Assembly (NCBI GenBank): GCA_958009085.1
Contig: OY253671.1
Coordinates: forward strand, 1,550,001 to 1,614,000
Length of the DNA: 64,000 nt
Source: Protoeuglena noctilucae
Taxonomy: Eukaryota
Reading direction: 5' to 3'
Notes under the pieces: generated by a model
What the model was told of the DNA's origin: nothing
The model's input: the letters and a program-made list of their open reading frames with translations, nothing else
Database searches by the model: none
Translations under genes and position numbers: made by a program
Shown: piece by piece, positions 1 through 64,000 of the stretch
Layout: every line of letters starts with the position of its first letter
How positions within the stretch are numbered: position 1 is the first letter of the stretch

Positions 1-2553
1 CCCGGTGAAACGCCAGAAGGACGTCGGGGAAGAAGACGCCGGGGAGGGAGGGGACGCTGTGGGGTGGGGGAGTGATGGTGAGATAAGCAACAAGAGCGAT
101 GAACCAGTGGTGATGATGGCATTGATACTGATAGTGAAAAGTGTTACTTTTTCTCGACCATTCACACCCCACACCCACCCCCATACTCACCGCTGGAACC
201 CCTCCAGCGCCCCCGGCTGCACTGAGTCATGCGGCAGCGTCAGAACGGCGTAGAGCCTGTCAGCGAACGCCGCGAATAGTCCCTTGATCAGGTCCCATCC
301 CGCATAGTCCCACCCCGCGCGCACGCACAGCATAGTCACGGCAAAGGCGCTGGGGGGGTGGTCGCCCGTCCCCACAATCTCCTCCATCCCGCGCCGCACC
401 GCGATCGCCTCTTCCTCCGCACTCATCTCCCACTCGTTATCATCACCGTCATTGTCACCGTCACCACCCTCCCTGTCACCATTACCACCCTCGCCGCCCT
501 CGCCATCACCGCCCTGACTAGGCGACAACCCCAGGGCGTCCTTTGACCCTTCCGCAATCGCAGACAGCTCCGGAGCCGGCTCATCCTCATCCCCATCCCC
601 CTCCTCCACCCCACCCTCATTCTCACCCCCACCGCCATTCCCACCCCCACCACCACCACCGCCCCCCCTCCCCCGCCGCTCCACCCCCTCCCTCGCCTCC
701 CTAACTAGCGCATCATAGTCATCCGGCTGCATGAGCCAGTCGAAGGTATCTAGGTCGAAGTGCCGGTATAAGAGACGAAGGTCGACGTCCGCGCTTGCGG
801 CTGCCATGGCCACCACGCCGTGGCCCTCCGCCTCGACCAGAATGACCTGGTTGGACTGCGGGGGAGGGGAGATGAGGGGGAATTTGAATTTGGATTTGAA
901 TTTGGATGGTCTCTTAGGTGTGAATGAGTGACCGGGTTGGACTGCGTGGGTGGCCATAATGCCCATGCGCCTCCACCATCTGCAACCCACACACCCACAC
1001 CCACCCCACATCCACACCCAACACATAACACACACACCAACAGCAACACCCACACATCCCCACTCGCCTCATCCTGCCCCTGCACCATCTGCGCCAGCGC
1101 GAACTCCGCGTCCCCCTCCCCCTCCCCCCCCACGTACGGCGGCAGCTGCGCAAGAGTGGGGCACGCCACGCGCCCGTCCGCCACGATAGGCACCAACTCA
1201 TCAAAGTCCTGGGGCCGCGCGCGCCGGGCGGTGAGGCGGGGCATGACCGACGATCGGCGCGACACCACCAGGCCCACGCCCAGGTCGGCAGAACGGTCGA
1301 CTGCGGGGGGTTGGGGGGTGGGTAGGAGATGGATGGTGGTGTTGGGGGTAATTAAGGTGATGGTGGTGGTGGTGGTGGTGGTGGTAAGGTCAGACGAGCG
1401 GTCGATTGCGGGGGGTTGGGGGGTGGGGGATGGTGGTATGGTGTGGTGGTGGTGGCTAGTATGGTGATGGTGGTGGTAATTAGTATAGTTGTATACTAAG
1501 GTTAGAATGCAACGACAACGACCGCCACTGCTACCCTGTCCAAACAACCCTACTCATCCGCCAGGCGCGCACTCGCTTGCATACCCTGTTGCCGCCCAGT
1601 CAGTCACTTCGCAACTACTCACTTGTGGTGGCCAGGCCCTCCCATCCCTGGGGCACGTACAGCCCTGCCTGGGCGCGGGCGGGCGTGGCGGGGGCGCAGA
1701 CAGCCGCGATAGCCATGAGGTCCACGTCGAGCGCGAACGCCTTGCGCAGAAGCGCCGCGGGGATCTCCGGGAGCCCGAGGGGGAAGAGGAGGGCCGCGAG
1801 CCAGGCGCAGGCGGGGGCACGCAGGTCGTGCGACGTCGCGGACGACGTCGCCCACGCGAGGGCGCGCTGCGGGTCCGCGACGCCTACGGCGGGTGGAGAA
1901 ATAGTAGTTAGGTGAAGAACAAATGCAAATTTAGTCGGCGACGCGCGAGAGCGGGAGGGTGAGGGCGAAAAAGCGCACCTGTGGGCGCCTCCGGGGCGTG
2001 TCCGATGGCCAGGAAGCCCACGACGGCCATGCGCGCTGCGTCGTAGGCAATCAGTGCGAGAAAGGACGTCTCGACGAGGCGGCCGACGTCCGAGTCCGGC
2101 CTGCGGGGCGGAGGGAGCCAGCAAAAGGCTTCGCATGGGATCTGTGAGGCTGGCGGGCCATGAGGAGACGAGAATGACAAACGGTTCAGCGCTTTTACAG
2201 CATAAGTCATTGCGCAGGCGCAAGGGATTGCCTCTGAGCATCGAGGTCGTGCGCGGGGGCCCAACGACGCACAAACGCACACGCTGCGGACCCCGCGCCG
2301 CGCGGAGGGACGCGAGGACATTTGTAGCTTGGCGGAGACGGACACCGAGCGTCGCGAGCGCGGGCAGCGCCAAGCAAGGTCGCCCTGCGCGTCGCCCAGC
2401 GCGGCCCGAGTACATGCTCTCGGCGGGGCAGGGAGGCGCGCACCAAACGCACCTGCCGCCGGGCAGCAAGGCCTCGATGCCCGGGACGTCATCCAGGGTG
2501 GATATCCTGATGAGGATGGGGGAGCGACCCCCTTCCCCGTCCGCGCGAGACAT
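1..2553 (-). CDS. CFAP61: Cilia- and flagella-associated protein 61 (FAP61/CFAP61), multi-exon, 5' part; continues off the window's left edge
   Basis: ATG at 2553 (MSRADGEGGRSPILIRISTLDDVPGIEALL). Exon peptides ARRARPQDFDELVPIV...EFALAQMVQGQDE|NQVILVEAEGHGVVAMAAASADVDLRLLYRHFDLDTFDWL, AFAVTMLCVRAGWDYAGWDLIKGLFAAFADRLYAVLTLPH and VPSLPGVFFPDVLLAFHR resemble the recalled CFAP61 N-terminal region (R-x-A-R-x-x-D-x-D-x-L-x-P-I; F-D-L; L-P-H; F-H-R). Confidence 0.8.
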
Positions 2554-2947
2554 TTTAGCGGGGCGGCTCCACGTGCGCGGCGCGGGGGGCCCCGGGAGCG
2601 CGCTCTGAAGCGGTGTCTGCCGGCTGCGTCACGCCACGGAACCAGGGAGAGACAAGATGAGACTTAGCCACGTGCAGGTCTCTATTTTACAGCAACACAA
2701 ACCTGGGCCGCATGCGACGCGATGGACCCAAGCGACAGCCGCGAGGTCACGAATGCACCGCGATGGCGGACGCGAGGGGAAACAGGTCCTCGCCGCAACT
2801 TCTGACAGACGTGCGCCCCGTGCCGCAGCGCTGCAGAGCTCGAGGGAGGGATTCCTGCGCCATCACGGACCCACATTTGTCATCGTCGCAATCTCCTGCT
2901 ATCGGCGACCGGCATATCCGAGGTTCTCGCGCCCCAGGCGCCCCGCC

Positions 2948-3976
2948 ATGCCGACAGCCTTCCTGACTGTCGGGTCCACGAAATTCGAGGCCCTGGTGCG
3001 CGCCGCGGACACGGAGGAAGTCGCTCGGGCTTTAACGAATCGCGGCTTTGACAAACTCGTCCTGCAGGTGCGTCGTGGCCGTCGGGCGATTAGGCCGTCC
3101 CGGATCTCGGTCATCCGTGCGACCTCGCCGCTGACGCCCCGCGTCCCCCTCCGGCAGCGCAGACAGGGTACGGTGCGCAGCCTGTGAGCTGGCTGCTGCC
3201 TCGGGGACAGAGCACAGGCGTCAACGCCGACACGGGGCTCCATGTCGAGGTCACGCCCTACGAGGCCTCCATCCAGGGCCGCCTGCGGTGCGGAGGCCGC
3301 GCGTCGCCTCCGATGCTCCCTTACAAATCATAAGTATTGCATCCAGTGGCATCTCCGCCCTGCTTTTTGCTCTCCAGGGAGGCTGACCTCGTCATAAGCC
3401 ACGCGGGGGCGGGCAGCCTGTTTGAGGCGCTTCGGATGGGGAAGGTGCGCGAGCGAGCAAGCGCATTACATACCCCCGCAGCGCCCGCCGCGCCGGCTCA
3501 GCTCCCATACCTGCCCCCTTGCCTCTGTCTCGCCGGCAGGCGGTGATTGCGGTGCCCAACCCGTCACTGATGGGCAACCACCAGCAGGGCCTGGCCGACG
3601 AGCTCTCGCGGTCGCGGTACCTCTTCACGTGCTCCGCGGGGGACCTGGCGCGCACCATCGCGTCGTACGACCCCGCGCGGCTGAGGCCGTACGAGGGCGG
3701 GGACCCCAAGGCTGCGGCACGGGCGGTGCAGGGGGCCGTGTGGGAGCAGGACGCGTCCCCGCGGCCGCAGCCAGCCGTGTCTCCCGTCACAGGCTTTGAG
3801 ATTATCATCGTGATCGCCCTCTCTGTCCTCCTCAGCTCGCTGTGGGTGTGGGTTAACAACACGAAAGGTGCGAGATCGCCGCGTGCACAGCGTTCCGGGG
3901 CGCCTGGCCCCGGCCGCGACGTCCTCCGCCAGCCCGTCACACCGCAGATCTCGCGCGGGGCAGGGACGAGCTGTGA
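2948..3976 (+). CDS. ALG13: UDP-N-acetylglucosamine transferase subunit ALG13 (GT28 C-terminal-like), with C-terminal TM helix and RDEL
   Basis: Exons 2948-3067, 3163-3287, 3378-3444, 3540-3867, 3948-3976 splice in frame. They give FLTVGSTKFEALV, LVLQTGYG, ADLVISHAGAGSLFEALRMGK and IAVPNPSLMGNHQQGLADEL, which are the hallmark ALG13 motifs. Confidence 0.9.
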
Positions 3977-4734
3977 CTGCGCCCGAGAGCGGGGTCTGAC
4001 CGTCAGCCCAGGTGCTGGACGGCACCCGCGCCCGTCGCGCGGATCGACAGGGCAATCGCCGGCCCTCCGCGCGTCGGCAGAGTTGCTCGTCGCGGATGTC
4101 GCCGGCCTCCCGAGCTCTCGCGGTGCGAAGCGGCGCCGGCGACAGGCCCAGCCCCGAGGGAGCGGCTGCGACCGAGGCCGAGTCCCGCGGGGGAGGGAGA
4201 GCGCGACCGGAAAGCCGCTCAAAATCGCAGCGCAATCGCGCTATCCCGATTTAGAGCCGCGGCACCGCTGCGCCGGGACGGCGCATGTCCCGCCTGCTAG
4301 GCCCGGCCCCTTTCCCTGCCCTGCCCGAGCGCGGCCGCGACCGGCGCGAGGGCCCTAAAGCTCGAAGTCATCGCATGGAGGCTCGGGGCGCGACGAGGTG
4401 GGCGGGGGGCGCGGGCCTCGGGCAACCCCCGCGCGTCGGCCCCAGCAGCCCTCCCCCGTGGCTGCCCGGCTCGGTCCCGGGGCAGCACGGTCGCATCGCG
4501 TGCCTCGTTTCCGGTGGCCCGCGTCGCCCCTGCGACTAGACGACCTGCGCGCGAGCTTGGGCGGGGGCAGGAGTCCCCCGACTTCGGGCGGGCCTGCGCG
4601 CCCGGGCAGCCGCGATGGCGCGGTCGCGTGGCCGCCGATGGAATTTATTTGACGCGGTAGATGGCATCGCGTCGCCCGCGCGCCCCGGGCGCCCCTCTTT
4701 TGACGCGAGCCGCTCCCCGTCCCTTGCAGCCCCC

Positions 4735-7700
4735 ATGCCGCCCCGGAGGAAGAAGCGGGGCTCCGCGGGCCTCCGCTACGGGCCCCGCTTCGAGTTATTT
4801 TGCGTGGTGGAGGTGCCGCACCCGCGCGAGGCCGGCCAGCGCGTCCGGCTGTACTACCTCCAGGAGCGCGAGGGCGACCGCAACGTGCTGGCCGTGCTGG
4901 GCGTGCGGGAGGACGGCTCCCCCGCGCCGGGCGCCCCGGGGTCCGCGCCGGCGTCCGAGTGGCTCTTCATGACCGCCCCGGGCTTCGCGAAGGGCCCCCC
5001 GCTGCAGTTCCGAGTCGAGACGGGGCTCTTCCAGTACCTCAGGTGCGGATGCGGCTGGGTGTATGCTGATTGGAGGATGTGTGTGGGGTGACAGGGTGGT
5101 GGTTATGGTGAGGGGAGGGTAGGGGGAGAGTTGGGAGAGGGGGGATGGGGCTGGAGGGAGGGTGGGTGGGGAGGGCGCTGCTCACACGCTCCGTCTCTTG
5201 CCCATAACCAACCCCCGCCAGCCTCTGACGACACACTAACTGCTGTGATCCGGTATCTCTCAACCACTCTCACTCATTCCCTCATTCCCTCACCCCCTCC
5301 CCCCATCTCTCACCCCCCCGCCCGCAGCAGCCTGGGCGGCACGCACGAGGTGCCCAGTGAGGGCCTGGACCTCCCCGAGTATCGAACCGAGGACCTCTTG
5401 GACCCCCCCACTCCCCTGGCCTTGCGTCGCCTGCCCCCCGTGCCCTCTTTGCCGACCACCTACGTCGACTTTGCTGCGGAGCGGGGGAAATACGACGACG
5501 GCAGGAACTACTGGAAGTACACGCTGGTGAGTGGGTGTGAGGGGGGTGGTGACGGTAAAGATAGGATGAGTGGCAGTACACGCTGGTGACTAGATATCCA
5601 TCCAACCTATATTGACCATATTCTCACTTGTTCTCACTCTCAGATCCCTGAGTCGGGTGCGCCTGAGCTGGCGGTGCTGGGGGAGGATGGGCCGAAGAAG
5701 AACCGCGTCTACACCTACAGGGCAGAGGCCAAGGTGAGATGGGATGGATATTATGATACTATGATATGTGGATAAGGCAGGGGATGGATGGGTGTGCATA
5801 TGCACCTGATGTCGGCTTCAACAGCTCCCTCATCACCCTCCTCGCACAGCTTGCCATGCCGCAGTATCGCATCACATATCCTCATAATCCCCTTTCTCCC
5901 TATTCCCCCTCTCAGTTCGGCGGTGCTACGTTTGACAACAAGCTGGCCGTGGAGTCGTGGCTGTGCATCCTGTGCGGCAAGGAGCCACCGCCCGTGGGGG
6001 TGAGGGGAAGTAATGGTGGTGTAGCTGTTGTATATATATTGCCATTCGCACACTCTCATCTTTGTGACTAACAGAGCAACCGCCCGTGGGGGTGAGGGTG
6101 ATGTGGGGTTGTGTGGCTATTGCATGCATGTATTGCCATTGTCTCACTTGTCATCTATGTCACTGTGCTACTCTCCTTTACTCTCCCATTTTTCATTTTG
6201 CGCCATCACTGCACCCACTCTCTCACCCGCATTCCCTTGCCCACACACTCACTTACCCTCACCCACCCACCCCCTCCCACTCCCCCACTGACCCACACCC
6301 ACTCACCCCACCCCCCTCCCTCCCCCCTCTCAGGAACCCCCAGCCCCCGAGGCCCGGGAGCCAGCCGGCGTGTCCCTGCCCCGCCCATTGGTGCTATTCC
6401 CGCATTCAGAGGCATTCGGTACCGATATATACGGGGGGGGTGCGGGGGAGGGGTTTGGGTCGGAGGCGGGGGGTGGGGGGTATGGGGAGGGGGTGCATGG
6501 GGGGAGGGAGGGGGCGGGAGCGGGGGTGGGGGTGGGAGAGGAGGGGTGGAGGGTGTGGGGGACGCCGGCAGGTGAGTGGGTGGTGTGGGTGTGGGTGCGG
6601 GAGAGGTGATGTGTATGAATGGGTGTGCGGGTGCGTGAGGGGTGTCGTGACTGCATGTGGGCATGGTGAGAGGTAGCAGCAGGTTAGAGTGGGTGAATGC
6701 GCATTGTGGGGTCAAGCACCCTCCCATCACCTGTGCCCTTCCCACCTCACCGCTCACTCTCACCCTCACCACCCCCCGCACGCGTTGGCCCAACCCCGCC
6801 CCATCCCGCACCTTATCTCTCACCCCATTTCAACTCCCATTCCCACTCACAGGCCCCCTCACCACCCCCCGCACGCCCCTCTTCGCCGGGTCGCCTCTGC
6901 CCCCCCTGAGCCCAGCGCTGGCGGGGCAACTGTTCGGTTCACCGTCCACATCGCGCACCCGGCCCCCCCTCTTCCACACCGGCCCGGGGCAGCCCATGGG
7001 GCCCGGATTGACCCCCGCGCCCACCCCCATGCGACCGCGACCGCCGGGCAGCCCCCTGCCGGGAGGGTCAGTGGTGTCGTATCCGCTGGTCGCGCCGGGG
7101 TGGCAGGGGTTCTTCCCGGAAAGCCGGGGTGGATGCGGTGAGGGGATGTTATGATTGAGATATATTGGGATGTAATTATGGTGTACATATTTTTATAAAT
7201 ATTGATTATATTTGTCAATTAAATTTTCTGGTACTATTATTATTGATTTTATGGCATTTATTATTGATTTTATCACTATCATTATTGTAATTATAAATGA
7301 TTAGTAATGACTACAATTTCTCTTCGCATCCCGCAGTCATTTGCGGCTCCCCCGACCACCTGTTGGCCGACTGCCCCCACCACCCCGCATCCGAGATGGG
7401 GGCGCAGGGGGTGGCCCTACCCGCGCCGCGACAGGCGAGTTGACATCGGTGTTATGCTATTCTATTGTTATACTAAAAATCGAATGATTATATCACAATA
7501 TCATGGTATCAATCGACATCACACTATGGCATGCGTATGCGCACCCCACCCCACAACCACCACTCCCAAACACCCCAGCTCACCACTCCCCCACTCACTC
7601 ACTTTTCGCCCCTCTCCCCCCACCACCGCAGCCCGGCGCAGACACCACCCCGCAGTCGCAGCTGGTGGTGAGGCCCGTCCCCACCGCCGCCACCCCCCTC

Positions 7701-9770
7701 GTTCTGCAAACCCTCGCCAGTGCGACGGGGGGGCTGAGGGCAGAGAGCAGTGCGGGGGTGGGGGTGGGGTTACAGGGTGCTTTCCGCAATGCAGCTGCGG
7801 GAGAGGGGCAGGAGGGTGGCAGTGCGGGTGCGGGTGCGGGTGCGGGTGGCAATGTGGGTGTTGGGAGTGGCAGCGGGGGTGCTGTTGCGTCGTTGAGTTG
7901 GCTGCGGCAACCGAGTGCGAGTGTATCTGCCATCGCATCTCCCCTTGCACCTGACATGAGCCATTGGGCGACCACGGAGCCCACCGAGGCAGAGATGGCG
8001 CAGTACAGGTGAGGATGGGGTATGTGATAATTGTAATTGTATGGTAATTGTGTGTTGTAAATAAGATGGCACAGTACAGGTGAAGAGGGGATGTGTGGGT
8101 GTGGGTGTTATCTATGTTAGTGTTGGGGTGTGTTGAATGTGGATTGTGTGTTAGATGACGCAGTACAGGTGAGGGGTTTGCATTGGGGACAGCATGGCGT
8201 AATACAGCCGACGTTGCCTGCTGTGCTCATGTATAATGAATGATAGGCTGGGTGCCACCCCCACTGACACTCTCATGGCCATCCTCATTGCTACCCCCAC
8301 TCCCACCCTTACTGCCACCCCCACCGCCACCCTCACCCTCAACACCACCCCCACCCCCACTGCCACCCTCAACACCCCCCATATCTCCGTCCACATGCAG
8401 GGATTGGCACTCTTCCCTCTCCCGCACTGCCGACCTCGTCTCCCGCAATCAGGCGGTGCATCACTTGCTGACTCAGGACGACCACCGCACATTGGCCGTG
8501 CTGCAGCACCTGCACTCGATGCCACGGTGGCAGCCATGCCTCAAGTGAGTGAAGATGTTATGGGATATTCAATTATTCAAATAGTACAGCATTGCACAGT
8601 CGCCGTGCTGCATCTCTCTCTCACCTTCACTAATGACAGCCATGACACACGACACCGCATCAGCGCCTATGATACATCAATATAATGCATATATGCACCA
8701 CGCATCCATATATACAAATTTCTCATTCTATTCCCATTCCCCATCATCCCCCCAGAGTGCACGAGTCCCTTCGCATCGCCATCCCCGTCGCCGTGCTGCG
8801 CCACCACCCCAACCCCCCCATATCAAGATTGGCTGGGGCATTGACAGCCAGATGGAGAGAGATGGCGGCATCTGCGTTGCGGGCGCTGGGCAGACAGGAG
8901 CCGGCGGGGGCGCCTGGGGGTGGCGGGGTGGGTGGCAGTGGGGGTGGCGGGGAGGGTGGCAGTGGGGGCGGCGGTGAGGGTGGCAGTGGGGGCGGGGGTG
9001 GGGGTGGCAACGAGGGTGGCAGTGCGGGTGGCGGTGAGGGTGGCAGCGGGGCTGCGGGTGAGGGAGGTGCGGAGGGTGGCAGTGCGGACGGGAGTGGCGG
9101 GGGAGGGGAGGGGAGCGGGAGGGAGGGTGAGGGCGGGGGTGGCGGTGGGGGTGCGGAGTTACAGGGACGGGGTGGTGGTAGGGGTAATGGAGATGAAACT
9201 GGGGCAGCGGGTGCGAGAGAGACATTGGCATTGACTGGGTGCGATGAAATGCGCGTGGGGTGGGGTGACGCTGGCGGTGGGGTGGGGCGTGTGGGTAGCA
9301 GTGGGTGCGGGGGCGAGGCGGGGAGCAGCGGCAATGGTGCGGATGCGGGAGATGCGGCGCTGGGGTGGCGGGGCGGGGAGCGGCAGCGGTGGGGTGCGGG
9401 GGAGAGGGGGCGGGGTTGCGATGATGGGTCGGCTGTGAACGGCGATCGCCCGGGAGGTCTGCCGATCGAATCACGGGGCCAGCACGGCAAGCGCCTTTTC
9501 GGCAAGCAGCGGGCGGGGCTGGCGGCGGGGGCGGGGGTGCGTGTGGGGGTGGGGGTGGGGGGTGCGCATGCAATGGGGTGTTGTGCGTGGGCGACTGGGT
9601 TGGGATGCCTGGGTCGTCGCGAGCCGCGGCGCAACGCCGTTTTCCCCGCCCCCGCGCGCCGGGACGCTTCGCCGATTCTGGTGGCTTCGCTGCCAGTGCC
9701 TTCGCCAGTCGCGGCCGTGTCGGGGGGCGGGGCGCCGCCGCTGCTTTCACCCGCGCCGTTGGCCGCATGA
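4735..9770 (+). CDS. Putative nuclear protein: two N-terminal copies of a small beta-rich domain, low-complexity middle, TFIIS-N/Med26-like helical bundle
   Basis: Starts MPPRRKKR (NLS-like). Contains exons RLYYLQEREGDRNVLAVLG and YWKYTL|IPESGAPELAVLGEDG...YTYRAEAK|FGGATFDNKLAVESWL. Later exons give LAVLQHLHSMP...K|VHESLRIAIPVAVLRHHPNPPISRLAGALTARWREMA. The 3' end is uncertain. Confidence 0.6.
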
Positions 9771-10389
9771 GGCGGGATCCGATCCGATTTGGACCTTTTG
9801 GGCGTATGTCCTCAGCGGGGTTCGAACCGAATCGGCCCCTCCAACCTCCCTGCCGCCGCCGGTGGGATTCGATCCCTTGACCCCCTCCCTTTTACCGGCT
9901 GGGTGGATATAAGGGTCGTGGCATTGGCAGTGGGCTGCCTGCGCTGTGCCGCAGCTTCGGTCAGTGCGCATTACAAGGCAGCATGGCTACAGTCAATGGT
10001 CATACTATGGGTCATTACTATGGGTCACATGACGGTCATCGAATATGGGTCGCATTGGCTGGTGCGGTGTGTGGCAGAGGGGCAAAGGGCATAGGACAGG
10101 ACGGCCGGCAGCCAATGTTGAAAGTCAGAACATGCCTATTATTATTGTTATTATTATTTGTAATTGATGGGAGAGTTTCGCAAGCGTGCCGAAAGTGCCT
10201 CAGTTTTAAAGTCAGGGACGCATACACGCAGGTAACGCAGCGTCTCTGCTAGTTTGCCATACATACTAGAAAGTATATACTTGGTACATACTAGTGACCA
10301 GTGACCAACGACCCATCTCCCACCCTCTCTCCCCACCCCTCATTCCCCCCCACTCCCACCCCCCTCCCCCCCAACTGACCTTGATTGCC

Positions 10390-13300
10390 CCACCTTGTTG
10401 AGCCTCATGGTTTCAAACACCATCGACTCAATGCCACGGTCCAACTGGGGACGAACGTGACTCATCAACTCCTGGGGAGAGGGGAAGAGTTTGATTAAAC
10501 TAAAGGTTTTATTACTAGTGGATTAATTACTGTTAATTGCCAGTCCCGCCCCCTCCTTATCACTATAATGAAAAAGGACCCACAATTGCATCACTCGCCT
10601 ACACCACTTCCCTTGATCAATATCATTGCCGGCCCCACCCCACACTTAATTGCTCTCAGTAACCAACCCTCATATCATCTCAATCCATAGCATGACATAC
10701 GCTCGCCTGCACCACTTCTCTTGATCATCCCCTTCATCAACAACACCAAACCCCCACCCCACCCCTCGCCTGCACCCTACTCCCAATAACAGGGACCACT
10801 CTCATCCACGAACCCTCATCTCATCTCAACCCATGAAACAATGGACTCGCCTGCACCACTTCCCTGGGCAGCAGCTTGGACGCCGGATCGACCGTGGGCC
10901 CCCTCACTCGCGACCCCTTCACGCGAGAGGGTATGGCTAATGGCGTTAAACGCAGATGGGCGGTGAGGGGGCGGGAGAGGGACCAGGCAATGCCGAAGTT
11001 GTCGCGGGGGGGGCGCATGCCGGTCAGGCGGCCTGAAGGTGGGGGAGAGGTGGGTGGTGGTGGTTGCGGTTGGGATTGTGGTAAGTGGAGTGAGTAGCTG
11101 TTAGTATGGTGGATGGAGTGGGTAGCACCCTCTCAATCATCGATATCTCACATGCGTGCATCGCAGGTCTAGGCATCACAAGCAAGCAAGCGTGACAGCA
11201 TCACGGCAGCTAGTCATGGAACCAATAACCACAGATAAAGTGATTCTTTTATAGACAAAATGACAGTGCATGTACCACAATGCCCCTCACCGCTCCCCGG
11301 CCGGCTGCCCCCACTCCCGCCCCCGCCCACGCTGCCCCCAGGCGACCCATCCCGACTGCGCCCATCCGATGCCCGGCGATGGGTCATGTGCGCGGGTGCC
11401 GCAAACGCAGAGACACCCGCACCCCCACTGCCACCCGCACCCGCACCCACCCCCCCCCTCCTCGCAGAGCGCCGCTGTGTGTGCGTCCCCCCCGCCACCC
11501 CAGGCACCGTCGGCGCCTTTTTTGAATTTCCCGGCGCCCCCTCCCCCGTCGCCGGCCGGGGTGTCACCGCCAGTCGAAACGCCAGACCCACCGTGCCGTC
11601 CGCCGCCACCGGGCCGGGAAGCAGCGCATTGGGGTGGTTGGAATTTGAATTCGAATTGCCCAACTCCTCCCCTGCCTTCTCATCCACTTCTTGTTCCACG
11701 GGTAAACCCCGCGCCAGTCTCGCGCTGCGTCGGTGTTGGCGGTCCTGCTCCTTGATAGCGCTCTCCCACAGAGCGACGCCGGCAGATGCGGATGCGACGC
11801 CGCTGTCTATGATACCGCCATTGCCACCACCGCCACCCCTTGCACCACCACCCGCACCGCCACCAGCACCCACACCGCCACCAACACCAACACCCCCGCG
11901 TTTCGACCCCGCCCTCACCAGCGCCGTCTGCGCCAGGTTACTCAACCCCTGCCGCTCCCCCTCCCCCCCGCCCCTCCCCCCATGCAAAACCCCACCCCCC
12001 GCCCCCACCGCCTGCCGCAGCTGGCCCCTCCCCCTCGCCCGCCGCACCTCCACCGCCCGCCTCACAGCCTCCGCGCCCGCATTCGCCAAATCCGGACGCC
12101 CCGCCATTGCAGCAGCGAGCGTCGTTGTACCCCCCAGCTCCTCCCCACCCCACCCCGCCCCACGCAGCGCCACCTCCCCCACCGCCCCAACAGGCATCGG
12201 CACCACCCCCATCAGCACCGCCCCAGACACCTCCTCAGCACGTTTCTCTCTGTTAACGTCACCATTAACGGTGACTCCCTCCACAGCACGCTTCTCGCCA
12301 CCCCCTCCCTCCCCACCGCCACCGTCACTGTCGCCCCGACCCCCCGCCCCCTTTCGCAGCCCCAACCGTCGCGGCGACCCACCCCTCCCCCTCCACCCCG
12401 CCTTCCTTTCCCCTTCCGCGCTCTTATCCCCTTTCCCTTTCCCCGATTCCGCACTCGGCTTGACTGCTTTAGGCCTCAGCTCAGCCACCTCCGCCAGCCC
12501 CACCAGCGCCGCTGCCAAAGCAATGCGGCCACCCCGGTCCGACACGCCGGCGAGCGCCGCGGGATCGATATTCGTGTATTTCGGGATATTATTCGCGATA
12601 TTATCTGGTGAGCCCCTGGCTGCGCCCGATGGCGCACCGAGTGAAGTTGGCACCCCCACACCGCCACTCGCATTGCCACCCCCACCCGCACTGCCACCAC
12701 CACTACCCGCACTGCCACCCGCACTGCCACCCGCACCGCCACCCGCACCCGCACCCGCACTGCCACCCGCACCCGCACCACCACCCCCAGCCCCACCCCT
12801 CCCCGCCCCCTGCCCCCCCACACCGTCAGAGACCCTGTGCCGCTCCGGGCTGCTCCCTGCCACATGCCTCGTATGCGATTGCGATTGCGAGTGACTGTAG
12901 CCCTGTCTGTGCCGTCTCTCTGGGCTGCTCTCACTCACACGCCGGCCACCCCCACCGCTGCTGCTAATTTGTGCAGCGCTTTGGTTGTGGTGGTTGGAGG
13001 TTGGTTGTATATAGGCATTGCCTTGGGTATTACCACCACCATGATGACCATCACCACCATGGTCATTATCCTTATCGTTATCATGTAGACGATGACGATG
13101 ATTATAAGATTGGCGTGGATCGATCCATAGGGGCGAGGATGCGCGGTCGGATGGGATGAGGCTGGCGAGGGATGACTCGGTGGTTTGAATTTGGGGGGCG
13201 TCGGGGAGAGGGGCGGTGGTGGTGGGGTGGCGATGGGTGGCGTTGATGGTGAGCACACTGCAGGGATGAGGGGAGACGGGTGGTGGTGAGGGGAGTGGTG

Positions 13301-15896
13301 AGAGCAATGCAGGAATGAGGGGGGTGGCCTTGATGGTGAGAACACAGGGGGGATGGGGAGAGGAGATGGGGTGGAGTGGGGTGTGTGTGAGTGGTGGGTG
13401 GTAGTAATACATACTGAGGCATCACATCGTATCACCCTCCCTTGCACTGCCACTCATACCCACCCACACGCCCAACCCCACCCACCTGTGCCTCTCTGGC
13501 TGCGTGACAGGGGCAGCATCGTACCCTACATCAATATTACTATCACTATTGCTCTCCCTTGCACCATCACACCCACCTGTGCCTCTCCGGCTGCGTGACA
13601 GGGGCAGCATCACACTGAAATATAACTACTCTCCCTTGATCTATTAAACCCACCCTTCCACCGCACCTGTGCCTTTCTGGCTGCGTGCCCGCCACCGCGC
13701 TGCCCCTCATCATGCGCTCCCCCCCTTCCTCCGACCCAGACACGCGCACCATGTAGCTGGCCTGGGAGGGTGGGGGATTTGAATTTGAATTTACATGGGG
13801 TCACGTCAGCGTGTGTGATGGGAGATGTTGAGAGGGTTAATGTGAACCACCCTTCCTCTATGCCCATCCACAAATGGCAAAGTCAACACACGCAGTCACA
13901 CTCTCATTCCCAGTCCCCATAACACCCACTCATTCCCACTCACTTCCATTTCTATTAATGATGTCCAATACCCCCATTCCACATCACAACTCTCACCCTT
14001 TCTGCTTCCCTCTCCGCCCTCCACGTGGTCGAGTCAACACACGCAGTGACAGCCACGCTAACAACCACTACTCACTGATAATAACCAATAGTAACCAGTA
14101 ATAACCAGTAATAACCAATAACCCCTATTCAAATAACACCCCACTCACCCTTTCTGCTTCCCTCTCCGCCCTCCACGTGGCCGAGTCGTGCACCGCGTCC
14201 TTGAGCGTCAGAATCATCCGGCTCTTGGCCAGAAGCAATTGCTGGCGGGGCAGAGCACGATGTTCGGTCTTTAATGCCTCAGTTACCAGTTGCAGGCTGC
14301 GGTGGATGTCTCTCCGCATGGTCGGGAACTCAGGGGAGTCGAGGAGAGAGGCGTAGGTGCACATGCAGGTGCGGAGGCGGAACAGGACGCTGCAAATGGG
14401 GGAGAGTGTGTGATAGATGGGTTGATAAGATGAGAAAGAGAGTGTGATATGATGGAAGAGTGAAACATGATAGCCATCTCAGTCACTCTCATCTCCCCCA
14501 CCCGTACGAGAAGGTGAGTATGGCACGTGCATTTAACACACAACAGCTATTGTACACAATAAAGTAACTTCAATATTTCGTATTGTACCAACTACCTCCC
14601 TCACCCGTACGAGAAGGTGAGTATGGCCTCCAAGTTATCGTCGGCCCTCTTGTCGGTGGTGTGCATGGTCAGTCGGCCCCCCTCCAATCGGAGACTGCGG
14701 AAGGACTTTCCGCGGATCCAAGACTCGGTGCTGTGGCTGGGAAGGGACTCGGGGACGTCCTGGGGGCACCACAGCGCAAAGCGAGGGGGTGATATTCGTG
14801 ATAACATATGAACATTGGAATGTTTTTGATAAACAGTGTTGCAGAGGTGCATTTGTGATTGATGCACCCACTCTATCTCACACACGCACCCCCACCCCTC
14901 ACCTCGTCCCCCTCGACTAATCTCTTGTACTTGTGCACCATCTCCCGGAACTTGCGTGGCGGCTTGACGTTGAGCGTCGGGAACCGCAGCTCCCCCATCG
15001 CGGGCCGGCCCCCCTGGTCCACTTTAGCCTCCAGCTGACTCAGGGCCTTGTCCAGAGCAACACTGAACGGGGAGGTAAGAGATGAGATGGTGAGGGTTGC
15101 GAATGGCGTGAGGGGTGATGACGGAGCAAGTCAGCACGCCGAGCAATTGTGCTCTCTAGAGCAGCTAGCAAGTAGTGCTCTAGGTCACGGCAGCTGATGT
15201 CCGGCCATCCCTTCCCTTAAACAACCACGCACGCACCGTGTCTTGGCGTGCCGCTTGACGTGCTCGGCCACGTTAATCTCGCCGCCCCGCAGCGCCGACG
15301 TGCCTTCAGACCCTTGGGACCCACATGCACCACCTCCACCGTCCTGGGCGCAGCAGAGAAGCGAACGCGGCGTGGGAAGGTGGGGCTAAGTGAGACAGGA
15401 CGGCACGGGGAGCCAACCGGTGCGCCGGACGCCGCCGTGACGCTCGCCAGCTCTGCTTTTAGGCGCATGCGTTGCGCATATGCAAGCAAAATGCCGCTGC
15501 GCGGCGTCAGGGCTGCGCCCCTCGCGTCACAGGCACCCCGATGCGCCTTGCTCGCCTGTCCATCGCCAGCTCCGCCTCATCGCGGATGCCGAGCAGTTCG
15601 CATGCCATTTGAATGGCGCTCTTGCCCTCCGGGAGGCTCGCGCCGGGCTCCCATGCCGAAGGCTGAGCGAGCGAAGCAAACAGAGAAGTTTTCTTGCCCA
15701 TACGGCACGACGCGTCCGAGGCCCGCGAGCCGGCATTTTCCGCATCTATGAAAGCAGAGGACACTCTGCATACATGCACGCGCGGACCGCTTACCTTGGC
15801 CTCCCGCTGCGACCTGCTGAAGAGCTCGCTCGCCACCACGCCCGGAATGCTGTGGTGGCGACCCGACAGGAACAGCTCGCTGTTGGCAGCTTCCAT
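10390..15896 (-). CDS. Large multi-exon hypothetical protein, extensive Gly/Ala low-complexity region
   Basis: Spliceable exons: MEAANSELFLSGRHHSIPGVVASELFSRSQREAK, PRRVRFSAAPRTVEV, VALDKALSQLEAKVDQ..., FALWCPQDVPESLPSHSTESWIRGKSFRSLRLEGG..., CTYASLLDSPEFPTMRRDIHRSLQLVTEALK..., a long exon around 11270-13190, and ELMSHVRPQLDRGIESMVFETMRLNK. No family recognised; the last exon is unresolved (possibly about 10150-10250). Confidence 0.55.
14080..14124. repeat. Intronic ataaccagta-like short tandem repeat
   Basis: ataaccaata gtaaccagta ataaccagta ataaccaata acc. Confidence 0.8.
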
Positions 15897-16378
15897 GGCT
15901 AGGTATCCACAGCGCGTCCTCCGGCGCCAGCCGACCCTCTAAGCGACGCAATCCGGCGAAAGGTCACGCGCACATGGACAGCGACGCCGGTGCGCCTACG
16001 ACCCCGTCTGGGCTTCCGGAGAGCAACCTGGAGTCCGACATTGGTGCGGCACCGACGAGAGGTCCGCATTTGGCTGGTTTTTGTTCTGCCAGTCTGACGG
16101 TGTAAAAAGTTGGTTTCCTGCGGCGTCAGTTGAGGGGACGTGGAGCAGGTCGCTGCGTAGTTTATTGCGAGAGTGCGTGTGGCGCTGTCCTCGACGCTGC
16201 CGGGTCTCTAGTTTGTGCGAGCCACCGGGCAATTGCCCAGGCTCGTCGTTCTTGGGTTGGGCACCCTGTGCGGGTGGCTGAGCTCGTCCTTTTGGCTGCG
16301 GTTACCCGGCGCGCGTCTCGCTTTGCTAAAAAGGGGTCGATCGGGCCTGCGTGCCGCCTCCGTTTGCAGCGGTGCGCC

Positions 16379-19300
16379 ATGGCGGAAGAGAAGACGCTCA
16401 CGGATCTCAAAGAGGTGCGTTTGGTGTTCTGGTACGACCGATGCTTGCGAAGGAGGAAGCGGAGGCCGGGAGAGCCCGGCCGCGCCCTCCGATAGCGCTG
16501 TATCACGTGCTCATGCACCCACGCCGTGTGGGCGATGCCCGGGCCCCTGCGCGCCCAGCACCAGCATGTCTCACCCGTTTCCCGACCCGAAAGTGCAAAT
16601 AGGCGCGAATCGCTCCGCGGGGCTCCGCGGGGCGGGCAAGCCCATGCAAGCGCCCGAGGGCGTGGCATTCTCGAACATCACGCGCCTCCCGGGCTCGCCA
16701 GCCTGCGTTTCCGTGGCTAATTTTCCGAATGGCTATAAGGGAGCACGCCTCACTTTTCCCCGGGCCCTGTGGGCGCCGGAGCATGCGGCCTTTGCCACCC
16801 CCCGACACCCCCCCCGTGGGGCGCGCGATCGCGGCCCGCGCGTCCCCGGCCCGCAGATCTTTGAGTCGAAGACGGAGGAAGAGAAGTTCGTGCTGCTGTG
16901 CAGGGCGGGGCTCGTCCGGCAGGGCAGGGGCACGCTGGGCATGCTCGTCCAGACGGGGGGCGAGCAAAACCTTGAGACCGTCGAGGTGCGCCGCCCGCCG
17001 GGGCCGCGTGACAGGCTGAGACTTGTGTAATTCGCGCGCACCCGCCGCGCGGAGGGCTCCGGCGACCGCTGCGCCCCGCTTTCGCGGCCGCCCGCAGGCG
17101 GACGTGCTTCCAAAGGGTAACTCGTTCGCGATCTATTGGAACGGCAAAGAGCTGTCGACGCCCACGGAGGTGCGTAATCGACGCGAGCGCGGGGCGCAGG
17201 GGCGAGCGCGGCGCGGCGCGCGGCGGCTCGGGGACGCCTCTAGATCGGGCGTGTGTTTTGCGCCCGCAGTTCATGCGTACGGTGATGGATTCGAAGCGCG
17301 GGAACTCCGGAGTGGACGCATGGGGTGTCGTGCACGACAGGCGCGTCGCGGGGCGCAGCGGCGGCCGGCGCGGGGGCCGCGGCGGGGGTCGCGTGGGCCC
17401 ACACCTTCGGCCACCGCCCGCGCCCGGCCGGATCCGCCGCCGCCCGGCCCGTGCCCGCAGGAACTGCACTCTTCAGGAGACTTGGTCGCATTTCGTGGAA
17501 GTGTATCCAAAAATGAAGCGCTTTGAGGGAGGGCCCTTCCGCCGTTGGTTCCAGCTCTCCCGCGGCAATCAATCGAACGGGAAATGGTTCACAGGCCGCG
17601 TCACCAAAATCAAGGTGCGTGGAGGAAGGCAGGAGCGCGGGCGCGGGGCGGGGCGGGCCGGTGCGGGGCGCGCGGGGGCCGGATGCGCGCGCACACTCTG
17701 GCAGCCATGATCCGCGTCCCGAGCCACCCTGCGACAATGATCAGCGGCGCATCGGAGAAATGAGAACAATTTATTGCCGAAGCAGTTGCCGCTTCCCGCT
17801 CTCAATCGACGGCTCGTGATTTTTTTATAACTTTCTTTTGTGATCCTTCTTCTCCTCGTTCTCCCCCGCAGGCCATGCCGAAATCGGAGACCTCTTCCCG
17901 CGGCAACGTGGTTTGCATGCGCCTGTTCCTGGCCGTGCATTACCCCGAGGACAGCGACACGGGGGAGTTCAGCTACGATCAGTTCCGCCAAGTTCTCAAG
18001 TGAGCGATGGGTGGGAGGGCAGTGGGCGTGGGTGTGTGTGCATGTGTGTGTGGGCAGGTTTGCGAGAGAGCGAGGTTTAATCTAAGATGGCATGGTGTCA
18101 GCAATGTTGGGACATCGTAGCGCCCTCGCTGCCGCCCCTCCTCCAGCCCACACGCCCCAGTCACCCCTCACCCTCACCCCATCCCCCCCCCCCCCTCCCC
18201 TCGCAGGGACGAGCGCAATGAGTTCGGCAACTCATTGATGGACGCATATCTGGGCCAGACATCCTATGTCTCCACAGAGCCTCCCAGCCCCCCCAGCCCC
18301 CGCACCACCGCCCCCACTCGCGGCCGAGGCCGGGGGAGGGGCAGGGGCCGCGAGCGCTCCACCCCGCTCACCCTCGCGGCGTCGTCGATCGAATCGGACC
18401 TGTTCCGCGCGCTCAACGCGGTCTCTGATCTGGAAGAACCGATCGCGACCGCCCTCGCGCGACGCCGGCCCCTGCCGCCCCCCGTCCCTTTCCACGGCGG
18501 CCAGCCCCGCCGTGACGGCGCGATCGCCAGTTTCCTGTCAGACGTCGCGGACCCGCTGCTTTCGATGACGGAGGGTGGTGCGCTGGACGGTGGCGCGTGG
18601 GAGTGCGTGGCGGATATGGGGGGTACGGTGGCGGTGGTGGAGCGGCCGGGGGGTTACGACGTCAGCGGGGCCATCGATCACGTGGCAGACATGCTCAAAT
18701 CACGGTGAGGTGGTGTTGTGGGGGTGGGGGTGGGGGTGCGGATGGAGGTGTATCTGGCATAGATCACGTGGCAGACACGATAAAGTCGTTATGAGCCTTC
18801 CCCTTTCACCTTTTTATAAGTACCCCTTTCACTCCTCACCACCACCACCCTTCACCCCCCACTCACCACCACCACCCTCCACCCCTCCACTCACCACCCC
18901 ACTCACCCCCCCTCTCTTCCCCCCCTCCCAGCCGCGGCGTCCTCCCCACGGCCAGCGCCGCCGAGGTCCGCTTCCTCACCTGGCGACTCCTGCAAACACG
19001 CATGGGGGTGGGGCGGGCCCGGCTGCCCGTCAAGCAGCTGGGGCGCTTCCTGGCAGCCACACGCGCCCACGCCCACGCCTTCCATCTCGCCTCCGATATA
19101 TGGGCCGAGTGGCGAACGTGGGAGAGAAACAACTTCAGTGCGGATGCGCTGGCTCACCTGCAGGAGAGGGCGGCGTCGGGGCAGCCGCTGAGTGCGTCGC
19201 GAGATCGGTCGGTGTTGAAGGACGCGCACACGGCGGCGGTGGGGATGCCGACGGTCGCGGGGGCGGGGGCGGGGACGAGGGGGGTGGGGGAGGTGAGGGG

Positions 19301-21259
19301 GGGTGGGTGCAGTTGGGGCCTGCGTGGGTGGATGCAATGCACACGGATGCAATGCACATGCGCTTTGATGACACGCAATATCAATATAAATTCAAAATGC
19401 GATTCAAATCCACAACCCTCCCCCCCCCTCCCCCGCAGCCCCCAGTCAAGCGATTCAAATCGGAGCCCTCCTCTCTGCCCGTGGGCCACTCTGTTTGGGC
19501 AGCGAACGCCAACGCGGGTGCGATTGGACCGTTGCAGTCGCGCCGTGCGGCGGGGGTGTTTCAAGCGTCTCTGGTGGGGGAGGAGGGGGCGGAGGGGTGG
19601 GCGGGGGCGCCGCTGCCGGTGCTGGTGCGCATCTGCAGCCACCTGACCATTCGGTGAGATGAGTGGGTGATTGGGGATGCTTGAGTGATTGGGGTTGTCC
19701 CCCTTCCACCCCCTCACTACTCACCCCTCATCTCTCACCCACCCCCTTTCTCATCCCCTCTCTTACCCCCAGTGACGCCGCATCTTTTGCATGCGTGTGC
19801 GCCCCCTCACCCCTCACTCACTCCCTCTCACCATTCACTCACCCACTCACTCACTCTCACCCCCCATCACTATCTCTCCCCCCCCAGTGACGCCGCTGCT
19901 TTCGCGTGCGTCTGCGCCCCCTTCCGATGCGCTGCGGCCATGCTGGGCGTGACCGGGTGCTTTGCCCCACTGGCGCTCGATGCCAGATTGGCTTCCATTG
20001 CCACGGCCAGGAGTGCGGCGGCGGTGGTAGGGAGGCAGGTAGAGAGTTTGAGGAGGGAGGTGAGGGGGGGGACTGGGGGTGGTGATAGTGGGAGAGGGAG
20101 TGGGAATGGTGAGGGGTGAGGGTGAGCGTGAGTGGCGGTGCTGTTATGGTGGGGCAAGTGAGAACACTCTCTCCCCCTTTAGGTGGACTTAGGACGCGTT
20201 TGTTGTATGATTAACGATTACATCTCCACCACCCCCTCCCTCACTGCTCAGGTGGATTTGGACGCGATCGATGAGCTGGACCGTCGCAATTTGAAAACAG
20301 CCGAGGATGTGCTTGAAGCGACGCTGGACGACGCCATGGTGGGGAGGCTGGTGCGGGCACTGCGCAACAGGGGGAGGTGAGGATGGGGGGTGATGAGAGT
20401 GGGGGTGATGGGTGATGATGGCTGCATGTGTATATGCGTGCATGGGCAGTGATGGTGGGGAGGCTGGTCAGGGCGCAACCGGGGTAGGTGATGGGTGTGG
20501 AGAGGGAATAGGGAATGCAATGTATTATATATATTCCCCTCACTACTAGTCTCAACTACTCCAATGACTGACTGACCCCACCTCGCATCGCCCCCCTCCC
20601 TCACTCCCAATCACATCCTACATGCAACATGCACATCCCTCATCACGCCCCCAGGGCCCCCCAGCTCCGCGCATCCGAGTCCCACCTCCGCTCCCTCCCC
20701 ATCGCACCCATCCACATGCATATCCCAATCACCTTTATTAACATTAATGCCCCAATCGCCCCCCCAGGGCTCCCCAGCTCCGCGCGTCCGAGTCCCACCT
20801 GCGCTCTCTCACCGGCCGCCTGGCCACGCGTACGGCCGAGTGGGAGCCGCAGCTGGCGAGCGCGTGGGCGCGCACGGACAGGCTGTCCGCGGAGATACGG
20901 TGAGTGATGGAGGGGTGTGGTTGTGTTTGAATTGAAATGTGAATGTGTGCGTGTGTGCTTTGCATGAGAGCCGCAGCTGGTGCACCGTGTGGTGCGCCAC
21001 TGACTCCCTCACTCCCTCACTCCCTCACTCACTCACTCCCTCACTCACTCACTCCCTTCCACCCCCCACTCCCTCACTCACTCATTCCACCCTCACCCCC
21101 ACCCACCCCCGCAGTGCCGAGTCCTCCCAGCTAATGCACCGCGTGATGCGCCAGGCATTCGAGGCCAAGCTCATCGGCGGTGGCCCCTCCGTCAGTCGAC
21201 CGGGTGACGCCCCCGCAGAGGCCATGGAGGGGGGAGCGCAGAGCGAGGCCAGGCATTGA
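16379..21259 (+). CDS. Putative chromatin protein: RAMA-like domain + Tudor-like domain + F-box-like motif + coiled coil
   Basis: Spliced peptide: MAEEKTLTDLKE|IFESK..FVLLCRAGLVRQGRGTLGMLV..VE|ADVLPKGNSFAIYWNGKELSTPTE|FMRTVMDSKRGNSGVDAWGVVHDR|NCTLQETW..RRWF..GKWFTGRVTKIK|..FLAVHYPEDSDTGEFSYDQFRQVLK; later WAGAPLPVLVRICSHLTIR|DAAAFACVCAPFR. Stop TGA at 21257-21259. Confidence 0.6.
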
Positions 21260-22208
21260 TGGGACGAGGTTTGTTAAGAGGGGCAATGAGGGTGTTGAGT
21301 GAGAGGGGCAGTGAGTGAGGGGCGCAGAGCGAGGCAAGGCACTGAGGGGGGGGGGGGAGGGGTAGAGGGGGTGGCAGGAGGGTGTTGAGTGGCAGAGAGG
21401 GTGTTGAGTGAGAGGGGCAGTGAGTGAGGGGCAGTGAGTGGGGGGGCATGACGTGGCACGGACTGAGGCTACGCACAGGGGGAGAGTGGAAGAGGAAATG
21501 AGGATGACAAATGAGGGGCATTGAGTGGACTTGCAGGGATGCCCGAACTGCGGGTGTTGCGGGTGGCAGGGCGCAGCTGGGGGTGCCCGCCTATCCCAGC
21601 CCCGTCACTTCTCACATATAGCAGCGCACGGCATTGTATGGCATTACGACTGCGTTTTTCCTTTCAAAAGTACTTAGCTTGCGTTTCCCGGGTAGCTCCA
21701 TTTCAGCGCAGGGGGCGCAGTGGGGCGCGTTGAATCACCGAACAGCGACAGTCGCACTCATGTGTCACTCAAGAGACACCGCACAGCACAGCACATGACA
21801 GGGGCAGGGAGTCACGACTCACATCCGCATGCGTCAGCGGGCGAATTCGGACTCTGCATCGTTTTGCATCAGCATGCGCAAGTTGTCACTGGCCGGCAGC
21901 CGTGGAACTCTGTCGCGTTTCAAAATCGGAGATCGCGTGAAGTCCCGACGCGGGGTGCATCCCGAGCTAGCTCAGCCTAGCCTAGCCGTCTAGTCTAGTC
22001 CAGCCAGGCACGAGTACAAGTCTGTCGCGACATCCCTCACGCATCCACGGCATCGCGACGAGCTATCAAAGTGACTGCGACTGCAACTGCACCTGTGCTG
22101 CAACTGCAACTGCGCTGCACCTGTGCTGCAACGGCGACAGTCCTTAACACACACAACGCCTGTCAATGTGTGAGGTGCCGGAGTGGGTACCGAGAGTTGA
22201 AGACTACC

Positions 22209-25200
22209 TTACACCACGAGGAGGGCCGTGAGGAGGATCAGGGAGAGCGCGGCCCCGAACGCGACGGCGGAGGAGTTGACGTTGTCGGCGGAGGAGGTGG
22301 ACGCGCCCACCGACACCGTGGGGTCCCAGTGGACGTACTGGGGGGGATGAGGGGGGGTGAGAAGTGAGAATGGAAGTGATGGAGTGATACATGTTGCTTA
22401 TCATGGTCAACAACGCGAAGGAGCAGTGGTGGTGGGGTGGTATGAGGGTCGCACTGTGTGAGAGAGAGCGGGGCGGAAAGGGCACAGCGGGGCGCAGGGG
22501 GCATGGGGCGGGGGTGCGTGCAAGACGTGTAATAGAGAGCAGCAGGGGTGCAGCATCGGTAGCGGCATCTGCAATGGCAACGGCATCCATTGACGCTCAC
22601 CGTGTCGAAGAAGGGGACCGTGATGCGGACGCGGAGCTCGTCAAACTCATGGTCCTGCTGGCTGCCCTGCTGGCCACCCTGACCACCCTGCTGACCGCCG
22701 CCCTGCTGGCCACCCTGGCCGCCGGGAGCGGGGGTGGCGCCGCCGGGAGCGGGGCCGGGAGCGGGAGACTGGGAGAGGCGACGGGTGTGGGGGGTGGCGG
22801 CGGGACCCTGCCCACCCTGCTGCCCGCCGCCCTGCTGCCCGCCGCCCTGCTGCCCGCCCTGCCCCTGCTGGCTGCCCTTCTGGTTCTTGCTGTTGAGGTC
22901 GGCGGGCGTGCCGATCTCGATGTCGCTCGTGCTGAGGCAGTCGTAGGTGACGGTGACCTTGTTGGTGGACGAGTCAGTCGTGCTCAGGTACACGCACTGC
23001 TCCAGGTCGAGGGAAGCCTGGGCGTCGCTGCCAGAGCCCAGGGCCACGTTGAGGCGCGTCATCGGAGCCTGCTTCTGGGTGCTCTTGCCACCCTGCTGGC
23101 CGCCCTGCTGACCACCCTGCCCGCCCTGCTGCCCACCCTGGCCGCCCTGACCACCCTGCTGGCCACCCTGGCCGCCCTGCCCACCCTGCCCGCCCTGCTG
23201 GCCGCCGGGAGCGGGGGTGGCGCCGCCGGGAGCGGGGCCGGGAGCGGGGCCGGGAGCCTGGGAGAGGCGACGGGCGTGGGGGGTGGGGGTGCCACCCTGC
23301 TGGCCGCCCTGCTGCCCGCCACCCTGCTGCCCGCCACCCTGACCACCCTGCTGGCCGCCCTCCTTCTGGGGACCCTGGGGCCCGGAGCGGGGGTCGCAGG
23401 GGTTCTGCAGGAAGGGAGGGGATGCGGGAAGGGAGTCAGGGTCGGTGGCGCCCGATGCGTTGCAATGCCGGCCACAAGGGAAGCACAGAGCAGCGAATGA
23501 GCCCGGCGCACCCACGCAAGCGATGCTGCATGCAAACACAAGCCCCACAGAAGCGACATGCATACGTGCACGCACGCAAGCGCCTCGTGCCTGGCTGGTG
23601 CAGTTGCGCTGGGAGGTGATCTTGCTGGGGTCGGAGCTGCTGTCGGAGCTCTTCATGGAGAAGTCGATCTGGAGCATGTTGCTGGAGCTGCAGAAGTCCC
23701 AGCCGGTGACTTTGACGCCGAACTGCAGGGCACGATGGGGCGGCACGGGTGGTGAGGTGGTATGTAATCAGATGGTCGTTGTTAGGCCACTCGCACATCT
23801 CGCTTGCACATCACCATCCCCCGCCTTGCCATTGCTATTAGTGTCATAACTACCACCCACGCCCCTCACGGCCTCCGCCCCTCTCTGCCCCTCGGCCCCC
23901 TTGCTCTTCTTCCCAATCGCACCAACCCATCGCAGCACTACTCGCCTTGACCGAGTCGGCTCCCACTTGCACGAGCGTGCCGTTGGTGGTGGCGGCGGAG
24001 GCGTTGGCGATGGCCACGTCGGTGCACGACACGGTGCACATCTCGGTGGCGGCGGGGACGCACACGCCCGTCGTCTGGTCGCACGTGGGCTTGAGCGACG
24101 AGGCGGACGCGGGGCAGTTGGTGGGGGCGCCGCACAGGAGCTCCGAAGAGGCCTGCAGTGAGTTGAGTGGGTGGGTAAGGGTGGGCGAGGGTTAGTAGGG
24201 TGCGCCATCGCATGCGATACCCCCAGGTGCTTCGGTTTGCTTCCCAGCACCGCCAGCTGCAGCTGTCGCCTCGTCCGGCGCGTGCGTGCGAGGGACTCAC
24301 GTCGAGGTTGGCGTTGTCGGAGAAGATGAGCATGTGCATTTCCACCAGGCGCTGCGTCGGGTCCGTGACTTTGGTCAGGCCGCCCGTGGGCGCGTAGGTG
24401 GGCGCGGGGGTAGGGGCAGACGTCGGCGCCGTGGTGGGCGCCGTGGTGGGCGCGGTGGTGGGCGCGGTCGTCGGCGACTGGGCCAGGCGGCGGGCGTGGG
24501 GGGTCGCGGGGGCAGGGGTGGACGGGGCCGGCGTGGCGGTCACGGTGGGGCAGGCCCCGAGCGACAGGGCAGCCAGGGGGTAGCTGAAGTAGAGGTCGAG
24601 CGCCTGCGGGGAGAGGGTTGAGTGTTGATTGGTCTCACTCTTGCGATGTGTGCCAAAGGCCCCTTGCCTAGTTGATTGCGGCACCGTTTGCTGGGTCTGT
24701 GCTCGCAAGATGCCCGCGTGCGCGCTGCTCACATAGGCAGTGCCGGAGGTGGTCGTGATGGTGGCGTTCGACACGGCGAATGACAGCAGGTCGCTCTGGT
24801 CGATGTTCCCCAGCACGCGGTTGGCCACCGCCTGCTTGCTCGAGTCGACTTCCTGGATCTGGAGGAAGCGCAGGTCCAGGTAGTTGGAGTCCGTCACGTT
24901 GCTCTTCTGGAGCACGCTGCGGGGGGAGGGGAAGGAGGAGACGCACTCGCGGCTGCGGTTCGCCAGCAGTCGTCAGTCCAACGTCGGCGCGGGCCTAACG
25001 CACCGGAAGTTGGGGCGGAGGCCGTGGAGAATGACCTTGAGGGCACCATCGTTCGAGGTGAACGCAGTGTCGTCCTGAGAGCGCGGTGAAGTGCCCGCGA
25101 TTCCGCGCGGACGAGGTTACATGCAGGGGACTGCCGAGCCCCCGATCGACGGCTTCGGCGACGCGGCCGGGGTCGAGCGCCCGCGCAGCATTCGATCTGC

Positions 25201-25461
25201 TCAATCAATTGTCGGAAACGGCACGCAAAGGCCGGATAGGAGGGCCGCGGGGGCGCAAGCTGGCGGTCAAAGGACGAGCCCGCGCGCGGAGCCCGCGAAC
25301 GGCCACGCCATCACCTGCCCGCCTCCCATGGGAGGACCGTGCTTCTGACCGCCCGGTGGCGCGGTGCCCGTCGGGGTGGTGCCGGGGCCTGGGGCCGGCC
25401 CTTGGGCGAGAGCCGTCGCGAAGACGCCGGCCAGCAGGGCCAGGAGCGCCAGGGCCCGCAT
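22209..25461 (-). CDS. Secreted, probably GPI-anchored surface glycoprotein with RRL motifs and Pro/Thr and Gly/Gln repeats
   Basis: Signal peptide MRALALLALLAGVFATALA-Q. Globular blocks LRFLQIQEVDS, VK|FGVKVTGWDFC, LRVRITVPFFDT|YVHWDPTV. C-terminus NSSAVAFGAALSLILLTALLVV-stop (TAA 22209-22211) with no cytosolic tail. Contains (TTAP)n and (GGQQ)n repeats. Confidence 0.75.
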
Positions 25462-26439
25462 TTTAAGACGCGACTCGAGGCAGCCGGGGCAGCCCCAGAA
25501 GCTGGTCGGGTCGAGGAGGGATGCGAAAGGGCTCTGAAGAACCGAAAGCCTGAGAACCGGTCTCACTGCAGGCGCAGCGACGCGCCGATGAGTGGAGACG
25601 ACGGAAAACTGCCCGCTGTGGCCATGGCGAGCGCGCATTTGAGCTCGCGGCGACGCCCGCGGCCCGAAACCGCCAGTCTGGCTCAAGCTTAGCGTTCTGG
25701 GGCCGCGGGCGCGTCCGCGGCCGTCAGGGGGGTTTCACGCGATCCGCATCACGTTCAATTCTTCATCGGGCGCCGTCTTCCTGCCGGGAGACAAGCCGCG
25801 ACTGAGCGAAACAACGACTGGGTGCGACCGGCCCATCCAGGCATCCTACGATTCGAGCTTGCCCTTAGACGCGTCCCTGGTTAGCGTCTGGTGATCTCTT
25901 CACTTCCACAACCACGCCTGAAAGACGGTCCTTCCCTGCGGTCGGGGAGTTGTACGCAGCGGCTGGACGAAGAACTTTGCTCGCAGCTCCAGCGCCCCGC
26001 GCGGCAGAGAGTGGCCTGGACGAGGTGCTCAGTTCGATCAAAGGTATTTCTATACACACACAGCGCCCCAGCCCTCCGCGAGTACAGTTTCATCATCATC
26101 GCCGCGGGAAGCCCGCAGCTCGGGTAAATCCCTTAACTAGAGGCCCGCACTTGGGCCGCTGAGTTAAGATCCGTCATAATGGGCTTGTAAAGGGGCTTCG
26201 TGAACAAATTTCGTCATCATCGCACCGCGTCCAGACACCGCACGGGAAGTCCCGAGGCGCACGCATCCATCCTCCCGTCACTTGCCTTTGCGCGCGCCGT
26301 CCGAGAATGCCTTGAGGCAGCGCCGGCGAGAATCCCTTCACGGCCAGCGCGGCTGGGTCGCCAGCGTTTTCATCTGGCGCACAGCTGCAGCACAGCGCGT
26401 CAGAGCCCTAAGCGTGTGTGCTTAGCACTGCTATCCCCT

Positions 26440-29119
26440 TCACTCGAACGGCACGGACCACGGGTGGGCCACCTTGCCGAAGTGGATGGCCGTCACGGCC
26501 TCGTAGAGCCTCCAGGTGAGCGTGTCCCGTCCCTCCATGTCGCGCTTGCATGTGAGCACGGCGCCACCCTCCCGCTTGAAACGCTGCACGGGCGACACCA
26601 CCGCCGCCGTCCCCGCCCCGAATGCCTCCAGCAGCCGCCCCTCCCCCGCCGCGGCCACCAGCTCCCGAAGAGTCACGTTGCGCTCAGACACCTGCAATGG
26701 CGCAAGATGAAGGGATGCAAGTCACAAGCACGATGCGGGGGAGGGGAACCATGATGTCCACGACCACCACCACGCTCGCTGCCAACAGCATCGGGCCAGC
26801 ACTGCAGCAGCATGGGTGCCCGGTACGCATGCTTGTTGCTGTGACGTGATGTGCTGATCCCCCCCCCCTTCACCCCTCGCCTGCACGCCTGCACTGCTAA
26901 CCTCAACCCCATCCCACACCACCCCACCCCTCGCCTGCACGCCGTCGAATCCCCTGGCAATTTCAAGGAGAGAGTCGCGGGTGATGCCGGGGAGGATGGT
27001 GCCCTCGAGGGGAGGCGTGGCCAGCTCCACACGCCCATCGCCCAAGTCCAGCACCAGGAAGATGTTCATCGTGCCCACCTGAGGGGATGGGGGTATTTAT
27101 GATAGTGGTGATTGCCGTGTTGTATGGTGGGGCAGGTGTGGCGAGACCCGGTTGCAGCTCGTCAGATGGTAGCATGGTGGCATGGGTGGTAGCGACGGTG
27201 GTGGCACGGGCGCATGGCCGGTGCGAGTAGTGATAGTGAGAGTAGTGATGTTCATGAGTTGACTCCTAAGTTGACTCCCTCATACCCTGGGTCATACCCA
27301 GTCCCCTCCCCTCACCTCCGAGAGCGTCGCGTCGAGTGAGTCCTGCGTCCTCGGCAGCAGGTACAGCACCTGGGCGCACCCGTGCATCTGCTGGGCCGTC
27401 AGACCGGGGAGCACTGCGGGGGGCGAGAGATGCGAGGGGCAGTCATGGGCGTGTCATAAGCGCGTGGGAAGACATTGCCATCCTTGCCAAGTTAGTTCAG
27501 TTGCTTGTTTTACTTGTTACGAATGCGGCAGTCGGTCAGCTCTCGCGTTGTCTCCAATGTTACACATCTCAACACATGCAACACCAGTGTCGCCACTCTC
27601 ATCTCACCTGTGGGGCCGTAGTTGCTCGCCACCTTGCGGTCGCCCGCCCCGCCCGGCCAGGCCCTGCGCGGGAGCAGGCGAGACACGATTGCACGTCGCA
27701 GTCATGATCACAAAGATGGTGCCCGAGATCTCCCTAAGGAATCAGGGGCCATCACAAGGGAGAATGCGACCGTGCACAGCCCCAGTCCCACCAGCCCCAT
27801 CTACCACCCTCGCCCTTCCCCTGAATGCCCGTCACATCGCATCTCACCTCACGTGCACCTCGTTGACGAAGAGGTCGAGAGGTTTTAGTCCCTGGGCGTA
27901 GTAAGGCCCCGAGGGCGACAGGATGCACGCGATGGTCACACGCGACGCGGCCATCAGGCCCAGGCCGGCGTGGGAGGCGAAGGCGAAGGGGCGCACGTAG
28001 ATGGTGTATCCCTCGCGCGCGGGGAGCCAGCGGCGGTCGACGCGGAGGAGGGCCTTGATGCACTCGAGCAGCTCTGGGAACGAGGTTGAGGGAAGTGGAG
28101 TGGGAAGTAGAGGAACACAGGAAAGGGAATTGAGGATCAGGAATGGATGAGGGAGTAGACAAGGGTTCTGCCATCCATATTATTGCTGTCAGAGTCGCGT
28201 GCTCTGCAAAATTGCATGGATGGGGCCCTCTCGAAAGAGATGGGACATTGCGGCATCCAGCCCTCACCGTCCTCGTCCCATGCGGTGGGGAAGGACAGGC
28301 GCTCCATCGACCGCTTCAGGCGCGCCATGTTGCGCTCGGGGCGGAACAGACGGCCCTGCGAAGAGGCAAGGGCGGTGCAAGTTGCTGGGAAGACGAGGAG
28401 AAGAGCTCAGTGCTAGTGGCTGTGAATACAAAAACACGTATGGCAGGAGGCAAGACCGGTGCTAGGTGCTGTGAACACAAGGGCTCAGTATAGGGAAGGC
28501 CAGTGCAAGTTGCTGTGAACACAAGGGCTCAGTATGGCATACGTGCTGACTGTGCATGGTGGCTTCTCACCTTCCCATCCTGCACGCCGTAGTAGGCCTT
28601 CATGCCCTCGAAGCAGGAGGTCGCGTAGTGAAGCACGTAAGACGCGGGGTCCTGCGCGGGAGCAGTTGCGGAGCGTTGGGGCATGGGGCGTGTGGCACGC
28701 AGCCAATGCACGGTCGCAGCTGCAGCCATCAGCTTTCTTGCGCGCACCAGGCTGAAGGGGCCGTACGGCTTGATGTGCGGCTTGCCCCAGCCGCTCGTGG
28801 CATCCCAGTCAATGATCTGCGGGGAAGGGGCCGTTACCACCTCGCTCGCCGCCGCCAGCCTGGCGCTGACGGGGAGGAGCCGCGGGCGCGGCGCACGTCG
28901 CGCGCCGGATCCGAGGACCCAGCGCGAGAGATTCTATTATACAAAGAGAAGGCAGGATCGCCCTTTCCGTCCCCCGATCCACGCCGGCAGCGCGGCGGCA
29001 CCCACCAGCATATGATCCGTGAAGTGCCGGCCGAATCCGAGCGTCTCGGGAGCCGGAATCTCTCGCAGCTGCTCGCTTCGCTCGATCACAAGATCTGAAG
29101 CGCGAAAGGTCGCCGCCAT
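26440..29119 (-). CDS. BCAT: Branched-chain amino acid aminotransferase (PLP fold IV)
   Basis: Motifs [62 protein letters not shown] (catalytic Lys), [19 protein letters not shown] and [14 protein letters not shown]; about 10 exons. The N-terminus may extend upstream. Confidence 0.95.
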
Positions 29120-29404
29120 CTTCGCCCTCTAGCTGCAGAGCGGCGTGCGTGCCGTGCCCCAGTAGCGCAACCACTCGACCGCGCGGCGGCGTGACCTTCA
29201 GCGATGCGGATGCGCAAGTGATGTTGCTTGGATGCCAAAGATGGCCGCACGGGCCCGCTTGATGCGCTGTTCGAAGCGCATCGGGTGCCAGAACCCGACG
29301 CCATGGCGTCAGCAGGTCCTCGCGTTCCCGCGGCTCGGTCCACGATGCCCGCAGTTCTCCTCGTAGCCATCCTATGCCCGCACTTTCCAAAGCAAGAGGC
29401 GAAA

Positions 29405-32290
<2,886 letters not shown>

Positions 32291-32816
32291 GGCCAAGTTA
32301 CTTGTGCTTAGAGCTGGGAAGACAGAGGGGTGCACATGCGGGGTCGCAGTCACAGTTTGGGAACCCAGCCTGGCCTAAGCGCGATGACTCGCAGTCATGA
32401 GGGGCTATGGGGAGGTATGGGGAGACTCTAGGATTGCACTGTCGTGCGCCTGCTGGCGAGGCGAGGGGCACGCCTGTCACGGTGATCCGTGGGAGCTGAG
32501 TTTCAAACGACAGGGGTCGAGTTTTAAAACATGGCATCTCATGGGTCCGGTTGCTGCGGCTGGTCCTGGCTGGCAAAAGAACTGAGCAAGGCTTCTCTAC
32601 ATCACGGTTCGTCAATGCAGCAAACGACAGAGTGAGCGACAACAAGCGTTAGATGCAGTGACTCTTGGGACCCATCCCTGCAGCGGAGCTGATCGTGAAG
32701 GCGACTCTGCGCCTGCCTCCCCATTACATGCACTCTACACTATGCTACGCTATACACGGTACTGCGCTGCGAGGGCACGTCGATAGATAGACTATTCCAA
32801 AGTAAACAACTGGGCC

Positions 32817-33875
32817 TCACAGTTCCCCGCCCGCCCTGCCCATCGCACCCGACGGGTTGCGCACGATGCGGGGGGGGAGCGTCTCTCGCAGACTCATGCA
32901 TTGGCATGTACATGCGCGTGGGGGAGAGGAGGTCGGCGTGGACGGCGAGGGAGGCGGCGCTGGGGATGAGGACCGCGGGGGCCAGGCAGGCCAGGGAGCC
33001 TTGGGAGAGGAGGGACCTGGGAAAAGGGAAAGGGACGTGAGTGAGGGGTGTTGGTTGGGTCAGGAAGCCTTGAGAGAGGAGGGACCTGGGAGAGGGGGAC
33101 AGGCAGAGGGGTGTGGGTCAGGGGTGTTGGGGTGGTCACGGTGCAGGCTCAGCATGGTCGCAACATGGTCGATGTTAACTATGCATCACTGCACAATAAT
33201 AGGGCATACGTAGATGCAGTGTAGCAGCGACAGTATCGCTGGTCGATGGCTCGTGCCCCTGTATCCGCCCTCACCCGAGCGTGTCGGCGTGAATGAAGGA
33301 CACGTGCGCGCTGTCAAGGACCGTGCCTGCCAGGAAGGCCCTGGGGATCGGGAAGATGAGATGGATCGATTATCGATATATGACAGCTGCCAAAGCACTG
33401 ACTCAGAACATGGAAAGGCAGCATGCACGGTCACCCGCCGAGGGCCAACAGGTGCGGCGTGGGCAGGGTTCGCTGGAACTCGGCCACCAACATGAGCACC
33501 GCGAACGCCGCCACGGCGCCGGGGCCCCGGGGACGCCTCCTGCGGCCGCCGGCCTCCGCTCTGGGCGCCGTCGCCCCGGCATCATCACCGTAAGGGCGCA
33601 CGGTGGGGTAGTGCTCGCGCCGGGTCACACGGCCGCGCACCAGCCACCTGGATTGCAGGAGATAATGTTATCATAACGCGGATGGCGTCGCAGAAACGCC
33701 GCTCGCACGGCCGCAGGGTCGCGCGGACGCACCACAGCCCGGCCAGGCCCGCCAAGAGGCCCGATACGTGGAGCGGAGCGGCCTCGAGGGGCGCCCGCAG
33801 CAGCGCAAAGACATACACGGCCGACAGCGCGGCCAGGACGGGCACGACGAGCCCTGAGAGTCCCTCGCCCCACAT
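32817..33875 (-). CDS. Hypothetical small multi-pass membrane protein (4 exons)
   Basis: In-frame splice: MWGEGLSGLVVPVLAALSAVYVFALL..GLAGLW|WLVRGRVTRR..VAAFAVLMLVAEF..LLALGG|AFLAGTVLDSAHVSFIHADTLG|SLLSQGSLACLAPAVLIPSAASLAVHAD..GGEL-stop. A TGTAA lies about 90 nt downstream on the minus strand. Confidence 0.55.
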
Positions 33876-34181
33876 TTTTTTTCAGGGCGACAGGGATTCC
33901 CGCGCGAAAAGGCTGTATGTGGCCTTGATGTTCTGATGGCAACTAGCTCGCAAACAGTGGCAAATTATGAGAGGGCAGGAGCGGGCGGATAGCCATTGCT
34001 CGCTTCGCTGCAAAGCTGTCTGGCTGTTTTCGTGCCAGCGGACCGTCATGTGGCTCGTGGCTCACCACAGCGTTCGCGAGCCACTGTTCCGTGACAGCGT
34101 GGCGATGCCGCGCAGGATCGCGCACTGCAGGAGGCCCGCTCGCGAGGCGGGCGAAGGCGGACGGGGGCAGCCGCGCCTCCC

Positions 34182-36040
34182 ATGAAGGCCGCGGGCCTCA
34201 TCACGGCCGCATATATTGCCGCAGGTAGGTGTTCATGTGGGCTTCTCGCTGCTGGGATCCTGTGCTGTCTCGGTTCAACAACACGTGCAATTGGTAAGGA
34301 TCGTTCACGCACCCCTAGACGCGCCCCTTCCTCGACACCCGAGCAAGATCTCCGCCTGCCGCCGCGCGTGCCCTTTCAGATCTAAAGAAAGATGCCGTGG
34401 GAGGGATTTTGTCGCGCATCCGTGTCCCCTTGACCCCCGCGGCCCACCGCCCACACCTCCACGCAGGGATCGCGTCTGCGGCGTCCGCGTTCGTCTTTTG
34501 GGTCCGCGTCGGCAGCCTCGGCCCCTCGGATCTCGCCACGTACCTCCTCGCGGTCGCCATCGCCCTCACATTCGCCGAATTGCTCCGCCTCATCCTCGCT
34601 TTTGTGCGGGGAGTGCACGCGGCTGGTGAAGAGGTCCGCGCAGCCATCGCCGACGCGGATCCAAACGCGCGCAAGAAGCCCAAGCATCTCCGCGCGGCTG
34701 TGGGCCTGGCGGGTGCGCTGGCGACGGACGCACCGCTGGTGGCCGGCGTGTGCGTGGCGGCGGGGGAGGGGGTGTCGATTGGAGGAGCGGGGGCCTTTGC
34801 GGTGGTGGCGCCCGTCGCGCACTCGGCCCTCGCCGCGTGGCGACTGCGCCGCGCATTCCGGGACGTCGCTGGGGAGGGTGCGGGTGCTCCGATCCAAACA
34901 TCGACACCGCCCGTGCCGAGCCATGCAGCGCTGGAGGGTGGGGTGGCGCGGGTGGCTGTGGTCGACGTTGAGGGGCTGAAAGATGGGAAAGTGGGCGCAT
35001 TGCAAGACAGGTGAATGGCTGGGGTGGGGTGGGGGTGGGTGGGGTGGGGCAGACCCGTGCTTAGGCATGCATGCCATGCCTGGGCCTGTGGCGTTTGTGG
35101 AGTGTGCTAGGCAACTCATGCTTCGCCTCGTGTCGCTTGCAGTGACGTGGTGGTGATGTTGGGAGAGGGCCGCATACCCTCTGAAGGTCTAAGCAAGGAC
35201 GGTGGGGGGTGGATGGGCAGGTGGGGAGAGGGGGAGGGGGCAGAAGGGATGAGAGGCGCGGAGGGGAGTGGTCGGGGTGTGGTGGATGGCGTGGGGGGTA
35301 CGACGGGCGGTGGGAGTGGCGATGACGGTGGGGGCGGTGAGGAGGGCGGTGGCGGTGAGGGGTTGCCAATGATACCGGAGAACAGCGGCGTGGGGCTTCA
35401 ATCGTCGGCAGTGATAGGCACAGATGAGAGAGGTGGCGAGGGCGGGGGGGCTGACGCGGTTGGTGGGGGCGATGGGGACGGTGGTGGCGAGGGGGGTAGC
35501 GGGCGAGGCGGGTCACATCATGGGGCTGAGTCGCGGCATATGGGCGGGTCGGAGGGCGGATGGGGCGACATCGATGCCGTCGCTGCGGAGGGGCGGAGTC
35601 TGCCTGGGCTGGGCAGGCAGAGGGGTGGCAATATCGATGGGGCGAGGCCAAAGCGAGGCGTGCGGTGGGCACATGGGGAGGGGCACGACGAGGGGCGACT
35701 TGGGATGCAGTCAGGCAGACAGAGCGAGGGTGTTTCAGTGTCTGGGGTGTCTATTGCGTCCGCACCTGATGGGGGTGCACGCACCACACACGCACGCAAG
35801 GGCGGTGCGAGGGGGGCGGCGAGGATGTCGGTGCCGGTGCGCGTGCCTGCTGAGGTGCGGGAGGCGTTTAAAAGCGGGGCGGGGGCGCGGGGAAGGTCGC
35901 CGCTCGCGGCGCAGAGCGGGGGTGGCAGTTGGGGTGCGGGTGGTGGTGGGGTTGGGGCGACTGATGGGGATGGCTGGGTGGCGTGGGTGGGTTTCCGGCC
36001 GAAGCCCAGTTCGTGGGGGTCGCGCACGGCCATGGGCTGA
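34182..36040 (+). CDS. Hypothetical membrane protein with Gly-rich C-terminal region (3 exons)
   Basis: MKAAGLITAAYIAA|DLKKDAVGGILSRIR splices in frame. Hydrophobic segments AGIASAASAFVFWV and LATYLLAVAIALTFAELLRLILAFV. Last exon about 35143-36040. Confidence 0.5.
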
Positions 36041-36467
36041 GAGCATATGGGTTTTTTTTGCTCTGTGTGATTGTGTTGTGAGGCCGCGGGTCGTGTCTGG
36101 GCCAGCGCTGTCGTTGCGCATTCCGTCGTCTGTTTGCTTGCTCTCAGCGACCTTTGCGATTGCAGCAAGAGTTGTTTGGATTCGCTGCATGAGTATCTGT
36201 GTTTGCAACAACCCAGCCCTTGCCAACACTCTGCTGGGCTTGCCGATAGTGACACAAACATGGCAGGGGCGACTGAATAGCCATGGCAGCCGTCTGAACT
36301 TCAACAGAGCCACTCGCCAAGCCACGCCACCGGCAGCCATTCGCACAGTTGCGCAGACCATCGCAACACTCACTGGCGCTCATCGCACCCCCCGCACTCC
36401 CGACACAAAACACCCCCTCCCCCCCCCCCCCTCTCCCCATCCCAACACATAAACATATCCCCCTCCC

Positions 36468-39400
36468 TCACTCCTTCGACACCCTCCCTCTCTTGCCCCC
36501 CTTCCCCGGCGTCGCCGACCCCTCCTCTGCCCCCCGCCCCCTCTTAGACCCACTGCCACCCCCACTTGCACCACCGCCACTTGCACCGCCACCGCCCCCG
36601 CTCTGTGCGATGGGCTTCCCGTCCACGCCCACCATCTGATCGTTGCCCTTCCATGACCCGTACCCCCTCTCGCGGTTGCGCTCATACGCCTGCGATGTGA
36701 CAGCAATGCAGTCATGAAATAAGCAGTCATATCCATCACAGCCACGGACCCGGTACTGCTGATGCTCCTCTCTCTGCCAACCATCAACTATCACCGATCG
36801 TCCACTCACATTAATCAACACCCACCACCACCCACCCTCACCTTCCCCATGCGGTCGAGGTTGGCCCTTCTCGCCTCATCATGCGCCACGATCGGCTTGG
36901 GATAGTCTTTGCCAATGATACACCCCGCTTTCTCCTGCACTGCTTTGGGTGCCTTCCATGGCTCATAGATGTACTTGTCTGGCATGTTGCGGAGGGCGGG
37001 TATGAAGTGGCGCACGTAGTGGCCGGAGGGGTCGTACTTCTTGCCGAAAGTGACGGGGGAGTAGACGCGGAAAAACTGGGGGAGGGTAATATGTTGATAT
37101 GTTGATATGATAATATGAGATGGGAGAGGTGAGAGGTGACGGGGGAATAGACGCGGAAGAACTGGGGGAGAAGGGTGGGAGATGGGGGATATATGGGATA
37201 TGGATGTGTTGATATGGGATGTGAGATGTGAGAGATGGGAGGTGGCTGACCACAGAGGGGTACGTTGACGAAGCGATCAGCGACAGCCCAGTTGTAACAA
37301 CTGCTCATTATTACAAACATTGCCCCCATCACTCGCCTGGTGGAAGAAGGTGCTGGCTGACAGCCACTGCCAGTTGGCCTGGTTCAGCGCCCAGTCGTGG
37401 TCCACCAGAAGGCGCTCGAACGTGTCGCGGCCACGCTCCCAGGAGACTGGGGGGGGAGGGGGAGGGGGGTGATATTAGATATATGATATATGATATGGAT
37501 ATGTTATGATCAGATGTGTAGCATCTCTCATATGTCGTGATTAGCCATGTGACATGGTATACGACGCTCGCATTCAGCCACAATGCCTCTCTCACCGCAC
37601 AGGCCTCCACTAGTCACACGTTTATGCACACGTAACTACATAACATTATTACAGTCACCCCCATGTCTCTCACCGTACAGGTACAGGTCCCCGTCATCAC
37701 AGCGAATGCAGATATATACAATCATTACATTCACCATGCCGTCTCTCACCATACAGGTCCCCCCGTGTGAGGAAGCACGCCACCGAGTGCCGCGCCAGGT
37801 GGTGCATCCAGCCCCACTGGCGCAGCTGCGGGGAGGTGGGATGGGGTGATGAGTGGACGGGGAACAGATACATCGTGATTGTAACCACCGTCACCCTCAG
37901 TTGTGTGGCATGACGGCATCATCACCCACGCACACCCATACACCCACACCCCTCCCCCCCGGCCTGCGTTATGATGGCGTCGATCCATACATCACACACG
38001 CACCCATACACACCCATTCACCCATATACCCACACAACACCCACCCACCCCCCCACCTGCATCATGATGGCGTCAATCCACGGATACCCCGTCCTCGCCT
38101 CCTCCCACGCTCTGTGGAACTCGTCGTCGTCGTCCCAATCCATCTGCCGGCAAATGGGGTTGCCGGCCATGCTGCCGAAGTGGGGGACGTATGCCGCACA
38201 CATGCTGAAGAAGTCACGCCACAGCATCTGGCCGCTGCGATGGGGAATGCGGTATATATATTAGATAATGTGATTATGTGTATGGTATAAGTCACGCTGC
38301 AGCATCTGACCTCTGCGATGGGGAGAGAGAGAGACATGTTGATGTCAGTGATAACATGACATGGAAAAGGGAACATTACAAGGAGTGCCATTAAACCCAA
38401 CAATCACAACGCGCTTTGTGCACGGTCACCGACACCCAACAGCTCCCCATGATCACTATACCAGCCATAGCAAACCCCCATCCACCCCCGCCCCCTCACC
38501 GCAGCGACACGGGCGGCTGCGAGTGCTTGCCCTTTGCTCTTCTGTAGATACTCAGCAATCTCTGGTGGAATAGCCTGGCACTCAGGCACCCGTATTGCAG
38601 ATAGGGGCTCAGCACAGTGGTGGAGGGGCCATCAAAGGCGGCGGGGTTCGTGTCCGGTTTAGCGAATCCGCACACCCACGCCTCGTCGCGCATGCTCTGG
38701 GGAGGGGGGGGGTATGGAAAGAGGGTCGGTAATATTTACATAGATACAACTACCAGTACTGATAGTAACACACACATCCCCATCCCCATCCTCACCCTCT
38801 CCAGCCTTGCCAGTGCCTCGGTCACAGCATTACAAACACTGCTAACACATTACATACAGTCATATTCACTTAGAAACGATAATACACACATCATCGCATC
38901 CCGTACCCTGTCCAGCCTGGCCAGTGCCTCGGTCTCTCCCCCCCGGAAGGGCGTGCGGTCGGAACCCTGGGGCTCTGGCATGTCGATGCCAGCGTCGCCG
39001 AACCAGGGCACTGCGGGGTGTGTGTGGATAACATCGATCAAATGATGCCACGTGACACTCACGTGATNNNNNNNNNNNNNNNNNNNNNNNNNNNNNNNNN
39101 NNNNNNNNNNNNNNNNNNNNNNNNNNNNNNNNNNNNNNNNNNNNNNNNNNNNNNNNNNNNNNNNNNNNNNNNNNNNNNNNNNNNNNNNNNNNNNNNNNNN
39201 NNNNNNNNNNNNNNNNNNNNNNNNNNNNNNNNNNNNNNNNNNNNNNNNNNNNNNNNNNNNNNNNNNNATGCACGCGCACCCCCATCGCCCGCGCCTCCTT
39301 CGTCACCGCAGCGTCGCGGGTATTTGAATAAGGCTCGAAATCCGCCTCAAAGCACAGGTCCGTGGCGCCCCACTGGCGCAGAACGTTGGGGACGACGGCT

Positions 39401-39928
39401 GCCGGGTCGCCCCGCAGCACAATCAGACGGCTGCCGCGGGAGCTGCAGGGATGGGGCGGGTGACCATTGGGGTTGGTGATACAAAGCGATGCGCTTGACA
39501 AAGATACTGGATGCGAATACAGTGCTGACCCACAACACAACACATCGTCAGCTGTGCATGATGACTTGGCTCTCACCGCAGTGACTGGTCCAGGTCGCGC
39601 AGAGACTCGAGGAGGAAGAGCGTGCGATTGGCACCGCATCGCTGGGGATTGACCAGCGCGGGATCCATGACGAAGATCGGGAAGAGCGACGCTGCGCCGT
39701 CCGCGGCCTGCGGGGGATAATACGCAGGCACAGCACGCTGGCCACACGCGCGGCAGGGCGGGATTCCCGAGACACGGGAGATGCAGATAGATAGCTTGTC
39801 GCATTTTTCACGGCATGCGACGCAGCAACGCGAATCCTCGCCTGGAGGAGCGCGGCATTGTCGTGGAGGCGCAGGCCCTTGCGGAACCACAGAACGGAGC
39901 GCTTGGCCCCGTCATCGGCCTTGCCCAT
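36468..39928 (-). CDS. (6-4) photolyase / animal-like cryptochrome (aCRY)
   Basis: Motifs [121 protein letters not shown] and YIYEPWKAP. Interrupted by an assembly gap. Confidence 0.95.
39068..39267. other. Assembly gap (200 N) inside the photolyase gene
   Basis: Run of N characters. Confidence 1.
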
Positions 39929-41097
39929 GACTGCTCCGACGTGCAATGAAGTGCGGAGAGCCGGGAGATGGCCGGAAGGAAGTCGGCGCGACCCGCAAAG
40001 GGACGGCCAAGCAGGCGCGCAGCAGGGGACGATGCGGAGCGCGGGAGACCCTTTGTGGTCGACGCGCGTCAGCCCGCGGCTGATTCGAAGCATCCAAGAA
40101 TGAGACGCGCAGCGATTCGCCGACTATCGAGCTCAGCGGATGCACGCGGGTGGATGCGGAACACTTGGCCGGCAGCTAGACGGGCTGCGGACAAGCTGGC
40201 AGGCCCGGAACACGGCGCCTGAGTACGCAGGGACGTGCGATGATTCACATCGCCATCCCGCGCTCGCAATCGGTGCTCTCTCCGCTCGCATTCTCGCATT
40301 TCCTGACACCGGGGCATAACTCACACTTCACGTTCAATGTATTGTCCTTCACGGGGCAGCTACAGCGGGCAAACGCGGTGTCATGCATCCATGCAATTGA
40401 GGAGTCAACAGCGGCGCAGTAGAGAAACCGCAAAAAGTGCCACCCGGGGTTGCTAGCTAGGTCATATATGGTGGCACGCGCAGTCCGTGCGGGCGATTCG
40501 CGATGGCTCCATTGGCAGAGGCTTTCGCGGCCCAGTCCGGTGCGGAAAACGGGGAGAAAGTCGACAAACATGCGCCGCCACGCTAGCGGCAAGCAGCGGG
40601 TGGGGCGAACGTCGGCGCAAGAAAGGGCGGTGCAGGCGGGTATCTGCTGCCTGCCTTGCGTTGCGGTGGAGTAAAGCAAAGGGAGACTAAGGGACCGAGT
40701 AAAGGGATGAGGAGAGGGACTCAGGAACTGGGTTTGCGGGAGACTGACTGTCTGTCAACGCAGTTGCAAGGGAAGGGCAACGGTCAGGGATCGCATCGAT
40801 GGGCCGACGCTGAGGGGGGATGGGGTGGTCATGGGAGATGGGGTGGCAAAGGGAGATGTCCGGGGAAGGGCGACACGACAAAGGCGTTGAGAGGGCCACG
40901 CAACGGCGAAGGGGGCGGTGCCTGAGAGGTGCGGTCGTCGGCTCCGTCGCACCGCGTCAGGCGGTGGGGACGTGGTGTCATTGGTGTCAGCTGTGCTTTG
41001 CCGATGGAGAGGTGCGGTATAGTCGATGTCGGTCACCCTTTGTCGTTGATGGAGTGGCTGGTATAGTCAGCATCGGCATCATCGTCGTTGTCTGCCG

Positions 41098-42780
41098 TCA
41101 CTCCTGTGCGTTGACGAGTGACCCCAAAGTGGAGAGGTGCTCGATGGCCTCGAGGTTGCGACGCATGGCACGCCTGGGGGAGATGGAAGGGGGGGGGAGG
41201 GGTGGCAATGAGGATGGCGTCGCAAGCGCGGTGCGTGATAGTGGATTCAATATCCATGCAGCGCACGCCATGATCATCATCACACGTGCTGATCATCACA
41301 CGTGCGCAACTCGCCTCCTTGCCGCCATGGTGCGCAGACACGCCTGCAGCCGTGGCACGCGTCGGTATAGGTCGGGGAGGTGGGCGGCACCGATGCGGAC
41401 GATGCAGGCGTCAGTCACAGCACGGACGGTGGCGGAGCGGGAACTGGGGGGGGGAGATGGGGGGTGTTGGGGTGAGTGAGTGAGGGTGGGTGGGTGTGCA
41501 CGGGAGATGGGAGATGTGGGGGTGAGTGAGTGAGTGCGGGTGTGGATGGGAGTTGCGGGGGTACAGGGCAGGCCAGGGTGATAGTGGCAATGATGAGGCC
41601 TGTGGCGGCAACGAGGGCAGTGACAGCGCGGTGCGCGTGGGAGTGGAGAGACCCCCGTCTCTGTGCAACCGTCACCCCTCGTTCATAAACAGCATGCAAT
41701 GCAGTCCTCGCCTGCCCGTGAGCACCGCCATCTCCCCAAAGATGCTTCTCATCTATTTTACATGCAATCATGTAGCAAAACATCTCGCCTTCCAGTGAGC
41801 ACTGCCATCTCCCCAAAGATGCTCCCCGCGGCCATGCGCGAGATGGGCACCACGCCATCCCCCGCCTCCCCCTCGCCCTCCCGGCTGAGCAGCTCCTCGA
41901 TCACGCGGGCCTCGTCCGTGGCGGAGCGGACCAGGTTCTGCGACGATGCAGTGAGATAGTAGTTAACGCAAACCTGTTAGTGCCGGACACATGGGACGCA
42001 CTCATGTGATGGACACTTGTTACACACCTTTAAAGTCATACAATCAAAGTCCACACATGTCTTATGACGTCGCAGCCCATACAACACTATCTCCCATCTC
42101 CCTCACCTCCAGCATGTTCAGCTGCCTCCCGTCCTTGCTCTGCCTCCTCATGCGGAACACGGTGCGGCTGCGGGACGACGCAGTGGTCGACGCCAGCGAC
42201 GTCGCGCGGCTGGTGCCGCGGCCCTGCGTCTCGCTGGGACCGTCGTTGCGCTCCGTGCTGGCCCCTTCGGTCGACACCCGTCGCGAGATACGGGGGGAGT
42301 TGGAGGGCGAGCGGGAGGGGGGAGAGGAGGGGGTGGGGTCTAGAGGGGGGAGGGGAGGGGGCGGGCGCACTCGCATGCTACCCGCTGCACCGACCGTGGC
42401 GCCGCGGGAGCTGTCGAGGGCAACGGCGGCGACGGCGGCGGGGGGGGAGGGGGGCGGGTGGAGATTGGGACGCGACTGCGTTTGTGTTGACTTGCTCTCC
42501 CTCCCCATCAATACCCACACCCTGCTCCTGCTCCTGCTCTTGCTCTTGCTCAGCCACTCCGCTGCTCCGGCTGCCCTCGCTCGCTTTGCTCTCCGGTGCC
42601 CCGTCTGCTCCGTCGACGTCGGCGGCGCGGATTGGGGGCCGCGCGAGGCTGGATGACTTGCGTTGGTATGCTTTGTCGGGAGTAGGGGCGGGTGCCGGGT
42701 GCGGGGGTGGCAGGGGCAGTGTGCGGGGGGGGCCCAGGGGAGCGGCGCCGTCGTCGGAGCCCATGCGACCGGACCGGCCC

Positions 42781-42813
<33 letters not shown>

Positions 42814-45800
42814 TTGATGAGGAACAGTGATAAGAGAGGTGATTAGAGGGCGACATACGTGAGTGATTAGAAAGTGATGTACACGAGTGATCATAGGGTG
42901 GTGTGACTGATACAAATGGTACGATGGGAGCAGGCATGGTTGGTCGGCAGTCAGTGCAGTATAAGTGTTGCATATGCTCTGTTACATATGCTATGTTGCA
43001 AATGCTGCATTCGCATATCATGTATCGCATACACGGACCTGCGACACCACCCGCGACAGCCGCGCCCGGGCGGCGTGCACCATCTGCGCCACGGCTGCGT
43101 CGCCAAACTCCAGGGACACACTAAGGGAAGAGAGAGAGAGAGAGGTGATAGAGGGATAAGAGGTGTCAACAACACTATTTAACCATGGCACAGCACTATC
43201 ACTACCACCCAGCCACGACATAGCAACCACCACCGCCACCGCTGCACCTGGCCACACCCAGTGACTAATACTAGTGACATGGCCGCTGTCGACTCCACAA
43301 GGTAATCGGTAATAATCTGCCATTTTCTGTCTCTCATCCCCATCCCCATCCCCACTCCAGCACTCACCGCGAGCACAGGTCCGAGACCGCCATCGCCACC
43401 CGCACCGCACCCTCCGCCCGGCTGACCTGCAATGCCGCCGCCCACTCGCTCGCCCGGTCCACATCGCGGGAGAACGACATGCGGACGCTGCGGTTGCGGG
43501 GGACCACCCCGGGCGGGCGGCGGGGGGAGCGTGGGGCGGAGGGCGACGCGGCATCGGTGCCAACCAATGCCGATGCGCTGTTTGCGTCGGGGTGGGGTGC
43601 AAACGCCGCGTGGAGCCCCGGCGGCTCCCCGTCGCTGCTGTTCGGGGGGTGTGGTGTGCGTTCCCGGGTCATTAACGATCCCATCTGTGCGTCACCAAGG
43701 CCGCGCGCGGGGGAGGGCGGGTGCGTGGGTTGCGCGTAGATGCCGCTGGGGCCCTGGGGGTTGGGGTTGCCATGAGACGAGGCGCGGCTGGGGAGGGGTG
43801 GCCGCTCCTGCGCTGCGTTGGTGGTGGCCGGGGCCGGCGATGCAGGGTCGTCGCGGGGTTTGAGGAGGGAGGAGGCGGAGGGGTGGCGCGTGTAGGGGCG
43901 GTCCCCTTGGGGGGGTGACAGGGGGGGCAACGCAGCGCGGGCGGAGAGGGAGGAGGGGTTACGCATCGCGGCGGCGTCGGTGGGGCGCCAGAGTCCCGGG
44001 CCGGCGGGGGATGTGGCGGGGGTGGCGCCGGGGGTGGCGTTGGGGGTGGCGGGGGTGGCGGGGCTGTTGGCGGCGGGTGCGGTGCGGGGGCTGAGTGCCT
44101 CGCAGGTGCTGCCGGGGCGGCTGTCGTCCGCTGCCGTCTCCATAATCGCCTCCTGAGATAATGAGGAGTGTTTGGGAGTGGTGGTCATGGCGGGTGCGGG
44201 GTGCATGGTTGTAAGGGTGCGAGTGTGGCTGCTGGGTGGGGCTGGCATGAGGCGGTCACATCACTGTAGCAGCGCCTGTCATGTCATGCAATACATCCCT
44301 CACCAGCATGGATGGCACGAATGCGGGCCCGTCGGGTGCGTTGACGCGGTTGAGGCTGCGGCGGCGCTGCGGGGGTGGAGGAGGGGGGGTGCGGTGAGGG
44401 TGGGCGTTGTTAGGTGACAAGAGCGCTTGGTAGTAGCAATGCGCAACTGTGCTTGTAGTTGCAGTGCCATCATTGCTTGTATAATTGTATACGAACATGC
44501 GATTGCATGTCTCGCCTGGCTGGGTATCTTCTGCAGCGTTGCGGCTGCCTGGGAGAGGGTCGTGGTGGTGGAGGCGCCGGCAGCCAGGACCCTGGGAGGG
44601 GGGGAGATGGTTAAGGTGAGAGGGAGGGGTGACGGTGGGGGTCGAAAGAGGGTGTCCTGCCCGCGACACCTCACGGTCATCTATTGCATTCCCTCGCCTC
44701 ACATCACTTCCACTCATCCCCCCTCCTTCACTCGCCACAGTTCACTCCCACTCATCCATCCCCCTTATCCACTCGCCTGAGGTCCGTGGAGCTCGACACC
44801 TTGCTCATGGCCGCGGAGGGCGTCTGTGCCTCGCTGCTGTCGTCGTCATCCACCAACGCGTACATCCCCACGCCAAAGTCCATGCCCATGCCAGAACTGC
44901 AGATATGGGGATGAAAAATTAGTTATGATATCTATGTTATGAGTACAAGTCCTGTCCATGCCCATGCCGGAACTGGGGACTGGGACGAAAGAGAGGTGTT
45001 TATGGTGGTCATAGGGTGATGTTAAGAGACCGTCCATGCCCATAAGCTCGCAAGACACACCCCATGTCAGACCAAGGTTGCTGCAATACAACACATATAT
45101 GAGTAACCCCTTCTCTAATAATAGATATAGATAAACCCACATCTCATGCTCACCGGTACCGCTCCGCGCGTGGGTGGTACTTGGGCGGTGCGTCCCTGCC
45201 ACCCCCCGCCCCCGACCACCGCCTTCCCCTCTCCGCCCCTACCCTCTCCGTCGCACCACCCATCGATCCGTCCGCAGAAACTCGCGACATATACGCGGGC
45301 GATGCGTCAACTCCACCCCCCACACCCTGCACAGCTGTCTCGCTCAACCCCTGCCCCACCGCCACCGCCCCCACCACCACCCCCGCATCCTCCCCTTTGC
45401 TGCTCTCCACCTGCATGCCCGCCCCGCTGCTGGCGGTGGCGAGGGATGTGGCGGCGGTGAGGGTGGAGAGGTCAGCGGTAGCGGCGGATGAGAGGGGGGA
45501 CAAGAGGGGGTTGGCGAGGGGGGGGAGGGGGGCGAGGGGGGAGGGGGCGGCGGGGGTGGGTGAGGTGGGCATGGCCGGGGTGCGCGACGCGCGGGGGCGG
45601 GAGGATCCCGTGAATATCTTGACGACCTCCACGATGCCTTCTGTGGATGGGGGAGAGGGGTGGGGGGTGTGGGGTGAGTGGTGCAGCAACGCGCCCACAG
45701 CCGAACAGCCAGCAGTAGAGTGACTGACTGGCTTGCCCATTGTACACAGAGACACAAGCACAAGCACGACGCTGTCACAGTCCCCCTTAATCCCCATCAC

Positions 45801-48800
45801 CCATCACCGCATGTCACCTGCGATATAGAACATCTCTGCCACCGCCTGCCCCGCCGCCCCCTCAGCCACGACCGTCTGGGATGGGCGGTACGGCACCCCG
45901 CGCAGTCCCTGCTCGCTCAGGGCGGCCTCGAGCTCATCGCGGAGACTCTGGGGTGGGGAGAGAGAGATGAGACGGTTGGTGACCATACAGTAGTACTACA
46001 GTTAGGGTCACGAATCAGTGACGTTGACGAAACGACGCTTGCAACGCTTGGTCGTGTCCTCGGCAACAGGGTGTGTTGATTTGATTGATTTTTATGGGTT
46101 CGCTTGCTTGGGTCAGGACCACCACGGTCAGGCCTACGACAGGAGCTGGACATGCCGCTGTCAGCATGCCACCCTCGCATCCCATGCCCACTTATGCACA
46201 TACACCCCCCCGTCATCTCTTGCCTGCTCGAGAGTGCCTGACCCATGCACCCACACGCTCGCATCGCCCCCCGCCTCCGCCCACCGCCTCCGCCCCTCCG
46301 CCACCCACGCATGCTCACCCACACCCTCCTGCAACCAGGGAAGCACACGCATGCTCTCTCTGTTGCACATGCGCCCTCTCATTCACTCAACCCGACAACA
46401 AATATCAGACCAACAGCAGGCACTCCAGTCTGATGGGCGCCGCACCCCATTCGCTAACCCCCTAAGTTCCTAACCCCAGCGCCACCCCCACCACCGTCAA
46501 CTCCCCCCCCCGCAACAACAACCGACTCACCAGCGTGATGCGCTTCGTAGGCTCCTTCTCCAGCATGCATCTGAGCAGATCCCGGCACTCCTCGCTCAGC
46601 CCCGCGTCCTCCGGCACATCCAGGGGATCATCGAGGATGGCATCCAACACGTCGGCCATCGACGTGGGGTTGCGATGGCCAAAGGGGATGCGGCCGACCA
46701 GCATGTGGAACAGGGTGCAGCCGAGGGCCCAGACGTCGCCCGCGCGGGCGGAGCAGGGGCCGTCGCCGAACTGAGGGGGGGGTTGAAATGGGGGGGTATG
46801 GGGTAGGTGGGGTGCGGTGGGTGCGAGGTGCGGTGGGGTAGGGTGGGGCGGTGGGTGTGCAAGCAGAGCCAGGGAAGTCAATGTGGTAGCAATCGATGCG
46901 ACCAATAGATACAGATGCGACGAGTGAGTTGTTAACCACAGTCCCCCATCCATGCTCACCACCAGCTCCGGTGCCAGGAAGGCGGGCGTGCCCTTGGGGT
47001 TGGTGAGGCGGTCGTCGCCCGTGGCGCGGAAGACCAGGGCGGAGCCTGGGATGGGGGGAGAGAGAAGAGTAGTAGTGTTAAGCTACTCTGTTCTACGAAA
47101 GATTGATTGTTTGAGCATGACAGTGACGCAGTGCATGAGTGGGGTGGTGCAATGGGGGGTGTCAGGGACATCTGGTGCTCGCATAATGCACCCCTGTTCG
47201 CATGCGTGCTCATAACACTCGCCGAAGTCGCATATCTTGACCCCCCCGTCGGCGGACAGCAGGATGTTGTCGGGCTTGATGTCCCCGTGCGCCACGCCGT
47301 TGGAATGCAAATACGTGAGGCCGTCCAGGATGCCCAGGAAGTAGTACTGTGCAAGGGGGAGTGAGATACTGGTTATTGAGAATGCTTAGGTAGTAGAACT
47401 GGGGAGGTAGTAAAGATGGACAGTGAGAGATGGGTTAGTGGTTACTGATATTGCTGTATGAAGTAGTACTGTGATGTGAGGGGGAGTGAGACATGGGTGA
47501 TTGGTTATTGATTATGCTTTAGGAAGTAGTACTGTGGGTGATGTGAGGGAGTTGTCAGTTATGGGGTTACAGTGGATGCTTATGAAGTAGCACTGGGGAG
47601 TAAGACGGGGAATGAGCATGGGGCGGGCTTGTGAGGTGTTCACGTGCGCTACAAGCAGCAACCCCAGACTCATCGCGACAGCCATTGCATTAACGAGTTT
47701 TGATCAACTCATCCCCACCCCCCACACGCATTGCTCCCACTCACCTGCGCCGTCCCCTCCGTGAGTCGGTCGCCGTCCTTGAGCAGCAGCGGCCCCCCCT
47801 CCGCCAGCTCCATCACCACCAGCATGACCGACTGGAGCGGGTCGTCGATCACCTCCATCACGCGAACCACGCTCTCGTGATCGAGAGACATCAACAGCTC
47901 CGCCTCACGCCTGAGCACCTCCGCCTTGTCGACGGGCGCGCGGCTGCCCCCACCGCCCCCGCGCCCCTTGCCCCCCGCGCGCCGCTCCACCCACTTCACC
48001 GCCACTAATTGAGACGTCTCCATATCCATGCAAAGGTACACGTCCCCGTTGGCGCCCTTCCCCAGCTGCTTGACCACCGCTGGGGAGGGGGGGGTGAGCA
48101 GGGGAATGGTCACTATCGCATGCAACATCGCCACTGCCACCCCTTGCAGTTGCGCGCAAGCACAGCCACAGTCACTCACAACCATCTCTGCTTACCGCAT
48201 CGCCACTGCCACCCGCAGCAGCTGCATGCAAGCACAGCCGCTGCAACAGTCACTCACCGTAGTTGTTGAGGAAGGCCGGGCCCCGCTCCCGGTCCACCAT
48301 CCCCACGGCCAATGAGTCGGTGCTCACCACCACCTGCGGGGTGGGGCCAAGAGAGACGTCGTTACACAAAAAAAAAAATATTTTGCGCTCACCCGCATTA
48401 TTACCCGCACCCGCACTTGCGCCCGCATTACCACCCGCACCCGCACCTCCTCTCGCACCCCCACCGCCCCTCACCTTGCCGCCCTCCCCCGTCGCCCGCC
48501 GCGTCGTGGCCAGCGGTGACAGCGCCGGTGCCGGCACCACCTCCCCCCCGGGACTCTCCGCCTCCATCGACGCCGTCAGGGACGCGATGGGCGCCAGCAT
48601 GGGGGTGCGCACCGCGCTGCGATGCGACGACACTGCAGGGGTGAGCAGGGGGGGGAAGTGTCACGGGGTGTTGTGGACGGTGATGCTGTGCTGTGGTGAT
48701 GCAATTCTGGGGTGTGAAGGGACGGGGTGTCTCCTGGTGGTGACACATGGGGATGCGATGCCGTGTGGCCCTCACCGAGTCGCGAGAGGGCCGCCCCCGG

Positions 48801-49496
48801 CAGTGACGTGGACCGTCGCTTGCTGTTGCGGTGGATGAGGTCCTCGTAGGTCAGCTTGCCACCGGGAGCCTGCGAGAGAGACAAGGCACATAGCGCAGTG
48901 CGTGCGTGCGGCGTGCCATGCGGTGTCATCCAATCCAAGAGCCCTAGATGCTCAGCCTTGGCATGCATTTCGACAGCACACGTCGCCGCACCTGCACTGC
49001 CTCGAGGCTCCGCGAGGCGGGGGACTCCGGGTCCTGCTTGGGTATCCCGGCCGAGATGGACTTGCGGACGCCGCCCTTGCGGCCATCCTGCGCGGGAGAG
49101 ACGCAACTGAGCGCGTTCTCATATAACAAAAGCACTCTGCGGCGCTGTGACCAGCTGTTGTCGGTCGCCGCGCGTGCGTCGCCGGCCGCAAAGCCACGCG
49201 CCTGGCCGGGGAGGGCGGGAAGCGCGGGGGAGGGCGCAACGCGCGTGGAGCCGCCGGCGCGGTACATGGGGAAAAACTGCGGGGGACGGGGACGCGAGAG
49301 TGGGCTGAGGCCGCCCGTGCGCAGGCCAGATACTAGACGCACGACGACTTCCCCTGCCCCTCGCCTTGCTGAGCGCCGACTGCAGCGGAGCCAGTGGCAA
49401 GTCGTCCTTCCGCGCACCAGGGTTCTCTGCGAGGGGGCGCGCGCGGGGCTGTCTCGCGCAAAGCCGCTCCGGCCCTAACGGCGTCACCGCGAACAT
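41098..49496 (-). CDS. Ser/Thr protein kinase (CaMKK/GRIK-like) with C-terminal cyclic-nucleotide-binding domain
   Basis: Kinase motifs: [81 protein letters not shown]. cNMP halves: [18 protein letters not shown] and [24 protein letters not shown]. The start is uncertain (49267, 49496 or further upstream). Confidence 0.85.
42781..42813. repeat. (TG)n(AG)n compound microsatellite at an intron 3' end
   Basis: tgtgtgtgtg agagagagagagagagagagag. Confidence 0.9.
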
Positions 49497-50789
49497 CTGG
49501 GTGACGTTATGCGGGCGGCGAGGGCGGCAAAGCGTCGAAATGCGTCGGCAACGGGGATAAACGACATCCGCGAACGAGCGGGATACCTTTCGCGTCCGGG
49601 TGGCCTCCGGGCGGTGCTGCCGAGGGCGTGTCTGGGAGGGCCGTGCTGGAGGCCCGCTTCGAGTTCGCGTCGGCTCGCTCACTGTCGGTCTTCTCTTTGT
49701 GATGACCGCTATGCAGCTCCGTCTTCCCGTCGTTTGCGGGTGCTTGGGGTTGCGGCAAGGCCCATTTGGATGAGCGAGCGTCAAGGGCCGGGCGACGGGC
49801 CGGCTCACCATTGCGCTCGCGCACGCGTCAAACGAGGGCCCTTCCCCCGGTCACCTCAGCCGCGCCGGCGCCCTCCGCCCAGCGACCCCCCGGGGCCACC
49901 TGCCCGCCGTGCCCATGCGAGCGTGGCTCCTTGCTAGCGCCGCAGCCCATGGTCTTTGTCTCTCCCCGCGCCCGCCTCCGACGCGAACGGAGTCTCTAGA
50001 CCACGCCGCCAGCTACTTTATGCGCATGCCTTCCCACGATCACAGTCACAGCAGCGCCCGAAGGCCTTCAAACGAAAACGCATTGGCGTACTCTCGACAA
50101 AATCCGATTTTACAGTCTAGGGGGGGTCGGGACTGGCAATGCGTGGCCCAGTCCAATGAACAGCTCGTTTTCTGACGTTTCGCCCATCAAACTCTCGTCC
50201 CTGCGCGGCTGGGCAGCCCCGCATCACATCTGCATCATGTGCGCACGTGCACCGTAGGACGCGAGGTGGCCAGAGGTGCTGATGCGGAGAATGAGTTAGC
50301 ACGGCCCTTGCGACGGGCGCAGCGCACGCTCTGTCCTGTTTTCATTCCATCTAAGGTTGGCCATCCACGCTGTGCCACGGCTAGCGAGAACGGCATGCCC
50401 TCCTAGCGATTGCTGCGGAAACGGAGCGGCCCAGGCGCCCCCGGGTGCTGGGGCTGAGCGATGGGTTCGTGGAGGGAGGCCCTGGCGTCTGCCGCGCGCA
50501 CGTCACGCGTCCTCTGGTCGAGAACATGGCGTAGTCCACACGATGTCGCGATGGCGGGGGTGCACGTGCGGTGCGGGTGCGCCGAGGCGCGGCGCGGGGG
50601 ATCGATGGCACGGCACGCCTCCTCCTCCGCCAGCTCCCGCGGCCCAAGCGTCGCCGGTGAGCGCCGATGGCTACGCTATTCATCTGTCACTGCGAAACGC
50701 GCTGGTCCGCAGCGCATTAGCCGCGTTCGCCGTGCAAACTAGCCCATTTACGCGCTCCCCTCGCAGACGCCAACCCGCTTTCCTGGTCC

Positions 50790-53700
50790 ATGGCGATGGC
50801 GGTGAGCGACTGATGCGCCCAGTGCTATGCTCCTCGTATACATCGGCATTCCCGGCTAAGTCCTAGTAACCCTTTCCTCGCTTCCCCCAGGGCCGCCGCG
50901 CGCACCCCCACGTGAGGGCGGACACCCCGGCCGGCCGAGAGGGCGTCGACCGCGCCGCGCCGCCCCCGCCCGTGCGATCCGAGCAGGGATTCCGGTGCGC
51001 ATGAGTCATTGGCAGTCAGCTTGCATCCTCGCCAGCACCCGCAGCATGCCGACCGTCACGGCAAGCGCTTTACTGCACAGGGCCAGGTGATTGCATCCCT
51101 GCTCGCTCCTATATCCGCAGCATATACGACTCGGATGACGAGGGAGGGGATTCGGGACGCCGCCGCGCCTTGGTCCGTGCGGGTGATGCCGTGATGGGTG
51201 CCGAGGAGGCGGGGTCAGTCGAGGCGCTGATGGAGCGGCTGGTGCGGAGGGGGCGGCTGATGGACGCAGAGAGGGCGTTCCGGAAGTGGGCCTTTGCGGT
51301 GAGCGACGGGAGAGTTATTACCATGCAGCACAGTCAGTGCTAAGTGGCTACATCTGCGCTCATGCCATGCACTCATGCCACGCATGCAAGCCATACACTC
51401 ACGCCACGCATGCACCCCCTCTGCAGGACCCCAGCCACCCTCGCCCCCCCTCCCTGGGCCCTCCCCGCCCCAGCCTGGCAGCCACGCGCCTGTACCTCCG
51501 CGCATTGATCGGCGCCGGCATCAAAGGCATCGCGGCCCACGCACCACCCCACGCAGTGCCGTGGGTGCGGCATAACCGAGCAAGGGAGGCCATCGCTCTC
51601 TATGCGGATTTGGAGGCGCGCAGGGGGGGCGACCCCGCACAGGGAGTGAGCGCGCTGGTCGAGGAGCTGGCGGCACAGGTGTCAGCAAACCTCGCATTGA
51701 CCGAGGACGAGCGGCTGACCCTCGTGGGCGCGGCTGAGTGGGCCATGGCAGAGCACGGCGCCGCACCATCTGCCGCCGCGCGCGTGTGTTTGGCCGAGTG
51801 TCTGCTGCGCGCCGCCAAGGCCGCTGAAGCCCTCGCGTGGCTCGCCGGCGCCGCGCACCCCTCGCCCCCCGAGTGGGCCGCGGTGCGGCTGGCACAGGTG
51901 GCCAGCCTGGCTTTGGCAGAGCTCGCGGCTCAGGGGACGCCGCTGCGGGAGGTCCTCGCTTGGGCGCGACGCATGGCATCCGCAGGCGTCCACCCCAGCC
52001 CCCACGCCCTCCACGCACTCGCCACCACCGCATGCGACGCCCGTGACTCCAACGCCGCCCTCGTCGCCACCCGGGCGCTCCTCGCTTCTGTCGCCGCCTT
52101 TGCCGATCGACGCGGCCGCGTCCACGTCCTCCCCGCACGCGCATCCCCCGCCCTCTGCGAGTCGCTGCTGGGGGTGGCGGCCGCGCTGGGCCACGCTGCG
52201 TTGGCCGAGGCGGCGTGGGAGCTGGCGGTTAGGTCCCTGCACGTGCCCACGCCGCCCGCGCACTGGCGCCCACTCACGCTCTGCCGGATGCCGGGCGATG
52301 GGGGAAGAGGGGCCGAGTCGGGTCTGTGGGAGCGCACGGGGCTGCCGGGAAGAGGGGCGGGGTGGAGGCCGGGAGCGGTGCTGGAGGGCGCACGGCGCAA
52401 GGGGGGGGCGCAACGTCGACTAGCGATACTGCGGGCGAGGGAGGTGGCGAGGGCGGCGGCCCTGGCGCGGCTGGCGGAAAGCGGGTGGAGCGCGGGTGCG
52501 GGTGTGGTGGAGGATGACAGGAGGGGCTTGGCGAGTGAGGCGGAGTGGGGCGAGGGGGAGCAGGCGTGGGCACACCGACGACGGATCAACGCCATGATCG
52601 CGAGGGAGCTGGTGAGGGGGCATTGGGGATGCTGTGTGTGTGAGGAAGCTGGTGAGGGCGTTGGGGATGATGGGTGTGTGAGGGAACTGGTGAGGCATAG
52701 GAGATTCGCGCAAGCAAGGGGTCTGTCCTGGTGTGAGGCGTGGATATTGTGGTCTCTGAGCAGTGAGCCAAAGTCAACTGCTGTCTTCGCAGAGCTCTGC
52801 GGAATTGGACCGCGCCGCCGCGGAGATGCTAAGCAGTGGGGCTATGGAAGGGCCGAGCACACATACCCGGCATGGCACAGCAACAGAGGGCGATGGGGAC
52901 GTGGATGGCGTGGATGGCCAGACTGACCTGGTGGACCCATCAGCGACCCTCTACGTCAGCTCTCTATCGCTGCGCCGCGCGGGGGACGCCCCCGCCCCCG
53001 TGCAATGGCACGTCGATCTTTTCCACACCCACGCCATGACGAGCGCACAAGAGGCCAGTCGGGACCCATTGCACGCGTCCGTGCTGCCGAGGGCCTTTGC
53101 ACCAAGCGGGGAGGTGGCGGTGGAGCCGAGCGAGAAGCCGAGCGAGGGGCAAGGAGACGAACAGGGTGTTGCGGGGGGGCAAGGGGATGCAAAATGGGAC
53201 GCACGGGATGGTGGCACTGGTAGTGTTGCGTGGGCGGAGGCGGTGTTGGCGGAGGCGCGGGAGAGGGAGCTGGAGCGGCGAGTGAGGTTCGAGAGGGCTG
53301 TGCGGGCGGAGATGGAGTGCGCGCCGGGGTGAGGAAGGGAGGGGCGGAGTTTGCAATCAGCAGCTACGGCGGGGCACAAGACACCAACACACTCGCACAC
53401 CGTCACAGAGCCCAGATAGTGATGGCTGCGGTTCACTTCATCCCTTCTTGCCGCTCTCCCCCCCAGGTGGCGCGTGCGCCCCCCCTCGGCCGTGCTGTAC
53501 CACGGCCTGGCCCATGTGTTGGCGTGGCAGGGGGACCTGGAGCGCGTGTGCTGGGTGGTGGCGGCCCTGCAGAGGGACTACCCCTGCTCGCCCGCGCCTG
53601 CCCCGGCGCCGCCCGTGGCCGTGGAGGGGGGAGAGGGGGGCACGCGGGTGACGGTGTCGCCGGCTGAGATACTGGTGAGGGGACTGGACTTCCATTCCTA

Positions 53701-55231
53701 GTGTGTGGGGCGCATCGCGGGGATTGACAGGGTGTCGCATTCGCAGTGACGCTGTGTCATGGGGCAAACCCTTTTGATCCCCATTCGATACAGCCCTTGC
53801 GCTCGAGATGTACAGTGCCTGACCGCTCACGACCCTGCACCCCCACACCCCACGCAGCGGAGGCGCAACATGGAGTTCCAATCGTGGGAGGCATTGGACG
53901 CCATCGCAGCCGCAATGTCCCCCAGAGCCGTGGCCACCGAGTGAGGGCCTCGTCGCGCGACACAAGACGCAGTCCATGCAATGCACACAGCGCTGTGCAG
54001 CTGGTGTCAGCTCCCATCCAAACATTCGTTTAGTCACGCCGCATCCTCTCTCGCACCCGCGCAGGGCCGTGTCGCAGCTGGCATGGCTGCAGAAGGAGGG
54101 GACGTTCGTGCCCAGGCCCGTCCTCGACTGCGCACGTGAGTCCCGCGGCCGTATGCAACAAGTGGGCGTGTCATGCATACTACTGTGCACCCAGGCAGTG
54201 CCTTTCTGATTACAATGACGACACCACAGATACCCCAGCGACCCACCCATGGCATGACTTGCACGACACTAACCCTTCTTCACCCATGGATCCACGCACT
54301 CATCTATTCTCCTATCATCCCCGCAGTGGTGGCGCTGTCGGATTCGTACGACCTCGAAGGCGCCATCCGCCTCTTTGAGACCATGGAGCAGTCGTTCGGG
54401 CAGGCGCCCTCCACGCAGAGCCACTCCGCCATCATGCGAGGCTGCCTCGTCAACGGCAACCCGGGCGCCGTGCTCTCAAGTGCGTACACACACATGACAC
54501 ATGACACACTCACTTGCAGCATGTGCCCCGGCTCTCGGCTGCCGCACCGCAGACCCTCACTGGCACTCCCTTCCGATGCCTCGCACCGCAGTCGGCGAGG
54601 AGATGCAGCGCGCGGGCGTCGACCCGGATCGCCTGGCCCTGGAGGCAGTGGTTCAAGCCCATCTGGCGCGGTCCGAGCTGGAGCTGGCAGCCGAGGGGCT
54701 GGACGCGATGCTGGGGAGGCAGATGACGCCCAGCACGCGGCTGCTGACGGCGTTCACCCTCAAAGCCACGCGGCTGGGGGACGAGGGGGCGCTGCAGGTG
54801 CCCAGGGTGCAGCCACGGGCGGGCTGCGGTGCGTGCGCACTCGTGCATGCGATTGACATCCTGCTTCCTTACTGTCCTCCGCAGTGGGTCGCCGGCGTGC
54901 TGCAGTTCCTGCAATACTACCCTTCTCAGCTGTCCGCCATCGAGCGGCGCTGGCGGGGGAGCGCGGGCGCCAGGAAGCCCTCCCTGCTCGGCAAGGTCCG
55001 CGAGTTCCTCAAGCACGCGCCGTCCTACCCTGAGGTGAGCGAGATGGCGCTGGTTCCGCGCAGCTGACTCCGATGGAGGGCGCGACACGGCAGGCCCCGC
55101 GTGCGCCGCAGGCCGAGACGTCGTTGATCGGGCGTGGACTCGACGAGGAGGTCAAGCTGATCGCCCGGCACGACGAGAAGGCCGCTGCGGCTGCTGCGAG
55201 CGCCATGGGGGCGGTAGAGAAAGACCGATAG
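50790..55231 (+). CDS. Pentatricopeptide-repeat (PPR) protein, probably organellar
   Basis: PPR-like helical units: RMASAGVHPSPHALHAL, PSAVLYHGLAHVLAWQGDLERV, DLEGAIRLFETMEQSFGQAPSTQSHSAIMRGC, EEMQRAGVDPDRLALEAVVQAH and AMLGRQMTPS. From memory it resembles the plant mitochondrial At1g26460-type PPR. The 5' exons are tentative; the last exon 55111-55231 assumes an intron after SYPE. Confidence 0.75.
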
Positions 55232-55367
55232 CACCCGCCCGGACAGGGCTAGGTACACCCTCTTCTGACACGCCGGCGTCGAAAATCGACAAGAGCTGGC
55301 GCCCCCGCCCCGCCCCACCCCTCTCTCACTAGCCTACCTGGCGTGGAACCCAGCTCGCGGGGGAAAG

Positions 55368-56374
55368 ATGGCCGAGGAGCAGCACGATCTCACCTTCGAG
55401 AATGCCGACGCCGGGGCTTCTCACACGTTCCCCATGCAGGCGGGCGCCATTAAGAAGGGTGGTCACATCGTCATCAAGGGGCGCCCCTGCAAGGTGGGCC
55501 GGGGGCGACCGCAGGCCGTTGCTCCTCCGCCTGCTGGATCGGTCCGCGGCTCGCGCTGGCCGTCACGGGCCCGATGGAGGCCCCTCAAGGCTCTCCGGGC
55601 GCCACTGCGCGCTGCCCGGCCGCGAGTCCGCCGCGCCCCCCTGCTCGGCCGTCAAGGCGGGCGGGTTGCGCGCACGCGCAGCACCGGCCCATTTCGCGAA
55701 TTTGGCCGCCGGTGCATTCCGCCGGGTCCCCCGCCGGGCCCGCGCGACCCGCGCCGGCCTGGAGGGCGGCAGGATGGGCCCGGGGCCCCCGCGCCGCCGA
55801 GCGAGCCTCCCGGGGTGCGAAGGCGGCGACGGAGCCCTCCCTGGTGCCGCAGGTGGTGGACGTGTCCACCTCCAAGACCGGGAAGCACGGCCACGCCAAG
55901 TGCAACTTCGTGGCGGTCGACATTTTCACCAACAAGAAGTACGAGGACATGTGCCCCTCCTCTCATAACTGCGAGGTGCCCACAATCAAGAGGGCGGACT
56001 ACCTCCTGCTGGACATCTCGGAGGACGGCTTCGTGTCGCTGATGGACGAGGCGACGGGTGCGCCCCTGCCGCGCTGCGCCTGGCCGCTCGGCCCGCCGAA
56101 TCTTCCTTCGCTGACCTGTGCCGCGGCTCCGACTCTAGCCATCGGGAGGTGCCGCGAGCGACGCCGTGCTGAGATCCATTCCCTGGACCCTGCCGCAGGC
56201 GACACGCGTGACGACCTGAGCCTGCCCAAGGGCACGGATGAGCTGGACAAGCTGGCGGCGGACCTCAAGGCCGCGTTCGACGAGGGCAAGGAGCTGCGCG
56301 TCTCCGTCACCGCGGCCATGGGCGAGGAGATGATCCAGGCCCTCAAGACGGCCACCGACGTCACGGCGTCCTGA
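55368..56374 (+). CDS. eIF5A: Eukaryotic translation initiation factor 5A
   Basis: Three exons: [47 protein letters not shown] (hypusine motif)...|[17 protein letters not shown]. Confidence 0.97.
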
Positions 56375-56878
56375 GCGCGCGGCTCGGCTGGCGGCGAGCA
56401 GTGCATTGGCCAGGGGATGTCTTCGTGCTGCGGCTCGCGCGTGCTGGACCAGACGGGCTTTGCTGAGAGGCTTGACAGGGACGGCACGTCCTCGTGTCTT
56501 TGCTTGGTTGGAGGAGTAGAGGGCGTCTCTGCGCTGCGATGCCGCGCCCATCGTGGGGCTCTGGTAGGCTGACACTGGGAGCCGCCGGGCTTTGAATGAT
56601 CGTCTTGACGCTCGAGCCTGCGGTTGAGGGCCTGCATCGGCCTCCGTGAACTCGCCCCTGTCCCGGCCGCTCGCCCACGCGACGCTGCATGCCCATCATG
56701 CGCAAGCTCGTGCCCCTCACGCTTGCAAAGCGCCGAAATGGCTTTACCCTACGCTAGGGTTTCTGCCTGGCGGGCCCAGCGGGTCTGCGAGGCCGCTCCA
56801 CCGTCCCCGCAACTTCCATTGCGAAAGGGAGTGGAACACAACCCTTCCTTCCCTTTCTCCTCCGTCATCCCGGCCACC

Positions 56879-58736
<1,858 letters not shown>

Positions 58737-59297
58737 CGCGGCGACGAGGGCGAACGGGGCGGCGTGGCCTCAGCCGACATTGGTGTGATGCGCAGCGGAT
58801 TGCGACTGGGGCGGTCGGACCGGGCTTGTGTGCATGTGCCCATAATGCTGCCTTACGTAGCAGTCATCGCTCTCCGCGCTTGGGTCGCGAGCGGAGAGCC
58901 GAGTAGACAATTCGAAAAGTCGGCCCTTGAAACGATTTGAGGGATCCCGGGCGTTTCAGCGCCAGACACCGGCCCTGCGTGCCCAGGAGACGACGCTGGG
59001 GCGGCCGGGCCTCGCAGTGACTGAGAGCGATCATAGTATTCTCGAGCTGCGAGCGTCGTGTGCCTCTCCGAGCCGCAGAAACAGCACAGCACACTTCTTT
59101 GCCTAGCGTTTGCTCCTGCCACTCCTGGGAGTCGTGTTTCCGCTCACGTTCGTCATCTTCGGCTTTCCATAGGCGCAGGCTGATTGTAGTGTGCTTGGCT
59201 GGCTCTGGGGATGCCGCGCAGCATTCATTTCACGCGGCAAGGGGTGGCGGGATCTCGCACTGGCCGGGAAACCGGGTTTCGGCGGTAGCGCGTCGTC

Positions 59298-62200
59298 ATG
59301 CTGATACCTTACGGCTTTCCCACTGTCTGGGCCCTCGGGCAGGGGACCGACGGGGCCAGCGCAGGCCAGGATGGGGACCCTGAGAGTGAGGCCGCGCTCG
59401 TTGCGCGCCCATCGCCGAACCGCGCGAGCTATGCGCTCGCCGCGATCCTGCCAGTGAGCTGTCGCATCATCGCTACCGATCCGCGCCCCGAGACATGCCT
59501 GTTAACTTCCAGGCTTTCCAAGGTTCCCACCCCTGCCAGGACTTGTCTTCACCCACCAAGCCCCCCCTTCCCTGCGACACGCAGAGACGACTGCGCTCAA
59601 GGTGCTCTCCACGCCCTCCCTCATGGCCGTGCTCACCTCCCGCGGCCTCGAGGTGTGGTCGGCCGGGCGCGACCGCCACTGCGTCGCACGGTGGGCCGCT
59701 CCCCCGGGGGAGGCCCCCATCGATTTCTGCCTGTGGCCGTCCGCCCCCGCCGCCGCGGTGCTGTGCGCCCCCGACGCCCTGCATCTGCTCACATGGAAGG
59801 AGACCTGGCAGACGGTGGCGGGGTCTCCGGTCCCATCCGCATCGGTGCAAGTGCGACACGTGGCAAGGGTGCCCGCGAGGGCAGGCGCCACGCCGGTGAT
59901 CCTCGCGGGCGGCGCCGTGGGTCTCGTGCAGCCGCGCGGGGCCACCGCCGACCCGGGTGCTGCCCCGGTGGCGCTGGCGGGTGATGCGGGCGCGGTGGCA
60001 GTCGCCTTTGTGGACGGCAGCCTGCTGGCCGTGTCGTGGGCCGGGCGGCCCCTCGGCCTCGCATCCGCCGCGCATTGGGCGGCCGACGCTCCCCGCGACA
60101 CCCCCTCTCCAGCTGCGGAGGTGGCGGTGGGGGGAGGGGTTGCTGCGGTGCGCATGCCGGGGCTGGGGGTGGCAGTGTGCGCGCTCCCATCGCCGGGAAT
60201 CGCCGGGGTGCCCCCGCCGCCCGGGGATGCGTCGCTGCTCCCCTCCCCCGCCTCCCTGCCCGGGTCGCTGCTGGTGACGGAGGGGCGGGGACCGTGTGCT
60301 TTGGCGTTGGCGGCGGATGGCGACTGGCTGGCCGTGGGGATGGAGAGCGGCACCGTCGAGCTGTTTCAGACACGGGGGGGGACGGCAGGGGCGGACAAGT
60401 GAGGCTCACTCGTGCCTGCCATTGCGTGCCTGCCCACCCATGTCGCTGCCCATTCGTGCTTGTGCGCAACACGCCCCAACATGCATGCTACCCTGTGTCT
60501 GTCTCCCCTGCAGCAGTGACCCCCTCCCCTTCGCGTGGCTGCGCCCCTCGGACCTCGGTGACCCCCACCCCGGCGCCGTCACAGCCCTGGCATGGTCACC
60601 CTGCGCCACCACTCTGGCAGTGGGATACGCATCCGCACCCGTCGCTCTATGGTCTCGCGCCGGCCACCGCCTGGCCTCCCTTGGCCCCGACACGGCGTGG
60701 ACGCCCGGCAAGCGCGGCGTGTTGGCCACCGGTGCTCGGTCCATTGCCTTCGCTGCCCACGGCGCATTCCTGGCCGCTGTGGGGGGCAGTCCCGACGACA
60801 GGTGACGATGACGATGACGATGGGGAGGGTAGTTAGTACACAAGAGTGAAAGATGTTGCGGGTGCATATAGCAGTTGACGATGACGGTGGGGAGGGTAGT
60901 TGGGGCAACGGTGATGGATGCTGCGGATTGATGGCAGTTGGCAGTTGTATCACTCCCCGCATCCCTCACTCCATCTTCGATCCCTGTTCACTCGACTGCA
61001 ATGTTATTGCTCACACCTCACGTCATCATCTCTCCACTCTTCTCTCCCCCAGTCACGCGGTGGTGGAGGTGGGGCTGGCGCGCGCCCCCTCGGGCCTCCA
61101 CCCGCAGCCGGCGATGGGCCCCGTCGCTGGGGGGAGGAACGCGGACGCAGCGGCGGCGGCACCGGGGGCGGCTGGGCGTCGTCACTGCGCGGCGATGGTG
61201 TACGGGGATGGGGTGCTGCTGGTGGGGGTCGACTCACCGCAGGTGACTTTGACAATGGGGGCGGGGGTGGTTGGGGTACTGGTGGTTGTAAAGTAGTTGT
61301 ATGGTTGCTATTTAATCTCAATTGTTCGCATGTTCCATTCACTCTCCATAGCAGTACTAACCAATCTCCCCCTCCCCTCCCCTGGTCTCTCCCCCAGGGT
61401 TCCCTCCCCAGCCACGACCGCATCCACGCGCACGTGATGGCCGTGCCTGCCCCCGAGGCGTACCTCGCCCACTGGCCTCTGCGCCACGTCGCATGCCGGG
61501 GGGACGCGGTGGCCGTCGCGGGGTGCAGGGGGGTGGCAGGTAAATGGGTGGGGGGGTGGCTATGCAGGTGGCTAGCAGGGACTGATGAAGCATCTCTGTA
61601 CTCACCACAACTGCTGTGCTCTCCAACTGCATAGCTGTGCGGTTGCCGCTACGGTCACACCGACTCTGCGACATCACGTCTCTCCCTCTCTCACCCGCAG
61701 TACACTCCCTGCCCTCCTCCCGCTGGCACCTCTGCGGCGATGCTCACCACGAGCGATCTTTTACAACTATTGCCATCGCATGGGCAGATGACCACCTCGC
61801 CCTCCTCACCACCCCACCGCCGCAGCCGGGCACGCCACCCCACGCGCACCTTGTAAGCAGTGACGCCCCGTCTGGGCCCATCACCCTGCAGGCGAGAGAG
61901 AGGGTGTTGTTACACATGCATGCAACATGACAGCACTGTTGCCACACACCACCATTGCCACCGCCACCACCACCCCATCCATGCCCCCCTCTCCCCTCCC
62001 CCCCAGGTCTACGCCCACGGCCGCCTCTCCCCCGACACCCTCGCCACCTGGGACCCTCCCCTCCACCGCACCCCCATCGCCCTCTGTGCCGCACGCACCT
62101 ACCTCGCCGTCGCCCTCGCCCCATCATCGGACTCACCCCTCACCGTCGAGATCCTCACCCTCACCGACTCCCCATCCCCACCACATCTAACACCCCAGCG

Positions 62201-64000
62201 CCTGGCATCCGTGGACATCGCAGACGCACCCCCTTTACCAATGACCACGGCCCTGCTGCTGAGCGCGCCCCACGCGACGGGGCCCGCCCCGCCATGGCTG
62301 CCCCCCGCCGGCCCCGGCCACCGCCTGCGCCCCTCGCATCTGGCAATGCTGTCCGGGTCTCAATCGCGCACGCTGTCGGTCGCCTCTCTGCGCACCGGCC
62401 GTGCGGCGCCTGTGGCGGTGAACGTCAACGCGGCGTGGACGCCCGGGGTGGCGGCGCTGGGGCAGAGAGACACGTGAGTGGGGGCGGTAGAGAGGGAGGA
62501 GTGATGAGGGTAGATACGTGAGTGGGGGTGGCAGAGGGGGGGGGTTGTGATCAGGGGGGATGCGTGTGATGGTGCGGCATAGCTGTGTCGCCATTCTGCT
62601 CTGTGTTTGCCACTCATGTCGCCCTCATGTTCACCACCCCCCCCATGTACCCACTCCCTCTCATGTTCACCACTCCCCCTCATGTCACCACTCACATGCC
62701 ACCCTCATATCCCTCCTCACTCACTCACTCACCCTCTCCCCTCCCCCCCAGTCGCTCCTCGTGGCCCCGCCCCGACGCCCGCGCCCCCTCGGCCGCCCAC
62801 GCATCGGTGGGGTCGCTGGGATCGATGGGATCGGTCAGTTCTCTCAAACTGGACCTGCACACCGTCAGGGAGGCAGTCGCGTACCCACACGGGCCCGGTG
62901 AGGGGGGGTGGATGGATGCGATTGGCAGAGACATCACTGATGATCAAGCGCACAGCTGATGACCGTGATGCTGCTGTGGCCATGCGCTGCAGTGCGGTGG
63001 TGTGCTGTCTGCTGCAGTTGTCATACATTGCGCTGCTGTCGTGCATTGCATTGCATCCATCCACAAAATGTCACCCCCCCCCCTCCCTCCCCCAGGTCTC
63101 CCCCGCCCCCCCCACCCCCTGTCCGGCACCGCGCGTGAGATGGCGTCCATGTCTGACCTGGGCAGGCTGCTCGACAGGGCAGCACACGTGCACGGGGTGC
63201 CCACGGGGGTCACCTCACCCGCCCAGGCGAGAAAGGGTGGGGGTTCATACTGCTGTCGATCTCATTACGATCAACAGCAGCGCTTGCTGTCTCCAGTGAC
63301 ACTCACTCACTCACTCCCACACTCCCACACTCACCCGCTCACTCACTCAGTCCCTCATTCACACCTCCCCCCCCTTCACTCCCCCCCAGTCCCGCCCCTC
63401 CCTCGACGCCCTCTTCCCCACTCACACTCACACACACAGACACACTCTCACTCACTCTCACCCATTCACAATCCCGTCTTCTCCCCCCCAGGCCCGCCCT
63501 TCCCTGGACGCCCTCTTCCCCCTCTCCCCCTCCCGCGCCGCATCCACCACCGCACTGCTGCCGCCCTGGTGGGTGGTGGGAGCCGGGGGACTACACTGCG
63601 CCCACCCATCGGCATTGACAGCCGTGGATGCAGACGCACCGATGACCACCATGGCTGCGCCACCCAACACAATGGTTGGTGCTATGACGAGTGGTTCTGG
63701 TGTCACGTCTACCGTTGGTGTCACGTCTACTGCTGGTGTCACGCCTATTGCGATGTCTATGGCAACTGCTGGTGTCATGGCATCTCCTGACATGGTGGAT
63801 GCTGCATCTCCGGGTGACGTGCCTGTGGACCAGGATCACGTGACAGTGGGGCTCGACTGGCAGGGGGGGGCGGTGGTCACGATGAGGCGAGTGCGCGAGA
63901 GGGGGGGGGCGGTAGCGAAGCATATGATGCGAGTGGCTGTATTGGGCACTCGTTGTACTAACCAATCAACCAACAATCGCCTGTGTCATCGCGATTGCCA
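59298..64000 (+). CDS. RIC1: RIC1 (Rab6/Ypt6 GEF complex subunit), 5' part; continues beyond the window
   Basis: MLIPYGFPTVW start, GLEVWS, WD-like GAVTALAWSP..LAVGY, and PEAYLAHWPLRHVACRGDAVAVAGCRGVA|VHSLPSSRWHLCGDAHHERSF. These match the recalled RIC1 motif (Y..NWP...A...LAVAG..G......W..FG...QE). Confidence 0.75.
63698..63780 (+). repeat. 18-nt tandem repeat (tggtgtcacgtctacygc-like, about 4.5 copies), probably coding GVTSTV-like units
   Basis: tggtgtcacgtctaccgt tggtgtcacgtctactgc tggtgtcacgcctattgc ... tggtgtcatgg. Confidence 0.7.

Follow-up and report, generated by a model that had tools for sequence, protein, structure and literature searches.

Why do so many introns of the marine green alga Protoeuglena noctilucae carry a copy of their own border? 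In the window, that is, the whole 64-kb stretch of DNA analysed here, about a quarter of the introns contain a decaying copy of the exon end that adjoins them, splice site included, called an echo in what follows. Are the echoes the product of a process that acts on splice junctions? Or, are they what can be seen, at the junctions, of a process that acts everywhere along the introns? The second answer appears the better one: at a probability of roughly 0.7, short local duplications of an ordinary kind, for the most part tandem and minisatellite-like, occur all along the introns, and the echoes are those among them that happen to span a junction.

The survey was confined to this one 64-kb window. 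Junctions were taken from a self-trained gene finder, at least three errors of which were corrected, and the gene models are partly validated, the junctions being checked in two genes only: isocitrate dehydrogenase, by an RNA contig, and photolyase, where homology confirms four echo-bearing junctions. For each junction, 40 nt of exon and 12 nt of intron served as a query that was aligned to the remainder of the junction's own intron, and the same queries against all other introns gave the chance expectation. This is the comparison of flanking with non-adjacent introns that a preliminary description of the window had proposed, and with our own gene models it returns a copy in the own intron for 35 of 236 junctions, against about 1.4 expected. 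At a score of 12 or more, 21 donors and 14 acceptors have a copy, out of 118 each (expected: 0.74 and 0.70); at 16 or more the numbers are 12 and 12, again out of 118 each (expected: 0.06 and 0.05). The echoes occur in direct orientation only, with a spacing of 38-185 nt, a length of 16-61 nt and an identity of 84-100%. Inverted copies are absent, as reverse-complemented junction queries match in 1/118 and 0/118 cases, and exon segments lying 60-112 nt off the junction, used as a further control, match in only 1/74 and 1/77.

What the preliminary description reported as seen has stood up. It spoke of about 30 introns in about 11 genes, and we arrive at 28 introns in 11 genes; its 15 example pairs are all present in the sequence, 14 of them recovered by an unbiased scan and the fifteenth read directly (donor 41784-41823 and copy 41707-41746 on the minus strand; spacing 77, 93% over 40 nt). 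For this last pair the real donor is probably the GC donor at 41788, and the frame remains open through the merged gene model. Similarity was said to be mainly exonic and to fade a few nt into the intron: of 32 events, 27 have a similar block that crosses the junction, and the block reaches a median of 9 nt into the intron. Echoes were said to be absent from ALG13, eIF5A and hemC, in agreement with the finding that the 21 introns of up to 100 nt are all free of events, while 29 of the 49 introns longer than 200 nt contain one.

In several echoes the duplicated unit can be followed beyond the block that is most alike; the p values given here for single echoes refer to a test for similarity of the unit outside the block, applied to 27 junction events. 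The donor at 5982-6006 (+) recurs at 6074-6098 (spacing 92, 24/25 identical), and the entire 92-nt unit is duplicated, its intron part being 71% identical (p=0.017). The acceptor at 1282-1322 (-) has its copy at 1387-1427 (spacing 105, 88% over 41 nt), where CAG has become CAA, and the remainder of the unit is likewise homologous (p=0.022). The same test gives p=0.045 for the acceptor 19881-19922 (+) and its copy 19766-19807 (spacing 115, 88% over 42 nt) and p=0.020 for 20755-20813 (+) and 20642-20700 (spacing 113, 88% over 59 nt), AG being retained in both copies. Further acceptor echoes of this kind are 32989-33028 (-) with 33058-33097 (spacing 69, 88% over 40 nt, p=0.012), the C-rich 63481-63521 (+) with 63379-63419 (spacing 102, 93% over 41 nt, p=0.018) and, in the photolyase gene, 37050-37084 (-) with 37136-37170 (spacing 86, 94% over 35 nt, p=0.015). 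The latter gene also has a donor echo, 38048-38080 (-) with 37955-37987 (spacing 93, 85% over 33 nt, p=0.016), whose copy is without GT. In the donor echo 14144-14187 (-) with 13992-14035 (spacing 152, 43/44 identical) the end of the unit is conserved too (14032-14051 vs 13881-13900), and a 10-nt minisatellite at 14063-14120 is present in unit 1 only. The donor echo 52602-52618 (+) with 52642-52658 (spacing 38-40) runs on as a contiguous tandem pair within the intron, up to 52695.

Three regions hold arrays of three copies. At 7993-8174 (+) a donor-site block of 22-34 nt is found at 7993, 8064 and 8153, the "real" copy being a predicted 16-nt exon. At 13479-13687 (-) the real donor, 13664-13687, is followed by copies at 13570-13611 and 13479-13520 with a spacing of 90-91. 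At 37665-37758 (-), in the photolyase gene, the donor 37741-37758 and its copy 37665-37682 (spacing 76, 17/18 identical) are joined by a third, weaker copy deeper in the intron. The acceptor echo 44878-44899 (-) with 44954-44975 (spacing 76, 21/22 identical) likewise has a third copy, of 12 nt, about 78 nt further upstream. The remaining pairs are the acceptors 6843-6876 (+) with 6750-6783 (spacing 93, 85% over 34 nt, copy without AG) and 47336-47351 (-) with 47521-47536 (spacing 185, 16/16 identical), the host intron of the latter also containing a 63-nt internal tandem pair (47422-47536), together with a number of donor echoes: exon block 18672-18691 (+) with 18758-18777 (spacing 86, 19/20 identical; donor decayed, GT to AT), 20336-20380 (+) with about 20452-20491 (spacing about 116, with indels), 26911-26943 (-) with 26857-26889, donor-side (spacing 54, 85% over 33 nt), 31884-31944 (+) with 31982-32042 in the isocitrate dehydrogenase gene (spacing 98, 92% over 61 nt), 38905-38934 (-) with 38794-38823 in the photolyase gene (spacing 111, 93% over 30 nt) and 62468-62499 (+) with 62512-62543 (spacing 44, 84% over 32 nt).

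Is there something special, then, about the junctions? The preliminary description had pictured a recurrent local duplication that builds these introns, and had itself remarked that internal duplications as frequent as junction-spanning ones would mean generic tandem duplication. They are as frequent: 34 vs 35 in the same size class. A diagonal scan of introns and flanks finds 84 local direct repeats with a score of at least 14 (1.3 expected), which under the corrected gene models form 34 intron-internal, 20 donor and 15 acceptor clusters. Internal and junction events have median spacings of 78 and 92 nt and median blocks of 27 and 32 nt, and internal events have their midpoints anywhere between 0.17 and 0.78 of the intron length. 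An example is the 44-nt-unit array at 28363..28535 (-), which is entirely intronic and consists of a contiguous pair (28448-28535) plus more copies. Junction-spanning events make up 32 of 63, where a model of uniform tandem duplication predicts 36.4±3.3, or 31.8±3.4 with the exon part capped at 60 nt. About half of the surviving duplications must indeed span a junction because the introns (median 181 nt) are short relative to the duplicated unit (median about 90 nt). The share thus matches the uniform model, and the duplication process is not tied to junctions. Among 21 internal events, three are contiguous, and the spacer is homologous in 11 of the 18 that are not; among 27 junction events, the remainder is homologous at p<=0.05 in 11, and p lies between 0.05 and 0.2 in six more.

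The sequence of events would be as follows. Short local duplications, with units of about 35-190 nt, would arise along the introns, the molecular route being perhaps replication slippage, microhomology-mediated tandem duplication or the fill-in of staggered breaks. A duplication within an exon would survive only in frame, one within an intron would be neutral, and one that straddles the boundary would be neutral solely on condition that splicing continues at the original site and the added copy is intronic. The observed spacings are divisible by 3 in 20/20 exon-internal repeats, 9/21 intron-internal ones and 5/20 junction-spanning ones (classes JI and IJ), and no exon-side copies of junctions are found at a low-complexity score below 1. 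The polarity noted before, with donor copies downstream and acceptor copies upstream of the real site, is just the pattern to be expected from selection alone, because only copies that remain within the intron leave the mRNA unchanged. The extra copy would then decay neutrally, and similarity would last longest in its exon-derived part, since there the counterpart is the real exon, which is under constraint. Codon positions 1, 2 and 3 show 15/232, 10/233 and 37/229 mismatches between exon and copy (chi-square p=1e-5), a pattern that fits the 1:1:2 ratio of even copy decay plus synonymous exon change (chi-square about 2.5, p about 0.1). This concentration at third positions indicates that the copies are old and decaying neutrally, and nothing suggests that the echoes are maintained by selection.

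Some observations sit less easily with generic duplication. The exon part exceeds half of the spacing in only 3 of 29 events (binomial about 1e-5), shorter than a uniform phase of the unit predicts, and this is a point against that reading. Per kb, introns hold several times more local repeats than the 10.8 kb of intergenic and untranslated sequence, contrary to what a fully generic process predicts. In the alignable units the intron part is about 30-40% diverged, gaps included; from the 5% decay of the exon-derived part about 10% would be expected, and an excess of this size speaks against a tandem unit followed by decay. A third arm behind the second unit, which is the signature of microhomology, is present at p<=0.05 in only 1/20 donor, 2/11 acceptor and 5/38 internal tests.

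Another difficulty comes from echoes that are a sharp-edged block and nothing else. Similarity beyond the block is absent (p>0.2) in 10 of 27 junction events compared with 2 of 21 internal ones (Fisher p=0.044). The clearest cases are the donor echoes 14596-14627 (-) with 14493-14524 (spacing 103, 31/32 identical, p=0.88), whose 71-nt spacer has no counterpart, and 30817-30845 (+) with 30883-30911 in the isocitrate dehydrogenase gene (spacing 66, 29/29 identical). Others are the donor 5512-5530 (+) with 5571-5589 (spacing 59, 18/19 identical, p=0.67, GT retained) and the acceptors 840-867 (-) with 926-953 (spacing 86, 86% over 28 nt, p=1.0), exon block 21128-21153 (+) with 20974-20999 (spacing 154, 85% over 26 nt, p=0.98) and, in the photolyase gene, 38211-38246 (-) with 38289-38324 (spacing 78, 89% over 36 nt, p=0.69). 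Block identity in such events is 85-100%. They are neither older than the other junction events (median identity 0.89 vs 0.88) nor provided with simpler spacers, so that a tandem unit plus decay fails to explain them. About a third of the echoes are thus sharp-edged copies that tandem duplication with decay leaves unexplained.

Could these, and perhaps all echoes, be short patches? A staggered double-strand break or two nicks near the junction would be filled in and rejoined with unrelated filler, or a break some tens of nt from the junction would be patched with a copy of 16-60 nt of junction sequence. We regard the two versions together as possible, though doubtful. Besides the block-only events, the array at 13479-13687 fits them, its intron copies being 41/42 identical to each other around intervening sequence only about 55-60% alike, and so does the exon part, which is short (6-58 nt) irrespective of spacing. 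Small tandem duplications from staggered-break repair were reportedly described in plants by Vaughn and Bennetzen (2014) and Schiml et al. (2016). Typical filler is shorter than the spacers of 21-128 nt seen here, and templated insertions of the polymerase-theta type often include inverted copies, of which there are none. Whole-unit homology, moreover, is found in most internal and in 11/27 junction events, and echo position is not tied to any of the landmarks tested. In composition the spacers follow the gradient that is normal for the half of the intron in which they lie, and blastn-short with 28 of them against the window returned low-complexity matches only; therefore they look unlike foreign filler. 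Small tandem duplications are nevertheless a known outcome of the repair of breaks with overhangs (PMC8355091) and, like the block-only echoes, are sharp-edged, tens of nt long, without long homology and possibly with filler between the copies; in the window no break or repair intermediate is visible.

Are the copies kept for a function? They could act as alternative splice sites or decoys, or offer binding sites through which splicing is tuned or mRNA decay is triggered. We consider this improbable. Decoy sites are indeed seeded, as proposed earlier: 12/20 donor copies keep an in-register GT and 8/12 acceptor copies an AG, all with scores within the range of real sites, and the photolyase copy at 38794-38823 scores above its real donor. 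The exon-derived part is also far better preserved than the remainder of the unit. However, mismatches at codon positions 1 and 2 (25/465) show decay, about a third of the copies have lost the splice dinucleotide, and internal duplications without a splice site occur just as often. In the isocitrate dehydrogenase gene, where one RNA contig covers two echo introns and bears out both (30840-30997 and 31936-32212), this contig uses only the real sites, including the donor in front of the perfect copy at 30883-30911, although contigs cannot show rare isoforms. The cryptic exons once suspected fared no better: the one copy that the gene finder called as a 27-nt exon, within 31982-32042, lies inside the RNA-proven intron 31936-32212, and the call was rejected.

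Still less probable is that the spacer and one copy together make up a small mobile element (a truncated retroelement or an Introner-like one), the copies being a long target-site duplication. The block-only layout of copy, unrelated spacer and copy does resemble an insert in a duplicated target, but usual target duplications are far shorter than the blocks of 16-61 nt, the spacers keep the composition gradient of their own intron, and no family is shared by spacers or introns (about one match at a score of at least 16 in 33.6 million cells of the cross-intron control). Assembler-made duplication can be dismissed: the two longest near-identical pairs (14021/14151 and 31930/32008) do interrupt short-read contigs, but nine pairs lie without differences inside single DNA contigs of the independent run X1, the 14604 pair (14596-14627 with 14493-14524) is found, too, in a contig of run X7, which belongs to another study, and the copies differ by substitutions whose codon-position pattern no assembler could produce, so the echoes are real.

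How do these local duplications compare with known systems? The literature searched yields single-locus cases and general accounts of tandem duplication only, none at such density, and the claim of novelty made at the outset is not contradicted. The closest case is the minisatellite in intron 7 of human F7, with 37-bp units of which the first crosses the exon 7/intron 7 boundary, and with silent pseudo donor sites (PMC1557585). There, as in this alga, head-to-tail copies begin in the exon and near-identical pseudo donors trail the real one; three-copy arrays (13479-13687, 7993-8174) strengthen the likeness. In F7 the upstream-most site is used, and here the same is indicated by one RNA contig only. 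F7 is also a single locus with short, contiguous, identical units, while here about 30 junctions in 64 kb are involved, with units of 38-185 nt, acceptors besides donors, mostly two copies, 84-100% identity and a unit remainder that is often unrecognisable.

Microhomology-mediated tandem duplications are widespread, short and near-neutral, depleted from coding regions and purged there unless in frame (PMC8639346, PMC13167724), as the exon-internal repeats, all in frame, would suggest for this alga too. They differ from the present events in that here arms are detectable in few cases, many pairs are not contiguous, and the copies are old and fixed rather than new and subclonal. A model of intron gain starts from tandem duplication of an AGGT-containing exon segment and shares with the echoes duplicated splice signals and extra material removed by the spliceosome (PMC3265369, PMC4974935, PMC2891723). 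There the duplication lies within an exon and yields a new intron of the length of the unit; here it straddles an existing junction and merely lengthens an existing intron. All events were compared with the length of their host intron, and in none does the spacing equal it; therefore nothing points to the gain of introns by duplication that had been suggested, and of intron sliding there is no sign in the window. Introner elements are insertions in genes of marine algae, spliced out and flanked by duplicated target; they belong to dispersed families, each with a sequence in common, and give rise to new introns (PMC9860276), while the spacers here are unrelated and no new intron results.

Events of this kind are already known, as boundary-spanning minisatellites and tandem duplications; the echoes add a dense new case and no new mechanism. 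As for the idea that recurrent local duplication builds these introns, it holds as far as length is concerned, though the process is not bound to junctions: the median intron is 257 nt long with an echo and 149 nt without any event, a difference of about 100 nt (Mann-Whitney p=3e-8), and 18% of intron bases fall in a detected duplication unit. For the alga, the net effect of these duplications is longer introns and decoy splice sites.

The observation of splice-junction echoes, the decayed intronic near-copies of an exon end and its adjoining splice site, is confirmed. All 15 pairs of real and copied junctions listed in the preliminary description are present in the sequence, and its figure of about 30 introns in about 11 genes agrees well with the final tally of 28 introns in 11 genes. 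When each junction was aligned to its own intron, with the same query run against every other intron as control, a copy scoring at least 12 was found for 21 of the 118 donors (0.74 expected) and 14 of the 118 acceptors (0.70 expected). Reverse-complemented junction queries matched their own introns at chance level only (1/118 donor, 0/118 acceptor), as did exon segments lying 60–112 nt from the junction (1/74 and 1/77). Junction queries directed at the intron beyond the exon's other end reached a score of at least 14 only at predicted, doubtful micro-exons of 10 and 16 nt. Over 32 junction-spanning events, the spacing, i.e., the offset from the real block to its copy, has a median of 92 nt (range 38–185), and the aligned block has a median length of 32 nt (16–61) and a median identity of 0.92 (0.84–1.00). 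The reported fading of similarity just inside the intron holds as well: the block spans the junction in 27 of the 32 events, and its intron-side part has a median length of 9 nt.

The gene models came from a self-training hidden-Markov gene finder, used without existing annotation, whose initial output comprised 20 genes and 118 introns (median intron 181 nt), with the donor consensus AG/GTGAG and a C-rich acceptor ending in CAG. One RNA contig matched six predicted isocitrate dehydrogenase introns, and the same contig exposed a false 27-nt exon and an overlooked GC-AG intron at 29991–30200 (plus strand), which it proves and which has a GCGAG donor. We infer a second GC-AG intron with this donor at 41444–41788 (minus strand), because it unites the two halves of a cyclic-nucleotide-binding domain and the frame stays open. 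The corrections removed three false features: the 27-nt exon (32007–32033), a division of the isocitrate dehydrogenase gene, and a stop at 41758 that resulted from a GC donor. The corrected set holds 18 genes and 118 introns with all reading frames open; beyond the checked genes, the models are predictions.

The 64-kb window has a G+C content of 64% and a single gap of 200 N (39068–39267). Pfam searches assigned its open frames to porphobilinogen deaminase, isocitrate dehydrogenase, eIF5A, a protein kinase, and a photolyase. For the deaminase exon, the best relatives with a name come from green algae, e.g., Tetradesmus, a pedinophyte, and Chlorella. The DNA also occurs in sequencing runs labelled marine metagenome and in those of one coded organism, and the window is therefore treated as that of a marine green alga. 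The gap interrupts a (6-4) photolyase or cryptochrome-type gene at 36468–39928 (minus strand), so that gene models G12 and G13 are one gene. Its exon borders are confirmed by intronless photolyase relatives from metagenome loci; in one scan of metagenomes, the closest relative of a photolyase exon was only 68% identical. T runs end RNA contigs at 25743 and 32490, consistent with polyadenylation sites of minus-strand genes. Long in-frame tandem repeats occur in predicted exons at 22600–23400, 24386–24530 (minus strand), and 12650–12800 (minus strand), and the proteins that they encode are low-complexity, rich in Gly, Pro, or similar residues.

Are the copies products of the assembly? They are not. 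Contigs of sequencing run X1 match the window with zero differences over 14151–20997, 23219–31930, 13300–14021, and 32008–33200, and nine echo pairs are each contained within one of them, while the pair at 14493–14627 is also contained in a contig of run X7, which comes from another study. Whichever of the two runs supplied the window, the other provides independent confirmation. The X1 short-read contigs break exactly at the two longest near-identical pairs (14021/14151 and 31930/32008), and near-identical echo copies will fragment k-mer assemblies of Protoeuglena noctilucae.

The distribution of mismatches by codon position is a further feature that an assembler artefact cannot account for. 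Among 694 aligned exon-derived sites, exon and copy differ at 15/232, 10/233, and 37/229 sites in codon positions 1, 2, and 3, respectively (p = 1e-5). These counts fit a 1:1:2 pattern (chi-square about 2.5, hand calculation), the ratio to be expected from even decay of the copy combined with synonymous change in the real exon. The pattern argues against a recent origin and against constraint on the copies, which decay neutrally; the rough age of the echoes corresponds to about 5% divergence per lineage. The data do not support gene conversion by the real exon, which would keep the copies alike, since the excess of third-position differences denotes independent evolution.

Selection explains the polarity of the echoes. 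Nowhere in the window is a junction copied to the exon side. The mRNA stays the same after a duplication across a donor only when the upstream site is used, and after one across an acceptor only when the downstream site is used. Across the window, spacing is divisible by 3 in 20 of 20 exon-internal repeats, in 9 of 21 intron-internal ones, and in 5 of 20 junction repeats (JI and IJ classes).

A central question is whether the process is aimed at junctions or is generic. An ungapped diagonal scan of each intron with its flanks (offsets 35–400, score at least 14) returned 84 local direct repeats, against 1.3 predicted by the cross-intron control. With the corrected models, these group into 69 events: 34 intron-internal, 20 donor-spanning, and 15 acceptor-spanning. 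The internal events, i.e., duplications lying wholly inside the intron, are situated anywhere along its length and are of similar scale to the junction events (median spacing 78 nt, median block 27 nt). A uniform model, in which each event kept its spacing and intron length while the start of the unit was placed uniformly, expects 36.4±3.3 junction-spanning events out of 63, or 31.8±3.4 when the exon part is held to at most 60 nt; 32 were observed. With units of ∼90 nt in introns of ∼180 nt, half of the tolerated duplications necessarily straddle a junction. Internal duplications are as frequent as those across junctions, the outcome that the preliminary description named as refuting a process specific to junctions. 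Its interpretation is upheld in part: introns do grow through local duplication and acquire decoy sites by it, but the process is generic rather than aimed at junctions, and the data show neither intron gain nor sliding.

The lengthening is visible in the introns themselves. Their median length is 257 nt with a junction echo versus 149 nt without any event (p = 3e-8), and subtracting one unit brings the former down to 180 nt. Events are found in none of the 21 introns of up to 100 nt and in 29 of the 49 introns longer than 200 nt; 18% of all intron bases fall inside a detected unit. As for intron gain, the spacing comes within 10 nt of the intron length in no event, and nothing therefore suggests that introns were created by these duplications. 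This sets them apart from the accounts of intron gain from an AGGT-containing exon segment, in which the intron length equals the unit (PMC3265369, PMC4974935, PMC2891723).

All 118 predicted introns pass from G-rich to C-rich on the sense strand (e.g., 6572–6852, 18705–18931, and 20900–21114). Across intron deciles, the G content drops from 43% to 10% as C climbs from 16% to 52%; runs resembling GTGAG or GGGGT are found close to the donor and CTCAC-like runs, resembling branch sites, close to the acceptor, and the two halves are roughly complementary. A location of the echoes at the point of the switch from G-rich to C-rich is ruled out: just 3 of 32 fall 10 nt or less from it, and their positions show no skew towards it.

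How do the echoes compare with known systems? The nearest case described in the literature covered is the minisatellite of human F7 intron 7, whose first unit is reported to cross the exon/intron boundary and whose pseudo donors are described as functional but silent (PMC1557585). Like it, the echoes are direct, same-strand, and close, and the first unit begins in the exon. In the F7 type, as reported, the units are contiguous and wholly homologous; here, the rest of the unit shows homology in 11 of 27 junction events (p ≤ 0.05), with a borderline result in 6 and no detectable homology in 10. In F7, the site used is the authentic, outermost one; here, a single RNA contig covers two echo introns and shows splicing at the real sites, 30840 and 31936, evidence of a kind that cannot reveal rare use of the copies.

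The general echo process matches microhomology-mediated tandem duplication, reported to be widespread, to evolve almost neutrally, and to be removed from coding sequence (PMC13167724, PMC8639346), or the small tandem duplications described as forming at breaks (PMC8355091). The likeness to the former extends to the depletion in coding sequence unless in frame, as the exon-internal repeats here all are. Microhomology arms are expected from this mechanism and are rarely visible here: a third arm was significant in 1/20 donor, 2/11 acceptor, and 5/38 internal tests, although decay has blurred the unit edges, and absence weighs little. Introners are described as a dispersed family (PMC9860276), whereas in the cross-intron control almost no sequence is shared among introns. 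Insertion of an Introner or another mobile element finds no further support within the 64-kb window, where 28 spacers matched low-complexity runs only.

Repair by polymerase-theta-type end joining leaves templated insertions that include both direct and inverted short copies of nearby sequence. The echoes are unlike these, given that inverted copies are at chance level.

Tandem duplication followed by decay does not explain about a third of the echoes. Similarity is limited to a sharp-edged block in 10 of 27 junction events versus 2 of 21 internal ones (Fisher p = 0.044). Such block-only echoes include 14493–14627, identical at 31 of 32 positions but lacking any counterpart to its 71-nt spacer, and 30817–30911, identical at 29 of 29. 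Elsewhere in the window, the spacers of this subset have no match. The exon part exceeds half of the spacing in just 3 of 29 events, which is below the prediction of a uniform unit phase. Per kb, intergenic and untranslated DNA has several-fold fewer local direct repeats (spacing 35–400 nt) than introns have, with 2 purely intergenic events versus 21 intron-internal and 20 junction ones (10.8 kb scanned, e.g., 10593–10760 and 21227–21450).

What could produce sharp edges? One proposal is a dedicated mechanism tied to transcription or splicing, in which breaks or paired nicks would be favoured within a few tens of nucleotides of junctions and repaired with a 16–60-nt duplication plus newly synthesised low-complexity filler, so that introns would grow outward from both ends. 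If true, it would cover together the short exon parts, the rarity outside introns, and the G-rich to C-rich gradient, and it could supply the missing reason why introns of GC-rich green algae are unusually long. We consider it unlikely, at roughly one chance in eight. For the block-only subset, the main rival to generic tandem duplication is a short duplication at a staggered break, with filler or a later insertion between the copies. The sharp-edged echoes are not merely older, their block identity being 0.89 versus 0.88, and simpler, faster-decaying spacers are ruled out by equal complexity (Mann–Whitney p = 0.94).

Generic local duplication also leaves behind sequences that resemble splice sites. 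The in-register dinucleotide is retained as GT in 12 of 20 donor copies and as AG in 8 of 12 acceptor copies, and the retained sites score within the range of real ones; judged by these scores, such copies may plausibly act as splice decoys. In about 20 cases, at donors as well as acceptors, the window couples a real splice site with an intact decoy that is nearly identical to it, and these natural pairs offer a ready test of site choice by a short-intron spliceosome. The echo at 32007–32033 was the one predicted as a 27-nt exon and refuted by RNA; the predicted micro-exons at 7993–8008 (16 nt) and 59513–59522 (10 nt) overlap repeated blocks and may be false. Echo copies look like coding sequence and probably give rise to annotation errors in genomes of this kind.

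No account of echoes at such density, or in algae, was found in the full-text literature, which is weak evidence, as most subscription journals lie outside its coverage. The echoes are a dense new example of a known event type, and useful markers of intron growth and splice-site choice. They are exon-anchored fossils of that growth: because one partner is fixed by selection, each can be recognised, oriented, and roughly dated, and the growth of short introns by local duplication is now measurable. A comparison of Chlamydomonas genomes states that the cause of that group's long introns is unknown (PMC8226300), and whether they grew by the same process can now be tested.

What the first reader, a model, noticed from the sequence alone, without database searches (positions are those of the whole stretch)
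16379..21259. RAMA + Tudor + F-box architecture: candidate modified-DNA reader coupled to SCF ubiquitination
16857-17490 encodes L..AGLV.QG.G.L...ADVLP.G...I.WNG.E.STPT.F......DAW.VV, resembling the RAMA domain of MPND, which has been proposed to recognise N6-methyladenine DNA. 17530-17999 resembles a Tudor barrel (WFTGRV...VHYPEDSD..E). About 19597-19940 resembles an F-box (W..AP..VL.RI.SHL...D...F.CVC..FR). RAMA is known fused to a JAB deubiquitinase; an F-box fusion would be the opposite activity. 6mA is an established TSS-associated mark in Chlamydomonas. Domain calls are by eye.
Basis: inference. Interest (0 to 1): 0.7.

Follow-up and report, generated by a model that had tools for sequence, protein, structure and literature searches.

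The report
Algal RAMA domain fused to F-box
A transcribed, spliced gene of a small marine alga appears to join a DNA-binding module (RAMA) to a worn copy of the tag that plugs proteins into ubiquitin ligases (F-box), an apparently undescribed pairing, but nothing here shows that it reads methylated adenine.

Summary
The region is a 13-exon gene (745 aa, no internal stop). RNA contigs from one sample show 10 of 12 introns as joints and an 11th as a loose end; intron 8, between the RAMA half and the F-box half, is unbridged. On the spliced protein, custom profiles support RAMA (aa 23-110; hhalign 95.5%, shuffles up to 6.5%) and a degenerate F-box (aa 536-572; 95.2%, shuffles up to 4.4%). The Tudor call stays weak (12%). 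MPND's three DNA-backbone residues are matched (T76, T78, W97). The 6mA-reader reading is weak: the MPND structure shows backbone-only binding unaffected by 6mA, and the one positive study found no binding in GATC. RAMA-Tudor and RAMA-RING-ligase fusions are already in print, so 'opposite activity' is not new; RAMA plus F-box was not found in my paper searches or in 0 of 150 RAMA proteins. The scan noted other RAMA fusions on other genomes, none with an F-box. No orthologue was found. The genome encodes an AMT1-type 6mA writer, Skp1 and cullins. Best reading: a lineage-specific chromatin-docked Skp1 adaptor; a new variant of a known kind.

The parts
16379..21259 (+). 13-exon gene, 745 aa. Exons 16379-16414, 16857-16985, 17098-17169, 17270-17340, 17461-17614, 17872-17999, 18207-18704, 18932-19292, 19439-19653, 19888-20059, 20252-20376, 20768-20899, 21115-21259
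   Evidence: Open spliced frame; RNA joints for introns 1-7 and 9-11, 10-letter loose end for intron 12, nothing for intron 8
16887..17482 (+). Divergent RAMA domain, aa 23-110, on exons 2-5; T76, T78 (exon 3) and W97 (exon 4) align with MPND S113, S115, W135
   Evidence: Custom HMM and hhalign with controls; column counts; MPND alignment and residues (PMC9963953)
17341..17460 (+). Intron 4, GC-AG, 120 nt, in frame without a stop
   Evidence: RNA joint skipping 120 nt in runs X2 and X3
17534..17999 (+). Possible Tudor-like barrel, aa about 128-197 (motifs WFTGRV in exon 5, HYPEDSD in exon 6), with long loops
   Evidence: Weak only: hhalign 12.2%, E 0.0024; Pfam Chromo_MORC2_6th E 0.023 on the end of exon 5
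18313..18357 (+). Arg-Gly repeat, aa 233-247, in a Pro/Gly/Ser-rich linker; possible extra nucleic-acid contact
   Evidence: Sequence; function inferred
18652..19178 (+). Unassigned helical region, aa about 346-445
   Evidence: Single-sequence model of exon 8 gives three helices, pLDDT 68.6, pTM 0.40; no Foldseek match; Atlas hits all under 0.8
19293..19438 (+). Intron 8, the only junction without RNA support; it links the RAMA half to the F-box half
   Evidence: Canonical phase-0 donor and acceptor (14 of 15 pyrimidines) in frame; RNA hole about 19252-19616 bounded by G-run tracts 19259-19328 and 19576-19607
19439..19459 (+). Basic motif PPVKRFK, aa 484-490, like a nuclear localisation signal
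   Evidence: Sequence; resemblance recalled, not tested
19595..19939 (+). Degenerate F-box, aa 536-572, split by intron 9
   Evidence: Custom HMM and hhalign with controls; intron 9 joint in run X3
19949..21175 (+). C-terminal region, aa about 576-718, low in Pro/Gly/Ser, probably helical; no WD40, LRR or Kelch match
   Evidence: Composition; Pfam on exons 10-13 gave only Hydantoinase_B E 0.0037, below its cut-off

Best explanation
One nuclear protein that docks on chromatin and carries an F-box. The N-terminal RAMA grips the backbone of double-stranded (probably linker) DNA through T76, T78 and W97 without reading base or methyl group, perhaps helped by the Arg-Gly repeat; the neighbouring Tudor-like barrel, if real, adds a histone-tail contact; the F-box binds Skp1 and so brings a Cul1 ligase to chromatin, where a protein held by the middle or C-terminal helical region is ubiquitinated. 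Shown: the spliced gene (except intron 8), the RAMA and F-box homology, the residue match, and Skp1 and cullin genes in the genome. Inferred: DNA binding, nuclear location, Tudor identity, Skp1 binding, ligase activity and substrate.
For: RNA joints and open frame. RAMA 13.0 bits versus 5.9 and 4.2 in controls, hhalign 95.5%. T/T/W at the three sites whose mutation nearly abolished MPND DNA binding (PMC9963953); Thr occurs there in 33 of 158 and 25 of 157 family domains, Trp in 149 of 153. F-box 19.6 bits versus 8.3 (shuffles) and 2.6 (150 RAMA proteins), hhalign 95.2%, with P541, I548, L552, R555, D556, V563, C564, R568 matching the commonest residue. Both solved RAMA-DNA complexes show backbone contacts only (PMC9963953). 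RAMA travels with chromatin modules: among 150 proteins, JAB 20, zf-CW 16, ARID 3, SNF2 2, ankyrin 2, Myb 2, HDAC 1, bromodomain 1. Skp1 4 matches, cullin matches on 3 contigs.
Against: Intron 8 is unbridged. Corrected for 24,736 families the RAMA HMM E-value is only about 0.08 (F-box about 7e-4). The RAMA matches 13 of 34 conserved columns exactly, lacks the family's Lys-Arg pair (M85, D86; K 139 of 155, R 139 of 153) and the Gly before Trp (154 of 154), and has net charge -3 against a median of +4 in 142 domains. The F-box has Ala for the Leu before Pro (22 of 25), Pro for the acidic residue (19 of 27), Ala for the basic residue after VC (25 of 30) and no third-helix Trp. Tudor is not significant. 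No orthologue or paralogue was found, so there is no conservation evidence. No recognised substrate-binding repeat follows the F-box.
Confidence: 0.4

Rival explanations
1. One reading: the RAMA prefers 6mApT in linker DNA downstream of active promoters, so the protein brings SCF ubiquitination to the first nucleosomes of expressed genes.
For: The genome encodes an AMT1/MTA1-like enzyme (E 1.3e-35 to PDB 7f4r against about 1e-11 to METTL3). AMT1 species, prasinophytes included, carry ApT 6mA at gene 5' ends and their readers are unknown (PMC12695648). MPND RAMA bound 6mA DNA in one pull-down study (PMC6591016). RAMA is found in lineages with 6mA (PMC4738411).
Against: 6mA did not change MPND binding and no base contact is seen (PMC9963953; restated in PMC11037411). 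The positive study saw no binding to 6mA in GATC and no selective binding by MYSM1 RAMA. This RAMA is more divergent than the two canonical RAMA loci of the same genome. 6mA was not measured in this organism; only 2 MT-A70 matches were listed and none was an AMT6/7 partner, though that count is a lower bound.
Confidence: 0.1
2. The F-box is a relic that no longer binds Skp1; the protein is a young, lineage-specific chimera that acts, if at all, as a chromatin-binding scaffold.
For: F-box score is second-lowest against the 30 leave-one-out scores with changes at several core positions. The genome has at least 76 F-box-like matches including a near-identical expanded family, a ready source of shuffled copies. 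No orthologue found. Exon edges in this part of the gene are repeatedly duplicated.
Against: The motif keeps its spacing over 31-37 residues with no gap, spans an RNA-supported intron, and exons 9 and 10 keep third-position GC of 0.79 and 0.75 like the other exons.
Confidence: 0.25
3. It works like FBXL19 or KDM2B: a DNA-binding module plus an F-box that binds Skp1 but not a cullin, and recruits another complex to chromatin instead of ubiquitinating anything.
For: FBXL19 binds non-methylated DNA through ZF-CxxC, binds SKP1, lacked CUL1 and RBX1/2 in purifications, and recruits CDK-Mediator through its F-box (PMC5997449). The order reader first, internal F-box later is the same here.
Against: No CxxC, PHD or LRR here; the analogy is functional only, and other papers cited there report SCF(FBXL19) ligase activity (reference list).
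Confidence: 0.15
4. Two genes: a RAMA/Tudor-like gene ending near 19.3-19.6 kb and a separate F-box gene starting in the stretch called intron 8.
For: No RNA contig covers about 19252-19616. The frame of exon 9 is open upstream through intron 8 and holds Met codons (ORF 18569-19657).
Against: Without intron 8 the upstream frame runs to 19646 and would overlap the second gene on the same strand. The hole is bounded by G-run tracts. Donor and acceptor are canonical and in phase. CpG o/e falls from 1.03-1.33 at 15.5-18 kb to 0.41 at 21 kb with no new rise near 19.3 kb, and introns 8-12 are of the CpG-poor body type. Contig depths on both sides are similar (12-12.7 and 19.5 in X2; 5.2 and 5.3 in X3).
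Confidence: 0.08

Closest known systems
MPND (RAMA + JAB/MPN deubiquitinase-like; PDB 7ydt, 7ydw)
   Same: N-terminal RAMA with hydroxyl/hydroxyl/Trp at the three DNA-backbone positions; link between DNA binding and the ubiquitin system.
   Different: No JAB domain; F-box instead; RAMA far more divergent, less basic; no similarity outside the RAMA.
Eukaryotic RAMA fusions of Iyer et al. 2016 (PMC4738411): RAMA with Tudor, PHD, chromo, bromo, SET, ARID, MBD, ankyrin, BRCT, RING E3
   Same: RAMA joined to histone-reader modules and to a ubiquitin-ligase module is already listed.
   Different: F-box does not occur in the main text (0 hits) or in the held supplement text, which ends inside the RAMA+JAB list; Figure 4 could not be seen. 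An F-box is an adaptor needing Skp1 and a cullin, whereas RING is catalytic.
FBXL19, KDM2A, KDM2B (ZF-CxxC reader + F-box + LRR)
   Same: DNA-binding chromatin module upstream of an internal F-box that binds SKP1; precedent for coupling DNA methylation state to an F-box protein (PMC5997449).
   Different: Unrelated DNA-binding fold, no LRR; CxxC senses non-methylated CpG, shown by experiment, whereas methyl sensing by RAMA is disputed.
PTM/DIR17-like Tudor domain (Pfam PF21743)
   Same: Similar order of motifs (F-x-G-x-V, then Y-x-D-x-D, then a helix), as in own-genome locus L006.
   Different: Loops about 8 residues longer; no significant profile match.

Membership tests
RAMA domain (PF18755) | Profile match over the whole domain | tested here: met
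   Custom profile of 159 domains from 150 proteins, all Pfam RAMA: 13.0 bits over profile positions 14-93; hhalign 95.5%. Modest after correction for library size (about 0.08).
RAMA domain (PF18755) | Score above Pfam's own cut-off (35.2 bits) on the spliced protein | not testable with these tools
   Pfam could be run only on single exons: no RAMA hit on 12 pieces; window not among 2 candidates in the genome search.
RAMA domain (PF18755) | DNA-backbone residues S113, S115, W135 of MPND | tested here: met
   T76, T78, W97 in register (PMC9963953).
RAMA domain (PF18755) | Basic DNA-facing surface; Lys-Arg and Gly-Trp motifs of the MPND-like subfamily | tested here: not met
   M85, D86, A96 replace K, R, G; net charge -3, reached by 4% of 142 domains. 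The profile is narrow, and PMC9963953 says most RAMA residues are not conserved.
RAMA domain (PF18755) | Fold (three helices, six strands) and preference for 6mA DNA | not testable with these tools
   The domain lies on four exons in different frames, so it could not be folded; 6mA preference is itself disputed.
MPND / MYSM1 | JAB/MPN domain | tested here: not met
   No JAB hit on exon pieces; blastp of the spliced model against 150 RAMA proteins, 20 with JAB, matched only within aa 25-128.
F-box proteins | F-box profile match | tested here: met
   19.6 bits, E 3e-8, against the best 30 of 76 own-genome F-box-like matches (24 over Pfam's cut-off); controls 8.3 and 2.6; hhalign 95.2%.
F-box proteins | Core residues L-P, acidic, I, L, D, V-C/S, basic, W | tested here: inconclusive
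   P541, I548, L552, D556, V563, C564, R568 kept; A540, P543, C549, A565 depart; third-helix Trp absent.
F-box proteins | Binds Skp1 and assembles into SCF | not tested
   No complex prediction was run: the F-box and the canonical-looking Skp1 gene are both split by introns. Skp1 and cullin genes exist.
F-box proteins | C-terminal substrate-binding repeats (WD40, LRR, Kelch) | tested here: not met
   No such Pfam hit on exons 10-13; many F-box proteins lack them (recalled).
Tudor / Agenet barrels | Profile match | tested here: inconclusive
   hmmsearch 3.0 bits, below shuffles (5.6); hhalign 12.2%, score 20.6 against at most 15.8 in 200 shuffles; profiles had only 5 and 11 sequences.
Tudor / Agenet barrels | Aromatic cage for methyl-lysine or methyl-arginine | tested here: inconclusive
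   W132/F133, F146, Y178, D181 sit where a cage would be; the mapping is recalled and no structure was obtained.
FBXL19 / KDM2 | ZF-CxxC, PHD and LRR domains | tested here: not met
   No such Pfam hit on 12 exon pieces; analogue, not member.

The most novel reading that the evidence does not exclude
Probability: 0.08. Interest if true: 0.8.

Novelty: new variant of a known kind. Interest (0 to 1): 0.4.

Why it matters
Readers of eukaryotic 6mA are an open question (PMC12695648 calls identifying them key), and whether RAMA senses 6mA at all is unsettled. A RAMA protein in an AMT1-bearing alga, tied to an F-box, is a testable case of chromatin-directed SCF recruitment built from other parts than FBXL19/KDM2. 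Its weight is limited: RAMA fuses with many chromatin modules, including a RING ligase already in print, the gene has no detected orthologue, both domains are worn, and the two canonical RAMA genes of the same genome are better first candidates for the 6mA test.

Tried and rejected
Pfam on 12 exon-level pieces: no significant hit. Homologue searches with exons 4-5 and exon 8 among longer proteins: none at E up to 10 out of 2907 and 3499 candidates; with the L001 RAMA: none of 299, which shows how insensitive that search is. Metagenome scan with exon 5: 3 loci matching 10-16 residues, treated as chance. Own-genome paralogue searches: only self plus weak hits. ESM Atlas: no usable hit for exons 4-5, hits under 0.8 (HAT-repeat-like, lead only) for exon 8. 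PDB sequence searches with exons 5 and 6: nothing meaningful. Exon 8 model had no Foldseek match. The first F-box profile was discarded because 16 of its 30 sequences were read on the wrong strand; it was rebuilt. The two-sequence RAMA profile A1 scored the model 2.9 bits, below shuffles. Agenet and LBR_tudor genome searches gave one locus each, not this window. The RNA hole at 19252-19616 is not taken as evidence of a gene break; runs X1 and X4 cover introns and look like DNA, so they were not used as splicing evidence. The duplicated acceptors at 19774 and 20656 were rejected as exon starts because RNA uses 19888 and 20768. Literature searches: 'RAMA domain'+'F-box' 0 papers; 'RAMA domain'+'adenine methylation' 8; RAMA+6mA+reader+algae 1, irrelevant by its abstract; MPND+RAMA+6mA+binding 4. 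Scan notes: no RAMA+F-box finding and no look-alike sequence.
Full report
Gene structure. The window lies in a 26.3-Mb, 27-contig eukaryotic genome whose sequence occurs in marine metatranscriptomes. Reading splice sites by eye and checking in a script gave 13 exons from 16379 to 21259, 2238 nt, 745 aa with only the terminal stop; 11 introns are GT-AG and intron 4 is GC-AG. Four runs of one study were laid. Two runs of one sample (X2, X3) show joints for 10 of the 12 introns (1-7, 9-11) at the predicted places, and X3 has a 10-letter loose end at 20899 equal to the start of exon 13. The other two runs cover introns and look like DNA. One 801-nt contig carries exons 5-7 and, by equal depth at the joints, exons 2-4, so the RAMA and Tudor-like parts share a transcript. 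One 476-nt contig carries the end of exon 9 and exons 10-12. No shown contig covers about 19252-19616, so intron 8 is unbridged (163 contig pieces and 10 loose ends were not displayed). The hole is bounded by G-run tracts at 19259-19328 and 19576-19607, the donor and acceptor are canonical and in phase, the unspliced upstream frame would overlap a second gene, and CpG content shows no second gene start. I put one gene at about 90%.

RAMA. Pfam found nothing significant on 12 exon-level pieces, and the exon-wise genome search found two other RAMA loci but not this one. I aligned those two, searched 1.84 billion proteins (694 hits at E up to 0.001, best 150 returned), confirmed all 150 as Pfam RAMA and built a profile from the 159 domain envelopes that scored over 30 bits. 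No window sequence went into it. The spliced protein matches at aa 23-110 with 13.0 bits, single-sequence E 3.4e-6; the best of 2000 shuffles scored 5.9, the best unrelated six-frame ORF of 3247 scored 4.2 and the reversed protein 1.7. hhalign gave 95.5% (E 1.6e-8, 80 columns) for aa 1-125 and 90.7% for the full protein, against at most 6.5% in 60 shuffles. Multiplied by the 24,736 Pfam families the HMM E-value is about 0.08, so this is a divergent member. It matches 13 of 34 conserved columns exactly and 6 conservatively. T76, T78 and W97 align with MPND S113, S115 and W135, whose mutation nearly abolished DNA binding (PMC9963953). Against strong binding: the Lys-Arg pair and the Gly before Trp are replaced, and net charge is -3 against a median of +4 in the 142 of 159 domains of comparable length.

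F-box. A profile from the best 30 of 76 own-genome F-box-like matches (24 over Pfam's cut-off) matches aa 541-571 with 19.6 bits, E 3e-8; shuffles reach 8.3 and the 150 RAMA proteins 2.6. Leave-one-out scores of the training set run 17.5-65.6, so the motif is at the weak end. hhalign gave 95.2% for the segment and 88.6% for the full protein, null 4.4%. P541, I548, L552, R555, D556, V563, C564 and R568 match the commonest residue; A540 (Leu in 22 of 25), P543 (acidic in 19 of 27), C549 (Leu in 18 of 29) and A565 (basic in 25 of 30) depart, and the later Trp is missing. Skp1 and cullins are in the genome. Skp1 binding was not tested.

Tudor. The motifs WFTGRV and HYPEDSD are there and resemble the PTM/DIR17-type Tudor of locus L006, but the loops are longer. 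With profiles of 5 and 11 sequences, hmmsearch gave nothing above shuffles and hhalign 6.6% and 12.2%; the latter beat all 200 shuffles. I rate it plausible (about 60%) but unproven. Six of the 150 RAMA proteins carry a Tudor-like stretch by eye or by that small profile (four were in its training set; Pfam gave only Agenet E 0.045 for one).

Rest of the protein and relatives. A Pro/Gly/Ser-rich linker with an Arg-Gly repeat, a helical region (exon 8 model: three helices, pLDDT 68.6, no fold match), an NLS-like motif (recalled resemblance) and a probably helical C-terminus make up the rest. No orthologue or paralogue was found; these were exon-sized queries with low power. An F-box was seen in 0 of the 150 RAMA proteins; many of them are fragments and they are the best 150 of 694. 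Their partners were JAB 20, zf-CW 16, ARID 3, SNF2 2, ankyrin 2, Myb 2, HDAC 1 and bromodomain 1.

The 6mA question. The genome encodes an enzyme with intact DPPW that is far closer to ciliate-type MT-A70 structures (7f4r, E 1.3e-35) than to METTL3 (about 1e-11); I read it as AMT1/MTA1 (name recalled). AMT1 species carry ApT 6mA at gene 5' ends, and readers are unknown (PMC12695648; passages and one section). So the mark probably exists here, though it was not measured. PMC6591016 (passages) reports 6mA-selective pull-down for MPND RAMA but not for MYSM1 RAMA and not in GATC. PMC9963953 (abstract, first part of Results, Discussion) found sequence-independent backbone binding and no effect of 6mA, and notes the same for the CcrM RAMA. 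PMC11037411 (passages) restates that the preference is unconfirmed.

Mechanism. Most likely a chromatin-docked Skp1 adaptor with methylation-independent DNA binding (0.4). Rivals: relic F-box (0.25), FBXL19-like scaffold that binds Skp1 without a cullin (0.15; PMC5997449, passages), true 6mA reader coupled to SCF (0.1), two genes (0.08).

Novelty. PMC4738411 (passages) already lists RAMA fused to Tudor, PHD, chromo, bromo, SET and the RING E3 ligase, so neither RAMA+Tudor nor RAMA plus a ubiquitin-adding module is new. F-box was absent from its main text and from the held supplement, but of 131 RAMA places there I saw 75, the held text ends inside the RAMA+JAB list, and Figure 4 is not held, so an entry there cannot be excluded. 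No paper in the library holds both 'RAMA domain' and 'F-box'; subscription papers and preprint supplements are not covered. The scan's own notes list RAMA fused to TFIIE-beta, to an HDAC with a Tudor-like module and to AlkB in other genomes (4 of the 8 notes shown, of 59), and none with an F-box; these are unchecked leads, except that an HDAC with two RAMA stretches also appears among my hits (P0059). Verdict: a real, apparently undescribed but lineage-specific domain combination within a promiscuous family; new variant of a known kind; interest 0.4.

Noticed in passing
window 16415-21114: Intron type changes along the gene: introns 1-5 have GTGCG/GCGCG donors and 0.12-0.23 CpG per base, introns 6-12 have GTGAG donors and 0.017-0.048. 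CpG o/e falls from 1.03-1.33 near the divergent gene starts to 0.41 at the 3' end and oscillates along the window. It suggests gene-body 5mC with protected 5' ends, as in algae where 6mA occupies the 5' end.
   Followed up: partly
window 18758-18777, 19767-19808, 20452-20491, 20643-20700, 21313-21345: Degenerate copies of neighbouring exon edges, four of them including a splice site or the stop codon, sit inside introns 7, 9 and 11 and behind the stop, all in the CpG-poor low-complexity part. RNA uses the non-degenerate sites. Possibly a local duplication process that lengthens introns or slides splice sites.
   Followed up: partly
L046:1411-2010 (G000:C7) and L047 (G000:C1): An AMT1/MTA1-like methyltransferase with DPPW and a second MT-A70 gene that looks METTL4-like (recalled motif, not tested); no METTL3/14 or AMT6/7 match was listed among 3 candidates.
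   Followed up: partly
L001:1510-1764 (G000:C12) and L002:1537-1710 (G000:C10): Two canonical RAMA loci in the same genome; the closest library protein to L001 has RAMA + zf-CW (P0001). Better first candidates for a 6mA-binding test.
   Followed up: partly
L025, L027, L033, L037, L038, L039: An expanded family of near-identical F-box motifs in long single-exon frames on several contigs; many of the 76 F-box-like matches share the same profile span 1-42.
   Followed up: no
L049 (G000:C21) and L051 (G000:C20): Two divergent Skp1-like genes beside the canonical-looking one on C4.
   Followed up: no
window 21450-24970, minus strand: A convergent, transcribed gene with internal Gln/Gly-rich and Pro/Ala/Thr-rich repeated blocks, like a secreted or surface protein.
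   Followed up: no
window 15063-15897, minus strand: A divergent spliced gene starting about 480 bases upstream, also with a GC-AG intron (15344-15555).
   Followed up: no
P0100, P0117, P0059 (library proteins): RAMA fused to CHD/SNF2 remodellers (one with chromo and HMG box) and to a histone deacetylase.
   Followed up: no
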